Part shown: piece after piece, positions 1 to 45,509 of the stretch
Numbering within the stretch: the stretch's first letter is position 1
How the letters are laid out: the number at the start of each line of letters is the position of its first letter
Source: Veterinaerplatzvirus T145P1
Reading direction: 5' to 3' (one strand)
Sequence record: OZ035793.1
Length of the DNA stretch: 45,509 bases
Notes under the pieces: generated by a model
Told to the model about the DNA's origin: nothing
Database searches by the model: none
The model's input: the letters and a program-made list of their open reading frames with translations, nothing else
Program-made: the position numbers and the translations under genes

Positions 1-29
1 ATAATCTGACACCAACAAAGGAGGATTAA

Positions 30-536
30 ATGAGCAAAGCAGCATTAAAGATGGGTGAGGGAAATTTCAAGGCGCTCTACAACAAGAAGTATGGCGATAT
101 TGCTATGGTGGCAATTAACCGCAAGTACACGCCTGAGGAAGTTTTCGATTTCGCCGTTAGGTACTTCTCATGGGCTGAAAGTACTGCAATCAAGGCCGCT
201 GAGACAGCATCATTTCAGGGCATGGTCACTGAACACCTCATACATAAACCTCGAGTATTCACATTAACCGGGCTGGCGCTCTTCATGGGTGTTAATATCA
301 ATAGGTTCGCTCGCTGGCGTACTGAGGCTGGATACTCTGACGTGATGGAATTCATTGATAACGTAATCTACGAGCAGAAATACCAGCTTGGCGTCGCAGG
401 CATCATCAACTCCACCATCGTTGGTAAAGAGCTTGGCATTGATAAGCCGCAGGAGATTACCATTAGCAACAACTCCACAGCTAACGACGTTGACAGCATG
501 AAGGAAGCGCTGGAATCTGTTATTGGTAAACTATAA
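30..536 (+). CDS. terminase small subunit (putative)
   Basis: RBS aaggagg at 18-24; sits immediately upstream of the large terminase ORF; no diagnostic motif recognised, call is by position. Confidence 0.55.
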   Translation: MSKAALKMGEGNFKALYNKKYGDIAMVAINRKYTPEEVFDFAVRYFSWAESTAIKAAETASFQGMVTEHLIHKPRVFTLTGLALFMGVNINRFARWRTEAGYSDVMEFIDNVIYEQKYQLGVAGIINSTIVGKELGIDKPQEITISNNSTANDVDSMKEALESVIGKL

Positions 537-553
537 CAATAAGAGGGTATAAC

Positions 554-2119
554 ATGTCTTTAGTATGGGAAGAAATGACCATTCAGGAAAAGATGGCGGT
601 TAAGGCGATATCAGAACACAGCTTCGAGGGGTTTCTTCGCTGCTGGTTTTCAATAACGCAAGGCGAGCGATATATCCCTAACTGGCATCACAAATATCTA
701 TGCCGAATTATCGACGAGATTATTGCAGGTGAGCGCAAGGACACTATAATTAACATAGCGCCTGGTAGCGGGAAGACAGAGATCGCATCAATCCACTTCC
801 CGGCCTACTCGATGGTTAAGCTGAAGAAGGTGAGGAACCTTAACATCTCATTTGCTGACTCCCTGGTTAAGCGCAACTCTAAGCGCGTACGTGACCTTAT
901 CAAGTCTCAAGAATTTCAATCACTATGGCCTTGCAAGTTTGGCACATGCAAAGACGATGAACTTCAGGTTCTTGATGAGAGTGGCAGGGTTAGATTTGAG
1001 TCAATATCAAAGGCGGCTGGGGGTCAGATTACTGGTGCTCGAGGTGGTTATATAACAGAAACATATAGCGGAGCCGTTCTATTGGATGATTTTGACAAAC
1101 CCGCAGATATGCTTTCTCCGGTTTATCGAGCTAACAACCACGTAATGCTTAAGAACACAATTCGATCACGTCGCGCTAGCTCTGTAAAGGGAAAGGCAAC
1201 ACCAATTATCTCTATACAGCAGCGCCTGCACGTCAATGACTCAACCTGGTTCATGATGGAAGGCGGTATGGGCATCAAATTCGATTTAATTAAGATACCA
1301 GCGCTAGTTACCGATGATTACATCGATTCACTTCCTGACTGGATTAAAGATCAGTTTGCTGAGGACGTACTAAGCAGTGAATATATTGAGCGAGATGGAG
1401 TAAAGTACTACAGCTACTTTCCTAAAAAGGAATCCGTAAACGACCTGGTGGCAATGTGGGATAGTGACCCGTACACTTTCCTTAGCCAATATCAACAATG
1501 CCCAGTGGCTCTTGGCGGTAACCTGATTAACGTGGATTGGTTCCAGCGTCTTAGTGATACATTCAGGCCTCCAGCTAAGTACGATTACAGATTCATCACA
1601 TGCGATACTGCGATGACTACAAAGAGTTATAGTGACTTCTCCGTGCTTCAGTTATGGGGCTATAAGGATGCTAAGATTTACCTGATAGACCAGCGCAGGG
1701 GAAAATGGGAAGCACCAGAGTTGGAGGCTGAACTGCTGGACTTCGAGAAGAAATCAAGGGCAACCAGTCAGTCAGATGGTATCCTCAGAAAGATTATTAT
1801 CGAGAAGAAAGCGTCTGGTATCGGCCTGATTCAATCAGCTGGCAGGGTTATGCGAACACCGATAGAGCCATACGTACCGGATAACGACAAGCTTACTCGC
1901 GTAATGAGCGCATTGCCACAGATTAAGGCTGGTAATGTCGTTCTTCCAGAGTCTGCGCCGTGGCTAAACGGATTGCTTACTGAGGTTGCTGCTTTTACGG
2001 CAGATGATAGCCACAAACACGACGACCAGATTGACTGTCTAACTATGGCAATCAACCTGGTACTTAACATTGCGGACGACCCCAAAGCGCGACTAATGCG
2101 CATAGCGGGAATTAAATAG
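554..2119 (+). CDS. terminase large subunit
   Basis: 521 aa; P-loop-like IAPGSGKTE near N-terminus, acidic C-terminal nuclease-like half; canonical position before portal. Confidence 0.85.
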   Translation: MSLVWEEMTIQEKMAVKAISEHSFEGFLRCWFSITQGERYIPNWHHKYLCRIIDEIIAGERKDTIINIAPGSGKTEIASIHFPAYSMVKLKKVRNLNISFADSLVKRNSKRVRDLIKSQEFQSLWPCKFGTCKDDELQVLDESGRVRFESISKAAGGQITGARGGYITETYSGAVLLDDFDKPADMLSPVYRANNHVMLKNTIRSRRASSVKGKATPIISIQQRLHVNDSTWFMMEGGMGIKFDLIKIPALVTDDYIDSLPDWIKDQFAEDVLSSEYIERDGVKYYSYFPKKESVNDLVAMWDSDPYTFLSQYQQCPVALGGNLINVDWFQRLSDTFRPPAKYDYRFITCDTAMTTKSYSDFSVLQLWGYKDAKIYLIDQRRGKWEAPELEAELLDFEKKSRATSQSDGILRKIIIEKKASGIGLIQSAGRVMRTPIEPYVPDNDKLTRVMSALPQIKAGNVVLPESAPWLNGLLTEVAAFTADDSHKHDDQIDCLTMAINLVLNIADDPKARLMRIAGIK

Positions 2120-2159
2120 CACGAATTGCTAAACGCTAGAGCCACGGATGGCGTATAGT
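2115..2159 (+). promoter_or_regulatory. composite promoter element (palindrome AATAGCACGAATTGCTAAA, 22 bp, TATAGT)
   Basis: Palindrome begins at TerL stop; TTGCTA to TATAGT spacing is 22 bp; drives moron 2191. Confidence 0.55.
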
Positions 2160-2190
2160 TACTTCACACCAACAAGAGGAGAAAAGGCAA

Positions 2191-2565
2191 ATGAAAAACA
2201 AATCAAAGGCTTTATATCTTGGAAACACTTATGACGAGTGTTGTGAATTCACGCCGGGAAGAGAGTACGATTGTTACGATCTTGGTGATGGATTTATTGG
2301 TCTTTGCGATGATAATGATACTGAACGTTGCATTAAAAACGGAACGTTCTACAAGTTTAAACTAATCAATGAGGATCATTTTGTAACTGAAACTGAGTGC
2401 GCATCCATGCAGCCTAGCGCCGATAAAAAACCCGAGTTTAGATATTACATCAATGGCGAAGTGGTTACTAAGGTAAAGTTCGACGATACGCTATTATGCG
2501 TCAAGGACTTTGAATCTAGTGGGGTTGATACATCATCAATCAAGTTCGAAGTAAAATTCGAGTAA
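2191..2565 (+). CDS. hypothetical Cys-rich acidic protein (moron-like unit)
   Basis: Own upstream composite promoter element (2115-2159), RBS aggag, own terminator 2588-2609; inserted between TerL and portal. Confidence 0.6.
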   Translation: MKNKSKALYLGNTYDECCEFTPGREYDCYDLGDGFIGLCDDNDTERCIKNGTFYKFKLINEDHFVTETECASMQPSADKKPEFRYYINGEVVTKVKFDDTLLCVKDFESSGVDTSSIKFEVKFE

Positions 2566-2587
2566 TCAAAAACCGTGTGATAAACTA

Positions 2588-2609
2588 GCCCCCACATGGG
2601 GCTTTTTTT
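2588..2609 (+). terminator. intrinsic terminator
   Basis: GCCCC-cacat-GGGGC followed by T7. Confidence 0.7.
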
Positions 2610-2623
2610 ATTGGAGAAATGCA

Positions 2624-3874
2624 ATGGTAAAGACAGACAGCTACGCCAATATCTTTCTCGGCGGCAGTGATGGTAGTGAGATTTACGGGAGCTTACAGAA
2701 TCAGGAGCCTACAATCCTGGCTTCTCTTTATGCGAATAATGCGCTGGTACGTAGAATTATCGACACAATCCCTGAGACAGCATTAGCGGCAGGATTCCAC
2801 ATTGATGGTATTGATGATGAGCCAGCATTTTGGTCGCGATGGGATGACCTGGAAATGACGCAGAATATTAACGACGCTTGGGCGTGGGCCAGATTGTTCG
2901 GTGGAGCCGCAATTGTCGCTATCGTTAAGGACAATAGAGCACTAACAAGTCCGGTCAGGGAAGGTGCTGAACTTGAAACTGTTAGAGTTTACGACCGCAC
3001 GCAAGTAAAAGTACAAACTCGCGAGGAGAATCCACGTAACGCACGTTTTGGTAAGCCACTAACCTATCGCATCACCACAAATGAGAGCGATATGTTCTAT
3101 GATGTGCACTACAGCCGAATTCACATCATTGACGGAGAGCGAATTCCTAACGTAATGCGTCGGCAAAATGATGGCTGGGGCCGTAGCGTTCTATCCAGTG
3201 ACATTCTTGACTCAATTAAGGATTACACCAACTGTGAACGACTTGCTACGCAGTTACTGAAGCGCAAGCAGCAGGCGGTGTGGAAGGCGAAAGGTCTGGC
3301 TGAGTTATGTGATGATAGCGAAGGATTTGGTGCAGCTCGATTGAGACTTGCACAGGTTGACAACAATAGCGGCGTAGGCCAGGCGATTGGTATCGATGCG
3401 GAATCTGAAGAATACAGCATTCTCAACTCCGATATTGGCGGGATCGATGCGTTCCTGGATAAGAAGTTCGATAGAATCGTTGCCCTGAGCGGTATCCATG
3501 AAATCATCCTGAAAAACAAGAACGTTGGTGGTGTGTCATCAAGCCAGAATACAGCCCTTGAGACATTCCATAAGCTAGTTGACCGCAAACGTAACTCTGA
3601 GTTGCTTCCTATTCTTGGGTTCTTAATCCCGTTCATCGTAAATGTAGAAGAGTGGTCAGTTGAGTTTTATCCTTTAGCTCAGGAATCAAGCAAGGATAAG
3701 GCTGAGATTCTGGAGAAGAACGTAAACAGCATTGCATCACTAATTGCATCTGGCGCTATGAATGCTAACGAGGCACGTGATACACTACGAGCCATCGCAC
3801 CAGAGATTAAGATTGGTGATGGTGATATTGAAGCTCAACAACAAGAAAAATCAGAGGAGGTTGTGATTGCTTAA
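2624..3874 (+). CDS. portal protein (putative)
   Basis: 416 aa ORF directly after terminase and before head genes; RBS ggag; assignment by synteny. Confidence 0.6.
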   Translation: MVKTDSYANIFLGGSDGSEIYGSLQNQEPTILASLYANNALVRRIIDTIPETALAAGFHIDGIDDEPAFWSRWDDLEMTQNINDAWAWARLFGGAAIVAIVKDNRALTSPVREGAELETVRVYDRTQVKVQTREENPRNARFGKPLTYRITTNESDMFYDVHYSRIHIIDGERIPNVMRRQNDGWGRSVLSSDILDSIKDYTNCERLATQLLKRKQQAVWKAKGLAELCDDSEGFGAARLRLAQVDNNSGVGQAIGIDAESEEYSILNSDIGGIDAFLDKKFDRIVALSGIHEIILKNKNVGGVSSSQNTALETFHKLVDRKRNSELLPILGFLIPFIVNVEEWSVEFYPLAQESSKDKAEILEKNVNSIASLIASGAMNANEARDTLRAIAPEIKIGDGDIEAQQQEKSEEVVIA

Positions 3875-3939
3875 ATTAATTGGTTACGGTGGTGGTTAAT
3901 GAATGATGAATTTGATGGCTTTTAGTGAGGAGAATTGGG

Positions 3940-5028
3940 ATGTGTAAAATCCGCTATGACAGCGCAAAGTTTAAGGCAACAATCGACGAGAATGGATTCT
4001 TAGTCGACACGCCAGTGGTGGCGCGTCTAGGCGTGCAAGTCTACTACATGGAGGACGGTCGAACGGTTCGTGAGTTTCGCCCAGCGGAGGAGGTTTTCAA
4101 GGATGAATCTCTAGCCAGCTACCAGGGTAAGCCAATGACTCTTGACCATGTTTTCGTTAACTCAGAGAATGCTAAAGAGGTGGTGGTAGGATCAGTTGCT
4201 GGAAAGGCGGAGCCATTAGGCAGCTCTGTGGTTGCTCCAATTGTTATTTACGATAGTGCCGCCATCAAGGAAGCCATGGCGGGTAACGCAAAGGAGTTAT
4301 CCGTTGGATACTCATCGGTTATTGATTACACCCCCGGCTGGGGCGACCCTGTTACTGGCGAGTACTTCCTTAAGTCTGAAAGTGAGCTATTCGACGTACC
4401 AGAAGGATGGCAGGAGTTCGACGCAATTCAGCGTGACATTAAAGTGAACCATCTGGCAATGGTGTATCGCGGTCGCGCAGGTATTGCCAAATTGAATATG
4501 GACGGTGAGCAGGAAAACCCGTATACTACTGACGTTGATATCAATAAAGAGGATAAACAGGAAATGACAGTTAAAATTAAACTCGACGGCGCGCAGGAAT
4601 TTGAAGTTGCCCCGGAAATCGCTTCTCACATCGAAGCACTGAACGCAAAGGCTGACACTGCAATCGCAGAGCGCGATGCACTGAAAGCTAAAGTTGATGC
4701 AATGCCTGCTGAAATCGAGGCCGCAGTTGCTAAAGCGAAAGCTGATGCTGATGCCCTGGCTGCTCTGGTTGCTGTTGCTGCCGAGGCTGGTGTAAAGGCT
4801 GATGGACTGGATGCTAAAGGCATTAAAGTAGCTTACGTTAAGGAAGTCTCAGGCCTGGATGTTTCCGAGAAGTCCGACGCGTACATCGACGCAGCGTTCG
4901 ACATTGCCAAAGAATCTGATAAAATGGCTGAAGTACGTAAAGCGACTACCGCTTCCGACAAATCTGACAGCGCCGATGAGCCTAAGAAATTAGACCCGCG
5001 TGCTCGTTTAGCTAAAATTAAGAAATAA
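3940..5028 (+). CDS. head morphogenesis protein with scaffold-like coiled-coil (putative protease/scaffold)
   Basis: Start trimmed to ATG 3940 behind RBS gaggag; Ala/Lys/Glu-rich coiled-coil segment typical of scaffolds; position between portal and capsid. Confidence 0.45.
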   Translation: MCKIRYDSAKFKATIDENGFLVDTPVVARLGVQVYYMEDGRTVREFRPAEEVFKDESLASYQGKPMTLDHVFVNSENAKEVVVGSVAGKAEPLGSSVVAPIVIYDSAAIKEAMAGNAKELSVGYSSVIDYTPGWGDPVTGEYFLKSESELFDVPEGWQEFDAIQRDIKVNHLAMVYRGRAGIAKLNMDGEQENPYTTDVDINKEDKQEMTVKIKLDGAQEFEVAPEIASHIEALNAKADTAIAERDALKAKVDAMPAEIEAAVAKAKADADALAALVAVAAEAGVKADGLDAKGIKVAYVKEVSGLDVSEKSDAYIDAAFDIAKESDKMAEVRKATTASDKSDSADEPKKLDPRARLAKIKK

Positions 5029-5040
5029 GGAGTTATAAAC

Positions 5041-5562
5041 ATGGCAATTCGTTCCGTAGCACTGGCTGGTATGGTTTCTGATACTTCTCTGTACAACATC
5101 GACGGCGCTTGTGTAGTTGGCGGCGCAGCAGCCATTCCGGTTGGCACTTTTGTTGGCGTTACATCCGCTCAGCCTGTAGATGGTCACAAAGTTGTTGGGC
5201 TTCCTGCTGTGACTGGCACACCAGTTAAACCTTACGGTGTTGTTGTTAAATCTCATTATGAGACTCCAGATGGCACCGCTCGCGTAAATGAAGCGGTTAA
5301 CGTGATGACACACGGTCGAATCTGGGTTCGTACAACTCTAGCGGCTGCGCCAGTTTTTGGTAGTAAGGTTTACGTAAACGCGAGTGGCGTTGTTGCTGCT
5401 AAGGCTGCTACCACTACCTGGGAAACTGGTTTTACATTTGCTGGTGGCTATGTGTCGGCTTACGCTGGCGGCGCTGACCCAATTAAGCAAGGTGAAAGCG
5501 TTGATGGTGCAATGGTTGAGGTTCAGTTGATTCAATCAGCAGACTCAACTGTCGCCGCTTAA
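5041..5562 (+). CDS. head structural/decoration protein (putative)
   Basis: Gly/Ala/Val-rich 173 aa protein, strong RBS aaggag, followed by strong terminator 5580-5601. Confidence 0.4.
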   Translation: MAIRSVALAGMVSDTSLYNIDGACVVGGAAAIPVGTFVGVTSAQPVDGHKVVGLPAVTGTPVKPYGVVVKSHYETPDGTARVNEAVNVMTHGRIWVRTTLAAAPVFGSKVYVNASGVVAAKAATTTWETGFTFAGGYVSAYAGGADPIKQGESVDGAMVEVQLIQSADSTVAA

Positions 5563-5579
5563 TAATTAAGATATATAAA

Positions 5580-5601
5580 GCCTCCTTCGGGAGGTTTTTT
5601 T
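5580..5601 (+). terminator. intrinsic terminator (cUUCGg tetraloop)
   Basis: CCTCC-ttcg-GGAGG plus T7. Confidence 0.75.
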
Positions 5602-5607
5602 ATACCA

Positions 5608-5635
5608 TTGCGTGGGCTAAAAACTCGTGTATAAT
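5608..5635 (+). promoter_or_regulatory. sigma70-like promoter TTGCGT-16-TATAAT (capsid gene)
   Basis: Near-consensus hexamers between terminator 5580-5601 and capsid gene RBS. Confidence 0.5.
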
Positions 5636-5673
5636 GAACCCGTAGACACCTAACTGAAAAGGAACAATAAAGA

Positions 5674-6618
5674 ATGGCCATTAAATTTGATGCAGAACAA
5701 GCAAAAATCACCGCTCACCTCGAGCAAATGGGCGTAGAGAAAGCAGATGCCGCTGGTATCTGGACTGTTAAGCAACTGACCGCCAATCTGGCACGAGCTT
5801 ACGAAAAAGAATATGCAGACAACTCCGTTGTTAATATCTTCCCTGTGACCAATGAAATCCCTGGTCATGCGAAATATTTCGAATATCCAGAATTTGACGG
5901 CGTTGGCATTGCTCAGATTATCGCCGATTACTCTGACGACTTGCCGCTGGTTGATGCGTTTATGACCGAGAAACAGGGTAAAGTGTTCCGCTTTGGTAAC
6001 GCGTTCCTGATCTCCACTGACGAAATCAAAGCAGGTGCGGCAACTGGTCAGCCACTGTCGGCTCGCAAACAGGCTCTGGCATTCGAAGCGCATGATAACC
6101 TGCTGGATAAACTGGTATGGTCAGGCTCTACACCGCACGGAATTCCTAGCGTGTTCAATCATCCGAACATCAACAACGTTGTTTCTGGTGGTGCGTGGAG
6201 CTCTGCAGCTGCCGCCATGACTGATATTACCGCACTTATTGATGCAATCGAGACTGCGACTAATGGCACTCACACCGCAACTGATATCTTGCTGCCTGCC
6301 TCCGCTCGCCGCCTGATGCAAGAACTGGTGCCGAATACATCTATCAGCTACGCCCAGCTGTTCGCTACCAATAACTCTGGTATCACTCTGCGTTATCTTC
6401 AGTTCCTGGATAACTACGACGGAGCAGGCGGTAAAGCAGCATTGGCGTTTGAAAAGAATCCTCTCAACCTTTCGATTGAGATCCCGGAAGCGACCAATGT
6501 ACTTCCCGGACAGCCTAAGGATTTGCACATCCGCTACCCTGTTACCTCCAAAGCAACAGGATTGATTTTATATCGCCCTCTGACGGTGGCCGTAATGAAA
6601 GGTATCACCTTCGCGTGA
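5674..6618 (+). CDS. major capsid protein (putative)
   Basis: 314 aa; own near-consensus sigma70 promoter (TTGCGT-16-TATAAT at 5608-5635) and terminator 6625-6646; size and position fit a major capsid protein. Confidence 0.55.
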   Translation: MAIKFDAEQAKITAHLEQMGVEKADAAGIWTVKQLTANLARAYEKEYADNSVVNIFPVTNEIPGHAKYFEYPEFDGVGIAQIIADYSDDLPLVDAFMTEKQGKVFRFGNAFLISTDEIKAGAATGQPLSARKQALAFEAHDNLLDKLVWSGSTPHGIPSVFNHPNINNVVSGGAWSSAAAAMTDITALIDAIETATNGTHTATDILLPASARRLMQELVPNTSISYAQLFATNNSGITLRYLQFLDNYDGAGGKAALAFEKNPLNLSIEIPEATNVLPGQPKDLHIRYPVTSKATGLILYRPLTVAVMKGITFA

Positions 6619-6624
6619 TAAATC

Positions 6625-6646
6625 GCCCTCTTCGGAGGGCTTTTTT
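6625..6646 (+). terminator. intrinsic terminator (cUUCGg tetraloop)
   Basis: GCCCTC-ttcg-GAGGGC plus T6. Confidence 0.75.
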
Positions 6647-6709
6647 ACGTCTGTACCAAATGGATTTGTTGGGTTATAATCACTAAATCAGATAACAAAG
6701 GAGACAAAA

Positions 6710-6955
6710 ATGATTCGTTTAGAACACACTGGCGCTTGCCTTATCGTTTACAGGGGTGAGAAATATTTGCCTGGTGACACTTTCGAGGTTGATGCAATTT
6801 GCGACGGACTCAAGCGTTTAATCGCAGAGGGTAAACTCACCATTGAGGGTGACGCCAAAGCAACCAAACAAATCGCGCAAGAAGTTGTTAGCAAGAAAAA
6901 GCGCAGAGAACCGAAAACCATCTCCGAGGCTGAGACTGGTAACGAGTACAAATAA
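6710..6955 (+). CDS. hypothetical protein
   Basis: 81 aa ORF with RBS aaggag, bracketed by terminators at 6625-6646 and 6961-6984. Confidence 0.5.
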   Translation: MIRLEHTGACLIVYRGEKYLPGDTFEVDAICDGLKRLIAEGKLTIEGDAKATKQIAQEVVSKKKRREPKTISEAETGNEYK

Positions 6956-6960
6956 TAAAC

Positions 6961-6984
6961 AGGGCGCTTCGGCGTCCTTTATTG
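6961..6984 (+). terminator. weak intrinsic terminator
   Basis: AGGGCGC-ttcg-GCGTCCT with one G-U pair, interrupted T tract TTTATT. Confidence 0.45.
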
Positions 6985-6996
6985 TATGGAGCTAAT

Positions 6997-7398
6997 ATGA
7001 ATGATGCAATTTTGGCGTTTATGCGCTCGCTTGTACCTGCTCTCAAAGCGGCGGATGACGAATCAATTAATGTATGGATTGATTTGGCACGTCTATACGT
7101 ATGCGAAAGCAAGTTTGGCGCAGACAAAGACAAGGCTGTGGGTCTTTATGCGTTACACCTAATGCTTGCTGATGGCGCATTTAAGGGTGAGAACGAAGGG
7201 CTAGAAACATACAGTCGTAGAATGACAAGCTACGCACTGAGCGGTGAATTCTCTATCACATATGATACCCAATCAGCAGCATCTGGTGATTTATCATCTT
7301 CTCAATTCGGTAGGATGTATAAGGCGCTTCTTCGCAAGAAAGGCGGTGGATTTGGATTGATTACTTCCGCTACTGGCGGTGGGTGCGGTTGCCGATGA
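6997..7398 (+). CDS. head-tail connector/adaptor protein (putative)
   Basis: Start trimmed to ATG 6997 behind ggag; position between capsid and tail genes. Confidence 0.35.
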   Translation: MNDAILAFMRSLVPALKAADDESINVWIDLARLYVCESKFGADKDKAVGLYALHLMLADGAFKGENEGLETYSRRMTSYALSGEFSITYDTQSAASGDLSSSQFGRMYKALLRKKGGGFGLITSATGGGCGCR

Positions 7399-7766
7399 AC
7401 TACAGCGAAATAGAATCAATCACTCGCGCTGGAATTAACTTCTTTAGTGATGCCAATGGCGTTTACGAAATGAGCACTGGTGCTGGATATGTTAAAATCG
7501 TCAATGGCGTTGAAGTAGAAGTGCCAGCGCAAACATTCCAGCTAAAAGGCTTAGTGCGAGAAATCAAGACGCGAGATATTGATGGCGAGTTTATCCAGTT
7601 TGGCGATAAGCGCGGAATCTTCACAGCACAGGTAGAAATCAAACAGGGTTATCAGATTAAAGTTGATGGTGAGACTTTTGTTGTTGTTGACCCTCGACCC
7701 GTAAAACCAACCGGCACAGTTGTTGGGTATAGACCGATTCTTCGTAGGGTGGCTACTTATGGCTAA
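7383..7766 (+). CDS. head-tail joining protein (putative)
   Basis: Overlaps neighbours at both ends; synteny. Confidence 0.35.
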   Translation: MRLPMNYSEIESITRAGINFFSDANGVYEMSTGAGYVKIVNGVEVEVPAQTFQLKGLVREIKTRDIDGEFIQFGDKRGIFTAQVEIKQGYQIKVDGETFVVVDPRPVKPTGTVVGYRPILRRVATYG

Positions 7767-8196
7767 AAATATTGGAAGCGTGGCCACTTTTGAGAAATAT
7801 ATTGCTGACTGGATTGATAGAGCGGACAATGGCTTTGAGATTGTAGTGGCCAACACAGTTACAAAGACAGCTAACGCAATTGTAGACCTTTCCCCTGTCG
7901 ACACGGGTAGGTTCAAGGCTAACTGGCAAATCACCGCAAACTCACCAGCTCAGCAGTCTCTTAATGAGTACGATCAGACTGGTGGTCAGACCAAAACATA
8001 TCTCGCCAGGCAAGCAAGAGCTGTCGCCAACTCAAAAGTAACCAGTGTTATTTATATCACCAACCGACTTGATTACGCATCCAACCTTGAGTATGGTGCT
8101 TCAAATCAGGCTCCAGCCGGTGTTTTAGGCGTGGTTCAAGCAAGGTTGGGTAGGTATTTCCAGGAAGCAGTAGAGGAGGCGCGTCGTGCAATATGA
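7759..8196 (+). CDS. neck/tail completion protein (putative)
   Basis: Start trimmed to ATG 7759, which overlaps the upstream stop (ATGGCTAA). Confidence 0.35.
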   Translation: MAKNIGSVATFEKYIADWIDRADNGFEIVVANTVTKTANAIVDLSPVDTGRFKANWQITANSPAQQSLNEYDQTGGQTKTYLARQARAVANSKVTSVIYITNRLDYASNLEYGASNQAPAGVLGVVQARLGRYFQEAVEEARRAI

Positions 8197-8587
8197 ATTA
8201 TCATTAGCGGCAAGGAAATTCGTCAATGATTTACTGGTAAGTGAATTTCCGGTCAGATATCCAGTTGCGTGGGAGAATGCTGCATTCACCCCTCCTGCGG
8301 ATGGATCAATCTGGCTTAAGTACGACTACACGGAAGTTGATACTGTAACCTACGGATTAAGCAGGAAGTGCAAATACTACGTAGGCATGGTGCAGATTTC
8401 TGTTTTCTTCAGCCCGGGCACTGGAGTTGATAAGCCTAGGCAAATCGCTAATCAATTGGCAGAATCTATCGTTGATGGTACAATGCTTGACAGCGGGACC
8501 ATTTATGAGTCTGGAGTTGTTAACCCAGTTATCAAATCCAGATCTGGGTGGTTTATCCCGGTTCGTTTTTATGTTCGTCTAGACTAA
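8186..8587 (+). CDS. tail completion/terminator protein (putative)
   Basis: Overlapping start with upstream gene; immediately precedes major tail protein. Confidence 0.35.
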   Translation: MQYELSLAARKFVNDLLVSEFPVRYPVAWENAAFTPPADGSIWLKYDYTEVDTVTYGLSRKCKYYVGMVQISVFFSPGTGVDKPRQIANQLAESIVDGTMLDSGTIYESGVVNPVIKSRSGWFIPVRFYVRLD

Positions 8588-8602
8588 CAAAAGGAAAAAT
8601 AC

Positions 8603-9259
8603 ATGGCTCATTTATCAAACGGCACTCAGGTGTTCGTAGAAGGCTCTCGCGGTAATGCGATTGACGTAACTGCAATTTCTAACGCAGTTACCCCCGTTTT
8701 AACTGTATCCGACGCTTCTGGTTTGGCCGTTGGTGATTACCTGCTTTTCACCTCTTCTGCCTCTACGCTTCTGGCTGACAAGCAAGTTCGAGTAACTGCA
8801 ATCACTGGTACGTCAGTAACTGTTGAAGGTATTGATACCTCCAGCACCACCAAGTTCCCGGCCGGTTTAACTGGTGAAGTTGTTAAAATCACCTCCTGGT
8901 TCGAAGTTCCGTGTGTTCAGGACGTATCTACTGACGGCGGCGAACAGCAGTTCGTTAACTTCCAATGTCTTTCTGATGACCGCGAGCAGCAGATTCCGAC
9001 TTATAAATCTGCGGTAACAAACACCTTTACCTTTGCTCATGAGTACACTAACCCGGTCTATCCGGTTCTGCGTAACTACGATGAGTCTGGCCAGGTTGTT
9101 GCAATTCGTCTGTTCGTACCTCGCGCCAGCGAAATGCGCTTGCAGTCCGGCACTATCGCTTTCAACGACACCCCTACAATTGGTGTTAATGAAATCGAAA
9201 CGGTATCCATCGCAGTATCCATTCGTGGGCGCCTATCCTCTGTGGCAGCAGAAGTTTAA
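8603..9259 (+). CDS. major tail protein (putative)
   Basis: 218 aa Thr/Val/Ser-rich protein, RBS aaggaaaa, followed by strong terminator 9266-9288; position before chaperone and tape measure. Confidence 0.55.
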   Translation: MAHLSNGTQVFVEGSRGNAIDVTAISNAVTPVLTVSDASGLAVGDYLLFTSSASTLLADKQVRVTAITGTSVTVEGIDTSSTTKFPAGLTGEVVKITSWFEVPCVQDVSTDGGEQQFVNFQCLSDDREQQIPTYKSAVTNTFTFAHEYTNPVYPVLRNYDESGQVVAIRLFVPRASEMRLQSGTIAFNDTPTIGVNEIETVSIAVSIRGRLSSVAAEV

Positions 9260-9265
9260 AGCGCA

Positions 9266-9288
9266 AACCCTCTTCGGAGGGTTTTTTA
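9266..9288 (+). terminator. intrinsic terminator (cUUCGg tetraloop)
   Basis: AACCCTC-ttcg-GAGGGTT plus T6. Confidence 0.75.
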
Positions 9289-9293
9289 TTGCA

Positions 9294-9336
9294 TAGCACT
9301 TTTTGCTAAAGCGGTTATTCAACTTTGCTGTATAGT
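9294..9336 (+). promoter_or_regulatory. composite promoter element
   Basis: ATAGCACTTTTTGCTAAA, 22 bp, TATAGTTA, then CATCGAAACGA leader. Confidence 0.55.
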
Positions 9337-9369
9337 TACCTCATCGAAACGAAATGAGAGATTAAAGAA

Positions 9370-9618
9370 ATGAATAACGTTAAAAACATCATCAAGCTCG
9401 CTGCGGTTCTGTTTGCTTTTTATGCGGTAGTTCAGATTGTAAACCCAACAGGTGAGGCTGATGCCAATAGCAAGGCAAACAAATATACTGTTGAATTTGC
9501 TAAGGATGAGCGAGCATGTCAGGAGCTTGTAGGTGGCAAAGTTGACCAAATCATGAAATACGGCAAAGAGGTTTGTAAGGACTCGGCTGCTAAGATTGCA
9601 AAAGAAAACACTAAGTAA
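9370..9618 (+). CDS. small secreted/membrane-anchored protein (moron)
   Basis: N-terminal hydrophobic signal-like segment, two Cys; own composite promoter element 9294-9336 with CATCGAAACGA leader; inserted between major tail and chaperone genes. Confidence 0.55.
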   Translation: MNNVKNIIKLAAVLFAFYAVVQIVNPTGEADANSKANKYTVEFAKDERACQELVGGKVDQIMKYGKEVCKDSAAKIAKENTK

Positions 9619-9656
9619 TAGAATACATACTCACAAACAATAAGAGGATTAACAAA

Positions 9657-9971
9657 ATGGCAAAGTTCAAACTTTCACTGGCAGCACTCCCAGACTTTAA
9701 GCTACCAGTAAAATTTAAGCTGGCTAACGACCAGGATGTAGAGGTTATCTTTACAGTCAAGCATAAGAAAACATCTGAGTTGCAGGAGCTGCTTAGCAAG
9801 GAAGACTTGAGCACAAAAGAGCTTATTATGGCAATTGCTTCTGATTGGGATCTGGAAGAAGAATACAACGAAGATAACGTTAATGAGTTCTCAGACCTTT
9901 TCCCGGCCTCAACTGTTGCACTGACAACTGCTTACATGCAAGCGCTTGCTGGTCAGCGAGTAAAAAACTAA
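9657..9971 (+). CDS. tail assembly chaperone (lambda gpG-like)
   Basis: 104 aa acidic protein immediately upstream of tape measure; ends in slippery heptamer A_AAA_AAC. Confidence 0.7.
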   Translation: MAKFKLSLAALPDFKLPVKFKLANDQDVEVIFTVKHKKTSELQELLSKEDLSTKELIMAIASDWDLEEEYNEDNVNEFSDLFPASTVALTTAYMQALAGQRVKN

Positions 9972-10291
9972 AACGAGCGGTGTATCTACAGTACCAGTCA
10001 GAGCCAACTGATGCCGAACTGGAAGCTATTGGGATGCGCCGCTCTGATTACGAAGATGAAGAGCCTGAGGTTTTACACTTCGACGACAACATGATGAAGG
10101 CGTGGGACATTTATTGTTCAATGGCTACGCAGTGGAGAGTAGGAGCCAATGGAGCTACAGGGTTAGATTACAACGTGCTAAATTTCCTCTTTAGAGTGTA
10201 TAATGTTTCTGAAGAAGAATTGGTACTCAGCGATTTACGCATCCTTGAAGCTAAGGCTCTTGAGATGATGGATAACCTGAGAAAAAAATAA
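9657..10291 (+). CDS. tail assembly chaperone frameshift fusion (gpGT-like), -1 frameshift at 9962-9968
   Basis: Heptamer a-aaa-aac (9962-9968) lies in the 0 frame just before the stop; the -1 frame is open from 9968 to 10291 and is the same frame as ORF 9980..10291. Confidence 0.6.
9962..9968 (+). other. -1 programmed ribosomal frameshift slippery site A_AAA_AAC
   Basis: Canonical X_XXY_YYZ heptamer in frame with codons AAA AAC, 1 codon before stop of the G-like ORF. Confidence 0.6.
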
Positions 10292-10312
10292 CCCGCTTCG
10301 GCGGGTTTTCTA
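10291..10312 (+). terminator. intrinsic terminator/attenuator
   Basis: ACCCGC-ttcg-GCGGGT plus TTTT. Confidence 0.6.
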
Positions 10313-10326
10313 TTATGGAGGCTTAG

Positions 10327-13308
10327 ATGGCAACAAATGAATTAGCCGGAATCACACTAGCCGTAGATGTTTCGCAAGTAGACAGGGGAACGCAATCCCT
10401 GCAAAAGTTCAGACAGGCAAACCAGCAAGCCGCTTCCGGTATTAGTGAATTCGTCAACGCTGAGCAGGTTGCTAAAAACCAGGCGAGAGATACGGCTCGT
10501 GCACTTTCTGAGCAGCAAGCGTCACTAGCTAAATTGCAAACAGCTATCGACCCAACTGCTGCAAAGTTCCGCAAGCTGCAAGAGGCAGCGGTGGGTCTTG
10601 ATAAGGCATTCGCTGCTGGCGTAGTTCCTGACGAGGAATTTTTCCGCTTAGGTGAGGCGCTAGAAACTCAAAACGCAAAACTTGCTCGTTCACGTGCGGC
10701 GCTAACTGAAGAGGGTAGGGCGGCAGCGCAGGCTGCAAAGGATAAGGCAAAAGCAAAGGCTGAAGCGGATAGATTCATTGCATCACTTGAGCGTCAGGCT
10801 CAAGCGGCAACATTGACGCGTGAGGAGTACTTAAAGTTACAAGCGGCCCAGCTTGGCGTTAGTTCTCAGGCAGCACCCATCATTGACAGAATCGCCGACG
10901 CATCACAGAAGGCAAACACCCAGTTAATTGCTCAGAGTAAGGCTTTTCAGAAATCAGGATTAAGCGCCGGGCAATACAAGAATGCCATATCTCAACTACC
11001 AGCGCAGATTACTGATATTGGCACGTCGCTTGCTGGTGGCATTCCGATTTGGCTTATTGCAATTCAGCAAGGTGGGCAGATCAAGGATGCATTTGGCGGC
11101 ATTGGTAACACCTTTAGATTCGCACTTGCAGCCTTAAACCCATTCAATGTAGCTGTTGGTGTTTTGGGTGGGGTACTTGTAGCTCTTGGTGTTGGTGCGG
11201 CTCAGGCTGAAAGTGAATTCAGAGCATTAAACTCTGCCATTGCATTTTCCAACAACTCTACAATCGCATCAATCTCGCAGGTTAGAGAGTTGGTTAGCTC
11301 TGTTTCTGATGCAACAGGTGCCACCAGAGGGCTTGTGACTAGCATCGCAACAAGCCTTATTGAGCAAGGGAACCTTACGCTGACGCAGATTGACAAGATT
11401 ACTAAATCGACCGCAAGATGGGCGCAGTTGACAGGCAAGGATGCGAAGGAAATTACTGGTTACTATAACCAGATTGCGAGCGACCCAATACAGGGATTGG
11501 TTGATTTGGATAAGCGCTTTAACTTCCTCACTCAGGGGCAGTTGACGACAATCGAAAACCTGAGAAAGACAAAGGGAGAGGTCGAGGCCGTTACCGCCGC
11601 AATTGACATTTTCAGCAAGTCGCAGGAAGCAAACCTTAACGACATAGCAGCGCAGTTAACTCCACTTGAGTTAGCCTGGAATGACTTTAGAAAGTACATC
11701 TCTGACATTTGGGATGCAATTAGCCGCAGAACGGTTGGGGCGCTAAACCTGTTTGTTGACGTAATTGCCGGAACAATTGAGCAGATCAGGGTCTTCATTA
11801 ACCAGGGTGACGTACTGATTGGTGAATTCGTAATTAGCGCAACGCAAGCGCTGCAAAACATTCCTGGTCTTGATGGTGTTGGTGATGACGTCATAAAGAG
11901 CCAGCAGAAGATTATCGATGCAGCCAAGAAGCAAAACCTTGAGCTAGAAAAGTCTATCAAGGAGCGCGATGCCAGAATAAGAGAAGGAGAACTTGGTTAC
12001 GTTACTCGCAGAGAAAATCAGAATACCAATGAGCAGTCAGGCACGGATGAGGAGTTTGCAAAAAGGAAGAAGGCGCTTCAGGATGAACTTGATGCGATCA
12101 AGAAGAACAGGAAAGAAGAAAATGGCAGGGTTAAAGAGCAAAGAGACCTTACAATTGGTTACGAATCTGGCGTACTGGCACTTCAGGCTCAACTCAAGGT
12201 TCTTCAGGAAAATAGGGATATTGGCGCAGTAATAAGTAATGAGCGCAAGCAGTATCTTCATGATGAAGCCAAATTCAGGATTCTTGAGCAGAGGCAGCTT
12301 GATGGTTCAATCACCAAAGAGCAGTCAAGACTTCTTCTTGAGAAGGATAAAGTCCTCGAATTGGCAAGGCAGAAGGCTGAACTTGGAGATCAGATTGTTT
12401 TGCAGGAGCGAGCCAATAAGTTAGCTGAAGATAACCGCAAGAAGATTCTTCAGATTAACAACGAAGCAAAAAACATTGATTTGGGGGCTGGTCTATCTTC
12501 TCGTGAACAACAGAGAGCCAAAGAGATTCAGGCTCTTCAGTCCAATCAGGTTAATGCTGGTGGCGCAATTGATGACGTGGATTTTCAGCAGCTTCTCGAG
12601 GCAAGACGTAACTTTTATGCTCAGGAAGATGCGTTACGTGAAAACTGGCTTGCTGGTGTGAACCAATCCTTTGCTAATTGGGCTGAGAGCGCGACGGATG
12701 CATTCTCAATTGCTGGAAGTTTAACCACCACAGTATTTGAAGGCATTACTGACCAGATTACTGACCTTGTAACAACTGGTGAAACTAACTTCAGAGAGTT
12801 CACTGTTAACATCCTTAAACAGATTGCTAAGATTGCGGCTCAGCTTCTTATTGTTAAGGCTATCGAGTCTAGTTTAAGTAGCTTTGGTGGTACTGGTGGC
12901 GCGATTGGCTCTATCGCATCTGCGATTGGTGGTGGATTCGCTAACGGTGGTTATACTGGTAATGGAGGGAAATACCAACCAGCAGGAACCGTACACCGTG
13001 GTGAGTTTGTATTCACAAAAGAAGCAACTAGTCGAATCGGTGTTAAGAACCTTTACGCTCTAATGAAAGGTTACGCAAACGGTGGTGTCGTTGGTGGTCC
13101 CTCTGGCTATGCAAATGGTGGCTTGGTTTCTGGAGGCACAGATGTTAATGTTAGTGGAATTACGGTTAACGTTAATAGTGGAATTGGAAGTGACCCAGAG
13201 CAGGCCAAGGCGCTGCAAAATGGCGTTAAGGCAATTGTAGCTGAAGAGATTTCTCAGTCTTTCCAGCAGGGTGGCAGAGCTTATCAGTACCTGCGCGGAT
13301 TTAACTAA
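10327..13308 (+). CDS. tail tape measure protein
   Basis: 993 aa, long Ala/Gln/Glu-rich coiled-coil N-terminal half, Gly-rich C-terminus; position after G/GT. Confidence 0.85.
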   Translation: MATNELAGITLAVDVSQVDRGTQSLQKFRQANQQAASGISEFVNAEQVAKNQARDTARALSEQQASLAKLQTAIDPTAAKFRKLQEAAVGLDKAFAAGVVPDEEFFRLGEALETQNAKLARSRAALTEEGRAAAQAAKDKAKAKAEADRFIASLERQAQAATLTREEYLKLQAAQLGVSSQAAPIIDRIADASQKANTQLIAQSKAFQKSGLSAGQYKNAISQLPAQITDIGTSLAGGIPIWLIAIQQGGQIKDAFGGIGNTFRFALAALNPFNVAVGVLGGVLVALGVGAAQAESEFRALNSAIAFSNNSTIASISQVRELVSSVSDATGATRGLVTSIATSLIEQGNLTLTQIDKITKSTARWAQLTGKDAKEITGYYNQIASDPIQGLVDLDKRFNFLTQGQLTTIENLRKTKGEVEAVTAAIDIFSKSQEANLNDIAAQLTPLELAWNDFRKYISDIWDAISRRTVGALNLFVDVIAGTIEQIRVFINQGDVLIGEFVISATQALQNIPGLDGVGDDVIKSQQKIIDAAKKQNLELEKSIKERDARIREGELGYVTRRENQNTNEQSGTDEEFAKRKKALQDELDAIKKNRKEENGRVKEQRDLTIGYESGVLALQAQLKVLQENRDIGAVISNERKQYLHDEAKFRILEQRQLDGSITKEQSRLLLEKDKVLELARQKAELGDQIVLQERANKLAEDNRKKILQINNEAKNIDLGAGLSSREQQRAKEIQALQSNQVNAGGAIDDVDFQQLLEARRNFYAQEDALRENWLAGVNQSFANWAESATDAFSIAGSLTTTVFEGITDQITDLVTTGETNFREFTVNILKQIAKIAAQLLIVKAIESSLSSFGGTGGAIGSIASAIGGGFANGGYTGNGGKYQPAGTVHRGEFVFTKEATSRIGVKNLYALMKGYANGGVVGGPSGYANGGLVSGGTDVNVSGITVNVNSGIGSDPEQAKALQNGVKAIVAEEISQSFQQGGRAYQYLRGFN

Positions 13309-13338
13309 TTAACGGGGCTTCGGCCCCTAAGGATTTTT

Positions 13339-13689
13339 ATGGCAATAGATAATTTTACATGGTGTACACAAATCCAGAATGGTGGAGCTGCATTTTCCAA
13401 TACAAACAATGTTCGTATTGTTAGCTTTGGCAATGGTTTTGAGCAAAGAGGAACAGGGGGCTACCGCAGTAATAAGCGCAGCTACCAGATGACCTATACA
13501 AACAAGGACTGGCGTGAGGTTATGGATTTCTGCTTCAATCACATCATCACACCATTCTTCTGGAAAACACCGCAAGGTGATACTTCTATGTTTGTTATTC
13601 AGCAGGATAGCATTTCAGTTACACCAATTAGTAGCGAAGTTCAGACTGTAAACATGCAATTCGTAGAAGTTTTTAGCTCAATGCGTTAA
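13339..13689 (+). CDS. minor tail protein (lambda gpM-like)
   Basis: 116 aa, first gene of an M-L-K-I-J-like tail-tip block after the tape measure. Confidence 0.6.
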   Translation: MAIDNFTWCTQIQNGGAAFSNTNNVRIVSFGNGFEQRGTGGYRSNKRSYQMTYTNKDWREVMDFCFNHIITPFFWKTPQGDTSMFVIQQDSISVTPISSEVQTVNMQFVEVFSSMR

Positions 13690-13693
13690 ACTA

Positions 13694-13716
13694 AGCCCCT
13701 ATATGGGGCTTTTTGT
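13694..13716 (+). terminator. intrinsic terminator/attenuator
   Basis: AGCCCC-tatat-GGGGCT plus TTTT. Confidence 0.6.
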
Positions 13717-13727
13717 TGGAGAAATAT

Positions 13728-14483
13728 ATGTTAAGTCCAAAGTTTGAAAATCAGTTGCAAAGCCTTTTCCCTGGTGAGATTGTGACACTAATCCAGGTTG
13801 ACGGCACGTCCTTCGGGGGTCTCGTTTATTCGTTCCACAATGAGAACATCTCATACACTCCAGAAGAAATCATGCTGGCTCAAATGAATGGCGAGCCACT
13901 ACCAGAGAAAACCATCACATTTCGTGGTGAAGAGTACGGGCCTAGACCATTTGGAATCTCTGGCATAAATATGACTTCTGACGGAAAGGCCAATAAGGTT
14001 ACATTAACGGTATCAAACGTTGACCAGCGTATTAGTGCGTTAATCCGAACATACAACGGACTTGTTAAAGCTAAGGTTACAATCTGGATTACTACGCGCG
14101 ATAACATCAATGAGGATGGAAGCATTGCTGACGGGGACTATCGCAGATTCGTTTACTTTATTGAGCGACCGAAGCAGGTTGACTACAAGACCGCATCGTT
14201 TGAGCTAAGCAGCCCGATGGATATGGATGGTATTTATATCCCCGCAAGACTTGTTCAGTCTGTTTGCTATTGGGCTTCTAGGGGTTGGTATCGCAGCGGT
14301 AATGGATGCGACTACGCTGGCAATCGTTATTTTGACAAAGACGACAACCCGGTCAGTGATCCGTCTCTAGATTTCTGCGCCGGAACAGTTAATAGCTGTA
14401 AGATTAGATTTGGAGAGAATAACCAGCTTTCATTTGGTGGATGCGCAGCAGCAAGCCTTCAAGCTAAAGCGAATCAGAGCTAA
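13728..14483 (+). CDS. minor tail protein (lambda gpL-like)
   Basis: Start trimmed to ATG 13728 behind ggag (the upstream TTG lies inside the terminator); C-terminal Cys cluster as in gpL. Confidence 0.7.
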   Translation: MLSPKFENQLQSLFPGEIVTLIQVDGTSFGGLVYSFHNENISYTPEEIMLAQMNGEPLPEKTITFRGEEYGPRPFGISGINMTSDGKANKVTLTVSNVDQRISALIRTYNGLVKAKVTIWITTRDNINEDGSIADGDYRRFVYFIERPKQVDYKTASFELSSPMDMDGIYIPARLVQSVCYWASRGWYRSGNGCDYAGNRYFDKDDNPVSDPSLDFCAGTVNSCKIRFGENNQLSFGGCAAASLQAKANQS

Positions 14484-14492
14484 GGGGGAACA

Positions 14493-15251
14493 ATGTTAAC
14501 ACCAAAAGTTAAACTGGAAATCTTCCAGCACGCAAAGGAAGTTTACCCGCATGAGTGCTGTGGAGTTGTTACGCAGAAGGGTCGCGCTCAGAAGTATCAC
14601 AGAATCACCAATGTCAGCAAGGACCCGGAGAATGAGTTTATCCTTGATTCGAATGAGTATGCAGATGTTCTCTTTGAGTTGGCTCACAATGAATCTATTG
14701 TTTACGTAGTTCACTCTCATACGGGTGATGGCGCAACAACAAGGCCTAGCCCAGCGGATATTTGCAGCTGTAATGAATGCGAGGTTCCTTACGTTATTGT
14801 AAGCATCCCAGAGTTGGACATGAGAATCCTTGAGCCTTCAACTATGCCACTGATTGGTCGCCCGTGGGGTTTGGGTAGCTTCGATTGCTGGGGGCTGGTG
14901 ATGAATTTCCACAAGAAGTACGGCGTCAAACTGAATGACTATCGCGTTAATTACCCATGGTGGGAGAAGAAGTACAGCGAAAATATCTATGACGACAACT
15001 GGATCAAGGAAGGCTTTGAGCTGGTAAAAAATTCGGATATTCCTATTGGCTCAATGATTATGATGCAGGTGCAAAGTGAGGTGACAAACCACGCAGGAAT
15101 CTACATTGGCAACAACAGATTCATTCACCATCTTTATGGTAAAATGAGTTCCATTGATATCTACTCCGATTACTGGCGCGAAAGAACAGTGCGAATTGTT
15201 CGCCATAAGGATTTACCAGAGGATGTAAGTTATGACCCAGAAACTGATTGA
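14493..15251 (+). CDS. tail assembly protein (lambda gpK-like; JAMM/MPN + NlpC/P60)
   Basis: N-terminal PHECCG...HSHTGDG metalloprotease-like motif and C-terminal Cys...His segment (DCWG ... HAGIYIG). Confidence 0.8.
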   Translation: MLTPKVKLEIFQHAKEVYPHECCGVVTQKGRAQKYHRITNVSKDPENEFILDSNEYADVLFELAHNESIVYVVHSHTGDGATTRPSPADICSCNECEVPYVIVSIPELDMRILEPSTMPLIGRPWGLGSFDCWGLVMNFHKKYGVKLNDYRVNYPWWEKKYSENIYDDNWIKEGFELVKNSDIPIGSMIMMQVQSEVTNHAGIYIGNNRFIHHLYGKMSSIDIYSDYWRERTVRIVRHKDLPEDVSYDPETD

Positions 15252-15804
15252 TATTAAGTTAGGCCTGTCTCTAGGTAGGAGGTTTGGCAAGGTTCACCAA
15301 ATGGCAGTGAGTAGCGTGCCAGAAGCAATGCGAGCGCTTTGTTCTCAGATTCCATCCTTCAAAGAGTTCATGAATAGCCATGTAGGGCAAAACACAAGAT
15401 ATGCTATTTTTGTGGATGGTAAAAATGTGAACGAGCATCGAATTGCTGATTTTAGTGCCGTTCAGGAGATACGCATCTTGCCAATTCCACAAGGTCGTAA
15501 GTCTGGAGGGTTATTTCAGACAATACTTGGTGCCGCACTAATCGTTGTTGGTGTTGTATTCCAGCAATACTACCTTGTTGGTGCAGGTATCTCTCTTGCT
15601 GCTGGCGGCGTAGCTCAGTTGCTATCACCTCAAGCTACTGGATTGAAAGACCAGAGCAACCAGACAAGTAACAGGGCGTCATATGCATTTGGCTCGGCTG
15701 TGAACACTGTAGCTGCTGGTTATCCAGTTTGTCTTCCGTATGGATATCGAACGGTTGGCGGTTCTGTGTTTAGTGCGGGTTCATATAGTGAAGACATTGC
15801 TTAA
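15232..15804 (+). CDS. tail assembly protein (lambda gpI-like)
   Basis: Overlaps K-like gene; C-terminal hydrophobic Gly/Ala/Val-rich segment; position before J. Confidence 0.6.
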   Translation: MTQKLIDIKLGLSLGRRFGKVHQMAVSSVPEAMRALCSQIPSFKEFMNSHVGQNTRYAIFVDGKNVNEHRIADFSAVQEIRILPIPQGRKSGGLFQTILGAALIVVGVVFQQYYLVGAGISLAAGGVAQLLSPQATGLKDQSNQTSNRASYAFGSAVNTVAAGYPVCLPYGYRTVGGSVFSAGSYSEDIA

Positions 15805-15812
15805 ATATCATA

Positions 15813-15834
15813 CCCGCCTAGTGCGGGTTTTTTA
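15813..15834 (+). terminator. intrinsic terminator/attenuator between I-like and J-like genes
   Basis: CCCGC-ctagt-GCGGG plus T7. Confidence 0.65.
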
Positions 15835-15845
15835 TTTAGTGTAGA

Positions 15846-18800
15846 ATGGCACAAATGATCAAAACAAACATGAGGCTTTGTGATATGGCTGAAGATATTA
15901 AGATTTATGGTGCTAAGGGTGGTAGCCAGAAGCAGCACCAACCAGTGGAACAAGAAGACAACCTGATTTCATTAAACAAGGTCAAGGTATTACTTGCGGT
16001 TGCTGACGGCGAGGTTGACCCTAACTTCTCAATGAAAGATTTATACCTTGCTGACGTTCCGGTGCAAAACCAGGATGGTAGCTACAACTATGATGGTGTT
16101 CGCGCTGAGTTCCGTGCTGGCACGCAGTATCAGGACTATATCGCCGGGCTTGACGGTGCTAACTCAGAGATTCAGGCATCCAGAGAAATCAAGAACGATA
16201 CCCCGTACATCATTGCGGTTAACAATACTCAGCTTTCAGCAATTCGAGTTAAGCTATTTTGGCCTCGACTGGTTAAGCAAGAAAACAACGGAGACCTGAA
16301 CGGAACAACTTGCGAGTACGCAATTGACCTTTCTGTTAATGGTGGTGCTTACCAGGAATACACTCGCGGAGTTGCTAACGGCAAGACAACTACAGGTTAC
16401 GACCGAAGCATTCGCGTAAACCTTCCGGCAGAGTTTGATAGTGCGCTTGTTCGCATCCGTAAGATTACAGCTGACTCAACGAGCAGCACACTGGTTAACG
16501 GAATGCAGATTACAACCTATCAGGAAGTAATCGACGCCAAATTCCGCTACCCGCTTACGGCTCTGGTCTATGTTGAGTTTGGTTCTGACTTGTTCCCTAA
16601 CGGCATCCCGACAATCTCAATAAAGAAGCGTTGGAAGCTAATTCAGGTACCGACAAACTACGACCCGGAGACAAGGACTTACAGCGGGACATGGAATGGC
16701 TTATTCAAGATGGCATGGTCGAATAACCCGGCATGGGTTCTCTATGACCTGGTGACAAACCGACGCTATGGGCTTGACCAGCGAGAGTTGGGTGTAGAGA
16801 TTGATAAATGGGGCTTGTATGAAGCCGCGCAATTCTGTGACCAGATGGTTCCAGATGGTAAGGGTGGTTTAGAGCCGCGTTACCTTTGCGATATGGTTGT
16901 GCAAAACAAGGTTGAGGCCTACACGCTAATTCGTGATATCTGCTCAATCTTCCGTGGTCTGACTTTCTATGACGGTGAAAAGATTGGTATCGTGGTTGAT
17001 AAGCCTCGCAACCCATCTTACATCTTCACCAATGATAACGTTGTAAACGGATTGTTCAGTCGAACCTTTGCCAGTGATAAAAGCCTTTACACCACGGCAA
17101 ACGTCCAGTTTGATGATGTAGAGAACAACTATCAACAGGATGTTGAGCCGGTATTTGAATTAGAGGCAACTCGTCGTTTTGGATTTAACCCTGTAGATTT
17201 AACTGCGATTGGATGCACTCGCAGAAGTGAAGCAAACAGACGTGGCAGATGGCTCCTGAAAACAAACCTGAGAAGCGAAACTATCAGCTTCACTACTGGG
17301 TTGGAAGGTATGATTCCGATGATTGGCGAGGTAATTGCGGTCAATGACGCTGCATGGTCTAGCAACTATCAGTTAAACCTTTCCGGTCGTATTGAGTCAG
17401 TTCAGGGGTTGCAGGTTTTTACCCCTTTTAAAGTTGACGCAGCGCCTGGTGACAGAATTCTTCTGAACAAGCCAGACGGAAGTCCAGAGGCAAGAACTAT
17501 TGCCAGCGTTTCGGAGGATGGAAGAACAATCAACCTTAACACTGCTTTTAGTTTTGTAGCTCAACCTGACACTGTTTTCGCAATCGATAAGGATAATCTC
17601 GCGCTTCAACAGTATGTTGTGACCGGGATTCAAAAAGCAGATTCTGATGGCTCTGATTCATTCCAGTATACGATTACCGCAGTAGAGTATGACCCGAACA
17701 AGTATGATGAGATTGATTATGGTGTAAACATTGTTGACCGCCCAACATCAATTGTTGAGCCTGATAGATTGTCGCCACCTGAGAACTTAACAGTATCAAG
17801 CTACAGTAAGGTTGTTCAAGGGTTGTCAGTTGAGACGATGGTTATCGGATGGGATAAAGCTCCATACGCTAAAACATACAATGTTCAGTGGAGGAAAGAA
17901 AATGGCAACTGGATTAACGTACCCAGAACGGCAAGTACAGAGGTTGATATCGAAGGTATTTACGCAGGAATCTATGACGTTAGGGTTCGCAGCGTATCAG
18001 ATACTGAAAACGTGTCTGCCTGGTCTGGCATTGTAACCGTATCGCTAACTGGCAAGATTGGTCGCCCATCGGCACCTACTGTTATCACGGCATCAACAGA
18101 TGAGGTATTTGGCATCCGTGTTAAGTGGGGTTTCCCTGAGGGTTCTGGTGACACTGCTTACACTGAACTTCAGCAGGTCCCTGATAATGGTGACGGCACT
18201 TACAATCCTGATAACGCAAGTTTGCTGACGTTACTGCCTTATCCAGCCTATGAATACTGGCACACGCCAATTCAGCCGGGTAAGGTCATCTGGTATCGCG
18301 CAAGATTGATTGACAGAATCGGCAATACCTCTGATTGGTCTTATTTCGCTAGAGGTATGAGTACTGACGACGCCAACATCATCAACGATTATATCAAGGT
18401 TGATATTGAAGGCTCGGAGGGTTTTAAATACCTAGAGCAGAATGCGATTCAAAAGAACCAGGACATTCAGAATCAAGCCGAGGCAATCATCGAGAACGCG
18501 CTGGCTAATGATGGCGATGTTCGTCGCATGACTAAGGAGAACGGCAAGCGTAAGGCTGAATATGTTCAGGCTGTGAATCTCATAGCTGATGAAACTCAGG
18601 CGCGTGTAGAGGCTCTTACGCAGCTTAAAGCGCAGATTGATGATGAGGTTGTTTCATCGATTACAGAAGTTCAGACTGCATTAGCAACAGAGACAGAAGC
18701 AAGAACTACTGCGGATACGGCTCTATCAGCAAGACTTGGTGAAAACGAGGCTGCACTAAACCAGAAGCTGGACGCTTTTTCTAACGCCACATCGACTGGT

Positions 18801-19271
18801 GTACAGTATGGGATTAGTCTTGGCCTGAAATACAACGGACAGACTTATTCATCCGGCATGAGTATGGAGCTTGTTGGCACTGGTGGGAATGTTCGCAGTC
18901 AGTTCATCTTTGACGCAAACAGATTCGCAATCAGTAACGGCATTGGTTCTGGTTCCGGTCAGTGGCAACTCCCATTCGTTGTAGAGAATGGAAACGTAAT
19001 AATCCAAAGCGCAGTAATCGGCGATGGCTCAATTACTAACGCTAAGATTGGTAATATAATTTCATCAAATGATTATGTGGCAGGCTCTCAGGGATGGGCG
19101 ATACTGAAAAGTGGTGCGTCAGAGTTCAATAACACAACTGTAAGGGGCAATCTTTACGCTAACAATGGTAACTTTGCTTTTAACGGAACCAATAACACGG
19201 TTCAGATTAACAATAACGGAATCACTGTAAACTTACCGAACGGAGGAAGAGTGGTAGTTGGAGTGTGGTAA
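15846..19271 (+). CDS. central tail fiber / host specificity protein (lambda gpJ-like)
   Basis: 1141 aa; recalled similarity to lambda J in the region VPTNYDPETRTYSGTWNGLFKMAWSNNPAWVLYDL...CDQMVPDGKGGLEPRY; start may instead be ATG 15885. Confidence 0.85.
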   Translation: MAQMIKTNMRLCDMAEDIKIYGAKGGSQKQHQPVEQEDNLISLNKVKVLLAVADGEVDPNFSMKDLYLADVPVQNQDGSYNYDGVRAEFRAGTQYQDYIAGLDGANSEIQASREIKNDTPYIIAVNNTQLSAIRVKLFWPRLVKQENNGDLNGTTCEYAIDLSVNGGAYQEYTRGVANGKTTTGYDRSIRVNLPAEFDSALVRIRKITADSTSSTLVNGMQITTYQEVIDAKFRYPLTALVYVEFGSDLFPNGIPTISIKKRWKLIQVPTNYDPETRTYSGTWNGLFKMAWSNNPAWVLYDLVTNRRYGLDQRELGVEIDKWGLYEAAQFCDQMVPDGKGGLEPRYLCDMVVQNKVEAYTLIRDICSIFRGLTFYDGEKIGIVVDKPRNPSYIFTNDNVVNGLFSRTFASDKSLYTTANVQFDDVENNYQQDVEPVFELEATRRFGFNPVDLTAIGCTRRSEANRRGRWLLKTNLRSETISFTTGLEGMIPMIGEVIAVNDAAWSSNYQLNLSGRIESVQGLQVFTPFKVDAAPGDRILLNKPDGSPEARTIASVSEDGRTINLNTAFSFVAQPDTVFAIDKDNLALQQYVVTGIQKADSDGSDSFQYTITAVEYDPNKYDEIDYGVNIVDRPTSIVEPDRLSPPENLTVSSYSKVVQGLSVETMVIGWDKAPYAKTYNVQWRKENGNWINVPRTASTEVDIEGIYAGIYDVRVRSVSDTENVSAWSGIVTVSLTGKIGRPSAPTVITASTDEVFGIRVKWGFPEGSGDTAYTELQQVPDNGDGTYNPDNASLLTLLPYPAYEYWHTPIQPGKVIWYRARLIDRIGNTSDWSYFARGMSTDDANIINDYIKVDIEGSEGFKYLEQNAIQKNQDIQNQAEAIIENALANDGDVRRMTKENGKRKAEYVQAVNLIADETQARVEALTQLKAQIDDEVVSSITEVQTALATETEARTTADTALSARLGENEAALNQKLDAFSNATSTGVQYGISLGLKYNGQTYSSGMSMELVGTGGNVRSQFIFDANRFAISNGIGSGSGQWQLPFVVENGNVIIQSAVIGDGSITNAKIGNIISSNDYVAGSQGWAILKSGASEFNNTTVRGNLYANNGNFAFNGTNNTVQINNNGITVNLPNGGRVVVGVW

Positions 19272-19278
19272 TAAATAA

Positions 19279-19304
19279 AGCCCCTTAATTGGGGCTTTTC
19301 TTTT
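19279..19304. terminator. bidirectional intrinsic terminator
   Basis: AGCCCC-ttaatt-GGGGCT flanked by A-rich (5') and T-rich (3') tracts, between convergent genes. Confidence 0.7.
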
Positions 19305-20274
19305 AGTAGAAGTTTGGGATAAATGGAAGTGCCATTGATATGTTCGTGTCGAAAGGAAACTGAGCGCCTGTCTGAGTTGAGTAGTTACCTATTACAGATC
19401 CAGGAACAGCCCTAACGGAGCCTCCAGACATGCAAACACCCTTGTATCGTAAGTTGTTATACCCTCCGGTAACTCTAGTTGTAGCGCCGCACCTAAGCAG
19501 CGGGAAGAAACCACCATTTATTGACTGATATCCATTGCTTATTTGTATAAATCCACCAAGAACGAATGGGCGGCGAACACTTGAAAAAACAATCTGACCA
19601 GAACTATTTGACATTGTGAGTCCAGGCCCGGCCGGTGGTGGTTCATTCCTGAATATCACCAGCTGAACATGGGTACTTGCCGCAACATCATCTGTACCTC
19701 CGTAGGTTATATCCCTACACCATATTGTTGATCCATCTGATTCAAGTGATACGTTTGGATTATCCCACTTGCCGAATGGTATTCCGCTAACTGGTAGCGA
19801 TGCTGCACCGTTAACCTGTATGCCCCCAACCCAGGCCGCAGACATTAGCCGCGAGTTGCTTGATATAGCAAGGAAATCAGTTGAGTTCTCAACAAGTATT
19901 CCAGGACTTGATGAGGATGAAGCCGGTAGTATCTCAAAGCAATTACCAGCAAAGTCAATTATTCGACCATTAGCACCATTGAAGTTGCTGATAGTTATCC
20001 TGCCAGTTCCGTCATTTACCTTTTGAAACCCGTTCATGTAATAAACTTCGGGTATAACATCGTAAGCGTCAACGTGGACTGCCTTCGTTGGTAGGCAGAA
20101 AGCCGTAGAGCCAGGAAACATTGTCAATCCAAAATCCCACGAGATTGCCGGGGTTGAAAGTCCATTGGTATTTATTGATCCAGTCACAGCAGGTGCCCTT
20201 AATCCTGCCGTGATTTCCATCGCTGGTCTTCCGTCATTGAGGTCAATCAATATACCCTGCGGCATTATTTCCAC
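19303..20274 (-). CDS. hypothetical protein, possibly tail-fiber/receptor-associated
   Basis: 323 aa Gly/Ser/Asn-rich; convergent with J, co-oriented and overlapping with upstream lipoprotein gene. Confidence 0.5.
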
Positions 20275-20510
20275 TCCTTACTGCCGTGATCTGCAACAGA
20301 ACCGCCGTAACCGCCGCCAGATTTGCTTTCAATGCCAGCGTAGCGAATATCAACCTCACCAGCCGGAACAACTACACCGCCTTTCCACTTAGCTACGCAC
20401 ACGCCGTTTGCTTGTGTTGCACACCACCCATCAGGTCGAGGACCAGAAGAACAACCTACTGTCATGATTACTGCCGCCGAGATGATTGCTGATTTGATGA
20501 AGTTAGTCAT
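20265..20510 (-). CDS. lipoprotein (candidate Cor/Llp-like superinfection exclusion protein)
   Basis: Start trimmed to ATG 20510 (RBS aaggaa); signal peptide with lipobox VGCSS; small size and position near tail fiber genes. Confidence 0.55.
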
Positions 20511-20690
20511 TTTGTATTCCTTATTAAGTTGTTTCGTTTTGATGTAGTAATAATACAACCGTCAGTGCGGAATGTCTTTAGCTATTCGTGCTATTGCATA
20601 CACGTAACCGATGTAACTCGATGTATACAATCTCATCCGCGGAAAATGATATACGCACTGTTACGCAAATTTACGCATTGGTTACATTAA

Positions 20691-20750
20691 AATATCTATA
20701 TATATCAACCTTTTACTCTTATTATTATTATATATATATTACTGTGTATA
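20691..20750. repeat. AT-rich long direct repeat copy A with (TTA)4 tract
   Basis: AATATCTATATATATCAACCTTTTACTCTTATTATTATTA...ACTGTGTATA, near-identical to 39953-40021. Confidence 0.85.
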
Positions 20751-21055
20751 TCATGTAACTACTTCTATAGAGTGTTCCGGTTATAATTTTAATATCATGT
20801 GGATTTATACAGTATTGCGCTGCAGCTATACCAATGCACCCTCAGCAATGAATGATATACACGATATACACGATGGTTACATTGAGCTATAGCTGGGCCG
20901 AGATGCCAAAAAACGTAACTAGTGCCAATGCCTACACGGAATTACAAGGATTCACGTGTAAACTTAAATCAACGATTGGCAAAACCAATTGGACTGGTTA
21001 CGGTGCCGAATATATAGTTAACTCATCGAAAGCAAACAACCAGAGAGATACAGAA

Positions 21056-21250
21056 ATGACCTACTACATTATCAAAGAGAAAAACAACGCACTGTTCGGT
21101 GATTGCTACTTTGGCGGCCCTGCTGGATATACCACAGATAAGAAAGAGGCTGACAGATTCGAGACTAAAGAAGAAGCCCGAGATGTGCTGACTGGTTACT
21201 TCACTGAAGAAGATTTGAAGTCTGTTAAAGTGGTTAAGGTTAAGGAATAA
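21056..21250 (+). CDS. hypothetical small protein
   Basis: ATG 21056 follows an internal promoter-like TTGGAC-18-TATAGTTA plus CATCGAAAGC leader and RBS gagag; the longer ORF from 20852 starts inside AT-rich repeats. Confidence 0.4.
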   Translation: MTYYIIKEKNNALFGDCYFGGPAGYTTDKKEADRFETKEEARDVLTGYFTEEDLKSVKVVKVKE

Positions 21251-21253
21251 AAT

Positions 21254-21451
21254 ATGAAGGCTTTTATAGACATAAATAAGTCACCATACAACGACGAGAA
21301 AGATCCTGAGGTAAGATTAAGGGTAAAATTTAGCACAGGAAGGGAGATAAATATAACAACTACATGTTCTGATTTAGCGAAAGCACTTATGGGTTGTAGT
21401 GAAGTTCCTGTTACTGTTTCAACGAGAAATGTTGAGGTGAAAATAAAATGA
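21254..21451 (+). CDS. hypothetical protein
   Basis: RBS aagga; stop overlaps the next start (ATGA). Confidence 0.5.
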   Translation: MKAFIDINKSPYNDEKDPEVRLRVKFSTGREINITTTCSDLAKALMGCSEVPVTVSTRNVEVKIK

Positions 21452-22413
21452 CTTTCAGGGTTTACACACGAGAGGAGCTAAGCAACGAGGATTACCACTC
21501 AGAGCAAGATCATATCTCCGGCAGCTCACTTGTCGAGATTATCCAAGGATCACCAGCTAAGTGGAAGTTCAAGCAACGCAATAGAGATAGCAAGGCGCTT
21601 AAGTTTGGTACCTTATCTCACTGCATGATTCTCGAACAAGATGTATTCGACAAGGAGTATTTGCGAGCAGTAGACCTTGACGCGATTGAAGGCTTAATTA
21701 CAAGCCAGGCAGGATTAGCAGCAGCACTTAAAAAAGTCGGTGTGGCTGGAACATCAGGGAAGGGCTATAGCGAGCTTGTAGAGATGATGTATCGTTCTGG
21801 CGAGGACTGGCCCATTAAGTGGCTAATTGATCAGCTGGAAAGCGCTCAAGCGCTTGTGGAGGGTAAGGAGCTAGTTAGCGCAGCAGACTATGACAAAGTT
21901 GTGGCTATGCGTGAGGTTCTTTGCAATATTCCGGCATACAATGCAATCGTGAATAGTGAGACGGCGCAGAAAGAGTTATCAATCTTCGGTGAGATTCTCG
22001 GCGTCGGCGTTAAGATTCGAATTGACCATGTTGATGTTGTTGATGGCGTCGTTCGGATCACGGATTATAAAACGACAGCCGACGCAAGCCCTGAAGGATT
22101 TGGTAAGTCTGCATTTAATCACGGATACCTTGCAAAAATGGCGCTTCAGCGCGATCTGTTTGTGAAAGCATTTAACGAGAAGCGCAAGGTTGTTGTAGGA
22201 TTGCTGGCGCAGGAGAAGGTGGAGCCATACCTACCAATGCTGTACACACTAACCGACGAACAGCTGCGAATTGGTCGCCTTCAGTATCTTGAGGCACTTG
22301 CAACTTACAAGAAGTGCAAGGAGCTTGATATTTGGCCTGGATATTCTAACGGCATTACAGAGCAAGAGCTATTGGTTCCTGATTGGGCCATTAAACAATA
22401 TAGAGAGATATAA
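21448..22413 (+). CDS. PD-(D/E)XK family exonuclease (recombination exonuclease)
   Basis: Motifs GTLSHCMILEQ ... IRIDHVD ... ITDYKT consistent with a PD-(D/E)XK nuclease; adjacent to Erf-like and SSB genes. Confidence 0.6.
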   Translation: MTFRVYTREELSNEDYHSEQDHISGSSLVEIIQGSPAKWKFKQRNRDSKALKFGTLSHCMILEQDVFDKEYLRAVDLDAIEGLITSQAGLAAALKKVGVAGTSGKGYSELVEMMYRSGEDWPIKWLIDQLESAQALVEGKELVSAADYDKVVAMREVLCNIPAYNAIVNSETAQKELSIFGEILGVGVKIRIDHVDVVDGVVRITDYKTTADASPEGFGKSAFNHGYLAKMALQRDLFVKAFNEKRKVVVGLLAQEKVEPYLPMLYTLTDEQLRIGRLQYLEALATYKKCKELDIWPGYSNGITEQELLVPDWAIKQYREI

Positions 22414-22414
22414 A

Positions 22415-22879
22415 ATGAACAAAGATTGCTGGCAGACTCCTTTAGACTTATTCAAACCGATAGATGATAAATACAAATTCAAGGTTGACGTGTGCGCAAG
22501 CCAAGAAAACGCGCTTTGTAAATATTACTGGACTGTAGATGATGACTGCTTGCAACAGGATTGGGGAGATGATGGTGGTTTCGTTTGGTGCAATCCACCA
22601 TATAGCAATCCATTACCATTTGTTGAAAAGTGCCAGCAATACGGCTATGCGGTCATGCTATTGAATCAGGATACGTCAACAAAATGGGCTAAGATAGTCT
22701 TTGAAAAAGCATCAAAGGTTATACTTTTATCAGACAGGGTTAGGTTTATAAATCCAGTAACAATGGAGGTTGGTAAGTCAAATCCTAAATGCCAGATGAT
22801 TGTAGTTTTCGACAGGCGTAGCAATTCTGGAGTTGATATACGTTGGTGTTCAATAAAAGAAATTCATAAGCAAATTTAA
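22415..22879 (+). CDS. DNA N6-adenine methyltransferase (phage Dam-like)
   Basis: Start trimmed to ATG 22415 (MNKDCWQTPLDLF); catalytic NPPY motif (WCNPPYSN). Confidence 0.85.
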   Translation: MNKDCWQTPLDLFKPIDDKYKFKVDVCASQENALCKYYWTVDDDCLQQDWGDDGGFVWCNPPYSNPLPFVEKCQQYGYAVMLLNQDTSTKWAKIVFEKASKVILLSDRVRFINPVTMEVGKSNPKCQMIVVFDRRSNSGVDIRWCSIKEIHKQI

Positions 22880-22924
22880 ATAGCATGAATTGCTAAAGAC
22901 AAAACTAAAGGGTGTGGGTATGAT
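22879..22924 (+). promoter_or_regulatory. composite promoter element (variant)
   Basis: AATAGCATGAATTGCTAAAG at Dam stop; 23 bp to TATGAT. Confidence 0.45.
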
Positions 22925-22953
22925 TACCCAATCAACAACGAACGAGGTTAAAG

Positions 22954-23604
22954 ATGAAAATTTCAGAATCATGCAAGTCAATTTTAAACGCTCTACACAC
23001 CGCCAAATCGCTATTTGCGAAGGCTGAAAAATCAAAACAGAACTCACACCTCAAGAACAGATACAGCACCCTTGATGATGTTCTTGCCGCTGTAGAACCA
23101 GGCCTTGAAGAATGTGGTCTTGTAATGTTTCAGAGCGTAATTGATAGCGAAGCTACTGGACTGCTGAAGGTTGAAACGAAGTTGTTCCATGCAGAGTCAG
23201 GCGAGTGGGTTAGCTTCTTAATGATTGTCCCTATCAGCAAGAATGATGCTCAAGGTTACGGATCTGCGCTTACATATGCTCGACGCTACGGAATTACAGC
23301 AGCTTTAGGTCTTAGTCAGGCAGATGACGATGGTAATCTCGCAGCTAAAGGCGTTAAAGACTTTAAACGTGAGCTTGAGAAGTGTAATAGTCTTGATGAG
23401 CTACGTAACGTATGGAAAGAGGCTAAGCAATCACTAGACGCTGCGGGATGGAAGGTTTTTGAACCTCACATTATCGAGCGCAAGGCAGAGATTGAAGCAA
23501 ATGCAGCAACTGGCTTTAACCCTGCAACACCAAAGAAAGTTGCAGAAAAAAGTAGTACTGAAGAAAAGACTGAAGTAGAATCACAACAAATCGACACATT
23601 CTAA
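22954..23604 (+). CDS. Erf-like single-strand annealing protein (putative)
   Basis: GSALTYARRYG-type segment; located between exonuclease and SSB. Confidence 0.55.
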   Translation: MKISESCKSILNALHTAKSLFAKAEKSKQNSHLKNRYSTLDDVLAAVEPGLEECGLVMFQSVIDSEATGLLKVETKLFHAESGEWVSFLMIVPISKNDAQGYGSALTYARRYGITAALGLSQADDDGNLAAKGVKDFKRELEKCNSLDELRNVWKEAKQSLDAAGWKVFEPHIIERKAEIEANAATGFNPATPKKVAEKSSTEEKTEVESQQIDTF

Positions 23605-23645
23605 ATTTAACGGGGCTGCGGCCCCAACCAATAGAGAGATAAAAC

Positions 23646-24071
23646 ATGCACGTAATTACTGGTCAGATTCGACGCGCTCCATTCACTAAAGAAGGTCATA
23701 ATGCTAATGGTACCTGGAAAATGTTTGCGGTTGATTTGAGTGAGCGATACAAAGATAAAGATGGTCAGACTCAGTATAGTAACTATCGCGCAGTCTTCTT
23801 CGCGAAAGAGTCAATGTTAGATTGGTATAATGAAGCTTTTCAAGAGGGTAAAGTTGTTAGCGTTAGCGCAGAGACTCTTTCTGTTGATGTTAGAGATAAA
23901 GATGGCAAGACTTACGTTACTGTCAACATGAACAATCCTAGACTTGAGTTTAGTCAGCGCGGTGAAGGTGGCGTGCAGCAGCAACCTAGACAACAGCAAC
24001 AAGCACAACAGCAACAACAGAATCAACAGCCAAAACAGCAAAAGCAATTCGAAGATGATATTCCTTTCTAA
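23646..24071 (+). CDS. ssb: single-stranded DNA-binding protein
   Basis: Gln-rich linker and C-terminal acidic tail ending DDIPF, the SSB signature. Confidence 0.85.
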   Translation: MHVITGQIRRAPFTKEGHNANGTWKMFAVDLSERYKDKDGQTQYSNYRAVFFAKESMLDWYNEAFQEGKVVSVSAETLSVDVRDKDGKTYVTVNMNNPRLEFSQRGEGGVQQQPRQQQQAQQQQQNQQPKQQKQFEDDIPF

Positions 24072-24075
24072 AGAT

Positions 24076-24100
24076 AAGGCCCCTTTTGGGGCCTTTTTTA
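24076..24100. terminator. bidirectional intrinsic terminator
   Basis: AAGGCCCC-tttt-GGGGCCTT plus T tract, between convergent SSB and tailspike genes. Confidence 0.7.
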
Positions 24101-26683
24101 TTAACCTATTTTAGTGTAAGTCCATTGGTATGTTGCAGCTCCCTTGGCAGTTATCCCGACAGTTCTTCCACTTACATCCATTGAAGTGAAAGCGCCAGTT
24201 TTTGTAATTGTTATTGATGATGTGGAACCATCAAAAAGTACGTCAGCAATTACACTATAGTTAGGTCCAGCACCAGTAACCCAGGTCGAAACCTTGTATA
24301 AACCAGCGTTGTTTGGCAACTCAAAAAGACCAGTTGAAACATTCGCCTGAACAGCCATCGCGCCCTTTCCGGTGTACACACCGTCAGTTTTAAGACCTAA
24401 TGATGAATATGTTTGCTTATAGCCACCAATGATGGCACCACCCATAGGTTCAGTAAACCAGTTCACATTACCCTGACTAACAACAGATATCGCTGGAGAC
24501 CCCCCTTTAGCTGACTGAAACCTACCGCTTAAAATGTCAATTCTAGATGCTGAGTCCTGGGCGTAGATAGTTACAGGATACCCACCAGAACCAGTGTAAA
24601 CCAAGCCGTTATCATTAATGTCATCTTCAGACGAGTCAATGATTACATGGGAAGTTCCAGACGCCTTGATGAACGAAACAACACCGCTAGAACCAGCACC
24701 TGTTGTTCTAACTTCATTCTTCCATGATGTTAGGCCTGAAATTCTGCCATTTGAGTTATTAAACCTAATCAGGCAACAATCTTGCGATCCGTTGGTGTCA
24801 ATAATGTTACCTTCAACGTCCATCCCTAGTATGTTTACGCTATGGCTGTTGATGAAGTTAATCCCAGCACCACCGTAAGAACCAGATGTTGATGATATAT
24901 TACTGGCATCCATTGCGCAGTTAATCATTGTAACGCTCATTACCGAACCAAATTCATAAGGTGAAATGCAATCTGATGCGTAACAAGTCTCAAGCAATAT
25001 TGTCGTTCCTGTCGCCTTTATGAATCCAGTCCTGCAATTCCTGGCCCAAACATTCTGTAGCTTAGTCTGGTATGTTCCAGTGGTGTCCGTGTAGCAACCC
25101 CATGCTCCATGGACTGTGCAATCTTTGATACATGAATTTTCTAGCCCTGTTGCAGAACCAACATTAGAAACGAAGTTAAATGCTATCTTTTGATCATTCC
25201 CTGATGCTGAGGTAGGTGTAGTGCCTGGGTTATAAAAAATGTAAAGTCCCTCAATAAACACTTGATACATTCTTATGTTTTGCGCATCACCCTGAACCAG
25301 GGCGAATAGGTTTATGTTCCCATCAACTGAGATAAATGTTTGCGCCCTGTTAATTTGGTTTGTTCCCTCGCCAATAATTCTTGTACTGTTGCCAATCCTC
25401 ACCGTCCTGTTAATGAACATAAAACCTTTTGGTATGTATACAGTTTTACCGGTATTAACTGCCGCCTGAAGCGCAACTGCGTCAAGTGACTCGTTAAGGT
25501 TTGATGCAAATGGATAAACAAACCGCGCATCCTCAATTGTCGAGAATTTAGATGAAAGAGGAACTAAAGTACCATTGTTTGTAGCACCAAAATCCATGAC
25601 GTTAACAAAGTCACCAAGTTTACTATCCTTACTCCTTTCTACAAATGAGGCCAATGTAGATTTGTAATTCATCGAACTGAATTGTGATTTAGCCTCTGTC
25701 TTTGAATAAACATCTGATCTTGGGTAAACCTCTGATTTTGAATAAACATCAAGCAAACCCCTAGCTCTTTCAGCAGTAGCGCCGCCAACCGACTTCCCGC
25801 CTTCAACCATAATGTATTCGCGTAAGTAGAAGTTTCTTGATCCTTTAGCGCCCGTCATCCTGAGGTGAGTAGCCCTATATGATGAATCAGAATTCAATGC
25901 CGGATATATATCAATCTCATAAGAGCCTTGAGCTCCACTTGTGCCCCTAACACATATAAAAAGCGTAGCGTTGGCTGTAGTGTATGTCGCAGCTAGTGAT
26001 GCTGGAACGTTTGTCATGCTAGATACTACAACTCGATAATTACCACCACTTTTAAATTCAACTTGCTGCCAATCCAATGATGGCATAGCTATTGTCGATG
26101 TGCTTGCGATACCCTCATTGGCTAGAGTAACCAAAGTTGCAGCATCACCAGCGTTGGCAATGACATTAACTGTGTTGTTGTATGCCTCCTGCGCACTACT
26201 TGCGCTTGATTCAGCCTGAGCCTTGCTTGTAGCGGCAGCTTGCTGGCTGGCAGATGCAGCCGATTCGCTTGAAGCCGCATTTGTTTCGCTTGCCTTCGCC
26301 TCATCAACTAATCGTTGTAACTTATCGAAATCAAAATCACCAGATTCAGCCAACTCAACAAGTGACGCAACCTCAGTTTCACGTGACTGATAGTAACGAA
26401 GAGTTTCCGCAACATCCTGAGCTAGCCCCTGAACGGTAATTCCATCATGCGCAAGGATAGCGTAACCAGTTCCAGCAGGAACAGTTTCGGAGTTAGGGTT
26501 GTAAACATTAATCTGCGTATCGCTGATAATTTCTGAGATGGTGTAAATCTGTACTGGTTCAGTTTTAAATACAATGGTTGCACCTACGCGAATCAGTGTA
26601 AGAGGTGCTTTCCATGTTGTCCCGACGCCAGTCACCTCACCACTTGCTGCTAGAGAAGCTGTTCCTGAGTCATAAATTGCCAT
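24101..26683 (-). CDS. tailspike / tail fiber with beta-helix depolymerase-like domain
   Basis: Start trimmed to ATG 26683 (RBS ggag); N-terminal anchor domain, Ser/Ala-rich linker, long Gly/Asn/Thr/Ser-rich repetitive region typical of right-handed beta-helix. Confidence 0.65.
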   Translation of the reverse strand: MAIYDSGTASLAASGEVTGVGTTWKAPLTLIRVGATIVFKTEPVQIYTISEIISDTQINVYNPNSETVPAGTGYAILAHDGITVQGLAQDVAETLRYYQSRETEVASLVELAESGDFDFDKLQRLVDEAKASETNAASSESAASASQQAAATSKAQAESSASSAQEAYNNTVNVIANAGDAATLVTLANEGIASTSTIAMPSLDWQQVEFKSGGNYRVVVSSMTNVPASLAATYTTANATLFICVRGTSGAQGSYEIDIYPALNSDSSYRATHLRMTGAKGSRNFYLREYIMVEGGKSVGGATAERARGLLDVYSKSEVYPRSDVYSKTEAKSQFSSMNYKSTLASFVERSKDSKLGDFVNVMDFGATNNGTLVPLSSKFSTIEDARFVYPFASNLNESLDAVALQAAVNTGKTVYIPKGFMFINRTVRIGNSTRIIGEGTNQINRAQTFISVDGNINLFALVQGDAQNIRMYQVFIEGLYIFYNPGTTPTSASGNDQKIAFNFVSNVGSATGLENSCIKDCTVHGAWGCYTDTTGTYQTKLQNVWARNCRTGFIKATGTTILLETCYASDCISPYEFGSVMSVTMINCAMDASNISSTSGSYGGAGINFINSHSVNILGMDVEGNIIDTNGSQDCCLIRFNNSNGRISGLTSWKNEVRTTGAGSSGVVSFIKASGTSHVIIDSSEDDINDNGLVYTGSGGYPVTIYAQDSASRIDILSGRFQSAKGGSPAISVVSQGNVNWFTEPMGGAIIGGYKQTYSSLGLKTDGVYTGKGAMAVQANVSTGLFELPNNAGLYKVSTWVTGAGPNYSVIADVLFDGSTSSITITKTGAFTSMDVSGRTVGITAKGAATYQWTYTKIG

Positions 26684-26705
26684 TGTGTAGAGTCTCCATT
26701 TGTAA

Positions 26706-26725
26706 AATAGCACGAATTGCTAAAG
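26706..26725. promoter_or_regulatory. palindrome copy AATAGCACGAATTGCTAAAG without + strand -10
   Basis: Lies between the primase terminator and the tailspike start on the - strand; - strand TACAAT at 26729-26734. Confidence 0.4.
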
Positions 26726-26749
26726 TGGATTGTAGCATCTTTGAGTCAT

Positions 26750-26770
26750 AAAAAAACCTCCCGAAGGAGG
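26750..26770 (-). terminator. intrinsic terminator after primase gene
   Basis: - strand CCTCC-ttcg-GGAGG plus T7. Confidence 0.7.
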
Positions 26771-27697
26771 TTAGTCTAGTAATTCGCTCGCCTTGTATAT
26801 TCGCTTTCTTATTCCTGATTTGAAGTGGTTATCATTATTTGGCATTACAACATCAAGATTGCGATCGTCAGCAACGGCGAGTAAATCAAAATCGCTGCGA
26901 GTACAAGCGATGCGTAACTTGTAGTTTCTAAGCGCGTAAGCAACCATTTCCATGTTGTAACTGGAGTGGCAAACAAGCACACAGCGGTTCCCAGTAGCAA
27001 TGTGAACGCGATAGCCATCAATGAAATTATCGACCAGATAAGCGTACTCATCATCCTTAAAGGAACCAATAACAGAAACAGACTGGCGAGAATAATCTTT
27101 TGCAGCATAACTAACATCTCCCTCCTCATTGATAAACATTACATTGCACATCTCTTCTGATATGCCGTCACTATAAGCCATAAAGCACGGAACTGCGTGG
27201 ATTAATTCACCTGATTTCGTCCTGCCAACATCAAAACCGAACTCGCTATAGATACCCTCGTATGTACTGAGAGGAGTTGATTCTACTCTTTCCGTCCTTT
27301 CCATTATCTCTAAGCATCTTTCGTGATCAATCTGAGCGCCCATTTTGTATGGTGATGTTCTTGAAGCTCTTTTGTTTGCTTTTGATATAACCTCTACTGG
27401 AACGAGATTCAGCCAATCACCAAGCGTATCTATTGTTTCACTATAACTCATTCCAGAACACTTCATTACCCAACCAACACCAGAATCATTTCCACACTGG
27501 TTGCATATTGCTGCGCCATTTCCCTTTTCTTGACCTAACTCATCAGTGAAGCGAAACCTATCCTTGCCAAAGCAGTAAGGGCACGGACCATGTTTCTTGC
27601 TGAGATTCTCCTTTGTCCATCCAAGATGCGATGAGTAGAACTCACTCCACATCCCTTTCATCTTGGCTATCACTTCGTTCTTATCATGGTGACTCAT
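26771..27697 (-). CDS. DNA primase (zinc-binding, putative)
   Basis: Start trimmed to ATG 27697 (RBS ggagg); CPYC...CNQC zinc-ribbon near N-terminus; followed by intrinsic terminator. Confidence 0.6.
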   Translation of the reverse strand: MSHHDKNEVIAKMKGMWSEFYSSHLGWTKENLSKKHGPCPYCFGKDRFRFTDELGQEKGNGAAICNQCGNDSGVGWVMKCSGMSYSETIDTLGDWLNLVPVEVISKANKRASRTSPYKMGAQIDHERCLEIMERTERVESTPLSTYEGIYSEFGFDVGRTKSGELIHAVPCFMAYSDGISEEMCNVMFINEEGDVSYAAKDYSRQSVSVIGSFKDDEYAYLVDNFIDGYRVHIATGNRCVLVCHSSYNMEMVAYALRNYKLRIACTRSDFDLLAVADDRNLDVVMPNNDNHFKSGIRKRIYKASELLD

Positions 27698-27752
27698 AAT
27701 TACCTCCATAAACAATAAAGGCACTATACATAATGCAAAGTGCCATTGTTTA

Positions 27753-28232
27753 TCAAATCGTGCTGTTTTGCTCTTTCTTCTTTTGGTTCTCTAATTTTAT
27801 CTTGCGCCATGAACGACACTCTGGCTTAGTGGCTAATTCAGCCTCAGTGACGACTCGCAGCATATGGCGCTTTTTGCACCGAAGTGTCAGCGGTTTCCCG
27901 TTGCCGTCGAATTGCAGGTCTGGTCGGCAGAATGTAGCGCGAAAACCTTCTCCATTTCGCTTATAGTAGTTGTGAGAAAGTTGAGCCCCACGCGCAGAAA
28001 TCATACCGCGCTTAAACCATTCTTCTACAGCCTGTGGTGTTACCTTTAACTGCTTTGCGATATTCGCCTTTGTGCCGAAGAAATCAAGAACTATCTCTAG
28101 CCGCGCGCGTAGCCCGGCTCTTACTTCATCTTTTAAAACATAGTAGCCTGAAGGTCGTTTACGTTGCTTTTTGTCTTCGGTGCGGATGGTTCCGTTATTG
28201 CCGTTAATTGTTCGCTTGTCGACTGTATTCAT
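27753..28232 (-). CDS. helix-turn-helix DNA-binding protein (candidate transcription regulator)
   Basis: Basic 159 aa protein with HTH-like segment KANIAKQLKVTPQAVEEWFKRG; first gene of the - strand operon, next to divergent promoters. Confidence 0.5.
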   Translation of the reverse strand: MNTVDKRTINGNNGTIRTEDKKQRKRPSGYYVLKDEVRAGLRARLEIVLDFFGTKANIAKQLKVTPQAVEEWFKRGMISARGAQLSHNYYKRNGEGFRATFCRPDLQFDGNGKPLTLRCKKRHMLRVVTEAELATKPECRSWRKIKLENQKKKEQNSTI

Positions 28233-28243
28233 TTCATTACCTC

Positions 28244-28288
28244 AATAGCATTTTTTGTTAAAAGTCATCCTGATTTGATGGTATCATT
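28244..28288 (+). promoter_or_regulatory. composite promoter element (helicase operon)
   Basis: AATAGCATTTTTTGTTAAAA then about 22 bp to ATCATT. Confidence 0.45.
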
Positions 28289-28314
28289 GTACTCAATTAA
28301 ACGCTACAAGACAA
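28286..28314 (-). promoter_or_regulatory. sigma70-like promoter for the HTH-primase-tailspike operon
   Basis: - strand TTGTCT-17-TACAAT, overlapping face-to-face with the + strand helicase promoter. Confidence 0.45.
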
Positions 28315-28333
28315 TTTTTATAGGAATTTAGAT

Positions 28334-30328
28334 ATGTTGCCTATCGAGAAGCTGGTTGCAAATTTCGATAAAGAAAGAATCAAACAGATTCAGAAAGACT
28401 ATCAGTTTGGAGAGATAACCCCTTACGAATTCCAGTGCGTGACATTTGATGCAATCGGAAAGGCTATTGGCAAGTACGAGGCACCATTTATCGCAGACCT
28501 TTCAGTATCTGCGGGTAAGACAATCATTCTTGCCATGATTGGTAAGCGCATGGAGCAGCTTGGGCTTCCCTATATGGTTCTCTCTCGCCAGTCAGAGATT
28601 ATCAGCCAGAACTCAGAAGAGCTTCGTAATTTCGGCATACGTAATAGCGTCTATTGCGCTGGCCTTAACGTCAAATCAGTTTACTACCCAACTATAGTGG
28701 CCAGTGAGGGTACGGCAGCCAACGGCTTGTTTAAGGGGCTTGGTGACTATGTTCCGGCAGTTATCGCTATAGATGAGTGTCACATGGTCGATCACATGGA
28801 TATCGTGGAGGCTGAAGAGAATGAAGAAACATTTGAGCAAATGAGCACAAAGAAAGGCGATATGGTTTTTAAGGATGGCGTAAACACAGGATTGCTTGGT
28901 ACTGGTCGTGCGCAGTACACGCTAATTATCACCGAGATGAAACGTCGTTGTCGTGAGAAGTACGGGCGTGAGCTTCGTATATTCGGTCTTACTGGCAGCC
29001 CGTATCGTAACAACGATCATATCGTCGTTAGCAACCCAAACATCCGTGGATTCTGGCGCAAAACAGTGATTCAGGTGCCAACAAATTATCTGGTTGATTT
29101 GGGCTTCGTTGTTCCTACTGTTTATGGTGAAGTTGGTGACCTGGGTTATGACCTTAGTGAGTTTGCGCCAGACGGAAGCGATGGCGTTAAAGACTTCAGC
29201 AAGAAAGAAATGGATGCAATGGCTGCAAAGATTCACGACAACCAATCAATGACCCAAAAGATAATGGGTTTTGTTGTGAAAATACTCGAGACTCGTAACG
29301 CTGCATTGGTAACATGCGCTGGCAAACTCCATTGTGATGAGGCTGCTGCGGCACTACCAGATGGATACCCTTACGCCATCATCACAGACTCTACGGGAGA
29401 GAGGAAGCGCAGGGAGATTCTGGCTGATTGCCAGACAGGTAAGTACAAAATAATATTCCAGATTGGTTGTCTTACTACGGGCGTAAACCAGCCGCTGTGG
29501 GATACTAGCGTCATACTACGCAAGATTGGCAGCCTAACGCTTATGATTCAGCTTCTTGGTAGGGGGATGCGCAAACTTAAGAGATCTCATATTGATGCTG
29601 GTTTTCATAAAGAAGATCACCTTGTGCTGGATTTTGCTGGCGCACTTGATGATATGGCTGAGCTTTACTTTGACCCAATTATTGAAGAGATTCAGGCTGA
29701 GAAGTTTAAATCCTCAAGAAAAGGTGGCGATGAGGTTCGTCAGTGTCCGCAATGTGGATATGAAAATTCCCCATTCGCTCGTCGCTGTAGCAATAAGATT
29801 GATGGCGTTAGATGCGATCACTTCTTTCAGTTCACAATTTGCGAAGACATTACCGACGCGCAAACTAAATCGGTAATTAAAAAGGGTTGTGGCGCTCGCA
29901 ATGACATAGCAGCAAAGGTTTGCAGGGAATGCGGCGAGATGCTTAAAGACCCAAATGCTAACCTGACTGGCAAAATGTATCGTCGTGGTGATTACCTTCG
30001 TGTTTATGATTTTCAAGTTGGGTTAAGTAAGAATCAGACAGGCATTGTAGTTAAGTACAATATAATGGCTCATAACGGAGAGAGATTTAACGCTTGGGAG
30101 TTCTTTAATCCAGAATCAGACCATCGAGTTTGCAGTGTGCTCTGGAAGAACTTTTGCTTAGCTCATATTGAGAATCGCACGGAAGCGGCACGAATTGGCA
30201 GGCTTAAAAATGCCAGAATGATTATGACTAACGTAGATAAGTTCCGTGCGCCAGTTCAGGTTACGCATCGCCGGAATGCAAAAGGAAAGGACGTGATAGC
30301 GTTTAAGAATTTTGGAGAATTATTATGA
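28334..30328 (+). CDS. SF2 DNA helicase with C-terminal zinc ribbons
   Basis: Walker A SAGKT, DExH-like DECH motif, C-terminal CxxC pairs. Confidence 0.8.
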   Translation: MLPIEKLVANFDKERIKQIQKDYQFGEITPYEFQCVTFDAIGKAIGKYEAPFIADLSVSAGKTIILAMIGKRMEQLGLPYMVLSRQSEIISQNSEELRNFGIRNSVYCAGLNVKSVYYPTIVASEGTAANGLFKGLGDYVPAVIAIDECHMVDHMDIVEAEENEETFEQMSTKKGDMVFKDGVNTGLLGTGRAQYTLIITEMKRRCREKYGRELRIFGLTGSPYRNNDHIVVSNPNIRGFWRKTVIQVPTNYLVDLGFVVPTVYGEVGDLGYDLSEFAPDGSDGVKDFSKKEMDAMAAKIHDNQSMTQKIMGFVVKILETRNAALVTCAGKLHCDEAAAALPDGYPYAIITDSTGERKRREILADCQTGKYKIIFQIGCLTTGVNQPLWDTSVILRKIGSLTLMIQLLGRGMRKLKRSHIDAGFHKEDHLVLDFAGALDDMAELYFDPIIEEIQAEKFKSSRKGGDEVRQCPQCGYENSPFARRCSNKIDGVRCDHFFQFTICEDITDAQTKSVIKKGCGARNDIAAKVCRECGEMLKDPNANLTGKMYRRGDYLRVYDFQVGLSKNQTGIVVKYNIMAHNGERFNAWEFFNPESDHRVCSVLWKNFCLAHIENRTEAARIGRLKNARMIMTNVDKFRAPVQVTHRRNAKGKDVIAFKNFGELL

Positions 30329-30744
30329 AGATTACAGATAAAGAAGATTACATTGAGTTTTACCAGGGTCCGGTTAAGTCATGCCCTAAAGAGGATGACG
30401 AACAAATCTTTTGCTCTGATTGGGTTAAGTATAACTACCCAGATATGGTATTTTTCCATTGCGTGAATGAGGGAAAGAAAACCATTGGTCAAGCAAGAAA
30501 AGACCAGGCTAAGGGGCTTCTAAAAGGCGTATCAGACTGTATGTTTCTTATTCCTGAATCACTTCGAGGTAAGTATCCTTTCGGAGCTATAGAGCTAAAG
30601 AGGGCTGGCAAAACTCAAGCAAGTCCAGTCAGCGAAGAACAGAAAGCATTCCTGAAAAGTGTAATGGAATCAGGCGGTTTCTCGGCAGTCGCCTACGGAC
30701 GTGAGGGTTTTCTTGCAGCATTCAAAGAAATGATTTCAAAATAG
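30325..30744 (+). CDS. VRR-NUC domain nuclease (putative)
   Basis: Small basic protein with D...E.K-like segment (DCMFLIP ... IELKR); start overlaps helicase stop. Confidence 0.5.
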   Translation: MKITDKEDYIEFYQGPVKSCPKEDDEQIFCSDWVKYNYPDMVFFHCVNEGKKTIGQARKDQAKGLLKGVSDCMFLIPESLRGKYPFGAIELKRAGKTQASPVSEEQKAFLKSVMESGGFSAVAYGREGFLAAFKEMISK

Positions 30745-30784
30745 CACGAATTGCTAAAGACGATTTTAAAAGATGGGGTATAGT
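30740..30784 (+). promoter_or_regulatory. composite promoter element
   Basis: AATAGCACGAATTGCTAAAG (includes TAG stop), 22 bp, TATAGTTA, CCATCGAAACGA. Confidence 0.55.
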
Positions 30785-30820
30785 TACTCCATCGAAACGA
30801 AACACAAAGAGAGTAATAAA

Positions 30821-31021
30821 ATGGCTACTATCTACACTGGAAAATTCTACGAATCACGCAAAACTGGTTACGAATATGAGTTGGTCATCACAGAAGATGG
30901 TTACATCCTCATTGATGTAATGGATGGAGATTACTCTTTCGAAGTTAGCCCAACCTACAAGGATGATTTAGAGACTGTTAAAAACGCATTCGGCGAAAAA
31001 TTTGATGAGGTACCAGAATGA
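30821..31021 (+). CDS. hypothetical small protein
   Basis: Start trimmed to ATG 30821 (RBS aagagag); the upstream ATG lies inside the promoter element. Confidence 0.55.
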   Translation: MATIYTGKFYESRKTGYEYELVITEDGYILIDVMDGDYSFEVSPTYKDDLETVKNAFGEKFDEVPE

Positions 31022-31176
31022 GAGTGGTAGTTGTAAACTGGAAAACTGGAGAGGATTCAGAATTCTTCTTCAATACATTCCTGCAATACATTGATAAGTA
31101 TGTTTTCGTTATTGATGGTGAGTGTGAGGTTGTTGTTCCTATTAAGCTAATTGATGGATTGGGAGTATCAGGATAA
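31018..31176 (+). CDS. hypothetical small protein (52 aa)
   Basis: Not in ORF track; ATGA overlap with upstream stop and TAATG overlap with downstream start. Confidence 0.4.
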   Translation: MRVVVVNWKTGEDSEFFFNTFLQYIDKYVFVIDGECEVVVPIKLIDGLGVSG

Positions 31177-31397
31177 TGGCAATTTTTACATTTGAGAATC
31201 AATGGGAAGTGTTTAAGTTAATGGTGTTACAGGAGCTAAATAAAGCAGGATATCAACCAAACCCATATGACCTAGCTGAGTCATTAGACTATAGTTTCGA
31301 GGAAGAATACCTAAACACTGATGTTGAAACATGGCGCGACCGTATGGTCGTTGATATAGAAGAAATGAAAAAAGATTGCCCGGAGGATTTCTTATGA
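31176..31397 (+). CDS. hypothetical protein
   Basis: ORF-track ORF, translationally coupled to neighbours. Confidence 0.5.
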   Translation: MAIFTFENQWEVFKLMVLQELNKAGYQPNPYDLAESLDYSFEEEYLNTDVETWRDRMVVDIEEMKKDCPEDFL

Positions 31398-31594
31398 TTA
31401 ATAATAGACCGTTCGTTGTTACGTTTAAGCCAAGAAACAACACCACACGGATGGATATTGATGAGTACCTTCTAAAGCGCGGGAATAGCTATTTTGTTCT
31501 TGAAATTTCCGCAGACTCAGATAGATACATCGTTAAAAACGATGCGGGTATTGTTGTTAGTGTTTCAAAATTAGATGTGGAGATTGTGAGATGA
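31394..31594 (+). CDS. hypothetical protein
   Basis: Start trimmed to ATG 31394 behind ggagga; ATGA overlap with upstream stop. Confidence 0.5.
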   Translation: MINNRPFVVTFKPRNNTTRMDIDEYLLKRGNSYFVLEISADSDRYIVKNDAGIVVSVSKLDVEIVR

Positions 31595-31785
31595 TTAATG
31601 CAACTTGTGTAAAAGCAAATGGTTTCTTTACTCTACTTGAAGATTACGAAATTATCTTTAATTCAGATGGCGCAATAACAGTATTGAGCGATAATGGATG
31701 CTATTGGTTCGTTAGTTATCAAGGTGACGGGTATTACGGGTGTAGAGATTCGAATGGAAAAGAAGTTAGCTTCTTAGTTGAATAG
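31591..31785 (+). CDS. hypothetical protein
   Basis: ATGA overlap with upstream stop; ends at the TAG that starts a composite promoter element. Confidence 0.5.
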   Translation: MINATCVKANGFFTLLEDYEIIFNSDGAITVLSDNGCYWFVSYQGDGYYGCRDSNGKEVSFLVE

Positions 31786-31825
31786 CACTTTTTGTTAAAA
31801 CTCAAATCCACGTATGGATTATATT
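31781..31825 (+). promoter_or_regulatory. composite promoter element
   Basis: AATAGCACTTTTTGTTAAAA, 22 bp with hairpin ATCCA-cgta-TGGAT, TATATT. Confidence 0.5.
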
Positions 31826-31856
31826 AAGCACATCAACAACACAGGGGGTTAAAAAA

Positions 31857-32057
31857 ATGAAGGCAGTTGTTGTTTACAACAAGAAAGGTCGTAATTACTT
31901 TACTGTTGGGAAAATTTACGATGTTTCACCAGCTTACCCTAAAGATGAAGAACAGTTATTATTTGATGTTACTGACGATGAAGGCGATCGTGTCTCAATA
32001 ATAATTAGCGAATCTGCTGATTGCGCTCATGGTTTCGTTTGGGAGCTTTTAGAATGA
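31857..32057 (+). CDS. hypothetical protein
   Basis: RBS ggggg; own promoter element 31781-31825. Confidence 0.5.
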   Translation: MKAVVVYNKKGRNYFTVGKIYDVSPAYPKDEEQLLFDVTDDEGDRVSIIISESADCAHGFVWELLE

Positions 32058-32179
32058 AAATCGTAGACAAAGAAATGTTTGAAATTGCACAGACTTATGC
32101 AAATGAAGCAGTTAAAACCGGCTCATATTTCTACTGGATGTGCGCTAAAGAATACCTGAAAATGGCTTACGGGTTATGA
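32054..32179 (+). CDS. hypothetical small protein (41 aa)
   Basis: Not in ORF track; ATGA overlaps at both ends. Confidence 0.35.
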   Translation: MKIVDKEMFEIAQTYANEAVKTGSYFYWMCAKEYLKMAYGL

Positions 32180-32424
32180 TAATTGAAACGGGGCGCGCAG
32201 CTGTATGGGCGCATTGTGGGGAGGCTGGATTGCAAGATGGCATTAAGCAGATATCCCGCTTCTTTGAAATAAAAGATATCAGCGTTGTCTTTAATGGTAA
32301 ATTCTCATACATGGATGAGCGACCAAGAAAATACGTAAGAGTTAAGCCAGGTGTCAGGATTGATGTTAATGAATTCCTTAAATCTGAGGGATTCAAGTTT
32401 AAGATAACGAAGCCTAAGGATTAA
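32176..32424 (+). CDS. hypothetical protein
   Basis: ORF-track ORF, ATGA coupling. Confidence 0.5.
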   Translation: MIIETGRAAVWAHCGEAGLQDGIKQISRFFEIKDISVVFNGKFSYMDERPRKYVRVKPGVRIDVNEFLKSEGFKFKITKPKD

Positions 32425-32426
32425 GT

Positions 32427-32678
32427 ATGTTGGGTTTAGATTTTCAGCCAGAGCATTACGATTTAGTATATGGACAAAGTGGCTCTAAGTTTAGAGCGAT
32501 ACCTATTGCTGACTGGTTCCCTCCTGACTATGTTGATGTGAACGCAAAAACTAAAGAAGGTAAGTGGGTGCAGATATACTACTCACCGGCATGTGGAAAC
32601 CTTTGCATGACTGACCTTGACAAAAAATTAGCAATTAGTGCTGATGTGATCGACTACTGGTTGAAAGAAGTTGAATGA
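32427..32678 (+). CDS. hypothetical protein
   Basis: RBS aagga. Confidence 0.5.
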   Translation: MLGLDFQPEHYDLVYGQSGSKFRAIPIADWFPPDYVDVNAKTKEGKWVQIYYSPACGNLCMTDLDKKLAISADVIDYWLKEVE

Positions 32679-32760
32679 CGAGCCTAATGCTAGTAGCATC
32701 GTTACCACTGTTTAGCTTTACTATCTTATACTTTATCGTAATGAATTAAGGAACTTATAA

Positions 32761-33891
32761 ATGGCAACTGCAAAAATTACCAACGAAGAACTACGCGAAG
32801 AACTGGCAAATGGCATGACAAACAAGGCAATAGCAGAGAAATACGGAATGAACATTCGCAACGTTGAATTGCGTCGTAGTAAATTGGCGAAACAAGGTGA
32901 AGGGCATGGTCGCGATGTAAGCAACCTAATCCCTCAAGGCTATGCAGTTAAAGGCGTGTCTAGCCTAATTGGTGCTGATGGCGAGATTAAGCAACAGTGG
33001 GTTAAGTCAGATATAGACAAGGAGAAGCAAGAAGAGATGATGCTTCAGGCAATTCAGGCCCTAACTGATGAGTTGCCTCGTGAGAAACCCAAAGCCTTAA
33101 GGGTTGGTTTGTTTGAGGACACTTTAAGCCTTTACCCCGTATTCGACCTTCACATTGGCGCAATGGCTCACCATGCTGAATGTGGCGAGAACTACAGCAC
33201 TGAAATCGCTGAGCGAATCCTTAATGATTACTTTGATTACGCGGTTGCAAAAGCACCTAACTCAAAGAAGGCCGTATTGCTGATTGGTGGTGACTTCCTT
33301 CACTCTGACGGAATGGAAGCGGTAACACCAACCAGTCGTCATGTTCTTGATCAAGATAGCCGTTATCACAAACTTGTTTACGTAGCAGTGCGAGCGACAC
33401 GTCGAGCAATTAGCCGTATGCTTGATAAGCACGCCGAGGTTGAGGTTCAGATTATTCCAGGTAACCACGATCTCTCAGGTATGATTTGGCTTCGTGCTGC
33501 AATGGCAGCTTTCTATATGGATGAGCCTCGAGTTAATGTTGATGCGTCCCCCGCTGCGCTTCACGTAACGCAATTTGGGAAGACGCTGCTTGGTTACTGC
33601 CATGGGCACGAACTCAAAAAGCCTGATACCCGACTATCAGCACTGGCTCGTGACCATCGCAAAGCATTTGGTGAATCAGAGTATGTTTACACCCATTCAG
33701 GCCACTATCACCATCAAACTATTACGGAAGGAAATCTGGGTATTGATGAATCACACGGCCAGCTTGGAGCGAAAGATGCGTACAGTGCTAACGGAGGTTA
33801 TCGCTCTTACCGACAGGCTTCGGTGATAATTTATAGTCCTGAGTTTGGTGAGATTGGACGATTTACTTGCCGCCCGGAAATGTTTAGTTAA
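32761..33891 (+). CDS. calcineurin-like metallophosphoesterase with N-terminal HTH-like region
   Basis: Motifs FDLH, GGDFLHSD, GNHD, GHE, HSGHYHH; N-terminal TNKAIAEKYGMNIRNVELRR resembles a DNA-binding HTH. Confidence 0.7.
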   Translation: MATAKITNEELREELANGMTNKAIAEKYGMNIRNVELRRSKLAKQGEGHGRDVSNLIPQGYAVKGVSSLIGADGEIKQQWVKSDIDKEKQEEMMLQAIQALTDELPREKPKALRVGLFEDTLSLYPVFDLHIGAMAHHAECGENYSTEIAERILNDYFDYAVAKAPNSKKAVLLIGGDFLHSDGMEAVTPTSRHVLDQDSRYHKLVYVAVRATRRAISRMLDKHAEVEVQIIPGNHDLSGMIWLRAAMAAFYMDEPRVNVDASPAALHVTQFGKTLLGYCHGHELKKPDTRLSALARDHRKAFGESEYVYTHSGHYHHQTITEGNLGIDESHGQLGAKDAYSANGGYRSYRQASVIIYSPEFGEIGRFTCRPEMFS

Positions 33892-33934
33892 TAGCACTTT
33901 TTGCCTAACGCATGCCGTAGAAATGCGGCATAAT
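33890..33934 (+). promoter_or_regulatory. composite promoter element
   Basis: AATAGCACTTTTTGCCTAA, 22 bp with hairpin ATGCCG/CGGCAT, CATAAT, CATCGAAACGA leader. Confidence 0.55.
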
Positions 33935-33975
33935 TACCACATCGAAACGAGATGAACTAAACGAGGAAACACAAA

Positions 33976-34152
33976 ATGACTAAAATGATTTATTGCACCA
34001 AAAACAACTCCAAAACGCTGCCATTTACAGTTAACCAGCCGTACAATGCAGAGTACCAGGGTGATGGATATTACAAGATTTACGGTGACGATATGACGTG
34101 GATTTTAGCGCCGATTGAAGGTTCACTGGTTGAATTTATTATCACTGACTAG
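33976..34152 (+). CDS. hypothetical small protein (58 aa)
   Basis: Not in ORF track; own promoter element 33890-33934 with CATCGAAACGA leader, RBS gagg, strong terminator 34179-34204. Confidence 0.5.
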   Translation: MTKMIYCTKNNSKTLPFTVNQPYNAEYQGDGYYKIYGDDMTWILAPIEGSLVEFIITD

Positions 34153-34178
34153 CACAGAAAAAACATAGCGTTACGCAC

Positions 34179-34204
34179 GGGGGGCCTTTTGGCTCCCCTT
34201 TTTT
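34179..34204 (+). terminator. intrinsic terminator
   Basis: GGGGGGCC-tttt-GGCTCCCC plus T6. Confidence 0.7.
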
Positions 34205-34283
34205 ATGCTTCTTTTCCGAGCATGGCTCCTGTATCATGTTTACACTAACTTAAACATTGACAAATAAATAAATGGAGGATCAC

Positions 34284-34499
34284 ATGAGGGAAGTAATCAA
34301 CGCCGCTACGGCGTCAACTGGAGGGGCAGCGGTAACTGGAGCGGCAACTGGTCAGATGACTATAGCAATAATCAGCCTTATCGCTTTAATCATTTTTGGT
34401 GCGTGGGGTGCTTACTGGAAGTTTAAGGATAGCCAGGCGATTCGGCGCGCTCTTGAATCAGGAGACTTAAAAACAGCAATCAAGATAAGGAGTAAGTAA
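34284..34499 (+). CDS. holin (single-TMD, pinholin-like)
   Basis: Start at second Met of MEDHM dual-start motif behind RBS ggagga; one hydrophobic helix and charged C-terminus; directly upstream of SAR endolysin. Confidence 0.6.
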   Translation: MREVINAATASTGGAAVTGAATGQMTIAIISLIALIIFGAWGAYWKFKDSQAIRRALESGDLKTAIKIRSK

Positions 34500-34985
34500 A
34501 TGAAGCAGAAGCTGCTAATTAGCGCGGCTACGGCTGCGGCAATATACATCGCAGCGCCGCTTATTGAGCTCGTTGAGGGTGTGGAGAACAAGCCTTACAT
34601 GGACATTGCCGGAATCCCTACAGTTTGTTCTGGTATTACTGGTCCTGACGTTGTTTGGGGTAAGACTTACAGCAATAGTGAGTGCCGGAACCTGCTGGAG
34701 AAGCACATCCAGATTCATGGTAAGTATGTTCAGGATGCAGTTACCTACCCAATTGCACCACAGACAAGAGCTGCATTAATCAGCTTTAGCTATAACGTTG
34801 GCGGCAATGCAATGAGGAAGTCTACCGCTGTAAGGCTAATCAACCAGGGTAAAGTTGAGAAGGGTTGCAACGCTCTCGGGATGTGGAACAAAGCAAGAGT
34901 TAACGGAAAGCTGAAGGTAGTTAAAGGCTTGGTGAATCGCAGGAATGAGGAGATTAAGTTATGTTTAAGTGGATTGCAGCGTTAG
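34500..34985 (+). CDS. SAR endolysin (lysozyme-like muramidase)
   Basis: Gly/Ala-rich N-terminal signal-anchor-release segment followed by E-x8-D-x5-T catalytic spacing (ELVEGVENKPYMDIAGIPT). Confidence 0.8.
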   Translation: MKQKLLISAATAAAIYIAAPLIELVEGVENKPYMDIAGIPTVCSGITGPDVVWGKTYSNSECRNLLEKHIQIHGKYVQDAVTYPIAPQTRAALISFSYNVGGNAMRKSTAVRLINQGKVEKGCNALGMWNKARVNGKLKVVKGLVNRRNEEIKLCLSGLQR

Positions 34986-35350
34986 TAGTGTGCGTAGCTT
35001 TATCTGGATGTTCGGCAACTGATGCACTGACTGGATTGATTGGAAGCAAGCCGGAAGTTACAGCTCAGGCCGGGGCTGAGAACAACAAGGTTGGCGTTGG
35101 GTTAACGAATAAGGTCGATTCCAGCAGCTCCAGTGAAGCCACGGTTAAAGATTCTAAAGTTGGGTCACTTGATAGCTCAAGCGGGAAAAAGACTGCTGAC
35201 AACTCGATTAAGGCATCTACAATCACTGCCGAAAAGATTGAGATTACCAACAACGACTCATCCGCGCCTCCATGGATTGTAATGGGAGCTATGGGGTTGC
35301 TGTTTTTTGTTCCACTTACCGCAATCTTAAGACGCAAAAAAGCCTCCTAA
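34961..35350 (+). CDS. unimolecular spanin (u-spanin, T1 gp11-like architecture)
   Basis: N-terminal lipobox LSGC, Ser-rich periplasmic segment and C-terminal TMD followed by RRKK; overlaps endolysin 3' end. Confidence 0.7.
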   Translation: MFKWIAALVVCVALSGCSATDALTGLIGSKPEVTAQAGAENNKVGVGLTNKVDSSSSSEATVKDSKVGSLDSSSGKKTADNSIKASTITAEKIEITNNDSSAPPWIVMGAMGLLFFVPLTAILRRKKAS

Positions 35351-35366
35351 TGGAGGCTATATTTTT
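35336..35366. terminator. bidirectional intrinsic terminator after lysis cassette
   Basis: A5-AGCCTCC-taat-GGAGGCT-ATATTTTT; contains the spanin stop codon. Confidence 0.65.
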
Positions 35367-35700
35367 AGCTAAATAACTCGTCGTCAGTCATTGTTCCTAT
35401 ATTCATCATCTCTTTTATGTACTTGCTTTGATACCCGTTAAGCGCCTCGAAGTTAAACTCAAATGGCCTCTTCAAGCTACCATTGCTAGCAAACTCACCG
35501 CACTTACCATCAATGTATCCCATGCTAAGCATCTTCGCGCAGAACTCCTTTGAAGCCGCGCTGCAAAACTCCCTATGCGATAATCCTGCCGCCTTACTGA
35601 ATCTCTGAGAGTCCTTATGCTGGTAGATGAATCGCGCCAAATGCTGTCGCGTGAAAAAGCTGTAAGATTCGCAGAACCGGTACAAGTCAAGGATGAACAT
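35365..35700 (-). CDS. hypothetical protein
   Basis: Last gene of - strand operon, followed by bidirectional terminator. Confidence 0.5.
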   Translation of the reverse strand: MFILDLYRFCESYSFFTRQHLARFIYQHKDSQRFSKAAGLSHREFCSAASKEFCAKMLSMGYIDGKCGEFASNGSLKRPFEFNFEALNGYQSKYIKEMMNIGTMTDDELFS

Positions 35701-35702
35701 AA

Positions 35703-35789
35703 TTAACTCCTGAGCACTGCCAAAACAAATAGAAGCATCGAAATTGTTACAACAAAACCAAGTATTATCAGTAGTATCGATTCAATCAT
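35703..35789 (-). CDS. tiny hydrophobic peptide (28 aa, MIESILLIILGFVVTISMLLFVLAVLRS)
   Basis: Not in ORF track; RBS gggg, start 3 nt after ATPase stop, stop abuts next start. Confidence 0.35.
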   Translation of the reverse strand: MIESILLIILGFVVTISMLLFVLAVLRS

Positions 35790-35792
35790 AAA

Positions 35793-37376
35793 TCACCCCA
35801 GCAATCTCGGATTAATGTAAACTTTATCACCAATCAGGCACGTATAGTTTTTCTCATCAAGCATTGGCAGTAAGTGATCTTTAATCTTCGTCATCACTCC
35901 AGCCTGAGCCTCGAACGGCTTAACCTTTCGCGCCGCTTCATACAATGAGCGAATGCCAACAACACCCTTACCGTTTTTACCCTGCTTGATCAGGATATCA
36001 ATCAGCTTATTCATCTCGGCATTGTCGCCAGCGTGACCAGCCGCGTTGGCAGATGACAAATAAGTCTTGCTAAGCTCCTGGAACATGATTACAGCTTCTT
36101 GCATGGTATCAAGCTCAATCTCTCTGGATTTCTGTGGACTCCCACCGCTAGGGTTGAACCAGTTGCGCACTGTGTGAAGAACAGCAGCAATCCTGATAGC
36201 CTGCTTATCGAATTTACCCAGCGCGCCGCGCAACATTGTGTGGGAATACTTACCGCCGTCCGCAAGGTGCGGCTCCATTTCCTGACGTGCCCGGTTTAGA
36301 TATTTCATCGCTGAGTTGCTAACCGTCAACTTTACTTCTTGCTCATTCATGATTTCGTGAACCAGGCGGAAGTAGTTAGCCTTAAGCTCACCATCAATTG
36401 GCTCGTAAGTTGAGTTGCCATTCTCATCGACGAATACACGCTCGCCAAGGAATGATTTTTCACGCACAAGTAGAAAACGTTCCGACACACCAATACCACG
36501 AGCACCAGCATTCATGATTGCGTTTATTGTCTCATCTTGCGCAATTACAGAGATGCATCCCATAGCGACGAAGCTCATGTTGTTTTCTGCGTTCGCACGC
36601 GCAATGGACACGTTACCAGCATCCCACGCCTTGAGTACGAGCTCGCTGTTCGTTTTCTTTGAGCCATCACCATAGGTCATACCTAGCAGAGAGTTCACGC
36701 TCGTTGCTTCATCAGAGATAACCGCGAAGTTGCCCTGGCGGTTGTTTATTCGCGCAAGACCTTCAGGCGTCGTATCTGATACTGGAAATACGATATCGCA
36801 CATCTTTTCCAGCTTCTCCTCTAAATCCTCTTTCTCCTCAAAGAGAGACGCCATCTCTGATGGTGACTTTTCCTGCTTCATCTCTTTGGATAATGCAGAC
36901 AGCTTTGCCATAATCTTTTTACGCTCACGCTTTCGCACTTCATTAAGCCGCTCAGTCTCAGCAATCATTGGCGCAATAGAAAGCGAGTTAATTGCTGATT
37001 TACCTGTGGATGGTGGCTGACTGGTTACTACGTATAGAGAGGTCGGTTGCTGGGTTCCGTGATACTCTACTGTAAAACGTCCCAGCATGGCGGCAGAAAT
37101 ACACCCCAGAAAGTGCATATAAGCTGAAGACTCTGGAAATTGAACAGAACGGGCAATATTGGCTGACAGCTTACCAACAACATCAATGTCATTACCGAGT
37201 GAGATTACGGGATACTTGTCATTAGCCGCATCAATCTCAACTGGCGCTTTCCAGAATGATTGAGACTGACGATATCCATTGGCATTAATAGCGACGCGCA
37301 GGGGTGGGAGGTTGTCTGCGGCAGCAATTGCCATAACCTGTTCAACAGATAGCTTATCTTCGTTGAAATCAAACAT
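35793..37376 (-). CDS. P-loop NTPase of unknown role (possibly replication-associated)
   Basis: Walker A QPPSTGKS and Walker B-like FAVISDEA; own promoter element 37407-37450. Confidence 0.5.
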   Translation of the reverse strand: MFDFNEDKLSVEQVMAIAAADNLPPLRVAINANGYRQSQSFWKAPVEIDAANDKYPVISLGNDIDVVGKLSANIARSVQFPESSAYMHFLGCISAAMLGRFTVEYHGTQQPTSLYVVTSQPPSTGKSAINSLSIAPMIAETERLNEVRKRERKKIMAKLSALSKEMKQEKSPSEMASLFEEKEDLEEKLEKMCDIVFPVSDTTPEGLARINNRQGNFAVISDEATSVNSLLGMTYGDGSKKTNSELVLKAWDAGNVSIARANAENNMSFVAMGCISVIAQDETINAIMNAGARGIGVSERFLLVREKSFLGERVFVDENGNSTYEPIDGELKANYFRLVHEIMNEQEVKLTVSNSAMKYLNRARQEMEPHLADGGKYSHTMLRGALGKFDKQAIRIAAVLHTVRNWFNPSGGSPQKSREIELDTMQEAVIMFQELSKTYLSSANAAGHAGDNAEMNKLIDILIKQGKNGKGVVGIRSLYEAARKVKPFEAQAGVMTKIKDHLLPMLDEKNYTCLIGDKVYINPRLLG

Positions 37377-37406
37377 TACTTCTCTCCGTGTTGTTTCTGA
37401 GCGGCC

Positions 37407-37450
37407 ATTATAACAACGACCGCTTATAAAGCATTATCAATTTGTGCTAT
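37407..37450 (-). promoter_or_regulatory. composite promoter element (- strand, ATPase gene)
   Basis: - strand ATAGCACAAATTGATAA, 22 bp, TATAAT with -10 inside hairpin AGCGG...CCGCT. Confidence 0.5.
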
Positions 37451-37566
37451 TAATTGTTCTTAATCCACTTTAGACACATCCACAATCCAGCCCCATAGAA
37501 TGCAATCTTGAGAACTTCAGCTAAGACAAGGATAATAAAGTATCCACCACCAAGTAAATCAATCAT
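37450..37566 (-). CDS. small membrane peptide (38 aa)
   Basis: Not in ORF track; ATGA overlap with upstream stop; hydrophobic core; stop abuts the promoter palindrome. Confidence 0.35.
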   Translation of the reverse strand: MIDLLGGGYFIILVLAEVLKIAFYGAGLWMCLKWIKNN

Positions 37567-37802
37567 TTTTTAATCTCCATTTCCACAATTTCATAACTTA
37601 TGTAATTATTTATCATTCCAATAAGTGATTTTGGGTATGTCTTCATATGCTTCTTGGCGGAATCTTCATCAAGATGTGCTGATATGTTGTGAAAATTGTA
37701 TTCATAATCCATGCCAATTAGTATGTATATCTTATCGTGAGCATTAATGAAGTTATTTGATTTTATTTCCCCAAGCGACCAGCCCTTTCCTTTTCTAATC
37801 AT
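37563..37802 (-). CDS. hypothetical protein
   Basis: ORF-track ORF; overlaps upstream gene. Confidence 0.5.
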   Translation of the reverse strand: MIRKGKGWSLGEIKSNNFINAHDKIYILIGMDYEYNFHNISAHLDEDSAKKHMKTYPKSLIGMINNYISYEIVEMEIKK

Positions 37803-38152
37803 TTGTATTGAGCCTCAAATCTGTAGTCGCCGCAGATTGTAATAAATCCAACCTCATCATCCCTTAAAAGCTGCCAAGCATTACCCTCTTTATCGTAAAT
37901 GCATCCAGCGCGCTGCCCAAGTCCAGCATGGAGATCTACTTGATATCGCTTACCTTCAGTAAAGTATTTTCGAATAGATGAGCGATGATTGACCTTTGTG
38001 CAATAAATTGTCTTTGTCTTAATATACTTTCCGCGCTCTTCCAGGTTAATCCATTTGCCATCTTTCTTGATTTGCTCTACACCATCTTTTACTCGGGCTT
38101 TGTAGAGTACGTTTTCGTTGCTGATCCAGTTTTTAGTAATCGTAGTAGTCAT
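37799..38152 (-). CDS. hypothetical protein
   Basis: Own promoter element 38187-38235 with CATCGAAACGA leader. Confidence 0.55.
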   Translation of the reverse strand: MTTTITKNWISNENVLYKARVKDGVEQIKKDGKWINLEERGKYIKTKTIYCTKVNHRSSIRKYFTEGKRYQVDLHAGLGQRAGCIYDKEGNAWQLLRDDEVGFITICGDYRFEAQYK

Positions 38153-38186
38153 TTTGTTTTCCTTTGTGTCTTTCGTTTCGATGGGA

Positions 38187-38235
38187 TAACTATACAGGAA
38201 AAGCCCCGAATGGCTTTAGCGATTAGTGCTATTTA
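38187..38235 (-). promoter_or_regulatory. composite promoter element (- strand)
   Basis: - strand AAATAGCACTAATCGCTAAAG, 22 bp, TATAGTTA, CCCATCGAAACGA. Confidence 0.55.
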
Positions 38236-38467
38236 TTGCCTTTCGCCCAAGTGGTGTTATCGCTACCTTATACCAAGTTCCAATTTCTGGATTATTTACA
38301 TTATATGCCAGATCTACATAGCCTAGCCGAAATAGTTTTGGTATACACCTGGATGAATTGCCAGAATCTCGAATCCTTCCTCGACTAAAGTCATAACTTA
38401 TTTGATGAATTTCTCCATTTTGAATGCAGTGGAGGGTTTTTATTGCAGTTTCAGAAATTTTAATCAT
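38216..38467 (-). CDS. hypothetical protein
   Basis: ORF-track ORF; stop overlaps promoter palindrome. Confidence 0.5.
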   Translation of the reverse strand: MIKISETAIKTLHCIQNGEIHQISYDFSRGRIRDSGNSSRCIPKLFRLGYVDLAYNVNNPEIGTWYKVAITPLGRKAINSTNR

Positions 38468-38631
38468 TTATGTTCACCATTAATATTCTTTGCTTTTTCT
38501 ATCGCCTTGAGCATAATCTCGTGACTTTCCAGTAAGTCCTCTCGGAACCAATCTCCACAAGGCCAGCCTTTTCCGCTATAGGCACTTATGACCTCGAGAT
38601 CGAAATAATTTATCTCAGATGGTAATAGCAT
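38464..38631 (-). CDS. hypothetical small protein (55 aa)
   Basis: Not in ORF track; RBS gaggtg; overlapping start/stop with neighbours. Confidence 0.4.
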   Translation of the reverse strand: MLLPSEINYFDLEVISAYSGKGWPCGDWFREDLLESHEIMLKAIEKAKNINGEHK

Positions 38632-38873
38632 CACTTCACCTCATCAAAAGTTGCAATCCCAGGAATAAACATCCCAACCTTCCAGCCTGCAATGGCAATC
38701 CATCCAGAATCGTGCTTGTGCGGTCGCTCAGCGCCATTAATCACCCATTCGTTCGGGATTGTCTTGCCGTTAATGATTAGAGGCTCAGCGTCGTATACAG
38801 AGCCTTTAACGAATGGTGTTAAGGCTTTCTTGTCAGTGCTATTGATAACGTTAGTGCAGATTATTTTAGTCAT
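38631..38873 (-). CDS. hypothetical protein
   Basis: ORF-track ORF. Confidence 0.5.
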   Translation of the reverse strand: MTKIICTNVINSTDKKALTPFVKGSVYDAEPLIINGKTIPNEWVINGAERPHKHDSGWIAIAGWKVGMFIPGIATFDEVK

Positions 38874-39057
38874 TTACAACCTCGTACTCACCTTTATAAA
38901 CAGCGACCTCTTTATTCACATTGTTGACAATCACTGCTAAACAAAGAGCACCCAAATATTTTACCACTTCGTACTCGCAGCCAAGCGTCAGACCATAGTC
39001 CTCACATGAACGTCCACTGCAATCTAAATCTTCGAATTTAACTAACTTAATTTTCAT
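38866..39057 (-). CDS. hypothetical protein
   Basis: ORF-track ORF. Confidence 0.45.
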   Translation of the reverse strand: MKIKLVKFEDLDCSGRSCEDYGLTLGCEYEVVKYLGALCLAVIVNNVNKEVAVYKGEYEVVND

Positions 39058-39067
39058 ATCTCAATCC

Positions 39068-39247
39068 TCAAATAAATGGCAAGCATTCGACGCAGCCAAG
39101 CCCATCACAGCACATGAATTCATCTTCTGACTGGAATTGCTTTGCTAAATCAATGTCTAGCCTTCCGCTCACCACAAGGTCGGTGTAATCTTCATTAAGC
39201 CCAATCAGTGCGCACTCGTTACGTAACTCATCTTTATTCTTTTTCAT
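39068..39247 (-). CDS. hypothetical Cys-rich small protein (59 aa)
   Basis: Not in ORF track; ATGA overlap with upstream gene; C-terminal CCDGLGCVEC. Confidence 0.4.
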   Translation of the reverse strand: MKKNKDELRNECALIGLNEDYTDLVVSGRLDIDLAKQFQSEDEFMCCDGLGCVECLPFI

Positions 39248-39411
39248 TTATCCTGGCCTTTTAAATTATAACGCTCTCTCAGAACTTCAACCCATTCTTG
39301 CGCGTCATTCTCTCTCATGAAGAAACTTAAATTTGGGTACTTGTGAAACCCTTTAAGTTCAACTACCCAATGACCACCTTCGTAACTATAACTAACTTTC
39401 TTCTCTGTCAT
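39244..39411 (-). CDS. hypothetical small protein (55 aa)
   Basis: Not in ORF track; first ORF after the long - strand leader. Confidence 0.4.
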   Translation of the reverse strand: MTEKKVSYSYEGGHWVVELKGFHKYPNLSFFMRENDAQEWVEVLRERYNLKGQDK

Positions 39412-39622
39412 TTTGTTACCTTTTGAGTTTTTTTATTATCGACATCTCTTCAACGTACTCGCTACAACTCGGGATTTTACTCCCGGCCCGGCATCCTAAC
39501 AAAAGGACCCGATCGGCGCTTTGGTGGGTGAGGTAACGCTTCCTCACATTGCGCGGTAGTATTTACTCCTTTTGGTCTCTTTCGAGAGTGACTCAGAGTC
39601 TGCTACCGTGTCGATGAGATTA

Positions 39623-39668
39623 AGTATACGCATAGTTAGCCACACTGTCTTTAGCAAAAAGTGCTATT
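39623..39668 (-). promoter_or_regulatory. composite promoter element (- strand, start of long leader)
   Basis: - strand AATAGCACTTTTTGCTAAAG, 23 bp, TATACT, then TCATCGACACGG. Confidence 0.45.
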
Positions 39669-39682
39669 CGTTAGATTTATGT

Positions 39683-39777
39683 ATTGTTGCAGATATTGCA
39701 ATGATTCACTTGATTATTGCACATACAGCAATATTGCTTCCGATGCAATGATGTTTTTGATTGTTGCGAAAAGTGAA
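39683..39777. repeat. nested direct repeats around a central dyad (candidate iteron/operator array)
   Basis: ATTGTTGC at both ends, TGCAATGAT twice inside, central perfect palindrome GCAATATTGC. Confidence 0.6.
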
Positions 39778-39952
39778 ATTAAGTGGTGAGTGAGTGAATG
39801 AAAGATGGATGGACTACCATACAAGTTGATTTTTACCAATCTATGGGAGCCTCACGGATATACGCGTATCCTCCGTATACTCAGTGTCGTCACAAAAGTT
39901 AGTGACCACTAACCTACGTTTTTACGCGATATATACACACGATATACAATAT

Positions 39953-40021
39953 AATATCTATATATATCAACCTTTTACTTTATTATTATTATTATTATTA
40001 TATATATGTATACTGTGTATA
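39953..40021. repeat. AT-rich long direct repeat copy B with (TTA)7 tract
   Basis: Same sequence as 20691-20750 except the microsatellite length and 3 substitutions. Confidence 0.85.
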
Positions 40022-40227
40022 CCGGTAATTGGTGAGATTATTGATATGTTCCGCGCAGATATTCTGACACCTGTCAGAAATGGATGGCATTGTAGGAATA
40101 AAAGGCACATATATAGGGAATGGCTTCAAAAATCTGTACACATCGGATACGGCACATTTACAACCAGCAATGGAGGGGCCTCTGGAGGTAAAAAGCGTAT
40201 CCATGATAAAATAGACGAAAATATACA

Positions 40228-40256
40228 TTGACCGACACGTAAATAGATGGCAATAT
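40228..40256 (+). promoter_or_regulatory. sigma70-like promoter TTGACC-17-CAATAT
   Basis: Canonical spacing; leader CACTGAAACGAAG; upstream of gene 40297. Confidence 0.5.
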
Positions 40257-40296
40257 AGCAGTCACTGAAACGAAGTAAAACAAACGAGGTATCAAC

Positions 40297-40845
40297 ATGC
40301 AGAAAGTAACACTAGGTGAAGTTATCCGTGAGATGGTGCGCAACGCGATGGTGTCCGAGAGTGGTGAGTTTAAAGTTCCGGTTAGCCAGATATTCAAACT
40401 GGTTCGAGGCAAGGAATACCCTGAAATGGTGTATGACGAAGAGACTAGTGAGATCCTCAACCTGGCAGATAGGGCGATGCCGGAACTAAAGAACTCATAC
40501 ATCTATAACACAGTGTCGAGAATGACAGAGCTTCGCGATGCTAATAAGCGAGCGAGATATAAGTTCATCTGGATTGATGATGACGGAGAGCAAACAAGGC
40601 CCGGTAGCTTCGACGGTGATGGCGCTGATAAATACCTGGTCATATACATTGAGAACGGCGCGCACTGGACTGGGAGTCGCGAAAAGAAAAAGCAGGAAGC
40701 GGAGAAAGAGGCGGCTATCATTGAAAAGTTCAAGTCTAGACTGCTCAAGCTGTCACCAAGTGTTGCTGGCTTGGAAGGTGAAGAACTTAAGGGCGCTGTT
40801 ACAATGATTAATGCTTATCAGGAAATGATTAAGGAGACTAAGTAG
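40297..40845 (+). CDS. hypothetical protein
   Basis: 182 aa; RBS gagg; upstream sigma70-like promoter TTGACC-17-CAATAT at 40228-40256. Confidence 0.55.
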   Translation: MQKVTLGEVIREMVRNAMVSESGEFKVPVSQIFKLVRGKEYPEMVYDEETSEILNLADRAMPELKNSYIYNTVSRMTELRDANKRARYKFIWIDDDGEQTRPGSFDGDGADKYLVIYIENGAHWTGSREKKKQEAEKEAAIIEKFKSRLLKLSPSVAGLEGEELKGAVTMINAYQEMIKETK

Positions 40846-40934
40846 TAGACTACCATACCACTTGTGGTACAGCGAGGAAGAGGTTGAGGTGGCCATTGAG
40901 TTCTATAGGAAAGCTAAATCACTACTGAATGGTA

Positions 40935-40979
40935 AATAGCACTTTTTGCCTAACGCGGTAATGCCATGGATGGCATAAT
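40935..40979 (+). promoter_or_regulatory. composite promoter element
   Basis: AATAGCACTTTTTGCCTAA, 22 bp with hairpin ATGCCA-tgga-TGGCAT, CATAAT, CATCGAAACGA. Confidence 0.55.
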
Positions 40980-41017
40980 AGCCTCATCGAAACGAGATAC
41001 GTAAATGAGGATTTAAA

Positions 41018-41236
41018 ATGAGCAAGGCAATCACACTGCAATGCCTTAAGACAAATAACCCAGAGTTCTTAAAAGGTCACAAATATGTGGCAACCCTGGT
41101 GGATGGGAAAACATGGGCGGTTAAGGGTGGATTCCAGGATTACAAATTCCCACTTGAGCACATACCTGGCGGAAACCTTGGTTTTGTTAGTGACTGCCGC
41201 TCAGTTAAGTTTGTTTTTGAGGTTGTAATGAAATAG
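41018..41236 (+). CDS. hypothetical protein
   Basis: Promoter element 40935-40979 plus CATCGAAACGA leader. Confidence 0.55.
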   Translation: MSKAITLQCLKTNNPEFLKGHKYVATLVDGKTWAVKGGFQDYKFPLEHIPGGNLGFVSDCRSVKFVFEVVMK

Positions 41237-41282
41237 CAATAATTGCTAAATCTTCCGCAAGGCCATTTGATATAGTGGCCTT
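41231..41282 (+). promoter_or_regulatory. composite promoter element with -10 inside hairpin
   Basis: AAATAGCAATAATTGCTAAA, 22 bp, TATAGT; inverted repeat AAGGCCA...TGGCCTT (41259-41282) encloses the -10. Confidence 0.5.
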
Positions 41283-41317
41283 GTTGAAGCAAAACAACCA
41301 ATCACGAGGTATAAATT

Positions 41318-41545
41318 ATGGTTATCAATAGTGTTCGAATCTCTGACGACTACAACGAGCAGGCTGAGGTTCTTGTTTACAAAGTCTTCAATGTCGATCG
41401 GGATACAATGAAGGTTAAGCTCGACCTCAATCCTGATGACGAATCATATCCGTCAACATACATGCTGTACACGCCAGACCAGGCTCGCCAGTTAGCAGCG
41501 TATCTGATGGAAGCGGCCCACCGAGCTGATAAGGGGGTTTTATGA
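41318..41545 (+). CDS. hypothetical protein, paralog family member A
   Basis: Shares RI.D...QAEV ... NPDD ... Y.PD.AR.LAA with ORF 41790..41999. Confidence 0.55.
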   Translation: MVINSVRISDDYNEQAEVLVYKVFNVDRDTMKVKLDLNPDDESYPSTYMLYTPDQARQLAAYLMEAAHRADKGVL

Positions 41546-41757
41546 TTACCGATCGCAAGCTATTTAAAGACATGGAAGGCGACGACTGCTGGATTGACAC
41601 GATGACAAATTTCGGAGAGGTCACTGTTGAGATTGTAATTGACGATGACTCTGGAACCTTTCCCGTGCAAGATGCGGATACCGTACGCGCAATGGGTGAG
41701 CACTTAATCAAGATGGCTGACTACATGGAGAGCCAGGGGAAATTAGCTGTAAATTAA
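41542..41757 (+). CDS. hypothetical acidic protein
   Basis: ATGA coupling to upstream gene. Confidence 0.5.
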   Translation: MITDRKLFKDMEGDDCWIDTMTNFGEVTVEIVIDDDSGTFPVQDADTVRAMGEHLIKMADYMESQGKLAVN

Positions 41758-41789
41758 TCAAGATTCGCATTATCAATAACAACGAGGAA

Positions 41790-41999
41790 ATGAAGATGGA
41801 AAATATTCGTATTGAAGATGTTCACTTTGACCAAGCTGAGGTCGGAATCACAAAAAGCGTTCAAGGATACGTTGTTTATCTAGACTTCAATCCGGATGAC
41901 TACGGGGACGGCCAGATGCTGATGCACTACAGTCCTGATAAGGCGCGCAAATTGGCGGCAGCATTAATCCTGGCGGCGGAGGAGGTGGAGAAGCAATGA
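41790..41999 (+). CDS. hypothetical protein, paralog family member B
   Basis: Paralog of 41318..41545 by visible sequence similarity. Confidence 0.55.
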   Translation: MKMENIRIEDVHFDQAEVGITKSVQGYVVYLDFNPDDYGDGQMLMHYSPDKARKLAAALILAAEEVEKQ

Positions 42000-42256
42000 A
42001 ACGTTTAATGAAATGCATGACTATTATTGCGGCAATGATTGCTCTTACTGGTTGCGAGAAGGCACCTGAGGTTCAGATTCAGTCAGGTGAATTCAATGTG
42101 GAGCGCCTATTCACAGTGGATGGATGTACCGCCTACCGATTCCGAGATAGCGATAGAGCCATCTACTACACAAATTGCAATGGCAGTACGCAGAGTGAGT
42201 ACAGGCACGGCAGGGCCATGAGACAAGAAACAGTTCAGACAGATCGCACTAATTGA
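41996..42256 (+). CDS. lipoprotein (second candidate exclusion/envelope protein)
   Basis: Signal peptide with lipobox LTGC, four Cys in mature part. Confidence 0.55.
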   Translation: MKRLMKCMTIIAAMIALTGCEKAPEVQIQSGEFNVERLFTVDGCTAYRFRDSDRAIYYTNCNGSTQSEYRHGRAMRQETVQTDRTN

Positions 42257-42290
42257 TAAAAGGGGATCCATCCTGACTGGTATAATCCCC
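42244..42290 (+). promoter_or_regulatory. degenerate composite element with extended -10 in hairpin loop
   Basis: CGCACTAATTGATAAA, 22 bp, TGgTATAAT; stem GGGGAT...ATCCCC flanks the -10. Confidence 0.45.
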
Positions 42291-42439
42291 AGCATCAACC
42301 ACATGAATGGAAGTTAAGTGACGATATACGAACATAAATTCAGTAGCAGGGGTATTGATATGCTCCTGCGCTATGTAGACGAAAAATACGCAAATCTCAT
42401 GCTTAAGACGCATGGCGGCACAATAACGAGGATTGAGAT

Positions 42440-42769
42440 ATGAGTAAATACGATCGCAAGATTATTGGCATTGATGGCACAGTAACAACAGTAGATGTTT
42501 ATCGTGTTCTTGATGCGTTTGGCGTATCTGACCCAGCCACTCAGCATGCGGTAAAGAAGATGCTTTGCACTGGCCTGCGTGGACACAAGGATTACTTAAC
42601 TGACCTTAATGACTCCATTGAGTCACTACAGAAGGCTAAAGAGATTTACTGGCAGAAGATGATTCATGAATCCGATAAAATCACTGATTCAATTTTAAAT
42701 CCACCAAAAGAAGCGAGATTTAGTACTGCTAATGGTTCAGAATTCACTTTCGGAAAGGTTAGAGTCTAA
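42440..42769 (+). CDS. hypothetical protein
   Basis: RBS gagg; preceded by ~145-nt leader from a hairpin-embedded TGnTATAAT promoter. Confidence 0.5.
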   Translation: MSKYDRKIIGIDGTVTTVDVYRVLDAFGVSDPATQHAVKKMLCTGLRGHKDYLTDLNDSIESLQKAKEIYWQKMIHESDKITDSILNPPKEARFSTANGSEFTFGKVRV

Positions 42770-42813
42770 ATAGCACGAATTGCTAAACCCGCTCCTGCGG
42801 GTTTTGTTATAGT
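42768..42813 (+). promoter_or_regulatory. composite promoter element with terminator-like hairpin in spacer
   Basis: AAATAGCACGAATTGCTAAA, spacer contains CCCGC-tcct-GCGGG-TTTT, then TATAGTTA. Confidence 0.55.
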
Positions 42814-42841
42814 TAGTTCACACCAATCGAGAGGTAAGAAA

Positions 42842-42934
42842 ATGAAGCAATACACATCAAGCAATCACCATAACGGTCACATCATGCAGTTCTATCGCCA
42901 CAATCTGAAGACTAAGGGAGTGTTTGGAAAATGA
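42842..42934 (+). CDS. hypothetical small protein (30 aa)
   Basis: Not in ORF track; RBS gagagg; ATGA overlap with next gene. Confidence 0.3.
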
Positions 42935-43149
42935 TTACAATTAACCTGTCAGAAAAGCAAGCAGCAGAACTCAAGTGCATGCTGTCAATCTTTGAGAAGA
43001 CAAATGACCGAGCAATTGCAAAAGAGGTCACGACTCAAATCAACAACCAGCAGTTCGACGTCAGTGACTTCGAGTCGTCACGGCAGTACGAAGCATTAAG
43101 CGTCAACGCTGCATACCTGGCTAACTGGGATAAGGCAACGAAGAAATGA
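42931..43149 (+). CDS. hypothetical protein
   Basis: ORF-track ORF. Confidence 0.5.
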
Positions 43150-43283
43150 TTTACATCCACACGTACTACACTGGTAAGTCTAATAGCGTCAAACATGTCC
43201 GTGTTCACGATAACTACGAGAGCGCAAAAGCTCAATGGTTGGTTCTTGGTGGTGACATTAATTCATACAGAGTTGCTGAGTAG
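43146..43283 (+). CDS. hypothetical small protein (45 aa)
   Basis: Not in ORF track; ATGA overlap; its TAG stop begins a promoter palindrome. Confidence 0.35.
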   Translation: MIYIHTYYTGKSNSVKHVRVHDNYESAKAQWLVLGGDINSYRVAE

Positions 43284-43329
43284 CACTAATTGCTAAAACA
43301 GTATTGGGGTAATTTGTTATAGTTACCCC
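43281..43329 (+). promoter_or_regulatory. composite promoter element
   Basis: TAGCACTAATTGCTAAAA, 22 bp, TATAGTTA; stem GGGGTAA...TTACCCC spans the -10; CATCGAAACGA leader. Confidence 0.55.
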
Positions 43330-43353
43330 ATCGAAACGAGAGAGGAATAAGAA

Positions 43354-43533
43354 ATGACATTTCAACAAAGTGAGCCAAAGCTCCAGGCTAATCACTTCGA
43401 TGGTTATTCGACCTTTATCATTGCCCAGGCCTGCGGGATGCGTGACGAACCACAGGTTCACACAATTCACTTAACCGAAGAGCAGGCTCGAGAGATTGCT
43501 TACGAAATTCTTGAGCAATTGAACCGAATTTAA
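43354..43533 (+). CDS. hypothetical small protein (59 aa)
   Basis: Not in ORF track; promoter element 43281-43323 plus CATCGAAACGA leader, RBS gagagg. Confidence 0.45.
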   Translation: MTFQQSEPKLQANHFDGYSTFIIAQACGMRDEPQVHTIHLTEEQAREIAYEILEQLNRI

Positions 43534-43582
43534 CGCGACTAAAGCGCATTCTAACGAACGATAATTTAAGTAAGGTGATTCT

Positions 43583-43744
43583 ATGATTAAGATTGTTTAT
43601 GTTGGCGAGAGTGATTATGTGGCGCTCATTCAGCGTGGTGATGTGTTCTTCGCTGAGCTAAGTGAGGATGGAAAATATTACATTGTAAAGAATAAGAATG
43701 GCGAGGATATTTACCTATCAAAAGATGAGGTCATAGTTCACTGA
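43583..43744 (+). CDS. hypothetical small protein (53 aa)
   Basis: Not in ORF track; RBS aaggtg. Confidence 0.4.
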   Translation: MIKIVYVGESDYVALIQRGDVFFAELSEDGKYYIVKNKNGEDIYLSKDEVIVH

Positions 43745-43875
43745 TGGATAACTACGAATCACCAAGCCAGTGGGCCAAACGAATGCAGGACGAAGCCAAG
43801 ACTGGTGAAGAGGCGATGGCTTACTACGAGCTAGCGCAAATTTGGATGAAGCGGGAGGGCAAGAGCAATGATTAA
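43744..43875 (+). CDS. hypothetical small protein (43 aa)
   Basis: Not in ORF track; TGATG overlap coupling. Confidence 0.3.
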   Translation: MDNYESPSQWAKRMQDEAKTGEEAMAYYELAQIWMKREGKSND

Positions 43876-44020
43876 CACTTGCATTTATTTTTATGGCCAT
43901 GAATTTATTGATGACTTAATGTACTTTCACGAAAAGTATGGCGACACATTCGAATGCGATGGTGACAATCTTGAGGTTCTAGCGACATTCAATAGGGGTG
44001 GCAAAAATGAGTTTCACTGA
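43868..44020 (+). CDS. hypothetical small protein (50 aa)
   Basis: Not in ORF track; overlapping start. Confidence 0.3.
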   Translation: MINTCIYFYGHEFIDDLMYFHEKYGDTFECDGDNLEVLATFNRGGKNEFH

Positions 44021-44150
44021 ATATGTTATCGCATGTGAACGACTGGTCTTTGATATGAAGACTTTTCACTGGTTCATAATTAAGGATTTAGTTAAGCCTT
44101 ATAAGAAAGGTGTTATGCCAGAGCAGTTTGTTAAGTCGTTCTACAAATAG
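44007..44150 (+). CDS. hypothetical small protein (47 aa)
   Basis: Not in ORF track; ends at the TAG that starts a promoter palindrome. Confidence 0.3.
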   Translation: MSFTEYVIACERLVFDMKTFHWFIIKDLVKPYKKGVMPEQFVKSFYK

Positions 44151-44190
44151 CACGAATTGATAAACCAGATCGCCACGGATGGCATATAAT
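44145..44190 (+). promoter_or_regulatory. composite promoter element
   Basis: AAATAGCACGAATTGATAAA, 22 bp with hairpin GCCA-cgga-TGGC, TATAAT. Confidence 0.55.
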
Positions 44191-44223
44191 CACCATATCA
44201 ATACAACGAGAGAGATAAAGCAA

Positions 44224-44421
44224 ATGAACAACAAATCAAATGAAGTGACAAAGGTTAAATCACATATCGCAGAAAATAATTATGATGAGTCTTTGGATTT
44301 AGGTTTCAATTCAAGAAAAGTAGTTGTTAACGGAATCATGGGTTTTCATTCTCGCTGCGTTATGGCTAAACCAGTTATTGGCTTTGAGTCTCGATGCGTC
44401 TTTGTTGGTGGAGTCTTATAA
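44224..44421 (+). CDS. hypothetical protein with internal GF.SRCV duplication
   Basis: Start trimmed to ATG 44224 (RBS gagagag); upstream ATG lies in the promoter -10. Confidence 0.5.
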   Translation: MNNKSNEVTKVKSHIAENNYDESLDLGFNSRKVVVNGIMGFHSRCVMAKPVIGFESRCVFVGGVL

Positions 44422-44660
44422 TGTTCGGATTATCAGAAGCACACTTCAACGCAGTTAAACGTCAGGCCGCAAAGTTGAACGAAGAGTACAGCAAGCTATC
44501 GCCAAAGCAGCGTAAGGACGATAGGCATGTTGCGACGTTGATTTCTAAGATGTGGGAGCCAGTTTTTACAATCATTAGTCGAGATCGCTTTGTTTGGACC
44601 AGTGGTTATCTTAAGGGTCGCGTCGGTCATGATGAGAATGGGAACAGCCTTTATGAGTGA
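44421..44660 (+). CDS. hypothetical protein
   Basis: Start trimmed to ATG 44421, TAATG overlap. Confidence 0.45.
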   Translation: MFGLSEAHFNAVKRQAAKLNEEYSKLSPKQRKDDRHVATLISKMWEPVFTIISRDRFVWTSGYLKGRVGHDENGNSLYE

Positions 44661-44693
44661 GTTAACAATCTGGTTTATCGCGGGACTGATTAC

Positions 44694-44942
44694 TTGGGCT
44701 TACTTTATGGTGGCGGCATGAGAACATTGAGGCAGATTTTATTCGGTTGCAAGAAGCATCACTACGTTTACTATCGTGATATTAAATGGTTCGAGGAGGC
44801 TCATTGCAAGGGTGGTTACAAGACGAAGTTGATATGTAAGAAATGCAGGCACGTGACCAACAGCAAGGTTGATATGATGATTTGCCGTAGCACTCTTGAT
44901 TATATGCGTTACGGGCTCATAAAACCGCCAGTTAAGCCTTAA
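44694..44942 (+). CDS. hypothetical Cys-rich (zinc-ribbon-like) protein
   Basis: C-x-x-H ... C-x-x-C spacing; start uncertain (alternative Met 9 codons in). Confidence 0.45.
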   Translation: MGLLYGGGMRTLRQILFGCKKHHYVYYRDIKWFEEAHCKGGYKTKLICKKCRHVTNSKVDMMICRSTLDYMRYGLIKPPVKP

Positions 44943-44956
44943 TTGTTAAAAATAGC

Positions 44957-44985
44957 TTGCATCACTGACCGGAATTATCTAATAT
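44957..44985 (+). promoter_or_regulatory. sigma70-like promoter TTGCAT-17-TAATAT upstream of tRNA
   Basis: Canonical hexamers and spacing; predicted start about 160 nt upstream of the tRNA. Confidence 0.5.
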
Positions 44986-45150
44986 TAACCACGTAGACAA
45001 ACGAGCCATCCAAGATGGAACGGCGCACGGAGCGCAACTACTAAGTCCGTTGCTCATTAAGTAGCGTATGCGGCATTAAGACCTAGCGCAAATAGGCAGA
45101 TTAATCGGCTGTATCAGGCAGCCCCGGAGCCGTAACCGGGACTCATTCAA

Positions 45151-45227
45151 GGCTCGAGTGGCGAAAGTGGATATCGCAAGAGACTTCTAATCTCTAGATT
45201 GCTGGTTCGAATCCAGCCTCGAGCGCC
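45151..45227 (+). tRNA. tRNA-Arg (anticodon UCU) with encoded CCA
   Basis: Hand-folded cloverleaf: 7-bp acceptor GCTCGAG/CTCGAGC, U8, 4-bp D stem GCGA/TCGC, D loop with GG, 5-bp anticodon stem AGAGA/TCTCT, loop CTTCTAA, 5-nt variable loop, T arm GCTGG-TTCGAAT-CCAGC, discriminator G, CCA. Confidence 0.85.
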
Positions 45228-45243
45228 AATCAAGGAGTTCATT

Positions 45244-45426
45244 ATGTGGGATGTGAAGTTGTCCATTCGCTTAATGGGCCGCTCGTGCAATAGCTGCACC
45301 CAAGATTATGTCGCGTCAGTTGCCGCAATCAGCGCTGAGGATGCGGTAGCGAAAGTAAAGGAGATGTCAGGCGCTGACCCTGACACTCACAAATTCCTGG
45401 TAGCTTACGTTCGTGAGCGAAAGTAA
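45244..45426 (+). CDS. hypothetical protein
   Basis: Start trimmed to ATG 45244 behind RBS aaggag; the longer ORF would overlap the tRNA; terminator 45470-45494 follows. Confidence 0.5.
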   Translation: MWDVKLSIRLMGRSCNSCTQDYVASVAAISAEDAVAKVKEMSGADPDTHKFLVAYVRERK

Positions 45427-45469
45427 AAAGTGTTATACCCTCGTTAAGTTTCGTTTCTCTCGTTGTTTT

Positions 45470-45494
45470 TAGCCCTCGCTTGAGGGCTTTTTTT
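45470..45494 (+). terminator. intrinsic terminator
   Basis: AGCCCTC-gctt-GAGGGCT plus T7. Confidence 0.75.
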
Positions 45495-45509
45495 CGTCTG
45501 CAATATGGT

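Follow-up and report, generated by a model that had tools for sequence, protein, structure and literature searches.

Recurrent promoters without a -35 box in a T1-like coliphage resemble class II marboxes of host MarA/SoxS/Rob proteins

T1 belongs to the classic T phages, and we know of no explanation of its promoters; to our knowledge, sigma70 promoters are very scarce in the genome papers, which also describe a 21-nt repeat left unexplained. In phage TLS, this repeat was described in 2024 as 21 copies of the 21-nt direct repeat aaATAGCACnnnTTGnTAAAA, arranged along the direction of transcription about 76 nt 5' of start codons and also noted in T1, Rtp and Rogue1. Its function was left unexplained, with stoperators, enhancer sites or UP elements as the options raised, in a genome with only three sigma70-like promoters (PMC11447400). 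Among host systems, class II marbox promoters combine a forward marbox centred at about -41/-41.5 with a canonical -10 and no recognisable -35 (PMC10268841; PMC9638938; PMC8811837). The class II promoter of micF, which depends on MarA/SoxS/Rob/RamA, reads in the E. coli K-12 genome as ACAGCACTGAATGTCAAAAC, 18 bp, TAGAAT, 7 nt and the annotated micF 5' end. The 20-mer marbox consensus is AYnGCACnnWnnRYYAAAYn (Martin et al. 1999). A 15-mer definition, gcannwwntgnnaaa, has also been published (PMC12052159).

The 45,509-nt stretch analyzed here as a whole (OZ035793.1, Veterinaerplatzvirus T145P1; hereafter the window) belongs to a T1-like coliphage of the Drexlerviridae and carries the same element as the TLS repeat, which the TLS paper did not connect to a -10 or to marboxes. 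The repeat is already known; no reading of it as a marbox was found in the searchable literature. The composite element consists of a 20-bp box (ATAGCACnWWTTGCTAAAnn), 18 bp, a sigma70-type -10, a predicted CA start and an A/C-rich leader. At no more than one mismatch, ATAGCANNNNNTGYTAAA has 14 matches in the window against 0.29 expected, and a looser scan with a required -10 returned 18-19 composite copies and one orphan box. The recurring element of the original prediction is therefore real, but its estimate of about 17 copies was low. As it had stated, both strands are occupied: 14 boxes start on the + strand (2116, 9293, 22880, 26707, 28245, 30741, 31782, 33891, 40936, 41233, 42243, 42770, 43280 and 44147; the one at 26707 is the orphan without a -10) and five on the - strand (20594, 27766, 37450, 38232 and 39667). 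Boxes point forward, towards the promoter, in 18 of 18 window copies with a -10; as in micF, GCAC is the half far from the promoter and AAA the half near it.

The gap from box end to -10 is 18 bp in 14 copies, 19 bp in three and 17 bp in one. The predicted 22 bp from TTGCTA to the -10 was recovered in those 14 copies, but 23 bp occurs in three (20594, 22880, 39667) rather than two, and 28245 has 21 bp. We agree that TTGCTA is unable to act as a -35, as 22 bp from TTG to hexamer exceeds the 16-18 bp range of sigma70 spacers. The hexamer is most often TATAGT, with TATAAT, CATAAT, TATGAT, TATCAT, TATATT, TATACT and TATTAT as variants, and always has the A2 and T6 that sigma70 -10 elements keep; our family scan required both, and they are invariant in the window copies, which were found without such a filter. 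TATAGTTA occurs exactly at nine places in the window (1.5 expected), six of them within the composite and one, at 21013, as a -10 with leader that lacks a box. The leader CATCGAAACGA, presented earlier as conserved, is exact in six window copies and degenerate in others, but across the family it is only moderately conserved (0.4-0.9 bit per position). The frequent start of the box at an upstream stop codon was also borne out: an upstream open reading frame ends at the TAG inside ATAGCAC at 2116, 30741, 31782, 41233 and 44147. At 22880, 42770 and 33891, a TAA lies against the box or overlaps it. Canonical -35/-10 promoter-like sites are not enriched in the window (42 versus 41.6 expected), in agreement with the three sigma70-like promoters of TLS. 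Together, the sequence suggests a set of promoters without a -35 box, about 20 per genome.

The box itself resembles a marbox. The 15-mer definition has 16 exact matches in the window versus 0.93 in shuffles and fits all 19 window boxes with at most one mismatch, and the 20-mer consensus at no more than one mismatch has 15 matches versus 0.93 expected. GCAC and (C/T)AAA, which a marbox presents for recognition at a distance of about 7 bp, are both present in the phage boxes. Half-anchored logos from 75 loci or genomes (1.45 Mb, selected without reference to the motif; about 300 sites) recovered the degenerate marbox code at Y2, Y7, W9, W10, Y14 and Y15, with Y2 (T83/C11), GCA, Y7 (C83/T13), W9 (A50/T49) and W10 (T57/A42) in the 5' part and T12, G13, Y14 (C54/T34), Y15 (T81/C16) and AAA in the 3' part. 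Dyad symmetry, originally taken as the principle of recognition, did not hold up: only the 5-bp core (TAGCA/TGCTA) is complementary, the roughly 300 sites of the family logos contain no mirror symmetry beyond it, and the conserved flanks run in direct instead of mirror order. Among 396 family sites, core pair 4/14 is Watson-Crick in only 54%, and the flanking positions with the highest conservation are direct (A1/A17 in 89%, C7/T11 in 86%). The commonest family box, ATAGCACTTTTTGTTAAAAC, is no DNA palindrome, and the window copies that appear to break the palindrome (20594, 38232) differ only at 'n' positions of the marbox consensus. Judged from these logos, the information pattern is that of the asymmetric marbox, the kind of site read by monomeric MarA/SoxS/Rob proteins with two HTH motifs. 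However, A3 and T11 are invariant beyond what the marbox consensus demands, and position 19 (A/C/G) departs from the Y of the 20-mer. A sigma54 (-24/-12) promoter, with the consensus TGGCACG-N4-TTGCW and a start about 12 nt downstream, was rejected: the box has AG instead of GG, its G-to-G distance is 9 instead of 11, and the conserved -10 and leader sit 22 bp further on.

With start points predicted from the -10, the boxes span about -50 to -31 and are centred at -40.5 to -41.5, which supports an activator-type site near -41/-42, a class II position as had been proposed. The arrangement of box, 18 bp and hexamer, seen in 14 of 18 window copies, recurs at 292 of 396 family sites (74%), where -35 matches at a 17-bp spacer are mostly 0-2 of 6 and a partial extended -10 (TGn) is found at 83 of the 396. 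The micF promoter shares the forward 20-bp marbox overlapping the -35 position, the 18 bp, the sigma70 -10, the lack of a -35 and, given predicted phage starts, the centre at about -41. In contrast to micF, the phage boxes are nearer to consensus, almost identical among themselves and present about 20 times in a 45-kb genome, their spacer often holds a hairpin, their leader is conserved, and their activator is presumptive. The marbox of the mar operon in K-12, ATGCCACGTTTTGCTAAATC, is identical to the copy at 9293 at 16 of 20 positions and shares the TTTTGCTAAA half with the phage box; this marRAB site, the DNA of the MarA crystal structure, is however a class I site, backward and upstream of its -35. 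Dimeric class II activators such as CRP (-41.5), lambda cI, which acts at OR2 on PRM, and Mu Mor and C, with sites at -43.5, likewise use a site that overlaps and replaces a poor or absent -35, but theirs are true dyads read by dimers, whereas the phage box is asymmetric. T4 middle promoters (MotA box plus AsiA) are another phage class in which a sigma70 -10 works with an element standing in for the -35; their MotA box, however, has its centre at -30, and two phage proteins are needed, of which no homologues were recognised in this phage.

From the observed sequence, orientation, spacing, missing -35, asymmetry and family conservation of the boxes, and from the lack of matches to AraC-type proteins among the phage proteins in Pfam or PHROGs, we infer the identity of the binding protein, activation by its binding and the transcription start points. 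The boxes are probably class II promoters activated by host Rob/MarA/SoxS, which suggests that most phage genes would need a host regulator to be turned on. Each would be a sigma70 promoter in which a forward marbox overlaps the position of the absent -35. A host protein of the MarA family (MarA/SoxS/Rob, RamA) would occupy the box at about -50 to -31 and touch sigma70 region 4 and the alpha C-terminal domain, thereby recruiting RNA polymerase to the -10, and transcription would start at the CA about 7 nt 3' of the hexamer. The 18-bp gap would make no activator contact and be free to vary, and the hairpin that most copies hold in it may end the upstream transcription unit or stabilise its 3' end; we propose that the genome could in this way be divided into about 20 separately activated units. 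Rob is constitutively abundant and would be the likeliest activator in unstressed cells, with MarA or SoxS adding under stress. Two points speak against activation by host proteins: in the absence of stress, most Rob is sequestered and inactive, and most known phage-specific promoter classes rely on phage-encoded activators. A MarA/SoxS/Rob homologue was not found in the phage (best tblastn E = 0.18, inside the terminase gene; hmmsearch E > 1). E. coli possesses marA, soxS and rob, and most hosts of the family phages are Enterobacterales. The main caveat is the Pseudomonas-infecting relative Motto, which carries at least 17 boxes and reportedly forms plaques on 32 of 50 isolates of P. aeruginosa (PMC10978715), a species without SoxS (PMC7546422). 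Boxes also occur in Vibrio phage Vc1 (V. cholerae).

An alternative hypothesis, essentially the model of the original prediction, is a phage-encoded class II activator at -42, either an unrecognised small early protein or the only recognisable DNA-binding regulator of the phage, a Cro-like single-HTH protein of 159 aa (phrog_2856; 27753..28232, - strand). The latter would act perhaps via its N-terminal basic arm (DKRTxNGNNGTxRG), which is invariant, by analogy with lambda cI at OR2/PRM. The inverted 5+5 bp core TAGCA-N5-TGCTA centred near -42 would suit such a protein, which all family members that were examined retain (824 phage records; 80 loci), and the boxes are retained in a phage that grows on P. 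aeruginosa. Moreover, the HTH gene has its own TTGTCT-17-TACAAT promoter, and a box lies between this promoter and the start codon of the regulator, so that autoregulation is possible, as expected for an autoregulated operator. Yet the site is systematically asymmetric at precisely the positions that define a marbox, and residues 65-75, which form the recognition helix, vary strongly (VTPQAVEEWFKRG, VSIQVVQQWRKRG, VCCVRLTNAYRRG and others), with differences among 29 family variants against a constant box consensus. The protein has a single Cro-type HTH fold and no MarA-like double HTH, and an unrelated protein would need to arrive independently at the marbox sequence and at the micF spacing as well; we roughly put the probability that the constrained positions match by chance at about 1e-6. 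We therefore regard a phage-encoded activator as unlikely, though a more serious contender than the two readings that follow.

That the box is not an activator site, and serves as a repressor 'stoperator' or roadblock or as a UP-like enhancer read by RNA polymerase (alpha C-terminal domain or sigma), includes options raised by the TLS authors (PMC11447400) and agrees with its alignment to transcription at gene ends, the A-rich positions -1 and 0 just 5' of it in the family logos, an invariant T11-T12-G13 that looks like the TTG of a -35, and the orphan at 26707, which sits 3' of a - strand -10. A stoperator, however, needs no fixed distance to the -10, which is 18 bp in 74% of family sites; UP elements are A/T-rich, whereas the conserved core contains G/C (GCAC, TGC); and the TTG-to-hexamer distance lies outside the sigma70 range of our promoter scan. 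Without an activator, about 20 promoters would be left with no -35 and at most a partial extended -10, and we consider this reading improbable. Least credible of all is the RNA-level intercistronic hairpin (UAGCA-loop-UGCUA) that had been offered as an alternative and that we reject. Five complementary base pairs are possible and the common change of C14 to T preserves a G-U pair, but predicted minimum free energies are only 0 to -5.7 kcal/mol, with -3.7 or weaker for the box stem alone and z-scores of -1.6 to +0.15. Among the 396 sites, double-sided changes are absent and 8% have A at position 14, which gives a G-A mismatch; T-to-C at position 2 is uncompensated, and the fixed distance to the -10 has no RNA-level rationale.

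If activation by host proteins holds, the virulent Drexlerviridae may well have handed activation of nearly all early and middle units to host MarA/SoxS/Rob, through about 20 near-optimal class II marboxes per genome, and would be a rare lytic family dependent on a specific host stress regulator for most transcription. Phage gene expression would then be linked to the antibiotic, bile-salt and oxidative-stress state of the host, replicating phage DNA would titrate MarA/SoxS/Rob off the resistance regulon, and host mar/sox/rob genotype and inducers (salicylate, bile, paraquat) would alter phage productivity. The class II marbox reading offers a concrete mechanism for the repeat, and testing it would cost little. 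It could matter for the therapeutic use of T1-like phages of E. coli, Klebsiella, Salmonella and Shigella, through interplay with bile and antibiotics as inducers of MarA, SoxS or Rob and through mar/sox/rob mutations as a possible path to tolerance, and for synthetic biology, as a source of compact, insulated, inducible promoter-terminator units.

The late module holds two composite promoters, as predicted. In the first (2116..2177, +), box 2116-2135 (ATAGCACGAATTGCTAAACG), which contains the TAG stop of the terminase large subunit gene, is followed after 18 bp by TATAGT (2154-2159) and a predicted start at about 2166, with 2191..2565 (virion protein) and the portal gene as assigned targets. 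The second (9293..9354, +), in the tail module, has box 9293-9312, TATAGT at 9331-9336 and leader CATCGAAACGA; an intrinsic terminator precedes it. Assigned to the lipoprotein/Cor-like gene 20265..20558 is 20532..20594 (-; box 20594-20575, ATAGCACGAATAGCTAAAGA; 19 bp; TATTAT 20555-20550), and to the Erf-like recombinase and SSB genes 22880..22942 (+; box 22880-22899; 19 bp; TATGAT 22919-22924). The orphan box (26707..26726, +) has no + strand -10 and lies in reverse orientation just 3' of a - strand TACAAT hexamer and just 5' of the tailspike gene start (26713). The 3' end of the HTH gene contains 27705..27766 (-; box 27766-27747, ACAGCACGATTTGATAAACA; TATAGT 27728-27723), assigned to the primase gene. 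Assigned to the helicase and VRR-NUC genes is 28245..28305 (+; box 28245-28264, ATAGCATTTTTTGTTAAAAG; 17 bp; TATCAT 28282-28287), which forms a bidirectional arrangement with the HTH gene promoter, as its -10 overlaps the TACAAT of the latter on the - strand.

Further on, a series of small early genes is assigned to 30741..30802 (+; box 30741-30760; TATAGT 30779-30784; leader CATCGAAACGA), followed by 31782..31843 (+; box 31782-31801, TTGTTAAA variant; TATATT 31820-31825) and by 33891..33952 (+; box 33891-33910, TTGCCTAA variant; CATAAT 33929-33934), which lies 5' of 33976..34152 and the lysis genes. Three copies are on the - strand: 37389..37450 (box 37450-37431, ATAGCACAAATTGATAATGC; TATAAT 37412-37407, flanked by a hairpin), assigned to the DUF3987 helicase gene, 38171..38232 (box 38232-38213, TCGCTAAA variant; TATAGT 38194-38189; leader CATCGAAACGA) and 39605..39667 (box 39667-39648; 19 bp; TATACT 39628-39623). 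The remaining copies, all on the + strand, begin with 40936..40997 (box 40936-40955; CATAAT 40974-40979; leader CATCGAAACGA) and 41233..41294 (box 41233-41252, ATAGCAATAATTGCTAAATC), whose TATAGT (41271-41276) lies in the loop of an AAGGCC/GGCCTT hairpin (-21.9 kcal/mol). They continue with 42243..42304 (box 42243-42262, ATCGCACTAATTGATAAAAG; TATAAT 42281-42286), 42770..42831 (box 42770-42789; TATAGT 42808-42813), with a terminator-like hairpin in its spacer (42785-42804), 43280..43341 (box 43280-43299, GTAGCAC...; leader CATCGAAACGA), whose TATAGT (43318-43323) is flanked by a GGGGTAA/TTACCCC hairpin, and 44147..44208 (box 44147-44166, TTGATAAA variant; TATAAT 44185-44190). A related promoter without a marbox (20975..21045, +) carries the family -10 and leader (TATAGTTAACTCATCGAAAGC), and upstream of them a ATTGGcaaaaCCAAT dyad and a TTGGAC, the latter 18 bp from the -10.

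Here, we find that the recurring composite of the original prediction is real and that its box matches the marbox, the asymmetric site of the host activators MarA, SoxS and Rob. Counted together with their flanks, the window contains 19 copies of the 20-bp box, slightly above the predicted number of about 17, and all of these except box 26707 (copies are named by box start) are followed by a sigma70-type -10 hexamer. ATAGCANNNNNTGYTAAA occurs 14 times at no more than one mismatch as compared to 0.29 expected, and TATAGTTA nine times as compared to 1.5 expected. From box end to hexamer, 14 copies have a gap of 18 bp, three of 19 bp and one of 17 bp, and the distance from TTGCTA to the hexamer is accordingly 22, 23 and 21 bp, much as had been claimed (22-23 bp). 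A2 and T6 are constant in the hexamers, which otherwise vary in the manner of sigma70 -10 elements. A stop codon of the upstream gene at the start of the box had also been described; this is true for eight copies, in which the upstream open reading frame ends with the TAG within ATAGCAC or with a TAA just before the box.

The marbox is given by the Grainger laboratory as 5'-gcannwwntgnnaaa-3', an oriented and non-palindromic site (PMC12052159), and its recognition elements are elsewhere given as GCAC and (C/T)AAA (PMC8811837, PMC9638938). Exact matches to the 15-mer number 16 in the window versus 0.93 in dinucleotide shuffles, and each of the 19 boxes matches it with at most one mismatch. The classic 20-mer consensus of Martin et al. 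1999, which reportedly reads AYnGCACnnWnnRYYAAAYn, is present 15 times at no more than one mismatch versus 0.93. The mar operon has its own marbox, ATGCCACGTTTTGCTAAATC in the K-12 genome, which is identical to phage copy 9293 at 16 of 20 positions. The sites listed in the supplement of PMC12052159 were chosen with the consensus and are therefore unfit for an independent weight matrix.

MarA-, SoxS-, Rob- and RamA-dependent class II promoters carry a forward marbox over the -35 region, centred at about -41/-41.5, and combine a normal -10 with no recognisable -35 (PMC10268841, PMC9638938, PMC8811837). In the K-12 genome, the micF promoter, the class II paradigm, consists by its annotated 5' end of ACAGCACTGAATGTCAAAAC, 18 bp, TAGAAT, 7 nt and the start. 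The phage copies share with micF the layout of 20-bp box, 18 bp and hexamer, in equal orientation. With starts predicted 7-8 nt past the hexamer, the boxes are located at about -50 to -31, so the earlier placement of an activator-type site at the class II position (around -42) was right. Among the copies with a CA motif, its A is the predicted start at ~2166, 9343, 30791, 33941, 38182 (- strand), 40986, 42820 and 43330. A -35 at the canonical 17-bp spacing is essentially absent, most sites matching at 0-2 of six positions, and the early half of the genome has canonical -35/-10 promoter-like sites at about the expected number (42 versus 41.6), without enrichment. By every sequence-level criterion, the phage copies thus classify as class II marbox promoters. 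Other promoter readings were rejected. TTGCTA as a -35 would leave a spacer of 22 bp, which is too long, and no alternative -10 is conserved 17 bp downstream of it; a sigma54 reading of TAGCACG..TTGC lacks the GG and is short by 2 bp in spacing; and, as judged by inspection, neither CCCCAT in the leader as a sigma32 element nor TAAA-N15 as a sigma28 element has a fitting spacing.

The original prediction had interpreted the box as a palindrome with dyad symmetry or, alternatively, as an intercistronic RNA hairpin, and neither interpretation withstood comparison across the family. The sample comprised 72 IMG/VR loci around homologues of the phage gene for a 159-aa regulator, picked by protein and not by motif, to which the complete T1 and SU57 genomes and the window were added (1.45 Mb altogether). 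In half-anchored logos, for which each half was built while anchored on the opposite half and the -10 only, the free positions match the marbox code in its degeneracy, with Y at positions 2 (T83/C11), 7 (C83/T13), 14 (C54/T34/A9) and 15 (T81/C16), W at positions 9 and 10 (A and T in equal shares), G97 at position 13 and A84-92 at positions 16-18. Among the 396 unique family sites, mirror symmetry is confined to a 5-bp core: A/A occupies positions 1/17 in 89% and C/T positions 7/11 in 86%. Within the core, positions 4 and 14 can pair in only 54% of the sites, and position 4 shows no change that would compensate. The box most frequent in the family, ATAGCACTTTTTGTTAAAAC, dominates in T1 and is not palindromic as DNA, and in the two palindrome-breaking copies of the window (TaGCTAAA and TcGCTAAA) the sole changed position is an 'n' in the 20-mer consensus. 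Folded as RNA, the box stem reaches only 0 to -3.7 kcal/mol with z-scores of -1.6 to +0.15, and this weak stem and the absence of covariation argue against a hairpin in the box. At the level of its conserved bases, the box is a marbox, not a dyad. A minority class of family boxes (e.g., ATAGCACTTTTTGACTTGCG and ATAGCACTTTTTGCCTTGCA from IMG/VR loci) keeps ATAGCAC and TTG, has TAAA replaced by CTTGC and is without the second marbox element.

The activator at these predicted class II marboxes would be host Rob, MarA or SoxS. A MarA-like gene was not found in the phage by tblastn or by a profile HMM built from MarA, SoxS and Rob, nor was an AraC-type domain in 30 non-structural phage proteins (Pfam, PHROGs). 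The rival proposal, that a phage-encoded protein with marbox specificity reads the box, has its candidate in the sole DNA-binding regulator found, the 159-aa protein at 27753..28232 on the - strand (phrog_2856 match, weak P22_Cro hit). An AlphaFold model of this protein (pLDDT 89.7) contains a single HTH domain nearest to the all-alpha Cro proteins Xfaso-1 and N15 Cro (target TM-score ~0.7), and neither MarA nor Rob is among the structural matches of the model; the regulator is thus predicted to be Cro-like instead of AraC-like. Among 29 family variants of the regulator, the recognition helix is highly divergent (VTPQAVEEWFKRG, VSIQVVQQWRKRG, VCCVRLTNAYRRG, and others), yet the box consensus is identical in every group, and a variable helix facing a constant box is unlike the expected reader of an invariant site. 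The disordered, basic N-terminal arm of the regulator (residues 5-24, DKRTxNGNNGTxRGxDKKxRKRP), however, is nearly invariant family-wide and conserved far more than the recognition helix, which suggests that the arm contacts a conserved partner, e.g., DNA or RNA polymerase. Also in favor of a phage-encoded reader, box 28245 sits between the regulator's own promoter (TTGTCT-17-TACAAT) and its start codon. At 28282-28314, the helicase -10 TATCAT (+ strand) overlaps the regulator -10 TACAAT (- strand) and forms a bidirectional promoter; T1 has an equivalent overlap (TATTAT/TATAAT) at ~36482.

A phage-encoded reader is further favored by relatives with non-enteric host labels that keep the boxes. 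Pseudomonas phage Motto has at least 17 and Vibrio phage Vc1 about 10 near-consensus boxes, with 18-bp spacing as in the window, and because both phages have them, the hosts do not serve as a natural experiment. SoxS is absent from P. aeruginosa (PMC7546422), and of 50 P. aeruginosa isolates, 32 reportedly support plaque formation by Motto (PMC10978715). Host labels in the family are not always reliable, as 20 records are labelled Campylobacter; the tail fibre of Motto is unique, so its label is not discredited, and with its growth on Pseudomonas backed by PMC10978715, Motto looks like a genuine Pseudomonas phage. The top hits of a Rob-domain protein search were all from Enterobacterales and are uninformative for Pseudomonas and Vibrio, and a second IMG/VR scan for distant relatives, aimed at separating box and regulator, returned the same family only. 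The boxes in Motto and Vc1 lower our confidence in the host factors, such that we regard activation by Rob, MarA or SoxS as probable but far from secure, and a phage-encoded reader as rather unlikely.

The repeat itself is not new. A 2024 re-annotation of phage TLS lists 21 occurrences of a direct repeat of 21 nt, aaATAGCACnnnTTGnTAAAA, along the direction of transcription and ~76 nt 5' of start codons, and also in T1, Rtp and Rogue1; only three sigma70-like promoters were found in TLS, stoperators, enhancer-binding sites or UP elements were suggested as function of the repeat, and the linked -10 and marboxes are both unmentioned (PMC11447400). Our literature search found no link of the marbox, MarA or Rob to phage promoters or T1. 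An exact-pattern scan of IMG/VR returned at least 120 stretches, all on contigs of 33-53 kb, and a scan of T1 about 22 promoters of the box-plus--10 type. The window is placed by megablast in the Drexlerviridae (T1-like coliphages), at about 98% identity to Veterinaerplatzvirus T145P1 and with 2725-N35, SU57, ACG-M12 and the BASEL phages JeanPiccard and JulesPiccard as relatives of 86-93% identity. Its gene order matches SU57 and comprises terminase, portal, head and tail genes (30 to ~19,300), recombination genes (21-24 kb), the tailspike (- strand), primase, the 159-aa 'transcriptional regulator' and helicase (26.7-30.7 kb), as well as small early genes, lysis genes, a second helicase and two blocks of small early genes. 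Rfam matched one tRNA and nothing else in the window; this gene (45152-45225, 66 bits) is near the right end, and its SU57 counterpart is annotated as tRNA-Arg.

An AT-rich non-coding stretch at 20600-21000, located between divergent promoters, contains repeated ATGATATAC(AC) motifs, found in either orientation, together with GGTTACAT repeats and runs of (TA)n, and may represent a replication origin or an operator set for the Cro-like regulator. The promoter at 20975-21045 has the family -10 and leader (TATAGTTAACTCATCGAAAGC) without a marbox, and a ATTGGcaaaaCCAAT dyad and TTGGAC 18 bp from the -10 lie upstream; the leader/-10 module can hence exist box-free. The orphan box 26707-26726 is without a -10 on its own strand; it lies reversed, with a TACAAT hexamer of the - strand on one side and the start codon of the tailspike gene on the other, and could be a repression site for this late gene.

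Although its sequence is not conserved, the 18-bp gap is structured. Folding was computed for 39-nt segments that begin at box position 16 and extend 10 nt beyond the hexamer; their mean over the 396 family sites is -9.1 kcal/mol, as compared to -4.3 for shuffles and -5.6 for random 39-mers of the same loci, and 55% of the sites versus 21.5% of the random 39-mers reach -8 kcal/mol or lower. Hairpins of one class form within the gap and run into the T-rich hexamer, some of them terminator-like and ending in the -10; three such hairpins directly after boxes are annotated as terminators in the T1 RefSeq record. In the other class, the arms flank the hexamer (window copies 41233, 43280, 37450, 27766, 30741 and 22880), and the 41233 type has paralogues and orthologues whose arms differ in a compensatory manner (AAGGCC/GGCCTT, AAGGGC/GCCCTT, AAGAGGC/GCCTCTT). 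Examples in the window, between box and -10 or at the hexamer flanks, are located at 42785-42804, 41253-41290, 43293-43337 and 37440-37395 (- strand). Our interpretation of the gap hairpins is that they form the 3' ends of the units before them and are nested in a stretch of DNA with which a class II activator makes no contact. Past the hexamer, the family consensus continues with CA at the predicted -1/+1 and then TCGAAACGA, at a moderate 0.4-0.9 bit per position, and the predicted leaders are mostly 22-40 nt long.

Follow-up and report, generated by a model that had tools for sequence, protein, structure and literature searches.

What an 82-codon open reading frame is doing between two tail genes, and what drives its transcription, is the question raised by positions 9,294 to 9,618 of Veterinaerplatzvirus T145P1. 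The window analyzed here is the whole of sequence record OZ035793.1 (45,509 nt), the complete genome of a T1-like, Rtp-like coliphage of the Drexlerviridae (Braunvirinae). T1-like phages commonly contaminate laboratories and fermentations and have also been considered for therapy. For the most part, neither their transcription signals nor their small accessory genes have been characterized, and this locus offers a compact and testable case. An initial annotation of the sequence had proposed a small secreted protein, encoded by a moron-like insertion and driven by an early-type promoter of its own instead of by the late operon. The explanation that in our judgment accounts best for the locus, and that we hold with slightly better than even confidence, is an accessory-gene cassette that occupies a cargo slot among the clustered tail genes of T1-family phages of the Rtp-like group (Braunvirinae).

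The slot is bounded upstream by the gene for the major tail (tube) protein (8603 to 9259, plus strand; PF08813, E = 6e-68; PHROG 584) and downstream by that for a tail assembly chaperone (9657 to 9971, plus strand; PF08748, E = 6e-33), after which come a second chaperone open reading frame (9980 to 10291, plus strand) and the tape measure gene (10327 to 13308, plus strand). Six nucleotides past the stop of the major tail protein begins an intrinsic terminator (9265 to 9290, plus strand) with an 8-bp stem, a UUCG loop, and a T-run; as resolved by a terminator scan, its hairpin at 9265 to 9284 reads AAACCCTC-TTCG-GAGGGTTT and is followed by TTTTTTAT. The terminator has a folding energy of −12.1 kcal/mol (z = −2.8 against shuffles) and is identical in sequence across eight aligned relatives. 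Between it and the chaperone gene lies, as annotated initially, an open reading frame of 82 amino acids with an ATG start (9370 to 9618, plus strand), here called ORF82, which stops 38 nt before the chaperone gene. An Rfam scan of the whole genome returned only a tRNA, at 45152 to 45225.

Codon-level comparison indicates that ORF82 is a genuine conserved gene under purifying selection. Its dN/dS against six relatives is 0.04 to 0.25, with dS up to saturation; its length and frame are kept, and 27 residues are invariant in a 29-sequence alignment. On the same dN/dS values, an antisense open reading frame at 9319 to 9549 (minus strand) was taken to be spurious. ORF82 is present in 81 phage records, each either from a coliphage of its own clade or with a mislabeled host, and is annotated there as “hypothetical protein” save for two evidently erroneous labels. 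Among the PHROGs it matches only its own family, 22925, for which no function is described. Family searches gave no match in Pfam (0 families at E ≤ 1), NCBIfam, or PADLOC, a search of PDB sequences with a profile gave 0 matches at E ≤ 10, and an exhaustive search of the same kind over 1.84 billion representative proteins recovered only ORF82’s own cluster, together with two spurious matches to long proteins (E about 8e-4). By these searches, ORF82 appears to be without a homolog outside its own clade.

The hydrophobic, signal-like N-terminal segment and the two cysteines of the initial annotation are both present. Codons 1 to 32 (9370 to 9465, plus strand) specify a signal-peptide-like or signal-anchor N terminus, MNNVKNIIK / LAAVLFAFYAVVQIV / NPTGEADA, in which an n-region with K5 and K9 precedes a 15-residue h-region (L10 to V24; mean Kyte-Doolittle value, 2.46), an invariant N-P-T-G turn, and an A-x-A site (A30-D31-A32), with putative cleavage after A32. 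Codons 33 to 82 (9466 to 9615, plus strand) specify a helical domain of 50 amino acids, basic (pI about 9) and presumably periplasmic, with C50 and C69, which are invariant in 35 distinct homologs; invariant cysteines are confined to this C-terminal domain. The first cysteine of ORF82 is C50, and we found no L-x-x-C lipobox and no match to PF24052 or LPAM; the missing lipobox rules out a lipoprotein. Export of ORF82 is plausible given this architecture. AlphaFold2 modeled the full-length protein from 29 sequences as one long helix that keeps the cysteines apart (pLDDT, 62), with a helix at residues 2 to 24 and then a break, at low confidence, and the mature domain alone as four short helices (pLDDT, 67). 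A Foldseek search of these low-confidence models against the PDB gave 0 matches.

The topology may be either cleaved or anchored. Conservation is higher over the N-terminal 24 residues than over the mature part (entropy, 0.38 versus 0.68), which would be unusual for a cleaved signal peptide, and an alternative that we regard as possible but tentative is that ORF82 is an uncleaved bitopic inner-membrane protein (N-in, C-out) whose transmembrane helix is itself functional and which, like HK97 gp15, disturbs formation of the DNA-entry channel or an inner-membrane host protein, and not a soluble secreted protein. In favor of this reading, the N terminus is the most conserved part of the protein, polar Y18, Q22, and N25-P26 included; the hydrophobic stretch from I7 to V24 is long enough for a membrane span, the homolog in ACG-M12 has E at position −3 and so lacks a good −3 residue, and HK97 gp15 is built alike, with a transmembrane segment at its N terminus and a short polar tail. 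The conservation around A32 argues in the other direction, with A, T, S, or V at −3 in 35/35 homologs, A at −1 in 34/35, and −2 free, a pattern typically seen at signal peptidase I sites, and a 15-residue h-region followed by an N-P-T-G turn is likewise typical of a signal peptide.

The comparison with HK97 gp15 extends beyond topology. This moron product is a small, YebO-like inner-membrane protein for superinfection exclusion, encoded in the tail operon, that blocks DNA entry (PMC3594210). At 62 aa, compared with 82 aa for ORF82, it likewise combines an N-terminal hydrophobic helix with a short polar tail, and its gene, like ORF82, is an extra one in a siphophage tail cluster, near the chaperone and tape measure genes, that is missing in related phages (PMC3594210). 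The gp15 gene lies between the chaperone and tape measure genes; ORF82 lies one gene earlier. HK97 gp15 has its own terminator and no cysteines and is expressed from the prophage, whereas ORF82 comes from a virulent phage, lacks a terminator, and has an A-x-A site along with two invariant cysteines. BLASTP gave no alignment of ORF82 with HK97 gp15 at E ≤ 100, and there was no YebO Pfam match.

Upstream of ORF82, and directly behind the tail-tube terminator, we found a conserved composite unit. It opens with a 21-nt repeat, gcATAGCACtttTTGCTAAAG (9291 to 9311, plus strand), that contains the palindrome TAGCA-N5-TGCTA (9294 to 9308). A 22-nt spacer (9309 to 9330, plus strand) separates the TTGCTA of the repeat (9303 to 9308) from the −10 element; the AAG that makes up the first 3 nt of the spacer overlaps the end of the repeat. 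The −10 element, TATAGT (9331 to 9336, plus strand), matches TATAAT at 5/6 positions, and 5 nt past it lies the CA-rich leader that the initial annotation had pointed out, CATCGAAACGA (9342 to 9352, plus strand), which does stand in a composite unit with the repeat and TATAGT. Alignment of relatives gives a footprint: 18/21 positions of the repeat are identical in all eight orthologous slots (differences fall at 9291 to 9292, 9295, and 9306), the −10 element is invariant, and the spacer is mostly variable, with conservation limited to its last ~5 nt, TGCTG. Transcription would start at about 9343, which would place the palindrome center (9301) at about −42. A weak Shine-Dalgarno-like GAGAGA (9356 to 9361, plus strand) lies 8 nt upstream of the ATG, and the 5′ region from 9343 to 9420 is unusually unstructured, with an RNA folding z score of +2.5 and less structure than all 200 shuffles.

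Both parts of the unit recur across the genome far more often than expected. With two or fewer mismatches, the repeat has 20 genome copies against 0.57 expected; the leader has six exact copies and one with a single mismatch against 0.77 expected, a count of seven that was reached by 0/100 shuffles. Each of the seven leader copies stands within a copy of the same larger unit, which consists of aaTAGCACnnnTTGCTAAAg, 22 to 23 nt, a TATAGT-like −10 element, 5 nt, and the leader. There are 18 such promoter-like units in the genome. The distance from repeat to −10 element is 22 nt in 14/18, the distance from leader to −10 element is fixed, and the leader lies 20 to 40 nt from the start codon in 16/18 (the remaining two have 147 and 205 nt).

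The unit is not a canonical sigma-70 promoter. No −35 hexamer occurs 16 to 18 nt before TATAGT, where the sequence reads AAAGCG, and a scan with the sigma-70 consensus made no call at the unit ahead of ORF82. TTGCTA of the repeat stands 22 nt from the −10 element, a spacing seen in 14/18 units that rules it out as a −35 box. An independent, conserved promoter-like unit does lie behind a strong terminator, without the form of a canonical sigma-70 promoter. It belongs to the genome-wide family, shows a phylogenetic footprint, and may be a promoter of ORF82’s own.

The repeat itself has been described. A 21-nt direct repeat, aaATAGCACnnnTTGnTAAAA, was reported for T1-like phages (TLS, T1, Rtp, and Rogue1), oriented along the direction of transcription and about 76 nt upstream of start codons; the TLS paper left its function open among a stoperator, an enhancer site, and an UP-like element (PMC11447400). 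gcATAGCACtttTTGCTAAAG at 9291 to 9311 matches this repeat and starts 79 nt upstream of the ORF82 start codon (9370). The fixed 22-nt distance to the −10 element and the CATCGAAACGA leader are documented here and are not part of the TLS paper’s description of the repeat (PMC11447400). Our literature search on T1-family promoters and transcriptomes returned only that description and no expression data for a T1-like phage.

The genes headed by the unit bear on the timing proposed in the initial annotation. One copy heads the holin/endolysin cassette (33892, plus strand; lysis genes, 34272 to 35350), one heads the pair that encodes an Rtp44-like receptor-binding protein and an Rtp45-like exclusion lipoprotein (20593, minus strand), and one heads the gene between terminase and portal (2117, plus strand); others precede replication genes and small genes whose products are undescribed, and a copy of the repeat lies 14 nt upstream of the start of a gene for a Cro-like regulator. 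The label “early-type” was a guess from position and is not established, the 18 units including those at the head of lysis and receptor-binding/exclusion genes. The late operon may also contribute to ORF82 expression through read-through of the terminator.

At its 3′ end, the ORF82 unit is open, because no terminator precedes the chaperone gene: the terminator scan of 9619 to 9656 found no hairpin and no T-run. Transcripts from the ORF82 promoter would continue into the chaperone genes. The next terminator-like hairpin downstream lies at 10290 to 10307 (plus strand), past the second chaperone open reading frame. On the plus strand it is followed by TTCTATTATG, with no clean T-run, the T-run being that of the opposite strand; phage CEB_EC3a has an annotated terminator at the corresponding position, and this hairpin is likely the end point of transcripts begun at 9343.

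This arrangement raises a reading that we regard as unlikely, namely, that the promoter serves mainly to reinitiate transcription of the downstream tail genes (the chaperones, the tape measure, and beyond) after the tail-tube terminator, with ORF82 as a passenger of minor or conditional role. The lack of a terminator between ORF82 and the chaperone gene, with the next terminator-like hairpin at 10290 to 10307, would fit it, as would the description of the T1-family late region as a chain of terminator-bounded modules (PMC11447400). However, T1 and the Sd1-like loci, which have no cargo gene, have no forward promoter of the unit type in their gap, and their tail genes are still expressed; promoter and cargo always occur together among the slot records listed, where no slot with a promoter alone was found; and ORF82 itself is under clear purifying selection. 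Moreover, the chaperone gene has a separate candidate, a sigma-70-like TTGCAA, 17 nt, TAGAAT (9596 to 9624, plus strand) that spans the ORF82 stop codon. It is a possible but weak promoter for that gene, its 9/12 consensus match being of a kind not enriched over shuffles; its hexamers and spacing are retained in relatives at 50 to 60% identity, and its equivalent in CEB_EC3a is annotated as a promoter. Under the cassette explanation that we prefer, the ORF82 promoter may serve the downstream tail genes too, as the cassette has no terminator.

Related phages show what else the slot can hold. In T1, the major tail protein gene, terminator, and chaperone gene follow one another with a gap of 113 nt and no open reading frame; the terminator is thus there even though the cargo is not. 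The gap is 72 nt, again with no cargo gene, in the Sd1-like loci (L018 to L023). Up to the ATG, the terminator, promoter, and leader of Rtp and MM01 are the same as here, but their cargo is the lipoprotein gene rtp34. In Rtp, the product is a predicted lipoprotein of 128 aa with an LLAGC lipobox; its gene takes up exactly this slot, and the terminator, promoter, and 5′ untranslated region (UTR) ahead of it are the same, with few substitutions before the start codon; the leader stretch is kept right up to the ATG even though the cargo differs. The protein is unrelated to ORF82 and has a lipobox signal peptide, which makes it an alternative cargo and not a homolog. We found no paper that mentions rtp34, while work on Rtp45 and LptDE was found. 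The slot of Rao1 carries an additional 46-aa open reading frame for a two-helix membrane protein, and the slot span of CY1 (934 nt) is consistent with the Rao1 arrangement. Among the matches listed (87 whole-slot records), slots span about 770 nt with ORF82, 889 to 890 nt with rtp34, and 934 nt in CY1; pattern scans of IMG/VR and metagenome contigs revealed no further cargo types beyond the ORF82- and rtp34-type slots. As read from these alignments, phages that differ in cargo retain the promoter-like unit and UTR as far as the start codon, and all cargos seen in the slot are predicted to be envelope targeted.

These comparisons bear out the suggestion of a moron-like insertion. Morons in the sense of Juhala and Hendrix, as set out in PMC3594210, are extra genes between genes that are adjacent in relatives, with a promoter and a terminator of their own, a base composition unlike that of the genes around them, and expression from a repressed prophage. 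ORF82 is such an extra gene relative to T1 and the Sd1-like loci, and Rtp and MM01 carry another cargo behind the same promoter. ORF82 has no downstream terminator of its own, the next terminator-like hairpin being that at 10290 to 10307, and prophage expression is inapplicable here because T1-like phages are described as virulent (PMC11447400, PMC7718038). The GC content of the cassette is 0.38 to 0.41, versus 0.48 to 0.50 for the tail-tube gene and 0.40 for the adjacent chaperone gene; because it equals that of the chaperone gene, base composition gives no clear sign of foreign origin.

Taken as an accessory cassette, the locus would work as follows. Host RNA polymerase would start near 9343, using the −10 element and the repeat at about −42; the repeat could be the site of a dimeric helix-turn-helix protein, with the Cro-like regulator encoded at 27753 to 28232 as a candidate, or an UP-like element. 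Transcripts would run through ORF82 into the chaperone genes. Sec would insert the protein with its N terminus in and its C terminus out, after which it would be cleaved after A32 or left anchored, a C50-C69 disulfide would staple the 50-residue basic helical domain in the periplasm, and ORF82 would act on the envelope of the infected cell.

As to what it does there, superinfection exclusion is a guess by analogy. Rtp45, T5 Llp, and T1 Cor are small, exported, envelope-acting proteins of virulent T1- and T5-like phages, as ORF82 is proposed to be, and the Rtp45 homolog in this genome has a promoter of the same type. Unlike these lipoproteins with their lipobox cysteine, ORF82 has its first cysteine only at residue 50, and a direct comparison of ORF82 with T1 Cor showed no similarity, with no PF24052 match. 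T4 Imm and Spackle (Sp), from a virulent phage, are small proteins of the membrane or periplasm and act after adsorption, blocking DNA entry or the tail lysozyme; this is a step of the kind proposed for ORF82, which has no sequence or family match to them. The genome’s receptor-masking lipoprotein is 74% identical to the structurally characterized exclusion lipoprotein Rtp45, and to judge from its Rtp44- and Rtp45-like proteins the clade uses LptD. Because a receptor-masking lipoprotein is already encoded, ORF82, if it is an exclusion factor, would have to act at another step. The likeliest single role, though one that we hold at well below even odds, is that at the periplasm or the inner membrane it blocks superinfecting relatives in a step of entry that follows adsorption; it would then parallel HK97 gp15 and T4 Imm and Sp and complement the Rtp45-like lipoprotein that masks LptD.

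Two other roles at the envelope have less in their favor. We consider it rather improbable that ORF82 counters or modifies a host envelope function other than superinfection, such as an envelope defense, a periplasmic protease or nuclease, or LPS/Lpt processes linked to LptD. The predicted envelope targeting and the clade’s inferred use of LptD are compatible with such a role, and the faster divergence of the C-terminal domain relative to the N terminus would fit an arms race, but dN/dS is well below 1 and no known antidefense or defense family was matched. More improbable still is a lysis-timing factor, either an antiholin-like periplasmic sensor built like T4 RI or a modulator of the pinholin/SAR-endolysin system. 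ORF82, from a virulent phage, is small, basic, and helical and is predicted to be exported or anchored, and the lysis cassette is headed by the same promoter type; however, ORF82 is remote from the lysis genes, most Drexlerviridae that share the lysis module do not have it, its h-region is not rich in Gly, Ala, and Ser, unlike SAR domains, and it has no similarity to known lysis protein families. That ORF82 is nonfunctional and the region regulatory DNA only, as its small size and its “hypothetical protein” annotations might suggest, is effectively refuted by its dN/dS, its saturated synonymous divergence, its kept length and frame, and its invariant residues.

A bolder joint proposal, to which we give only a low probability, is that the slot is an exchange site, where a fixed terminator-promoter-5′ UTR “landing pad” receives interchangeable envelope effectors; that ORF82 represents a new family of periplasmic or inner-membrane proteins that keep the DNA of superinfecting T1-like phages from entering, a second exclusion layer behind the LptD-masking lipoprotein; and that the repeat is the operator of the Cro-like regulator, at about −42 on some 18 promoters, and sets the entire nonstructural transcription program.

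For the T1 family, the locus presents one conserved promoter and 5′ UTR with three different cargos, predicted to be envelope targeted, in otherwise collinear genomes. Should ORF82 show no phenotype, it would be one more small hypothetical phage gene. If it blocks entry or alters the envelope, it would found a new family, for exclusion or host modulation, among phages whose receptor is the essential LptD. The 18 near-identical units provide a handle on the transcription organization of the T1 family, a question that the TLS authors left open.

The complete genomes named Veterinaerplatzvirus T145P1 are collinear with the 45.5-kb window at 97 to 98% identity, and other coliphages of the Braunvirinae (Drexlerviridae, T1-like) are 87 to 93% identical to it. 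In the tail gene cluster, the major tail protein (tail-tube) gene (8603-9259; PF08813) is followed, six bases past its stop codon, by a terminator (9265-9290) with an 8-bp stem, a UUCG loop, and a T-run (−12.1 kcal/mol; folding-energy z = −2.8). Downstream lie an 82-codon ORF, here ORF82 (9370-9618, ATG start codon), the tail assembly chaperone gene (9657-9971; PF08748), a second chaperone ORF (9980-10291; DUF1799), and the tape measure protein gene (10327-13308). The initial annotation had proposed a promoter and leader behind the tail-tube terminator, and we find both in the slot between the tail-tube and chaperone genes: the leader CATCGAAACGA, at 9342-9352, is part of a unit common to seven sites. 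Elsewhere in the window, a tRNA gene (45152-45225, plus strand; Rfam RF00005, 66 bits) casts doubt on a mechanically called 75-aa ORF (45199-45426), whose start it overlaps.

The leader occurs in the window in six exact copies and one with a single mismatch (0.77 expected), and alignment of these seven sites revealed a larger unit comprising aaTAGCACnnnTTGCTAAAg, a spacer, a TATAGT-like hexamer, 5 nt, and the leader. With up to two mismatches allowed, the upstream repeat is present in 20 copies (0.57 expected), 18 of which precede a hexamer that matches TATAAT at five or six of six positions. Repeat and hexamer are separated by 22 nt in 14 of the 18 units and by 21 or 23 nt in four, a CA-rich leader lies 5 nt past the hexamer in most, and all are followed by an ORF, whose start is 20 to 40 nt past the leader in 16. 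The same repeat, −10, and leader architecture is found throughout the phage T1 genome. The repeat has been published: the TLS re-annotation reports 21 copies of a 21-nt direct repeat, aaATAGCACnnnTTGnTAAAA, that are oriented with transcription and lie about 76 nt ahead of start codons. For this repeat, also present in T1, Rtp, and Rogue1, a stoperator, an enhancer site, or an UP-like element was considered; only three sigma-70-type intergenic promoters are reported there (PMC11447400). The addition made here is the geometry that ties the repeat to the promoter.

No −35 hexamer is present in the slot unit at 16 to 18 nt from the −10, and the TTGCTA of the repeat was ruled out as one because 22 nt is too far. 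The repeat holds a palindrome, TAGCA-N5-TGCTA, centered at 9301 in the slot copy, which, given the −10 at 9331-9336 and a putative start near 9343, would lie at about −42. Class II activators work from approximately this position, as lambda cI does at PRM; a repressor there would occlude polymerase and is equally compatible with the placement of the repeat. A gene for a Cro-like helix-turn-helix regulator (27753-28232, minus strand; PHROG 2856, with PF14549 below threshold), 52% identical to T1 gp23, is the obvious candidate for a repeat-binding protein because a repeat copy adjoins its start codon, 14 nt upstream (27753-28262). This copy also heads the divergent helicase gene (28334-30328), and its placement would allow autoregulation. 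Another copy (26708-26760, plus strand), between the tail fiber gene (24101-26713, minus strand) and the primase gene (26771-27724), has no usable −10 and directly precedes a terminator hairpin, an arrangement that T1 shares at 34903 and that suggests a promoter-independent role for the repeat as well. In the units at 37400-37449 (minus strand), 41234-41290 (plus strand), and 42771-42815 (plus strand), an inverted repeat encloses the spacer or the −10 (the latter, for example, in AAGGCCA...TATAGT...GGCCTT, about 41258-41283), and the spacer of the 42771 unit holds a hairpin (CCCGCtcctGCGGGtttt) that is apparently the upstream gene's terminator. Promoter and terminator seem to be interleaved.

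Most of the 18 units are in the non-structural half of the genome, which makes the label "early-type" understandable. Units also head the Erf recombinase, primase, and two helicase genes. The unit at 33892 (plus strand) heads a cassette ending in holin, endolysin, and spanin; that at 20593 (minus strand; leader CATCAAAACGA) heads genes for an Rtp45-like lipoprotein and an Rtp44-like receptor-binding protein; and that at 2117 (plus strand) heads an extra gene between terminase and portal. Because units stand at lysis, receptor-binding, and recombination/replication genes, they mark no single temporal class and are instead the putative promoter type that the phage uses for everything beyond its long structural operon. 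The designation "early-type" given to the slot promoter is thus not established. Transcriptome or transcription start site data were not found in the literature for any T1-like phage.

We aligned the slot from tail-tube stop to chaperone start in eight phages whose ORF82 proteins are 49 to 95% identical. No position differs in the terminator, in TCATCGAAA-GAAATGA, or in the −10 and its 5′ flank (CTGTATAGTT). The repeat (ATAGCACTTTTTGnTAAAG) is nearly invariant, showing one A-to-G change in phage 26174I, and variation is unconstrained over about 17 nt of the spacer. The predicted 5′ untranslated region (UTR) of ORF82 is less structured than 200 of 200 shuffles (z = +2.5). Within the conserved 5′ UTR (9353-9369), a three-codon mini-ORF, ATG AGA GAT TAA (9354-9365), ends 4 nt before the ORF82 start codon. 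Most relatives, Rtp among them, retain this mini-ORF, which lacks its own Shine-Dalgarno sequence and so is probably not translated.

Phage T1 has only tail-tube gene, terminator, and chaperone gene, with no ORF in the 113-nt gap, and the gap in six Sd1-like genomes is 72 nt, with no repeat. The T1 gap holds only an inverted repeat copy (18835-18849, minus strand; TAGCACTTTTTGTTA, 22 nt, TAAGAT) that points back at the tail-tube gene and may act as an antisense promoter or simply bind a regulator. In Rtp, the same terminator, repeat, −10, leader, and UTR are conserved to the start codon with few substitutions (−10 TATATT, leader TATCGAAACGA), and the cargo differs: rtp34, a 128-aa protein with an LLAGC lipobox, also the slot gene of MM01. 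Rao1 carries between slot promoter and ORF82 homologue an extra 46-aa ORF (1342-1482; PHROG 16572, unknown function) with two hydrophobic helices (MILIGMLTAFFYYATGLTFWVSLGAAIGAYFVSALLALIVIALRNR); the slot span of CY1 fits this arrangement, and no such ORF is annotated in CY1. A chimeric query joining the promoter region to the chaperone gene found the whole slot in 87 phage records, with spans among those listed of approximately 770 nt (769 to 773; ORF82), 889 to 890 nt (rtp34), and 934 nt (CY1). None of the matches listed was a promoter-only slot, and pattern scans of IMG/VR and metagenomes yielded no further cargo type. Judged by this comparison across phages, the slot is confined to Rtp-like phages, where promoter and cargo occur jointly, and all three kinds of cargo are predicted to be envelope targeted.

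In the classical sense (PMC3594210), a moron is a gene added between two that neighbor each other in related phages, and it brings a promoter and a terminator of its own and an atypical base composition. ORF82 is inserted between such genes and has a predicted promoter of its own; its composition is ambiguous, and no terminator lies between it and 10290-10307. "Moron-like" is a fair description. Because no terminator separates ORF82 from the chaperone genes, transcripts from the slot promoter should continue into them, and the promoter may therefore serve to boost tail-gene transcription. The ORF82 stop codon lies within a weak sigma-70-like candidate (TTGCAA, 17 nt, TAGAAT; 9596-9624) that distant relatives retain. 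A more complete moron-like cassette (2117-2612) lies between the large terminase (554-2119) and portal (2624-3874) genes. Its repeat (2117-2133) overlaps the terminase stop codon and is followed by TATAGT, a 124-aa cysteine-rich ORF (2191-2565; PHROG 14592, "virion structural protein," no Pfam match), and its own terminator (about 2589-2612); in T1, only a terminator separates terminase from portal.

Purifying selection (dN/dS of 0.04 to 0.25 against six relatives, with synonymous divergence up to saturation) and a frame and length kept in all homologues except that of ACG-M12 (a six-residue N-terminal insertion) indicate that ORF82 is a real gene. As initially described, its product (MNNVKNIIK-LAAVLFAFYAVVQIV-NPTGEADA-NSK...) has a hydrophobic N terminus and two cysteines, residues 50 and 69. 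Y18, C50, and C69 are invariant in both protein alignments, as are N25, P26, and N33 among 35 distinct homologues (82 or 83 residues; ACG-M12 left out). ORF82 had no match in Pfam, NCBIfam, or PADLOC and matched only its own unknown-function family in PHROGs; its profile matched no PDB sequence, its HMM retrieved only its own cluster from 1.84 billion representative proteins searched exhaustively, and Foldseek with weak AlphaFold2 models (pLDDT 62 and 67) found nothing. The 81 phage records found by tblastn, at identities down to about 50%, are coliphages of the phage's own clade or evidently host-mislabelled, and by these searches the family is an uncharacterized orphan confined to one phage clade. 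Near-identical genomes or proteins deposited as "Pseudomonas phage PsgS01F," "Campylobacter phage A110b," and a Nitratidesulfovibrio protein (PP134917.1, MG065688.1, and protein P0036) are most likely coliphage contaminants or have mislabelled hosts.

The N terminus of ORF82 carries two lysines, a 15-residue hydrophobic stretch (mean hydropathy 2.46), and an invariant N-P turn, ending in A-x-A. Position −3 is A, T, S, or V in all 35 homologues, −1 is A in 34, and −2 is free, a pattern resembling that of signal peptidase I sites. Counting against simple signal-peptide cleavage are the conservation of residues 1 to 24, which exceeds that of the remainder (entropy, 0.38 versus 0.68; dN in distant pairs, 0.18 versus 0.55), and the E at −3 in the ACG-M12 homologue. 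The charge distribution favors a topology with the N terminus in and the C terminus out, and the C-terminal domain, which holds the only cysteines, fits a predicted oxidized periplasmic location.

By position and build, the nearest precedent is HK97 gp15, a 62-aa moron product with an N-terminal transmembrane helix, encoded between chaperone and tape measure genes. Once inserted in the inner membrane, gp15 keeps the DNA of HK97-like phages from entering the cell (PMC3594210); ORF82 has no sequence similarity to it. The phage also encodes a lipoprotein 74% identical to Rtp45 (20265-20510, minus strand; PF24052) and a DUF6453 protein 39% identical to the Rtp44 receptor-binding protein (19303-20274, minus strand), in adjoining genes under one promoter-like unit (19303-20593), so its receptor is probably LptD. 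Rtp45 binds the periplasmic face of LptDE, as seen by cryo-EM, and prevents attachment of the receptor-binding protein (bioRxiv 10.1101/2025.07.07.663478). With an Rtp45-like protein already encoded, ORF82 must act at another step if it is an exclusion factor, as had been suggested; the most plausible would be DNA entry, with ORF82 acting at the inner membrane or in the periplasm, a tentative reading drawn by analogy. It may instead be a lysis-timing factor or an unrelated envelope or anti-defense factor. Membership in the Cor/Llp/Rtp45 receptor-masking lipoprotein family is excluded, as ORF82 lacks a lipobox and does not show similarity to Cor.

The initial interpretation thus stands for an independent promoter-like unit, a moron-like insertion, and a small protein predicted to be exported, but neither "early" nor "exclusion" is established. 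The locus is best described as a predicted accessory envelope protein in a tail-operon slot; its interest is moderate and lies chiefly in how readily it could be tested, given that different cargos can sit behind one conserved landing pad.

Follow-up and report, generated by a model that had tools for sequence, protein, structure and literature searches.

Predicted transcription start regions of look-alike promoters in a T1-like phage, with upstream boxes that resemble MarA/SoxS/Rob sites

T1-like phages are common, figure in therapy collections and have a bad name as contaminants of laboratories, and their transcription has long been obscure. Genome papers give only a handful of sigma-70 promoters for them, together with an ATAGCAC repeat of unknown function (PMC11447400). 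In phage TLS, the element was described as a 21-nt direct repeat, aaATAGCACnnnTTGnTAAAA, which was also noted in T1, Rtp and Rogue1, and its function was left open as stoperator, enhancer site or UP-like element (PMC11447400). In class II promoters of the host regulators MarA, SoxS and Rob, the centre of the marbox lies between -36 and -55 (definitions from PMC12052159 and PMC10268841) and there is no -35 element (PMC10268841); the Rob-RNAP-micF structure shows contacts of Rob with G-47 and A-45 (PMC9178005). In the T5 promoter N25, the initially transcribed region sets clearance efficiency (cited in PMC5961368; PMC12464699). Escape from the promoter is slower with T's, or TG, among the first ~7 transcribed bases, and productive yield correlates with purine content (PMC5961368).

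The window, i.e. the whole stretch of 45,509 nucleotides analysed here, is a complete, circularly permuted genome of a T1-like phage (Drexlerviridae, Veterinaerplatzvirus) and holds ~18-20 promoters of one design. As judged from sequence, a 13-base repeated "leader" is the transcription start region of these look-alike promoters, and the boxes upstream of it, which resemble MarA/SoxS/Rob sites, suggest how Drexlerviridae genes get transcribed. In our reading, the 13-mer is probably -1 to +12 of a sigma-70 promoter family, a start-site and initially transcribed module that would work with a host activator at the marbox.

Compared with the TLS repeat, the element is the same, as are its orientation to genes and its distance from start codons; here it becomes -50 to -31 of a defined promoter, whereas the fixed -10, the start-site motif and the marbox match are absent from the earlier description (PMC11447400). 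As in micF and other class II promoters, the 20-bp box is asymmetric, has GCAC (A site) and YAAA (B site) 7 bp apart and lies in forward orientation over the -35 position, centred at about -40 from the predicted start, and the gap of 18 bp from box to -10 is that of micF. Also shared are a sigma-70 type -10 without a recognisable -35 (PMC10268841) and GCAC at -47 to -44 (PMC9178005), and the G-47/A-45 register of the Rob-RNAP-micF complex is that of the phage family profile. In contrast to the class II host promoters, those of this virulent phage comprise ~18-25 near-consensus boxes per 45-50 kb and serve most transcription units, their -10 is usually extended (G-14) and their spacer usually a hairpin; ~30% of them have a conserved start module, which micF lacks, and their activator sites are putative. 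The purine-rich functional block just past +1 recalls strong phage promoters of the T5 N25 type, although the block here is unrelated in sequence, doubles as the whole leader before the Shine-Dalgarno sequence (SD) and has a presumed effect on clearance. Promoters of Mu Mor/C and lambda cII, which depend on phage-encoded activators with symmetric or direct-repeat sites, likewise have an activator site over the -35 region centred at about -42, a good -10 and no -35; the site here, however, matches the asymmetric box of a host activator of which the phage encodes no homologue.

The start-site motif and its promoters in the window

The design consists of a 20-bp box, aATAGCACnnWTTGYTAAAa, at -50 to -31, an 18-bp (17-19) variable and often hairpin-forming spacer, an extended -10 (G at -14, TATAGT or TATAAT) without -35, a discriminator TAYYYC, C at -1 and A at +1, and a consensus start A-T-C-G-A-A-A-C-G-A-R-A that is followed almost directly by the SD. 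Of 18 window promoters, 14 have a spacer of 18 bp and the others one of 17 or 19 bp, and positions -35 to -30 read AAAacc, leaving no recognisable -35. All start sites given below were predicted from the position of the -10 and the C/A rule only.

Six exact copies of CATCGAAACGARA and one with a single mismatch are present in the window, where 0.12 would be expected, and none of 100 shuffles reached seven matches at ≤1 mismatch. The exact copies at 9342, 30790, 33940, 40985 and 43329 (+) and at 38171-38183 (-), reported in a first-pass annotation, were confirmed by a mismatch scan. A further minus-strand site that it had placed near 39625 turned out to be a relaxed copy only (CATCGACACGGTA at 39604-39616, three mismatches), and it had overlooked a better one, CATCAAAACGAAA at 20532-20544 (-). 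The seven good copies are all of one promoter class and lie exactly 3 nt past the 8-bp -10 box, their distance to the start codon varies from 12 to 23 nt, and none has a T at +4 to +12. In each case, the motif makes up the entire part of the 24-35 nt 5'UTR that precedes the SD.

Three copies read CATCGAAACGAAA (-1 to +12). The first, at 9342-9354 (+; predicted start A 9343, gene start 9370), follows a promoter at 9293-9336 with the marbox ATAGCACTTTTTGCTAAAGC (9293-9312), an 18-bp spacer and the -10 TATAGT (9331-9336). The second, at 30790-30802 (+; predicted start 30791, gene start 30821), has its promoter at 30741-30784, with an 18-bp spacer between TATAGT (30779-30784) and a marbox (30741-30760) whose TAG also terminates the upstream ORF 30325-30744. 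The third, at 38171-38183 (-; predicted start 38182, gene start 38152), is preceded at 38189-38232 by a marbox (38232-38213), an 18-bp spacer and TATAGT (38194-38189). Another three copies read CATCGAAACGAGA. That at 33940-33952 (+; predicted start 33941) serves a small gene starting at 33976 that precedes the lysis genes, and its promoter at 33891-33934 combines the marbox variant ATAGCACTTTTTGCCTAACG (33891-33910) with an 18-bp hairpin spacer and the -10 CATAAT (33929-33934). A marbox variant (40936-40955), an 18-bp spacer and CATAAT (40974-40979) also form the promoter at 40936-40979 of the copy at 40985-40997 (+; predicted start 40986, gene start 41018). For the copy at 43329-43341 (+; predicted start 43330, gene start 43354), the promoter at 43280-43323 comprises a marbox (43280-43299) with the top score of 17.4 bits in the matrix (PWM) described below, an 18-bp spacer and TATAGT (43318-43323), with GGGGTAA/TTACCCC arms on both sides of this -10. 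The one-mismatch copy CATCAAAACGAAA at 20532-20544 (-; predicted start 20543) precedes a lipoprotein-like gene (phrog_4281) starting at 20510 and follows a promoter at 20550-20594 with a marbox (20594-20575), a 19-bp spacer and the -10 TATTAT (20555-20550). The earlier statement that the motif follows a TATAGTTA box needs correction at 33940 and 40985, where the box reads CATAATTA / CATAATAG.

Relaxed copies are more scattered. CATCGACACGGTA (39616-39604) starts a long leader at 39604-39667 (-) behind a marbox (39667-39648) and the -10 TATACT (39628-39623). At 40228-40275 (+; gene start 40297), CACTGAAACGAAG (40263-40275) follows an early-type promoter without marbox, TTGACC (40228-40233) - 17 bp - TGgCAATAT (40248-40256). 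The relaxed motif reported there is present; the promoter is not the "canonical" sigma-70 promoter it had been taken for, its -10 matching three of six positions and the promoter being absent from the consensus scan list, and a -35/extended -10 type is plausible. CATCGAAAGCAAA (21024-21036) lies behind a non-marbox TATAGTTA promoter at 20989-21036 (+) that has a -35-like TTGGAC (20989-20994), an 18-bp spacer and TATAGT (21013-21018) and is kept in Rtp and JeanPiccard. A similar A/C-rich start occurs behind the extended -10 promoter of terS, which has no marbox. The proposed independence of the conservation from promoter class did not survive: it rests on relaxed copies alone, those at 40228 and 21013 being behind promoters of the -35 type.

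A proposed second leader class is exact at 2163-2179, while the members named at 42817 (TTCACACCAATCGAGAGG) and at the window start (CTGACACCAACAAAGGAGG) are similar, not identical, to it, and the class has just one match at ≤2 mismatches. Two marbox promoters have starts of this other kind, one at 2116-2179 (+; marbox 2116-2135, -10 2154-2159, start 2166, ACACCAACAAGAGG) and one at 42770-42834 (+; marbox 42770-42789, -10 42808-42813, start 42820, ACACCAATCGAGAGG), the spacer of which holds a terminator-like hairpin. Marbox promoters were also found at 22880-22943 (+; predicted start 22931, initially transcribed sequence (ITS) ATCAACAACGAAC), 31782-31844 (+; predicted start 31832, ITS ATCAACAACACAG), 41233-41295 (+; AAGGCCA/TGGCCTT arms around the -10, predicted start 41283, ITS GTTGAAGCAAAAC), 42243-42305 (+; predicted start 42293) and 44147-44209 (+; predicted start 44197, ITS ATCAATACAACGA), as well as before the genes for primase (27716-27766, -; predicted start ~27716), a helicase (28245-28306, +; 17-bp spacer) and a second helicase (37388-37450, -; predicted start 37400).

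The upstream box

By its letters, the upstream box is a perfect match to the marbox/robbox/soxbox of host MarA/SoxS/Rob/RamA. The published marbox search pattern gcannwwntgnnaaa (PMC12052159) has 16 exact matches in the window, compared to 1.19 expected. With a PWM built from 72 Salmonella ChIP-seq sites (PMC10268841), 15 of the 18 promoter boxes and an orphan box score 13.6-17.4 bits, whereas the chromosomal sites have a median of 10.7 and a maximum of 17.2 bits; the variant boxes at 33891, 37450 and 40936 score under 13 bits. At ≥13 bits, the window holds 18 matches, two of which, at 4477 and 4678, lie away from promoters, versus 1.45 in shuffles. Across nine Drexlerviridae genomes, marbox density is 3.8-6.2 per 10 kb as opposed to 0.64 in unrelated viral loci, and every degenerate marbox position is obeyed in the family profile. 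The same layout was found in metagenomic relatives; because a scan of viral contigs with a 14-base box pattern gave mostly single chance matches, only loci with at least two boxes were used. No phage-encoded MarA homologue was found by tblastn, and a literature search returned no paper tying Drexlerviridae phages to MarA/SoxS/Rob, or a marbox to a phage promoter.

Three described element types were considered for the box and rejected. The sigma-54 consensus is TGGCAC-N5-TTGC, with GG and GC doublets 10 bp apart and a start ~12 bp downstream; TAGCAC-N3-TTGC in the box has AG instead of GG and is 2 bp too short, and a sigma-70 -10 lies 22 bp past its TTGCTA. UP elements are A/T-only tracts at -38 to -59, which is contradicted by the invariant G-47, C-46 and G-38 and by C-44 at 91%. 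Stoperators of the mycobacteriophage L5 type, which are repressor sites dispersed inside the transcription units of temperate phages, do not fit 154 of 169 boxes in the nine genomes having a -10 at fixed downstream distance, i.e. sitting at promoters, nor phages that are virulent (PMC11447400, PMC7718038).

The box contains a partial palindrome, TAGCA-N5-TGCTA, which speaks against a host activator in that a phage Cro-like helix-turn-helix (HTH) protein could bind it instead. We regard it as unlikely that this phage regulator (27753-28232, -), as activator or repressor, is what binds the box in place of MarA/SoxS/Rob. Its HTH resembles that of P22 Cro, its gene was found, among phage records, only in such phages (824 records, mostly 44-52 kb), and in every genome looked at, a box precedes its start codon by 12-14 nt, as is seen with autoregulated genes; in the window, the box of the 28245 promoter is 13 nt upstream of the divergently oriented regulator gene. 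Conservation of the box is nevertheless asymmetric and follows marbox degeneracies (Y at -37, W at -42/-41, AAA at -35 to -33, A at -50), PWM scores equal those of the best chromosomal marboxes, the geometry is that of micF, and the recognition helix varies by genus (TPQAVEEW, SNQTVQGW, NLKTVWGW, SIQVVQQW) while the box is invariant. On account of the asymmetric conservation and the variable helix, a symmetric operator for this regulator was rejected, and the regulator was retained as a rival binder.

With a marbox as the preferred reading, a host MarA-family activator at the box would substitute for the missing -35 contact, and Rob would be the likeliest activator because it is made constitutively. 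Unstressed cells contain little MarA and SoxS, and most of their Rob is sequestered (PMC10268841). Because T1-like phages nevertheless thrive in ordinary cultures, the extended -10 may be enough and the box no more than a modulator.

Family conservation and possible roles of the motif

Comparison of leaders in related phages, which the first-pass annotation had suggested, showed that the motif is conserved family-wide. In a profile of 112 non-redundant promoters from nine genomes, G-47, C-46 and A-45 are invariant, C-44 reaches 91%, G-14 79%, C-1 71% and A+1 83%, and T stays below 10% at most positions from +4 to +17; the 5'UTR has a median of 26 nt with a peak at 24-27 nt. ATCGAAACGA (≤1 mismatch, nine Drexlerviridae genomes) has 76 matches, of which 46 are at +1 of these promoters; the remaining 30 are at about chance level (estimate ~25), and among the off-promoter matches inspected there was no promoter-less 5' leader, the matches lying in coding sequence or overlapping start codons instead. 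The motif forms a discrete class, with 49 of 167 non-redundant promoters (~30%) within two mismatches and a bimodal distribution, and promoters that carry it tend to have the non-transcribed discriminator TAYYYC as well (odds ratio 8.5, p=3e-8). No association was found with box spacer variants (GAA, TTT, TAA), with TTGC versus TTGT, or with TG at -15/-14.

Copying of promoter cassettes, with duplication or recombination keeping alike a motif that has no function of its own, seems hardly probable at all. T4-type phages do have mobile promoter cassettes; here, -10, discriminator and start form a near-identical ~25 bp block in several copies, whole hairpin-plus-start modules recur before unrelated genes in different genera, and genes for an exonuclease VIII-like protein and an annealing protein give the phage recombination functions of its own. 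Nonetheless, among promoters of unrelated genes in different subfamilies, ITS identity is 0.46 and spacer identity 0.28, about random; unrelated 18-bp spacers between conserved blocks imply that whole cassettes are not being copied, and the motif is retained between subfamilies with protein identities of only ~50%. The spacer hairpin was assessed with an energy-based test instead of fixed-register covariation, which gave a modest enrichment (z 2-3 per pair), the register differing between promoters.

A DNA operator at -6 to +12, bound by a phage or host protein that switches a subset of promoters off or on during infection, is in our estimate very unlikely. The motif is a discrete sequence class, not a trend in composition, the block spans the untranscribed discriminator and the start and overlaps +1, where repressors act, and a share of ~30% of promoters is as for a sub-regulon. 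Against this, dyad symmetry is limited to TCG-AAA-CGA, the two CGAAA units 5 bp apart would be on opposite helix faces, the genes served are a mix from the early, lysis and tail regions, and no candidate protein was found.

The first-pass annotation had proposed a function in the RNA, such as an S1 enhancer, an RNase site or a regulator target. The A/C-rich leader is indeed conserved; our tests lend no support to the step from there to RNA function, the motif being anchored to the -10, U-poor and unstructured and having no 16S pairing. We think it rather doubtful that AUCGAAACGARA acts in the mRNA as a ribosome standby/S1 site, in 5'-end stability or as the target of an RNA-binding regulator. 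As the whole part of a 24-35 nt leader that precedes the SD, the motif would lie within the 30S footprint, and similar A/C-rich starts occur behind other promoter architectures. The leader has no stable structure (mean MFE -1.6 kcal/mol, mean z +0.67, less structured than shuffles), nucleotides +1 to +12 are 76% unpaired, and a U-poor end would be cleaved poorly by RNase E. At 45427-45497, a conserved stretch that is complementary to the leaders precedes a terminator (45471-45497), with a mean duplex energy of -17.7 versus -11.95 +/- 1.3 kcal/mol for shuffles. On the other hand, the motif keeps its place relative to the start site and not to the SD, goes together with the discriminator, which is not transcribed, and never precedes the promoter-less ribosome sites of the same genomes, which are T-rich (30% versus 15% T). 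An Rfam scan detected tRNA-Arg only and no leader family, and there is no covarying structure. With respect to 16S rRNA complementarity beyond the SD, 90-95% of shuffled leaders reach a stronger duplex than the real ones and the longest exact complement is 6 nt, which removes a base-pairing translational enhancer of the epsilon type. An S1-binding A/U-rich enhancer was rejected because the tract, although single-stranded, has 12% U (A 52, G 15, C 21, T/U 12%) and is not positioned relative to the SD; a 5' hairpin UCG-AAA-CGA, because its 3-bp stem is too short for stability and is broken in relatives (TCAAAACGA, TCGAAACTA) without compensating change; and a sigma-70 pause or Q-loading site, because it needs a -10-like hexamer (A at position 2, T at position 6) among the first transcribed bases, but +4 to +12 are T-free in the seven copies. 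A DUF3850 "RNA-binding" protein annotated in ISF002 was considered as a leader-binding factor.

Most likely, the motif serves start-site choice and promoter clearance and, in addition, provides an open, U-poor 5' end. Host RNA polymerase would initiate at the A of CATCG, and the conserved start module would fix the start site and speed clearance of the polymerase from a promoter held tightly by the bound activator, since RNA past +2 that is T-free and purine-rich lacks T/TG initial-pause motifs, a -10-like hexamer and a weak rU:dA hybrid. Through the same 12 nt, the mRNA, with its very short leader, would have a 5' end beside the ribosome site that is U-poor and unstructured. In composition, the motif is a candidate clearance-optimised ITS: lying within +1 to +15, it is T-poor and purine-rich and has neither a TG pause motif nor a -10-like hexamer, the features considered in PMC5961368. 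A need for T-poor, purine-rich sequence cannot, however, account for an exact 12-mer kept across genera, and the CG steps at +3/+4 and +8/+9 have no obvious benefit for escape (PMC5961368). Since the motif makes up the whole leader before the SD as well, sequence alone cannot part selection on RNA from selection on DNA, and an RNA-level role (open landing pad, stability, regulator target) is possible. Because clearance leaves the exact AT + CGAAA + CGARA, as against any T-poor sequence, unaccounted for, a dedicated factor that reads it is also possible.

Implications for Drexlerviridae transcription

Together with a defined -10, a start site and a start-site module, the marbox reading makes a complete promoter model, and the module would be a natural case of an initially transcribed sequence that belongs to the promoter. 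Tentatively, Drexlerviridae, a family of virulent enterobacterial phages, may hand most promoter recognition to host Rob/MarA/SoxS/RamA through ~20 consensus class II marboxes per genome, with ATCGAAACGARA as a second, family-specific signal for a dedicated factor; the conserved "anti-leader" RNA segment before the terminator is one candidate for that factor. If true, the 75-bp cassettes could serve directly as compact promoter parts that depend on an activator, and phage transcription would be immune to any block of -35 recognition. Phage expression would depend on, or be tuned by, multidrug-resistance regulators, and lytic development would be wired to the host's sensing of bile, antibiotics and oxidative stress, which would matter for combining phages with antibiotics and for growth in the gut, Rob being activated by bile salts there.

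Predicted start sites of a promoter family

The A/C-rich motif CATCGAAACGARA, 13 bases long, occurs in the window in six exact copies and one copy with a single mismatch compared to 0.12 expected, and seven copies were reached in 0 of 100 shuffles. The motif is a true observation and family-wide, and the coordinates in the first-pass annotation were mostly correct. Specifically, its five plus-strand sites and one on the minus strand, at 38171-38183, are exact copies, a further minus-strand site placed near 39625 is present in relaxed form only (CATCGACACGGTA at 39604-39616), and a better copy at 20532-20544 (minus strand) had been overlooked. Each copy begins exactly 3 nt past the 8-bp -10 box; the start codon follows at a variable distance, 12 to 23 nt. 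The preceding -10 box had been given as TATAGTTA; two copies follow CATAATTA or CATAATAG instead. A second leader class proposed at the same time is exact only at 2163, and its remaining two sites are similar.

A 16-20 bp element, aATAGCACnnnTTGCTAAa, is found at a fixed distance upstream of every motif copy and has 17 copies with at most one mismatch in the window vs 0.35 expected. In the window, a -10-like hexamer comes after around 18 of these elements, at 17-19 bp and mostly 18 bp past the 20-bp box; YYC-A and an A/C-rich start come next. The same layout occurs in T1, TLS, Rtp, JeanPiccard, AKS96, ISF002, Salmonella phage phSE-2 and Klebsiella phage ABTNL-2 and also in metagenomic relatives; across the named genomes, 154 of 169 boxes are followed by a suitably spaced -10. 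In a profile of 112 non-redundant promoters, the box has near-invariant A-50 T-49 A-48 G-47 C-46 A-45 C-44, W at -42/-41 and, in its 3' half, near-invariant T-40 T-39 G-38 Y-37 T-36 A-35 A-34 A-33. It is followed by an extended -10 (G-14 in 79%; T-12 A-11 T-10 ... T-7), the discriminator T-A-C-C-Y-C, C-1 (71%) and A+1 (83%), and the start T-C-G-A-A-A-C-G-A-A-A, with T staying below 10% over most of the stretch +4 to +17. With the A of CATCG as the predicted start, 5'UTR lengths peak sharply at 24-27 nt and are 24-35 nt for the window copies; therefore, the motif would represent the initially transcribed sequence and the whole part of the leader before the Shine-Dalgarno (SD) sequence.

Searching nine genomes for ATCGAAACGA with at most one mismatch gave 76 matches, 46 of which lie at +1 of a promoter of this family. 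The remaining 30 are about as many as chance would give, and none of the non-promoter matches inspected was a promoter-less 5' leader; they lay in coding sequence or overlapped a start codon. Because the distance to ATCGAAACGA is bimodal among 167 non-redundant promoters (49 within two mismatches), we regard the motif as a discrete class. Between promoters of unrelated genes from different subfamilies, identity is 46% in the start region vs 28% (about random) in the spacer. Moreover, the six exact window copies have spacers unrelated to one another, and copying of whole cassettes therefore does not account for the conservation, making pure hitch-hiking of the motif very unlikely.

The motif is strongly linked to the discriminator TAYYYC, which is not transcribed (odds ratio 8.5, p=3e-8), and no association with variants of the box was detected. 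Relaxed copies, in register with the predicted start, are present at two promoters that lack the box and have a -35-like hexamer (40228 and 20989/21013, the latter kept in Rtp and JeanPiccard). Similarly, the small terminase promoter (TGgTATAAT; 45498-45509 joined to 1-29), an extended -10 promoter without the box directly after a terminator and kept in Rtp, T1 and TLS, has a related start, ACCAACAAAGGAGG, which is A/C-rich like the others. Because promoters without the box have relaxed or related starts, we infer that the module goes with the core promoter and start site and not with the activator site.

The window end joined to the window start matches the sequence upstream of the Rtp small terminase gene, and the window is therefore a complete, circularly permuted genome. 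It is 98.5% identical over 16 kb to records of Veterinaerplatzvirus T145P1 (44.8-45.3 kb), and phages of this type are virulent T1-like coliphages (Drexlerviridae, Braunvirinae). Records named Campylobacter or Pseudomonas phage (e.g. MG065688.1) are 87% identical to this coliphage and probably carry wrong host labels or are contaminants. A tRNA-Arg gene (anticodon TCT; 45152-45228, plus strand) is shared with JeanPiccard and AKS96. A non-coding region of ~550 bp (39680-40230) with a (TTA)7 microsatellite (39980-40001), AT-rich tracts and repeated TTGCA/TGCAA motifs separates divergent early units and may be a packaging or replication control region.

The upstream box as a candidate host marbox

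For phage TLS, this box was published as a 21-nt direct repeat, which T1, Rtp and Rogue1 also contain; that study assigned it no function but suggested a stoperator, an enhancer site or an UP-like element (PMC11447400). The box agrees with the binding site of the host activators MarA, SoxS, Rob and RamA (marbox) at every specified position. The marbox pattern of the Grainger laboratory, gcannwwntgnnaaa (PMC12052159), has 16 exact matches in the window vs 1.19 expected, and 14 of the 16 are the repeats. Using a weight matrix built from 72 Salmonella ChIP-seq sites of the four regulators (PMC10268841), 15 of 18 window promoter boxes and one orphan box score 13.6-17.4 bits, while the variant boxes at 33891, 37450 and 40936 score below 13 bits; the chromosomal ChIP-seq sites themselves reach 17.2 bits at most, with a median of 10.7. 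Matches of at least 13 bits number 18 in the window (two away from promoters) vs 1.45 in shuffles, and their density is 3.8-6.2 per 10 kb in nine Drexlerviridae genomes vs 0.64 in unrelated viral loci.

The box has class II geometry: it is in forward orientation, overlaps the -35 position and is centred near -40 relative to the predicted start. As in E. coli micF, an 18-bp gap separates the 20-bp box from the -10; the phage GCAC lies at -47 to -44, and in the cryo-EM structure of micF-bound Rob-RNA polymerase Rob touches G-47 and A-45 (PMC9178005). Like class II marbox promoters, which characteristically lack a -35 (PMC10268841), the phage promoters have none. We found neither a phage-encoded MarA homologue nor a paper connecting T1-like phages with MarA/SoxS/Rob. 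We conclude that the long-unexplained upstream repeat of T1-like phages is, by sequence and geometry, a host marbox. In unstressed cells, levels of MarA and SoxS are low and most Rob is sequestered (PMC10268841); the box may therefore adjust transcription instead of making it possible.

We also considered that the box is read by a phage protein instead of host activators. The phage encodes a conserved protein of 159 aa whose HTH is P22 Cro-like (phrog_2856; 27753-28232, minus strand), and a box always precedes its gene: the marbox at 28245-28264 lies 13 nt from its start codon and also serves the divergent helicase promoter, an arrangement shared by T1, TLS and Rtp. The basic N-terminus of this protein, DKRxxNGNNG, is invariant; however, its recognition helix varies by genus while the box is unchanged, and the conservation pattern of the box is asymmetric, making the Cro-like protein the less likely reader.

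The orphan consensus marbox (26707-26726, plus strand) lacks a -10 at the spacing of class II sites. On the opposite strand it coincides with part of the 5' region of the tail-fibre gene; a terminator-like hairpin follows it, and the arrangement recurs in JeanPiccard, Rtp, T1 and ISF002.

Leader RNA and spacer hairpins

The first-pass annotation had proposed a function in the RNA, such as an S1-binding enhancer, an RNase site or a regulator target. Folded from +1 to 18 nt into the gene, the leaders form less structure than dinucleotide-shuffled sequences do (mean z +0.67, mean MFE -1.6 kcal/mol), with 76% of the first 12 nt unpaired, and a UCG-AAA-CGA mini-stem is not kept in relatives. The leader has no match in Rfam, pairs with 16S rRNA more weakly than shuffled leaders do, and contains 12% U in the tract, unlike S1-type enhancers. 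Promoter-less ribosome sites in the same genomes are T-rich upstream (30% vs 15% T) and often consist of a terminator and then directly an SD; therefore, translation in these phages does not generally require the A/C-rich tract. Thus, neither structure, Rfam, 16S pairing, U content nor promoter-less sites lend support to an RNA function, and a primarily RNA-level role appears unlikely; we give even less credence to the motif being an operator.

Upstream of several late genes (portal, tape measure, minor tail; sites at 2566-2623, 10292-10326, 13690-13727 and similar) there is no promoter but only a terminator hairpin, a U-rich tract and an SD, and the expression of these genes must depend on terminator read-through. 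A 44-nt T/C-rich segment (CCCTCGTTAAGTTTCGTTTCTCTCGTTG...) within 45427-45497 (plus strand), directly before the strong terminator at the window end, has complementarity to the promoter-proximal leaders taken together (mean duplex -17.7 vs -11.95 +/- 1.3 kcal/mol in shuffles). Among 88 matching phage records, 80 show at least 90% identity over the surrounding 110 bp (45400-45509), and the segment may be a regulatory RNA derived from a 3' end, or a relic.

The spacer and the discriminator fold into strong hairpins; the 36-nt stretch from -33 to +3 is much more stable than shuffled sequence (mean -9.8 kcal/mol, mean z -2.7), as at 43300-43332, 41253-41285 and 42790-42812 and in the eight comparison genomes. 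The two arms of the stem lie on either side of the -10 in 63 of the 112 non-redundant promoters, e.g. GGGGTAA...TTACCCC at 43300-43329; arm sequence differs between promoters, and no U-tract follows this type. In 28 of the 112, the hairpin lies just 5' of the -10, matching the position of annotated T1 terminators. The upstream gene often ends inside the box, at TAA or the TAG of ATAGCAC, with box and coding sequence overlapping (stop codons at 2117-2119, 30742-30744, 31783-31785, 41234-41236 and 44148-44150 in the window; 1451, 2270, 3536, 6532 and 38954 in T1); in these cases, the hairpin comes directly after the stop.

Proposed role of the start module

We favor, with some confidence, a reading in which the motif serves sigma-70 promoters, mostly of the class II marbox kind, as their start-site and initially transcribed module. 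We suggest that a host MarA-family activator on the box, e.g. Rob, which is made constitutively (PMC9178005), and the extended -10 would hold the polymerase without a -35, that C-1/A+1 would set the start site, and that the T-free, purine-rich first dozen bases may help promoter clearance. In a large library of initially transcribed sequences, escape was slower with T's and TG among the first ~7 positions, and productive yield correlated with purine content (PMC5961368). The same dozen bases could keep the very short leader open beside the SD; the tract is a DNA and an RNA element at once, and these levels of selection are inseparable by sequence analysis. The exact conservation of AT-CGAAA-CGARA is left unaccounted for by a role in start-site choice and clearance.

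The context outweighs the motif itself: the copies mark the predicted start sites of a promoter family whose repeat is a marbox as judged from sequence and geometry. What is new is a known kind of promoter in a variant form, and this is directly testable.

What the first reader, a model, noticed from the sequence alone, without database searches (positions are those of the whole stretch)
9657..10291. Programmed -1 frameshift joining the tail chaperone ORFs
The G-like ORF ends with the canonical slippery heptamer A_AAA_AAC at 9962-9968, one codon before its stop. The -1 frame is open from 9968 to 10291 and is the frame of ORF 9980..10291, which lacks an ATG (GTG at 9980) and an obvious RBS. This matches the conserved G/GT chaperone frameshift found upstream of tape measure genes in long-tailed phages.
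Basis: partly seen in the sequence, partly recalled or inferred. Interest (0 to 1): 0.5.

Follow-up and report, generated by a model that had tools for sequence, protein, structure and literature searches.

The report
Tail chaperone G/GT frameshift site
This is the ordinary, already recognised ribosomal -1 frameshift that lets a T1-like phage make a short and a long form of its tail-assembly chaperone from two adjoining genes, here followed by an unusually strong RNA hairpin.

Summary
ORF1 (9657-9971, 104 aa, Pfam Phage_TAC_4) ends with an in-phase A_AAA_AAC (9962-9968) directly followed by its TAA stop. The -1 frame is open from 9887 to 10288 and encodes a DUF1799 domain. A slip gives a 211-aa fusion. 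The pair lies between the tail tube gene and the tape measure gene of a T1-like phage (Drexlerviridae).

Comparison of about 60 related loci supports ribosomal frameshifting:
- The heptamer-plus-stop arrangement is kept down to 47% protein identity.
- A 27%-identical Neisseria prophage has G_GGA_AAC_TGA at the same place.
- The codons right after the heptamer (L-K-R-A-V) vary synonymously in the -1 frame.
- The GTG at 9980 is GTT, GTC or GTA elsewhere, so it is an internal valine codon, not a start.

One point is new. Six nt downstream lies a 70-nt stem-loop (9975-10044, -34 kcal/mol), the most stable 72-nt window on the + strand. It has no covariation support.

The frameshift is already noted for T1-like phages in genome announcements. 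It is annotated as a joined CDS in phage OzMSK (91.5% identical). Verdict: a real, textbook feature that is already known. Interest is low. No experiment has been done on this phage.

The parts
9642..9648 (+). Shine-Dalgarno sequence (AAGAGGA) of the chaperone gene G
   Evidence: Read from the sequence. It lies 8 nt before the ATG at 9657.
9657..9971 (+). Gene G: tail assembly chaperone, 104 aa, the product of standard decoding
   Evidence: ORF list. Pfam PF08748 Phage_TAC_4, E 6e-33, full length. phrog_569 and phrog_17368 positions 1-107.
9962..9968 (+). Slippery heptamer A_AAA_AAC, in phase with G
   Evidence: Conserved in the window clade, the T1 clade and metagenomic relatives. Replaced by A_AAG in the Rogunavirus clade and by G_GGA_AAC in a Neisseria prophage at the same position.
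9969..9971 (+). TAA stop codon of G, directly abutting the heptamer. In the -1 frame these bases are read as part of CTA-AAA.
   Evidence: TAA or TGA in relatives, which is CTA or CTG (Leu) in the -1 frame.
9975..10044 (+). 70-nt stem-loop that starts 6 nt after the heptamer: candidate frameshift stimulator. Its 5' arm contains GTG 9980 and its 3' arm contains ATG 10034.
   Evidence: MFE -34.3 kcal/mol, z -5.3 to -5.7 against shuffles. Rank 1 of 22,719 72-nt windows on the + strand. Weaker on the opposite strand, -25.6. Kept in all members of the clade. No compensatory changes seen.
9968..10291 (+). T segment: -1 frame coding region (107 codons plus stop), translated only as the C-terminal part of GT
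   Evidence: Pfam PF08809 DUF1799, E 5.5e-16. phrog_17368 positions 109-210. Third-position-dominated variation from the first codon after the heptamer.
9657..10291 (+). GT fusion: join(9657..9968, 9968..10291), 211 aa, ...QRVKN-LKRAVYLQ...
   Evidence: Inferred. A joined CDS of the same length, 635 nt, is annotated in phage OzMSK.
10290..10307 (+). Terminator-like hairpin plus T-run between the chaperone pair and the tape measure gene
   Evidence: T1 has an annotated terminator at the equivalent place.
8603..9259 (+). Context: tail tube (major tail) protein gene
   Evidence: Pfam Phage_tail_3, E 6e-68. phrog_584.
10327..13308 (+). Context: tape measure protein gene, 993 aa
   Evidence: Pfam TMP_2 and Tape_meas_lam_C. 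phrog_24.

Best explanation
This is a programmed -1 ribosomal frameshift of the lambda G/GT type in the tail-assembly chaperone genes of a T1-like siphophage. Most ribosomes translate G (9657-9968) and stop at TAA 9969, giving the 104-aa chaperone. A minority slip back one base on A_AAA_AAC. At that point tRNA-Lys sits on AAA 9963-9965 and tRNA-Asn on AAC 9966-9968, and they re-pair with AAA 9962-9964 and AAA 9965-9967. These ribosomes read on from CTA 9968 and make a 211-aa GT protein that carries the DUF1799 'T' domain. The stem-loop 9975-10044, 6 nt downstream, most likely slows the ribosome over the heptamer and raises the slip rate of a heptamer that is weak in E. coli. It also buries GTG 9980 and ATG 10034. 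By analogy with lambda, many G and few GT molecules coat the tape measure protein, and the T domain recruits the tail tube protein. Shown here: the anatomy, its conservation, coding selection in the -1 frame, and the predicted stability of the hairpin. Inferred: that slippage happens, its rate, the stimulatory role of the hairpin, and the assembly function.
For: (1) Anatomy: an in-phase heptamer abuts the stop, and the -1 frame is open for 107 codons.
(2) Families and synteny: Phage_TAC_4 followed by DUF1799, between the tail tube and tape measure genes. phrog_17368 spans both ORFs.
(3) Conservation: AAAAAAC plus TAA or TGA is found at the end of G in relatives down to 47% identity. In T1-clade locus L060 the -1 frame opens only 28 nt before the stop. 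In a 27%-identical Neisseria prophage it opens only 16 nt before, and there the site is G_GGA_AAC_TGA. Of 24 DUF1799 representatives whose called ORF reaches far enough upstream, 14 read KKL or GKL at the junction. That fits X_XXA_AAC_U.
(4) The first codons after the heptamer are translated in the -1 frame: CTA/CTG, AAA/AAG, CGA/AGG/CGC/CGG, GCG/GCA/GCT/GCC, GTG/GTT/GTC/GTA. L-K-R-A-V-Y-L is nearly invariant while the flanking sequence diverges by 40-50%.
(5) No conserved start: GTG 9980 is GTT, GTC or GTA elsewhere, ATG 10034 is CTA, CTC or TTA in the T1 clade, and there is no SD.
(6) The hairpin is the most stable 72-nt window of the + strand, lies at 6-nt spacing and is stronger on the sense strand. 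The T1 clade has a different compact hairpin at 7 nt that ranks in the top 0.2-1% locally.
(7) A_AAA_AAC is a proven -1 site in E. coli (IS1). It is of low efficiency, which suits a low GT:G ratio (PMC4066793; lambda ratio 30:1, PMC5009743).
(8) The frameshift is annotated as a joined CDS in phage OzMSK and is mentioned for T1-like phages Stevie and Skenny.
Against: There is no protein-level or reporter evidence for this phage, nor in anything I found for T1-like phages. The hairpin has no covariation support. Within the clade the changes are one-sided or disrupt a pair, and the core pairs of the T1-type hairpin never vary. The reduction of synonymous variability in paired positions is marginal (4/17 against 100/195, p = 0.04), and T as a whole varies less than G. 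Several lineages keep the slip site without any evident hairpin: the Rogunavirus clade, the L041/48/49/51 group and L066. A stimulator is therefore not a family-wide requirement. A_AAA_AAC is a poor shifter in E. coli (PMC4066793). The OzMSK annotators thought T may also have its own RBS.
Confidence: 0.9

Rival explanations
1. Two separate genes. ORF2 is translated on its own from GTG 9980, possibly by termination-reinitiation after the TAA 8 nt upstream, and no fusion protein is made.
For: A GTG is present at 9980, and in some clade members GAGGG precedes it. The OzMSK record says 'also has independent RBS'. Most gene callers call T as a separate ORF.
Against: The GTG is GTT, GTC or GTA in other clades, so no start codon is kept there. 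The four codons before it, which lie after the G stop, evolve as L-K-R-A in the -1 frame, including CGA to AGG. The SD-like bases lie only 2 nt from the GTG. The GTG is paired inside a -34 kcal/mol stem. The next start kept in all clades would drop the invariant SDYEDEEPE segment.
Confidence: 0.04
2. Transcriptional slippage. RNA polymerase adds one A in the A6 run, and the resulting mRNAs have G and T in one frame.
For: A homopolymeric A6 run sits at exactly the right place. One deposited relative, 2725-N35, differs by one A in this run, which shows that the run is prone to length errors.
Against: Known productive slippage in bacteria uses longer runs, about 8-9 or more (general knowledge; discussed in PMC5009743). 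The Rogunavirus clade has only AAAGG here, and the Neisseria homologue has GGGAAAC. These are ribosomal slip motifs, not polymerase slippage tracts. The 6-nt-spaced hairpin is a feature of ribosomal frameshift cassettes.
Confidence: 0.04
3. The slip happens elsewhere in the overlap, for example at T_TTC_CCG 9899-9905, and not at A_AAA_AAC.
For: The -1 frame is already open from 9887, and T_TTC_CCG is in phase.
Against: That heptamer is absent from most clade members. In T1-clade and Neisseria relatives the -1 frame opens only 28 or 16 nt before the stop. G residues 78-104 evolve under G-frame constraint. The phrog_17368 profile joins G and T at positions 107/109.
Confidence: 0.02

Closest known systems
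Phage lambda G/GT tail assembly chaperone frameshift (Levin 1993; Xu, Hendrix and Duda 2004, 2013, 2014, as summarised in PMC5009743)
   Same: There are two ORFs between the major tail and tape measure genes. A -1 slip near the end of the first gives a longer fusion protein. The expected level is low, and the proteins are expected to be chaperones that do not end up in the virion.
   Different: The heptamer is A_AAA_AAC, not G_GGA_AAC or lambda's G_GGA_AAG, and it abuts the stop codon, so there is no dual-coding overlap. The protein families differ (Phage_TAC_4 plus DUF1799). A very stable hairpin follows 6 nt downstream. From my own knowledge, unchecked here, lambda needs no such downstream structure.
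Chaperone frameshift of T1-like phages (Drexlerviridae), as annotated in phage OzMSK (PQ659294) and mentioned for Stevie (PMC4319613) and Skenny (PMC6763657)
   Same: The genes are homologous, with the same heptamer and the same junction. OzMSK is 91.5% identical over 9300-10400 and carries a joined CDS of the same length.
   Different: Nothing essential differs. The nearest records (Veterinaerplatzvirus T145P1, 99.7%) are unannotated. T1 RefSeq, C119 and PCEc3 annotate two separate ORFs. None of the papers I read describes the downstream hairpin.
IS1 insA-insB' frameshift
   Same: It uses the same A_AAA_AAC heptamer, a proven low-level -1 site in E. coli (PMC4066793).
   Different: It is an unrelated transposase gene, and no stimulator has been established for it. 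Here a strong hairpin follows the site.
E. coli dnaX and IS911/IS3-type -1 frameshift cassettes
   Same: They also combine a lysine-codon slippery heptamer, a short spacer and a downstream stem-loop.
   Different: Those use A_AAA_AAG, and dnaX and IS911 also have an upstream SD-like enhancer. No SD-like element lies 10-14 nt upstream here.

Membership tests
G/GT-type tail assembly chaperone frameshift of long-tailed phages | Two adjacent ORFs between the major tail (tube) gene and the tape measure gene | tested here: met
   Order is 8603-9259 tube, 9657-9971 G, 9968-10291 T, 10327-13308 tape measure. One extra 82-aa ORF (9370-9618) lies between the tube gene and G.
G/GT-type tail assembly chaperone frameshift of long-tailed phages | The second ORF is in a shifted frame, open across the end of the first, and lacks conserved initiation signals of its own | tested here: met
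   The -1 frame is open 9887-10288. The GTG is not conserved as a start and there is no SD.
G/GT-type tail assembly chaperone frameshift of long-tailed phages | A slippery sequence in the overlap, conserved in position among relatives | tested here: met
   A_AAA_AAC, A_AAG or G_GGA_AAC at the last codons of G across relatives of 27-98% identity.
G/GT-type tail assembly chaperone frameshift of long-tailed phages | The first ORF belongs to a tail assembly chaperone protein family | tested here: met
   PF08748 Phage_TAC_4, E 6e-33, 114 bits against a cut-off of 21.
G/GT-type tail assembly chaperone frameshift of long-tailed phages | Both G and GT are made at a fixed low GT:G ratio, both are needed for tail assembly, and both are absent from virions | not testable with these tools
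   This needs proteomics and genetics. The lambda values come from PMC5009743.
Canonical -1 PRF cassette (heptamer, spacer, downstream structure) | X_XXY_YYZ in the 0-frame phase | tested here: met
   A_AAA_AAC at 9962-9968.
Canonical -1 PRF cassette (heptamer, spacer, downstream structure) | A stable structure that begins about 5-9 nt after the heptamer | tested here: met
   The stem starts at 9975, a spacer of 6 nt. MFE -34.3 kcal/mol, rank 1 of 22,719 windows.
Canonical -1 PRF cassette (heptamer, spacer, downstream structure) | The structure is supported by compensatory base changes | tested here: inconclusive
   No compensatory pairs within the clade. T1-type hairpin: 6 of 12 pairs never vary, and the scores do not exceed shuffles.
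Transcriptional slippage site | A long homopolymer run, about 8-9 nt or more, conserved as a run | tested here: not met
   The run is A6 only. It is replaced by AAAGG or GGGAAAC in relatives.

The most novel reading that the evidence does not exclude
The 70-nt stem-loop 9975-10044 may be a lineage-specific frameshift stimulator that replaced the compact GGCGG/CCGCC hairpin of the T1 clade. Across Drexlerviridae, slip-site strength and stimulator strength would then trade off. Weak A_AAA_AAC or G_GGA_AAC sites mostly come with a strong hairpin, and the stronger A_AAG site of the Rogunavirus clade comes with none. This would keep the GT:G ratio constant. The hairpin would also hide GTG 9980 and ATG 10034, so that T is made only by frameshifting.
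Probability: 0.45. Interest if true: 0.35.

Novelty: already known. Interest (0 to 1): 0.15.

Why it matters
For this genome the practical value is correct annotation. The pair should be annotated as G plus join(9657..9968, 9968..10291) GT. It should not be two independent ORFs, and neither product is a 'tail length tape measure protein', the label that PHROG-derived annotation gives them. The same correction applies to T1 RefSeq and to many Drexlerviridae records. Biologically the case adds little beyond a clean example. It does suggest that phage lineages reach the same low GT:G ratio with different combinations of slip site and RNA structure. That idea could be tested with simple frameshift reporters.

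Tried and rejected
- Rfam scan of 9600-10400: nothing near a gathering score, so no known frameshift element matches.
- PDB sequence search with the GT profile: no relative with a solved structure.
- NCBIfam: no family.
- The search for homologous proteins with the fused protein returned a single hit, a T-like ORF of 123 aa, so it gave no view of how often fusions are annotated.
The T segment alone was searched instead.
- Covariation tests of both hairpin types gave no support.
- An upstream SD-like enhancer of the dnaX type: none at 10-14 nt.
- The alternative heptamer T_TTC_CCG 9899-9905 was rejected because it is not conserved.
- The genome-wide second candidate at 29705 was rejected as a shadow ORF.
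- Structure prediction was not run. The Pfam assignment was already decisive.

Full report
**What the window is.** Positions 9300-10400 are 99.7% identical to unannotated records of Veterinaerplatzvirus T145P1. They are 90-97% identical to many E. coli siphophages of the family Drexlerviridae, the T1-like phages. Around the finding the genes follow the lambda-like tail module order:
- tail tube protein, 8603-9259 (Pfam Phage_tail_3, E 6e-68);
- a small 82-aa ORF, 9370-9618;
- ORF1, 9657-9971;
- ORF2, 9980-10291;
- tape measure protein, 10327-13308 (TMP_2 and Tape_meas_lam_C);
- homologues of lambda M, L, K, I and J.

**Check of the observation.** The last codons of ORF1 are GTA AAA AAC TAA, with the stop at 9969-9971. 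A_AAA_AAC at 9962-9968 is therefore in the X_XXY_YYZ phase and directly abuts the stop.
- The -1 frame is open from 9887 to the TAA at 10289-10291, and it is the frame of the GTG at 9980.
- A -1 slip gives 104 + 107 = 211 aa.
- ORF1 and the tape measure gene have good Shine-Dalgarno sequences: AAGAGGA 8 nt before the ATG, and GGAGG 5 nt before it. The GTG at 9980 has only GAG 2 nt upstream.
- The heptamer alone is not enriched in the window, with 12 copies against 12.9 expected.
- The arrangement is unique. Of all stop-free stretches of at least 80 codons on both strands, only this site and one shadow ORF inside a 664-aa gene combine an in-phase X_XXW_WWZ with a -1 frame that runs at least 60 codons past the stop.

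**Protein families.** ORF1 is a full-length match to Pfam Phage_TAC_4, a phage tail assembly chaperone family (E 6e-33). The -1 frame product matches DUF1799 (E 5.5e-16). PHROG 17368, a profile of 213 positions, matches ORF1 at positions 1-107 and the -1 product at positions 109-210. The profile therefore spans both ORFs, which suggests that fused proteins exist among the annotated phage proteins it was built from.

**Comparative evidence for the frameshift.** I collected about 60 related loci from viral, metagenomic and genome collections.
- *Conservation of the site.* AAAAAAC followed directly by TAA or TGA ends the G gene in the window clade, in the T1 clade (about 58% protein identity, including T1 itself) and in metagenomic relatives down to 47% identity.
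- *Limits on where the slip can occur.* In T1-clade locus L060 the -1 frame opens only 28 nt before the stop. In a 27%-identical prophage of Neisseria musculi it opens only 16 nt before the stop. There the last codons are GTG GGA AAC TGA, that is G_GGA_AAC, a different canonical heptamer at the same position.
- *Distant family members.* Of 24 DUF1799 representatives whose called ORF reaches far enough upstream, 14 read KKL or GKL in the T frame at the expected junction. That is what X_XXA_AAC followed by a U-initial stop would give.
- *Coding selection after the heptamer.* The codons right after the heptamer lie beyond the G stop, yet they evolve as coding sequence in the -1 frame: CTA/CTG (Leu), AAA/AAG (Lys), CGA/AGG/CGC/CGG (Arg), GCG/GCA/GCT/GCC (Ala), GTG/GTT/GTC/GTA (Val). 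The peptide L-K-R-A-V-Y-L is nearly invariant while the rest of the proteins diverge by 40-50%. In the 22 codons from the slip site to the first in-frame ATG, the variable columns at codon positions 1, 2 and 3 number 10, 6 and 18.
- *No conserved start codon.* The GTG at 9980 is an internal valine codon. The next candidate, ATG 10034, is CTA, CTC or TTA in the T1 clade.
- *What this implies.* The invariant SDYEDEEPE segment can reach the ribosome only through G.

**A downstream hairpin.** Six nt after the heptamer a 70-nt stem-loop (9975-10044) is predicted at -34.3 kcal/mol, with z -5.3 to -5.7 against dinucleotide shuffles.
- It is the single most stable of 22,719 72-nt windows on the + strand of the whole 45.5-kb window. 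The mean is -12.7 and the sd 4.4.
- The opposite strand folds less well (-25.6, z -2.5), because four pairs are G-U. This fits an mRNA structure.
- All sequenced members of the clade keep the structure.
- The T1 clade and most metagenomic relatives have a different, compact hairpin (GGGCGGUU...AACCGCC) that starts 7 nt after the heptamer. It is -16 kcal/mol with z -5.0 and ranks in the top 0.2-1% of local windows.
- The Neisseria prophage has yet another long hairpin.

The evidence for these structures is thermodynamic and positional only.
- Within the window clade the few changes in paired positions are one-sided or disrupt a pair. The drop in third-position variability is marginal, 4/17 against 100/195, p = 0.04.
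- For the T1-type hairpin, 6 of 12 pairs never vary, and the covariation measures do not exceed shuffles.
- The Rogunavirus clade (JK06, C119, phiKP26), the L041/48/49/51 group and L066 show no comparable hairpin.

**Mechanism.** The best explanation is a -1 tandem slip of tRNA-Lys and tRNA-Asn on A_AAA_AAC. It produces GT at a low level beside the abundant G.
- A_AAA_AAC is the proven -1 site of IS1 in E. coli. Together with G_GGA_AAC it is described as a low-efficiency heptamer there. A_AAG is the most shift-prone tetramer (PMC4066793).
- A low rate fits lambda, where G:GT is about 30:1 and the ratio matters for tail assembly (PMC5009743).
- The hairpin probably raises the rate of the weak heptamer and also occludes GTG 9980 and ATG 10034. 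That role is inferred.
- The assembly function is inferred from lambda and from the Pfam family: G and the G part of GT bind the tape measure protein, and T recruits the tail tube protein.

**Rivals.**
- *Independent initiation or reinitiation at GTG 9980.* This is contradicted by the loss of that start codon in other clades, by -1 frame selection on the four codons before it, by the lack of a usable SD and by its burial in the stem.
- *Transcriptional slippage.* This is unlikely for an A6 run. It also cannot explain the AAAGG and GGGAAAC variants.
- *A slip at T_TTC_CCG 9899-9905.* This is excluded by the lack of conservation of that heptamer and by the narrow -1 windows in relatives.

**What is already known.**
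- The conserved chaperone frameshift of long-tailed phages is textbook (Xu, Hendrix and Duda 2004, cited in PMC5009743).
- For T1-like phages it is mentioned in the genome announcements of Stevie (PMC4319613) and Skenny (PMC6763657).
- It is annotated as a two-part joined CDS, 'frameshifted product of tail assembly chaperone', in phage OzMSK. OzMSK is 91.5% identical, has the same heptamer, and its joined CDS has the same 635-nt span.
- Many other records, including T1 RefSeq, C119 and PCEc3, still annotate two separate ORFs. T1's second ORF is called only from an internal ATG (55 aa), which leaves 150 nt unannotated.
- I found no experimental demonstration for any T1-like phage, and no description of the downstream hairpin in the papers I read.

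**Verdict.** The feature is real but ordinary and already known for this phage group. Interest is low (0.15). The only mildly new points are two: the hairpin is the strongest predicted structure in the genome, and the combination of slip site and stimulator seems to differ between lineages. That hypothesis can be tested with reporters.

Noticed in passing
L003 (MN840485.1, Escherichia phage 2725-N35), locus 2160-2215: This close relative has five A's instead of six at the slip site. G therefore runs on to 117 aa as annotated, and T lies in the +1 frame. It is probably a homopolymer sequencing error. If real, it would need a different recoding event.
   Followed up: partly
L012-L015, L017 (Rogunavirus clade: JK06, C119, phiKP26, AKS96) and L067, about 10 nt before the G stop: G ends GCA_AAG_GTC_TAA, or GCA_AAG_CCC_TAA in L067. 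There is no canonical heptamer, only the A_AAG tetramer, and no stable downstream hairpin. Clade member L016 has AAAAAAC. This suggests a single-tRNA-Lys slip in this lineage.
   Followed up: partly
L068 (Neisseria musculi NZ_JBHRZW010000015.1), locus about 1495-1600: A prophage homologue of 27% identity has G_GGA_AAC_TGA at the end of G. Its -1 frame opens only 16 nt before the stop, and a -37 kcal/mol hairpin starts about 13 nt downstream.
   Followed up: partly
L064 (T1 RefSeq NC_005833, 18872-19506): The type phage T1 has the same AAAAAAC_TAA and a compact hairpin, but it is annotated without a frameshift. ST39 starts at an internal ATG (55 aa), which leaves 150 nt of conserved coding sequence unannotated. 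ST40 and ST39 are both named 'tail length tape measure protein', a mislabel that the PHROG descriptions share.
   Followed up: partly
window 9370-9618 (+), with 9265-9284 and 9596-9624: An 82-aa ORF with a hydrophobic N-terminus (phrog_22925, function unknown, no Pfam hit) sits between the tail tube gene and G. A terminator-like hairpin precedes it, and a promoter-like site lies just before G. T1 has no gene at this position. It looks like a moron-type insertion.
   Followed up: no
window 10282-10326 (+): T itself ends with an in-phase A_AAA_AAA (10282-10288) before its TAA, followed at once by the terminator hairpin 10290-10307. A -1 slip there would add only 12 codons and stop at TAG 10324-10326, just before the tape measure ATG and in that gene's frame. 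It is not conserved in the T1 clade, so it is probably chance.
   Followed up: no
window 45152-45228 (+): A tRNA-Arg gene (anticodon TCT) lies near the right end of the window. It has no bearing on the Lys/Asn slip site.
   Followed up: no
L066 (NZ_VSMK01000220.1) and L067 (JABUUR010000187.1): Contigs that encode T1-like chaperone pairs, one 46.7 kb long (about phage genome size), sit in assemblies labelled Nitratidesulfovibrio liaohensis and Fibrobacter MAG. They are most likely contaminating or mis-binned enterobacterial phage sequence.
   Followed up: no
L069 (ENA ERZ27336856 NODE_101157, 811 nt, coverage 2.6), locus 173-793: A 206-aa ORF carries Phage_TAC_4 and DUF1799 in one frame and has no slippery site. 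About 10 codons are missing at the end of G. It is either a natural in-frame GT fusion or an assembly error in a very low-coverage contig.
   Followed up: partly
window 29705-29711 (+): An in-phase T_TTA_AAT in a 106-aa ORF (29556-29876) with a long open -1 frame looks like a second frameshift candidate. The ORF is only a shadow of the 664-aa gene 28334-30328.
   Followed up: yes

Follow-up and report, generated by a model that had tools for sequence, protein, structure and literature searches.

Two lipoproteins of probably different role in a T1-like phage: an Rtp45-type exclusion protein of the LptD module and a stand-alone DUF4884 accessory protein

The window analysed here, the whole 45,509-nucleotide stretch of sequence record OZ035793.1 (Veterinaerplatzvirus T145P1), comes from a T1-like phage (Drexlerviridae, Braunvirinae). 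We investigated two small lipoprotein genes in it, ORF1 (20265..20510, minus strand) and ORF2 (41996..42256, plus strand), both of which a preliminary description had picked out as candidate exclusion proteins. In the host-recognition region around ORF1 lies the gene for a 1141-aa J-like tail tip protein (15846..19271, plus strand, from the ORF list). The syntenic genes of phages Rtp and SU57 carry annotations as tail protein or tail fiber protein (lambda J homologue), and the receptor-binding protein presumably docks onto this tail tip protein. A bidirectional terminator-like hairpin (19277..19298), matching the position of an annotated terminator in SU57, separates the J-like gene from a convergent operon encoding the receptor-binding protein and ORF1. 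The 320-aa receptor-binding protein (19303..20265, minus strand) is of the LptD type, matching phrog_1265 (E = 3.9e-129) and PDB 9RPT chain C (phmmer E = 5.6e-67), which is the LptDE-bound receptor-binding protein of Oekolampad. Its actual initiation codon is an ATG at 20265, which overlaps the stop codon of ORF1 as TAATG and so couples translation of the two genes. Rtp and SU57 share this layout of a J gene followed by a convergent receptor-binding protein and lipoprotein, and the BASEL work assigns it to LptD phages, including JeanPiccard, a relative from the same genus that uses LptD.

ORF1 encodes a precursor of 81 aa. In the mechanical ORF list it reaches back as far as a TTG at 20558; we instead placed the start at the ATG at 20510, which has an AAGGA ribosome-binding site 7 nt before it, because 34/34 homologues begin with MTN or MNN. 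The protein was present as first described, with a lipobox (TVG before Cys20) and a Gly-rich C-terminal tail; its mature part continues with SSG after the lipobox Cys. It passes a PROSITE PS51257-type rule (K or R within the first seven residues, an uncharged stretch, and [AGS]-C at position 20). Searches placed it in PF24052 (Phage_lipoprotein), whose model aligned to residues 1-80 at 132 bits (cut-off 27), and it was 74% identical to Rtp45 of phage Rtp over the full length (E = 2e-42) and matched PDB 9RPS chain D (phmmer E = 5.3e-35). Cys20, Cys30 and Cys38 were invariant across 34 relatives, the query included, and dN/dS was 0.10-0.24. The lipoprotein assignment is solid, since the Cys is invariant in these relatives and the orthologue has been solved as a lipoprotein. 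No match was found in the defence-system and NCBIfam libraries.

ORF1 and Rtp45 have the same lipobox and Cys30/Cys38 pair, and in both phages the lipoprotein gene lies upstream of that for the receptor-binding protein and, on the strand opposite to the J gene, downstream of it. It differs by a five-residue Gly-rich insertion near the C-terminus, and 80/81-aa variants with this insertion are common in Rogunavirus-like phages. The accessible text of the report on Rtp45 presents its cryo-EM structure with LptDE-LptM (PDB 9RPS), sets out how the protein blocks the receptor-binding protein and describes a Cys30-Cys38 disulfide pair; as given there, the evidence is the structure rather than an exclusion assay in vivo, and LptDE binding and blocking of the receptor-binding protein are established for Rtp45 itself only. 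Its authors state that computed complex models of Rtp45 with LptDE had failed. As judged from sequence, ORF1 is a member of this Rtp45/PF24052 family, which acts on LptD. Its identity to Rtp45, the retained Cys residues and the coupling to an LptD-type receptor-binding protein gene together indicate that its function may be regarded as already known. In principle, then, ORF1 adds nothing new, and it confirms that the window phage should be read as LptD-targeting.

ORF1 would thus serve an LptD-targeting host-recognition module as its cognate superinfection-exclusion protein, sharing an operon with the receptor-binding protein. The protein would be exported, lipidated at Cys20 and, with Ser at +2, delivered to the outer membrane on its periplasmic face. 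By homology to Rtp45, we infer that it binds LptD between LptE and LptM, where a beta-hairpin would be pushed up the LptD lumen and displace extracellular loop 4. With loop 4 displaced, the receptor-binding proteins of the window phage and of other LptD phages should be unable to bind, so that infected cells would be spared superinfection and progeny would not be lost on lysis debris. The range of phages excluded in this way can only be estimated by analogy, because the window receptor-binding protein is just 39% identical to Rtp44, the partner of Rtp45. The exclusion protein is far more conserved than the receptor-binding protein (74% versus 39% identity to the Rtp pair), a contrast that fits a putative binding site on the constrained periplasmic and lumenal side of an essential machine.

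The position of ORF1 beside tail genes had suggested a blocker of the Cor/Llp type. This was correct as to type, in that ORF1 belongs with the receptor-blocking lipoproteins encoded beside a receptor-binding protein gene, but not as to homology. Llp of T5 and Cor of T1, phi80 and N15 follow the same logic: the gene next to that of the receptor-binding protein encodes a small lipoprotein of the outer membrane that faces the periplasm and disables the phage's own receptor. Their target is FhuA, whereas that of the ORF1 type is LptD, and they act by long-range allostery, whereas in the Rtp45 type a loop is physically displaced through the barrel lumen. ORF1 had no match at E <= 1 to phrog_1119 (the Cor PHROG) or to the Cor Pfam families, and ORF2 matched phrog_1119 over signal-peptide residues 5-26 only (E = 0.042). 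The T5 work reports Llp structures, and when all PDB chains were searched by phmmer (E <= 10), none of the matches to ORF1 or ORF2 was Llp. The neighbour of ORF1 is an LptD-type gene, not the FhuA-type receptor-binding protein locus characteristic of Cor. Membership of either protein in Cor or Llp was rejected, as no homology was found beyond signal peptides, and ORF1 is best described as a predicted functional analogue, not a homologue, of Cor and Llp.

The preliminary description had counted two lipoproteins in the genome and read them as layered exclusion. We counted three, the one missed being a unimolecular spanin (u-spanin) of 129 aa (34961..35350, plus strand) with a lipobox (LSG before Cys17) and a strong match to phrog_1804, 'Rz-like spanin' (E = 1.4e-48). 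Its C-terminal transmembrane helix corresponds to the hydrophobic stretch WIVMGAMGLLFFVPLTAIL, after which come the residues RRKKAS. The gene order is holin (34272..34499), endolysin (34500..34985), spanin, with the start of the spanin gene inside the 3' end of the endolysin gene, and the syntenic FritzSarasin gene is annotated as a u-spanin. The N-terminal lipobox, C-terminal transmembrane helix and place after the endolysin gene are shared with unimolecular spanins of the T1 gp11 type, and the protein is unrelated to ORF1 and ORF2. A spanin is a lysis protein; possession of a lipobox is by itself no sign of exclusion, and the step from lipoprotein number to layered exclusion overlooks this. 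Nor is the lipobox pattern on its own beyond chance, with 1.7 +/- 1.3 matches expected per 346 ORFs in shuffled ORFs.

ORF2 encodes an 86-aa precursor whose N-terminal sequence is MKRLMKCMTIIAAMIALTGC, followed by EKA. A strong Shine-Dalgarno sequence (GGAGGAGGTGGAG) precedes the gene, and its start overlaps the stop of the upstream ORF as ATGA, indicating translational coupling. The earlier call of a lipoprotein with an LTGC lipobox and four Cys was borne out. Of the four, the signal-peptide residue Cys7 is not conserved, Cys20 serves as the lipidation site, and Cys44 and Cys61 are invariant. ORF2 passes the same PROSITE PS51257-type rule with Cys at position 20, and the call is solid because this Cys is invariant in an alignment of 130 sequences (query included; relatives at 33-97% identity); the lipid Cys was present in 119/120 and 130/130 family sequences, very distant phages included. 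Residues L38, F39, C44, R48, F49, D51, Y57 and C61 were invariant in the 130 sequences, and R48, F49 and D51, from the YRFxD core, were invariant or nearly so across unrelated hosts. Of the two candidate exclusion proteins in the earlier claim, ORF1 is upheld in substance, by its Rtp45 family membership, and ORF2 for the lipoprotein call only.

ORF2 matched phrog_6360 (E = 1e-20) and is a divergent member of the DUF4884 superfamily (PF16225; phrog_6360 and phrog_902). Alone, it scored 18.9 bits against PF16225 (E = 0.0012), below the gathering threshold of 30 bits. PF16225 was matched at E < 0.01 by 119/120 aligned ORF2 relatives, and every relative in the database has a precomputed PF16225 match. 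The ORF2 core, LFTVDGCTAYRFxD...YYTNC, conforms to the family core F-x-V-x-x-LF-x-x-(D/E)-G-C-x-x-YRF-x-D...Y-(F/Y)-T-N-C-x-G and follows the same N-terminal lipobox; the ORF2 clade differs in lacking the second Cys pair (CGKxC) found in about half of the family. An AF2 model of moderate confidence (pLDDT 78) contained six beta strands. Foldseek of this model against the PDB gave a best E of 0.46 and no fold assignment, the family profile found no match and no solved structural relative among PDB sequences, and a comparison with BFVD returned only unnamed, DUF4884 or 'lipoprotein' entries. Searches of the defence-system and NCBIfam libraries gave signal-peptide matches only. In the accessible text of the literature that names DUF4884, mentions are incidental and do not describe a function.

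ORF1 and ORF2 were considered as paralogues and rejected, as hhalign aligned residues 2-25 (the signal peptide) only and the mature domains did not align. Homology, conservation, gene arrangement and distribution together make it probable that these are unrelated lipoproteins with different roles, ORF1 being the exclusion protein of the LptD module and ORF2 a stand-alone DUF4884 accessory gene.

The ORF2 family is large, with 1432 cluster representatives found at 50% identity, and spans phages of Enterobacteria, Pseudomonas and Cupriavidus, jumbo phages, prophages and members with Bacteroides-type lipoboxes. DUF4884 homologues occur in phages with three different terminal receptors: JeanPiccard (LptD), FritzSarasin and KarlJaspers (BtuB), and PeterMerian and JakobBernoulli (FhuA). 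In FritzSarasin the DUF4884 gene occurs without any member of the Rtp45 family, and another lipoprotein is encoded at the phage's own receptor-binding protein locus; ACG-M12, a close LptD-using relative, has the Rtp45-type module and lacks the DUF4884 gene. Because the family spans three terminal receptors and is absent from ACG-M12, ORF2 is not a second blocker matched to the phage's receptor, and a role in blocking LptD was rejected on this distribution. In every context examined, ORF2 homologues sat in same-strand small-gene arrays of phages or prophages. No conserved partner gene was found beside DUF4884 at 49 loci, the commonest neighbour family occurring in at most 11/49. The 109-aa ORF after ORF2 was considered as a truncated form of the P-loop NTPase of JeanPiccard or FritzSarasin, which was not supported, there being no similarity. 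A pattern scan of genome contigs for the family gave 10 loci, mostly from Pseudomonas, with a pattern that is narrow and a weak guide to host range.

ORF2 would then be a stand-alone accessory gene of the DUF4884 phage lipoprotein superfamily, placed in a small-gene array upstream of the terminase genes. Its product is predicted to be an outer-membrane-anchored periplasmic protein with a six-stranded beta-sheet and one disulfide, the sorting being assumed from the +2 rule and early expression from gene position. Since ORF2 persists through exchange of the receptor module, its target is most likely a conserved envelope component or the machinery of incoming phages, not the terminal receptor. 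Extending this to the family, we tentatively propose that DUF4884 lipoproteins may be widespread, receptor-independent phage envelope effectors that are produced in the lytic cycle, sit in the outer membrane by their anchor and target either a conserved machine of the periplasm or outer membrane or the apparatus by which incoming phages enter. If this is true, T1-like phages would have two mechanistically different layers of exclusion or protection, one a receptor plug that can be swapped and the other a DUF4884 factor that stays constant.

A form of layered exclusion, in which ORF2 is a second blocker that inactivates a different receptor in the outer membrane, such as a TonB-dependent transporter or porin, and so keeps out heterologous phages or colicins, is possible but doubtful. 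ORF2 is a small outer-membrane-type lipoprotein with a predicted disulfide, as are Llp and Rtp45, its distribution is as sporadic and accessory as competition genes would show, and the array that holds it is presumed to be expressed early. However, it adjoins no receptor-binding protein gene and has no conserved partner, homology to Cor, Llp or Rtp45 was not found beyond the signal peptide, and the wide host spread of the family is hard to square with a strain-variable receptor as target. Less likely still is that ORF2 acts at a periplasmic step of infection or lysis and not at adsorption, whether by inhibiting, in the manner of Spackle, the cell-wall hydrolases or ejection proteins that incoming phages bring, by protecting against lysis from without, or by modulating the lysis that the phage itself carries out with holin, endolysin and spanin. 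Conservation of the core across unrelated hosts would fit a conserved target such as peptidoglycan enzymes or phage machinery, and T4 Spackle, which inhibits lysozyme and so brings about periplasmic exclusion, provides a precedent. ORF2 is, however, neither in nor near the lysis cassette (34272..35350), and searches of Pfam, NCBIfam, PDB sequences and folds gave no similarity to lysozyme inhibitors or Spackle. That ORF2 is a dispensable filler gene with a chance lipobox is very improbable: the chance frequency of the pattern, the merely moderate constraint among close relatives (dN/dS = 0.38-0.54) and its absence from related phages would allow this, but the near-universal lipid Cys in very distant phages, the strong Shine-Dalgarno sequence with translational coupling and an invariant Cys pair typical of exported proteins all argue against it.

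As a very widespread family with a near-invariant core and neither a solved relative nor a fixed gene partner, the DUF4884 lipoproteins make ORF2 a useful lead, and members are present in the well-characterised, genetically tractable phages of the BASEL collection.

A PROSITE-type lipoprotein rule recognised both of the N-termini singled out in the preliminary description, and both genes, ORF1 (20265..20510, minus strand, 81 aa) and ORF2 (41996..42256, plus strand, 86 aa), were found in the window as it described them. That description counted two lipoproteins in the genome; a six-frame scan identified a third (34961..35350, 129 aa). These three were the only credible genes in the scan with a lipoprotein signature, and the pattern also matched two antisense junk ORFs. 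Since shuffled ORFs gave 1.7 +/- 1.3 pattern matches per 346 ORFs, the pattern alone is weak evidence, and the lipoprotein calls stand on conservation and, for ORF1, also on experiment. The third lipoprotein, not listed previously, is a unimolecular spanin encoded in the lysis cassette (phrog_1804, E = 1.4e-48; lipobox LSG-C17; C-terminal transmembrane helix). The cassette (34272..35350) is complete: the gene of a 75-aa holin comes first (34272..34499) and that of a 161-aa endolysin, hydrophobic at its N-terminus, second (34500..34985); the spanin gene overlaps the end of the endolysin gene by 25 nt. The earlier argument that two lipoproteins imply layered exclusion is weakened by this third one, a lysis-cassette protein.

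ORF1 starts at the ATG at 20510, 7 nt past AAGGA. All 34 aligned homologues share this start, and we therefore disregarded the TTG-extended version in a mechanical ORF list. The protein matched PF24052 (Phage_lipoprotein; 132 bits, cut-off 27) and PDB 9RPS chain D (E = 5.3e-35), and is 74% identical to Rtp45, the exclusion lipoprotein encoded in the Rtp genome. Cys20, Cys30 and Cys38 are invariant across 34 relatives, the query included. ORF1 represents a common variant of 80/81 aa, in which a Gly-rich stretch (SKxGGGYGG) is inserted compared with the 76-aa Rtp45 type. Judged by sequence, ORF1 is thus identified as an Rtp45 orthologue and very probably acts as an Rtp45-type plug of LptDE. It is already explained, as the structure of a close orthologue has been solved: 9RPS shows Rtp45 in complex with Shigella LptDE-LptM, as solved by cryo-EM (Dunbar et al. 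2025, PMC12685063). Rtp45 is there a lipoprotein of ~6 kDa located at the periplasmic interface of the outer membrane, close to LptD strands 5-8, where LptE and LptM flank it in a sandwich-like arrangement. It has a Cys30-Cys38 disulfide, and its residues 30-35 pair with LptD 318-323. A hairpin reaches up the LptD lumen and shifts extracellular loop 4 by as much as 20 A, which prevents the receptor-binding protein from binding (PMC12685063). ORF1 had been noted to lie where Cor/Llp-type lipoproteins are typically found. It would work as Cor and Llp do, yet it is a member of neither family: it matched neither the Cor PHROG nor a Cor Pfam family, and its PDB sequence matches included no Llp chain.

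The genomic setting of ORF1 was also examined. At the left end of the window, terminase subunits lead into head and tail genes and a J-like tail tip protein (15846..19271, 1141 aa), followed by a short convergent operon holding ORF1 and the receptor-binding protein gene (19303..20265, minus strand, 320 aa). Between the operon and the J-like gene there is a bidirectional hairpin terminator (19277..19298). For the receptor-binding protein gene, the start given in the mechanical ORF list is GTG 20274 (19303..20274, 323 aa), but homologues, and the TAATG formed where its start overlaps the stop of ORF1, point to ATG 20265 (MPQGILIDL...). Its product matched 9RPT chain C, the Oekolampad receptor-binding protein solved on LptDE (E = 5.6e-67), and is 39% identical to Rtp44. 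The operon arrangement is the one tied to LptD in the BASEL study, in which LptD dependence was shown for JeanPiccard, of the same genus as this phage. By dN between the window and Rtp, the exclusion protein (0.135) is far more conserved than the receptor-binding protein (0.62), and ORF1 dN/dS against SU57 is 0.10. We infer that ORF1 binds the constrained internal face of an essential machine and that the receptor-binding protein follows variable surface loops. A 340-bp AT-rich non-coding gap (20511..20851), including a TA-rich run (atatatataataataataa), lies between this operon and the divergent rightward genes. Several promoter-like hexamer pairs occur in it on both strands, with no excess over chance. 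Beyond the gap follow recombination genes, the lateral tail fibre, replication genes, the lysis cassette and a long right-end array of small plus-strand ORFs running back to terminase.

DNA comparison gave 99.9% identity to Veterinaerplatzvirus T145P1 over 19000-22000 and 99.2-99.4% over 40500-43500; other Braunvirinae (Drexlerviridae), including SU57 and 2725-N35, were 88-98% identical across both regions. Several near-identical Drexlerviridae genomes are filed under unlikely hosts, including "Campylobacter phage" A110b, A16a and E6. Another of them, "Pseudomonas phage PsgS01F", has a receptor-binding protein 96.9% identical to that of the window. These are probably coliphage contaminants or records with mislabelled hosts.

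A strong Shine-Dalgarno sequence precedes ORF2, whose start codon overlaps the stop codon of the 69-aa ORF upstream as ATGA. It matched phrog_6360, of unknown function (E = 1e-20). Alone it matched PF16225 (DUF4884) weakly (18.9 bits, cut-off 30), but a precomputed PF16225 match was present in 22/22 close homologues, which include rtp3 (Rtp), SU57_0006 and bas02_0065 (JeanPiccard); rtp3 and SU57_0006 have no annotation beyond "hypothetical protein". A profile built from the close homologues recovered 1432 cluster representatives at E <= 0.001 (369 at E <= 1e-10), and 119 of 120 aligned representatives matched PF16225. ORF2 is a new divergent member of the catalogued, uncharacterised DUF4884 family. 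Most members have 75-100 residues, a signal peptide and the lipobox L-[ATS]-[GAS]-C, whose Cys20 is conserved in 119/120 and 130/130 sequences of two alignments; counted from the lipid Cys, K is common at +2 and E at +5. The nearly invariant core is F33-x-V35-x-x-L38-F39-T-x-(D/E)-G43-C44-T-V-Y47-R48-F49-x-D51 ... Y57-(F/Y)-T-N-C61-x-G63 ... G72-K73. About half of the family carries an extra Cys pair (CGKxC), which the clade of the window lacks. An AlphaFold2 model built with 130 sequences has six antiparallel strands (mean pLDDT 78; 79-91 in 10-residue blocks over residues 21-80). The family profile matched no PDB sequence at E <= 10, alignment with the Rtp45 family was confined to the signal peptide, and ORF2 had no match in the PADLOC library and weak, signal-peptide-only matches in NCBIfam. 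The C-terminus of the window copy (42241..42256) reads ...DRTN* and lacks the terminal Trp of the ...DRTNW* seen in most close relatives (Rtp, SU57, JeanPiccard and metagenomic copies).

Homologues of ORF2 were found by tblastn in 119 phage records. Among BASEL Drexlerviridae they occur in JeanPiccard (LptD), in FritzSarasin and KarlJaspers (BtuB), and in PeterMerian and JakobBernoulli (FhuA). FritzSarasin (MZ501069) encodes a DUF4884 gene (bas04_0064, E = 1.3e-31) and no Rtp45-family gene. The first ORF of its BtuB-type receptor-binding-protein locus (19881..21045), bas04_0025 (89 aa), has a lipobox (MKKLIAVIATVAALTG directly before the Cys) and was not detected by the Rtp45-family profile, which fits a general rule in the family whereby every receptor module comes with a lipoprotein of its own. 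In ACG-M12 the reverse holds: the Rtp45-type lipoprotein and receptor-binding protein are present, and there is no DUF4884 match at E <= 10 in six frames. The DNA match of AugustePiccard and CEB_EC3a to the window begins only just past ORF2. Outside Drexlerviridae the family occurs in same-strand arrays of small ORFs, both on contigs of 84-351 kb whose gene content is phage-like and in a Cupriavidus necator prophage, just upstream of NinB. Further members are found in Pseudomonas genomes and Pseudomonas phage Dolphis. No neighbouring gene family was common to more than 11 of 49 loci. This distribution indicates that ORF1 and ORF2 were inherited independently and that ORF2 is a stand-alone accessory gene.

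We are confident that ORF2 is exported and lipidated and has one disulfide, and that its role does not depend on the type of receptor. In E. coli, the +2 rule sorts lipoproteins with Glu at +2 to the outer membrane in a Lol-dependent manner, and this sorting is predicted for ORF2. From its position we assume early expression; promoter and terminator scans did not exceed chance, except for a clean terminator-like hairpin at 42785..42804. We rank first a role as a receptor-independent envelope or entry effector, as which ORF2 might act. That it blocks some other receptor ranks second and is unlikely, and a Spackle-like or lysis-related role, ranked third, is more doubtful still. A blocker matched to the terminal receptor of this phage is ruled out by the distribution. 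The DUF4884 family is the only real lead, being large, strongly conserved, phage-associated and easily testable in BASEL phages.

Just upstream of ORF2 lie two small paralogous ORFs (41318..41545 and 41790..41999), both matching phrog_13316, of unknown function. Their products are 38% identical over 58 residues (E = 1e-9) and share the pattern D(L/F)NPDD ... Y(T/S)PD(Q/K)AR; no equivalents are conserved beside DUF4884 genes elsewhere. Downstream, a 109-aa ORF (42440..42769) shows no relationship to the P-loop NTPases that JeanPiccard and FritzSarasin encode at this position or close to it. Its matches are to several longer PHROG families (180-250 aa) and cover only their C-terminal ~80 positions, for instance 151-228 of 235 in phrog_2452 and 172-243 of 246 in phrog_17613 "ATPase". 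The ORF is a truncated gene or else a domain on its own.
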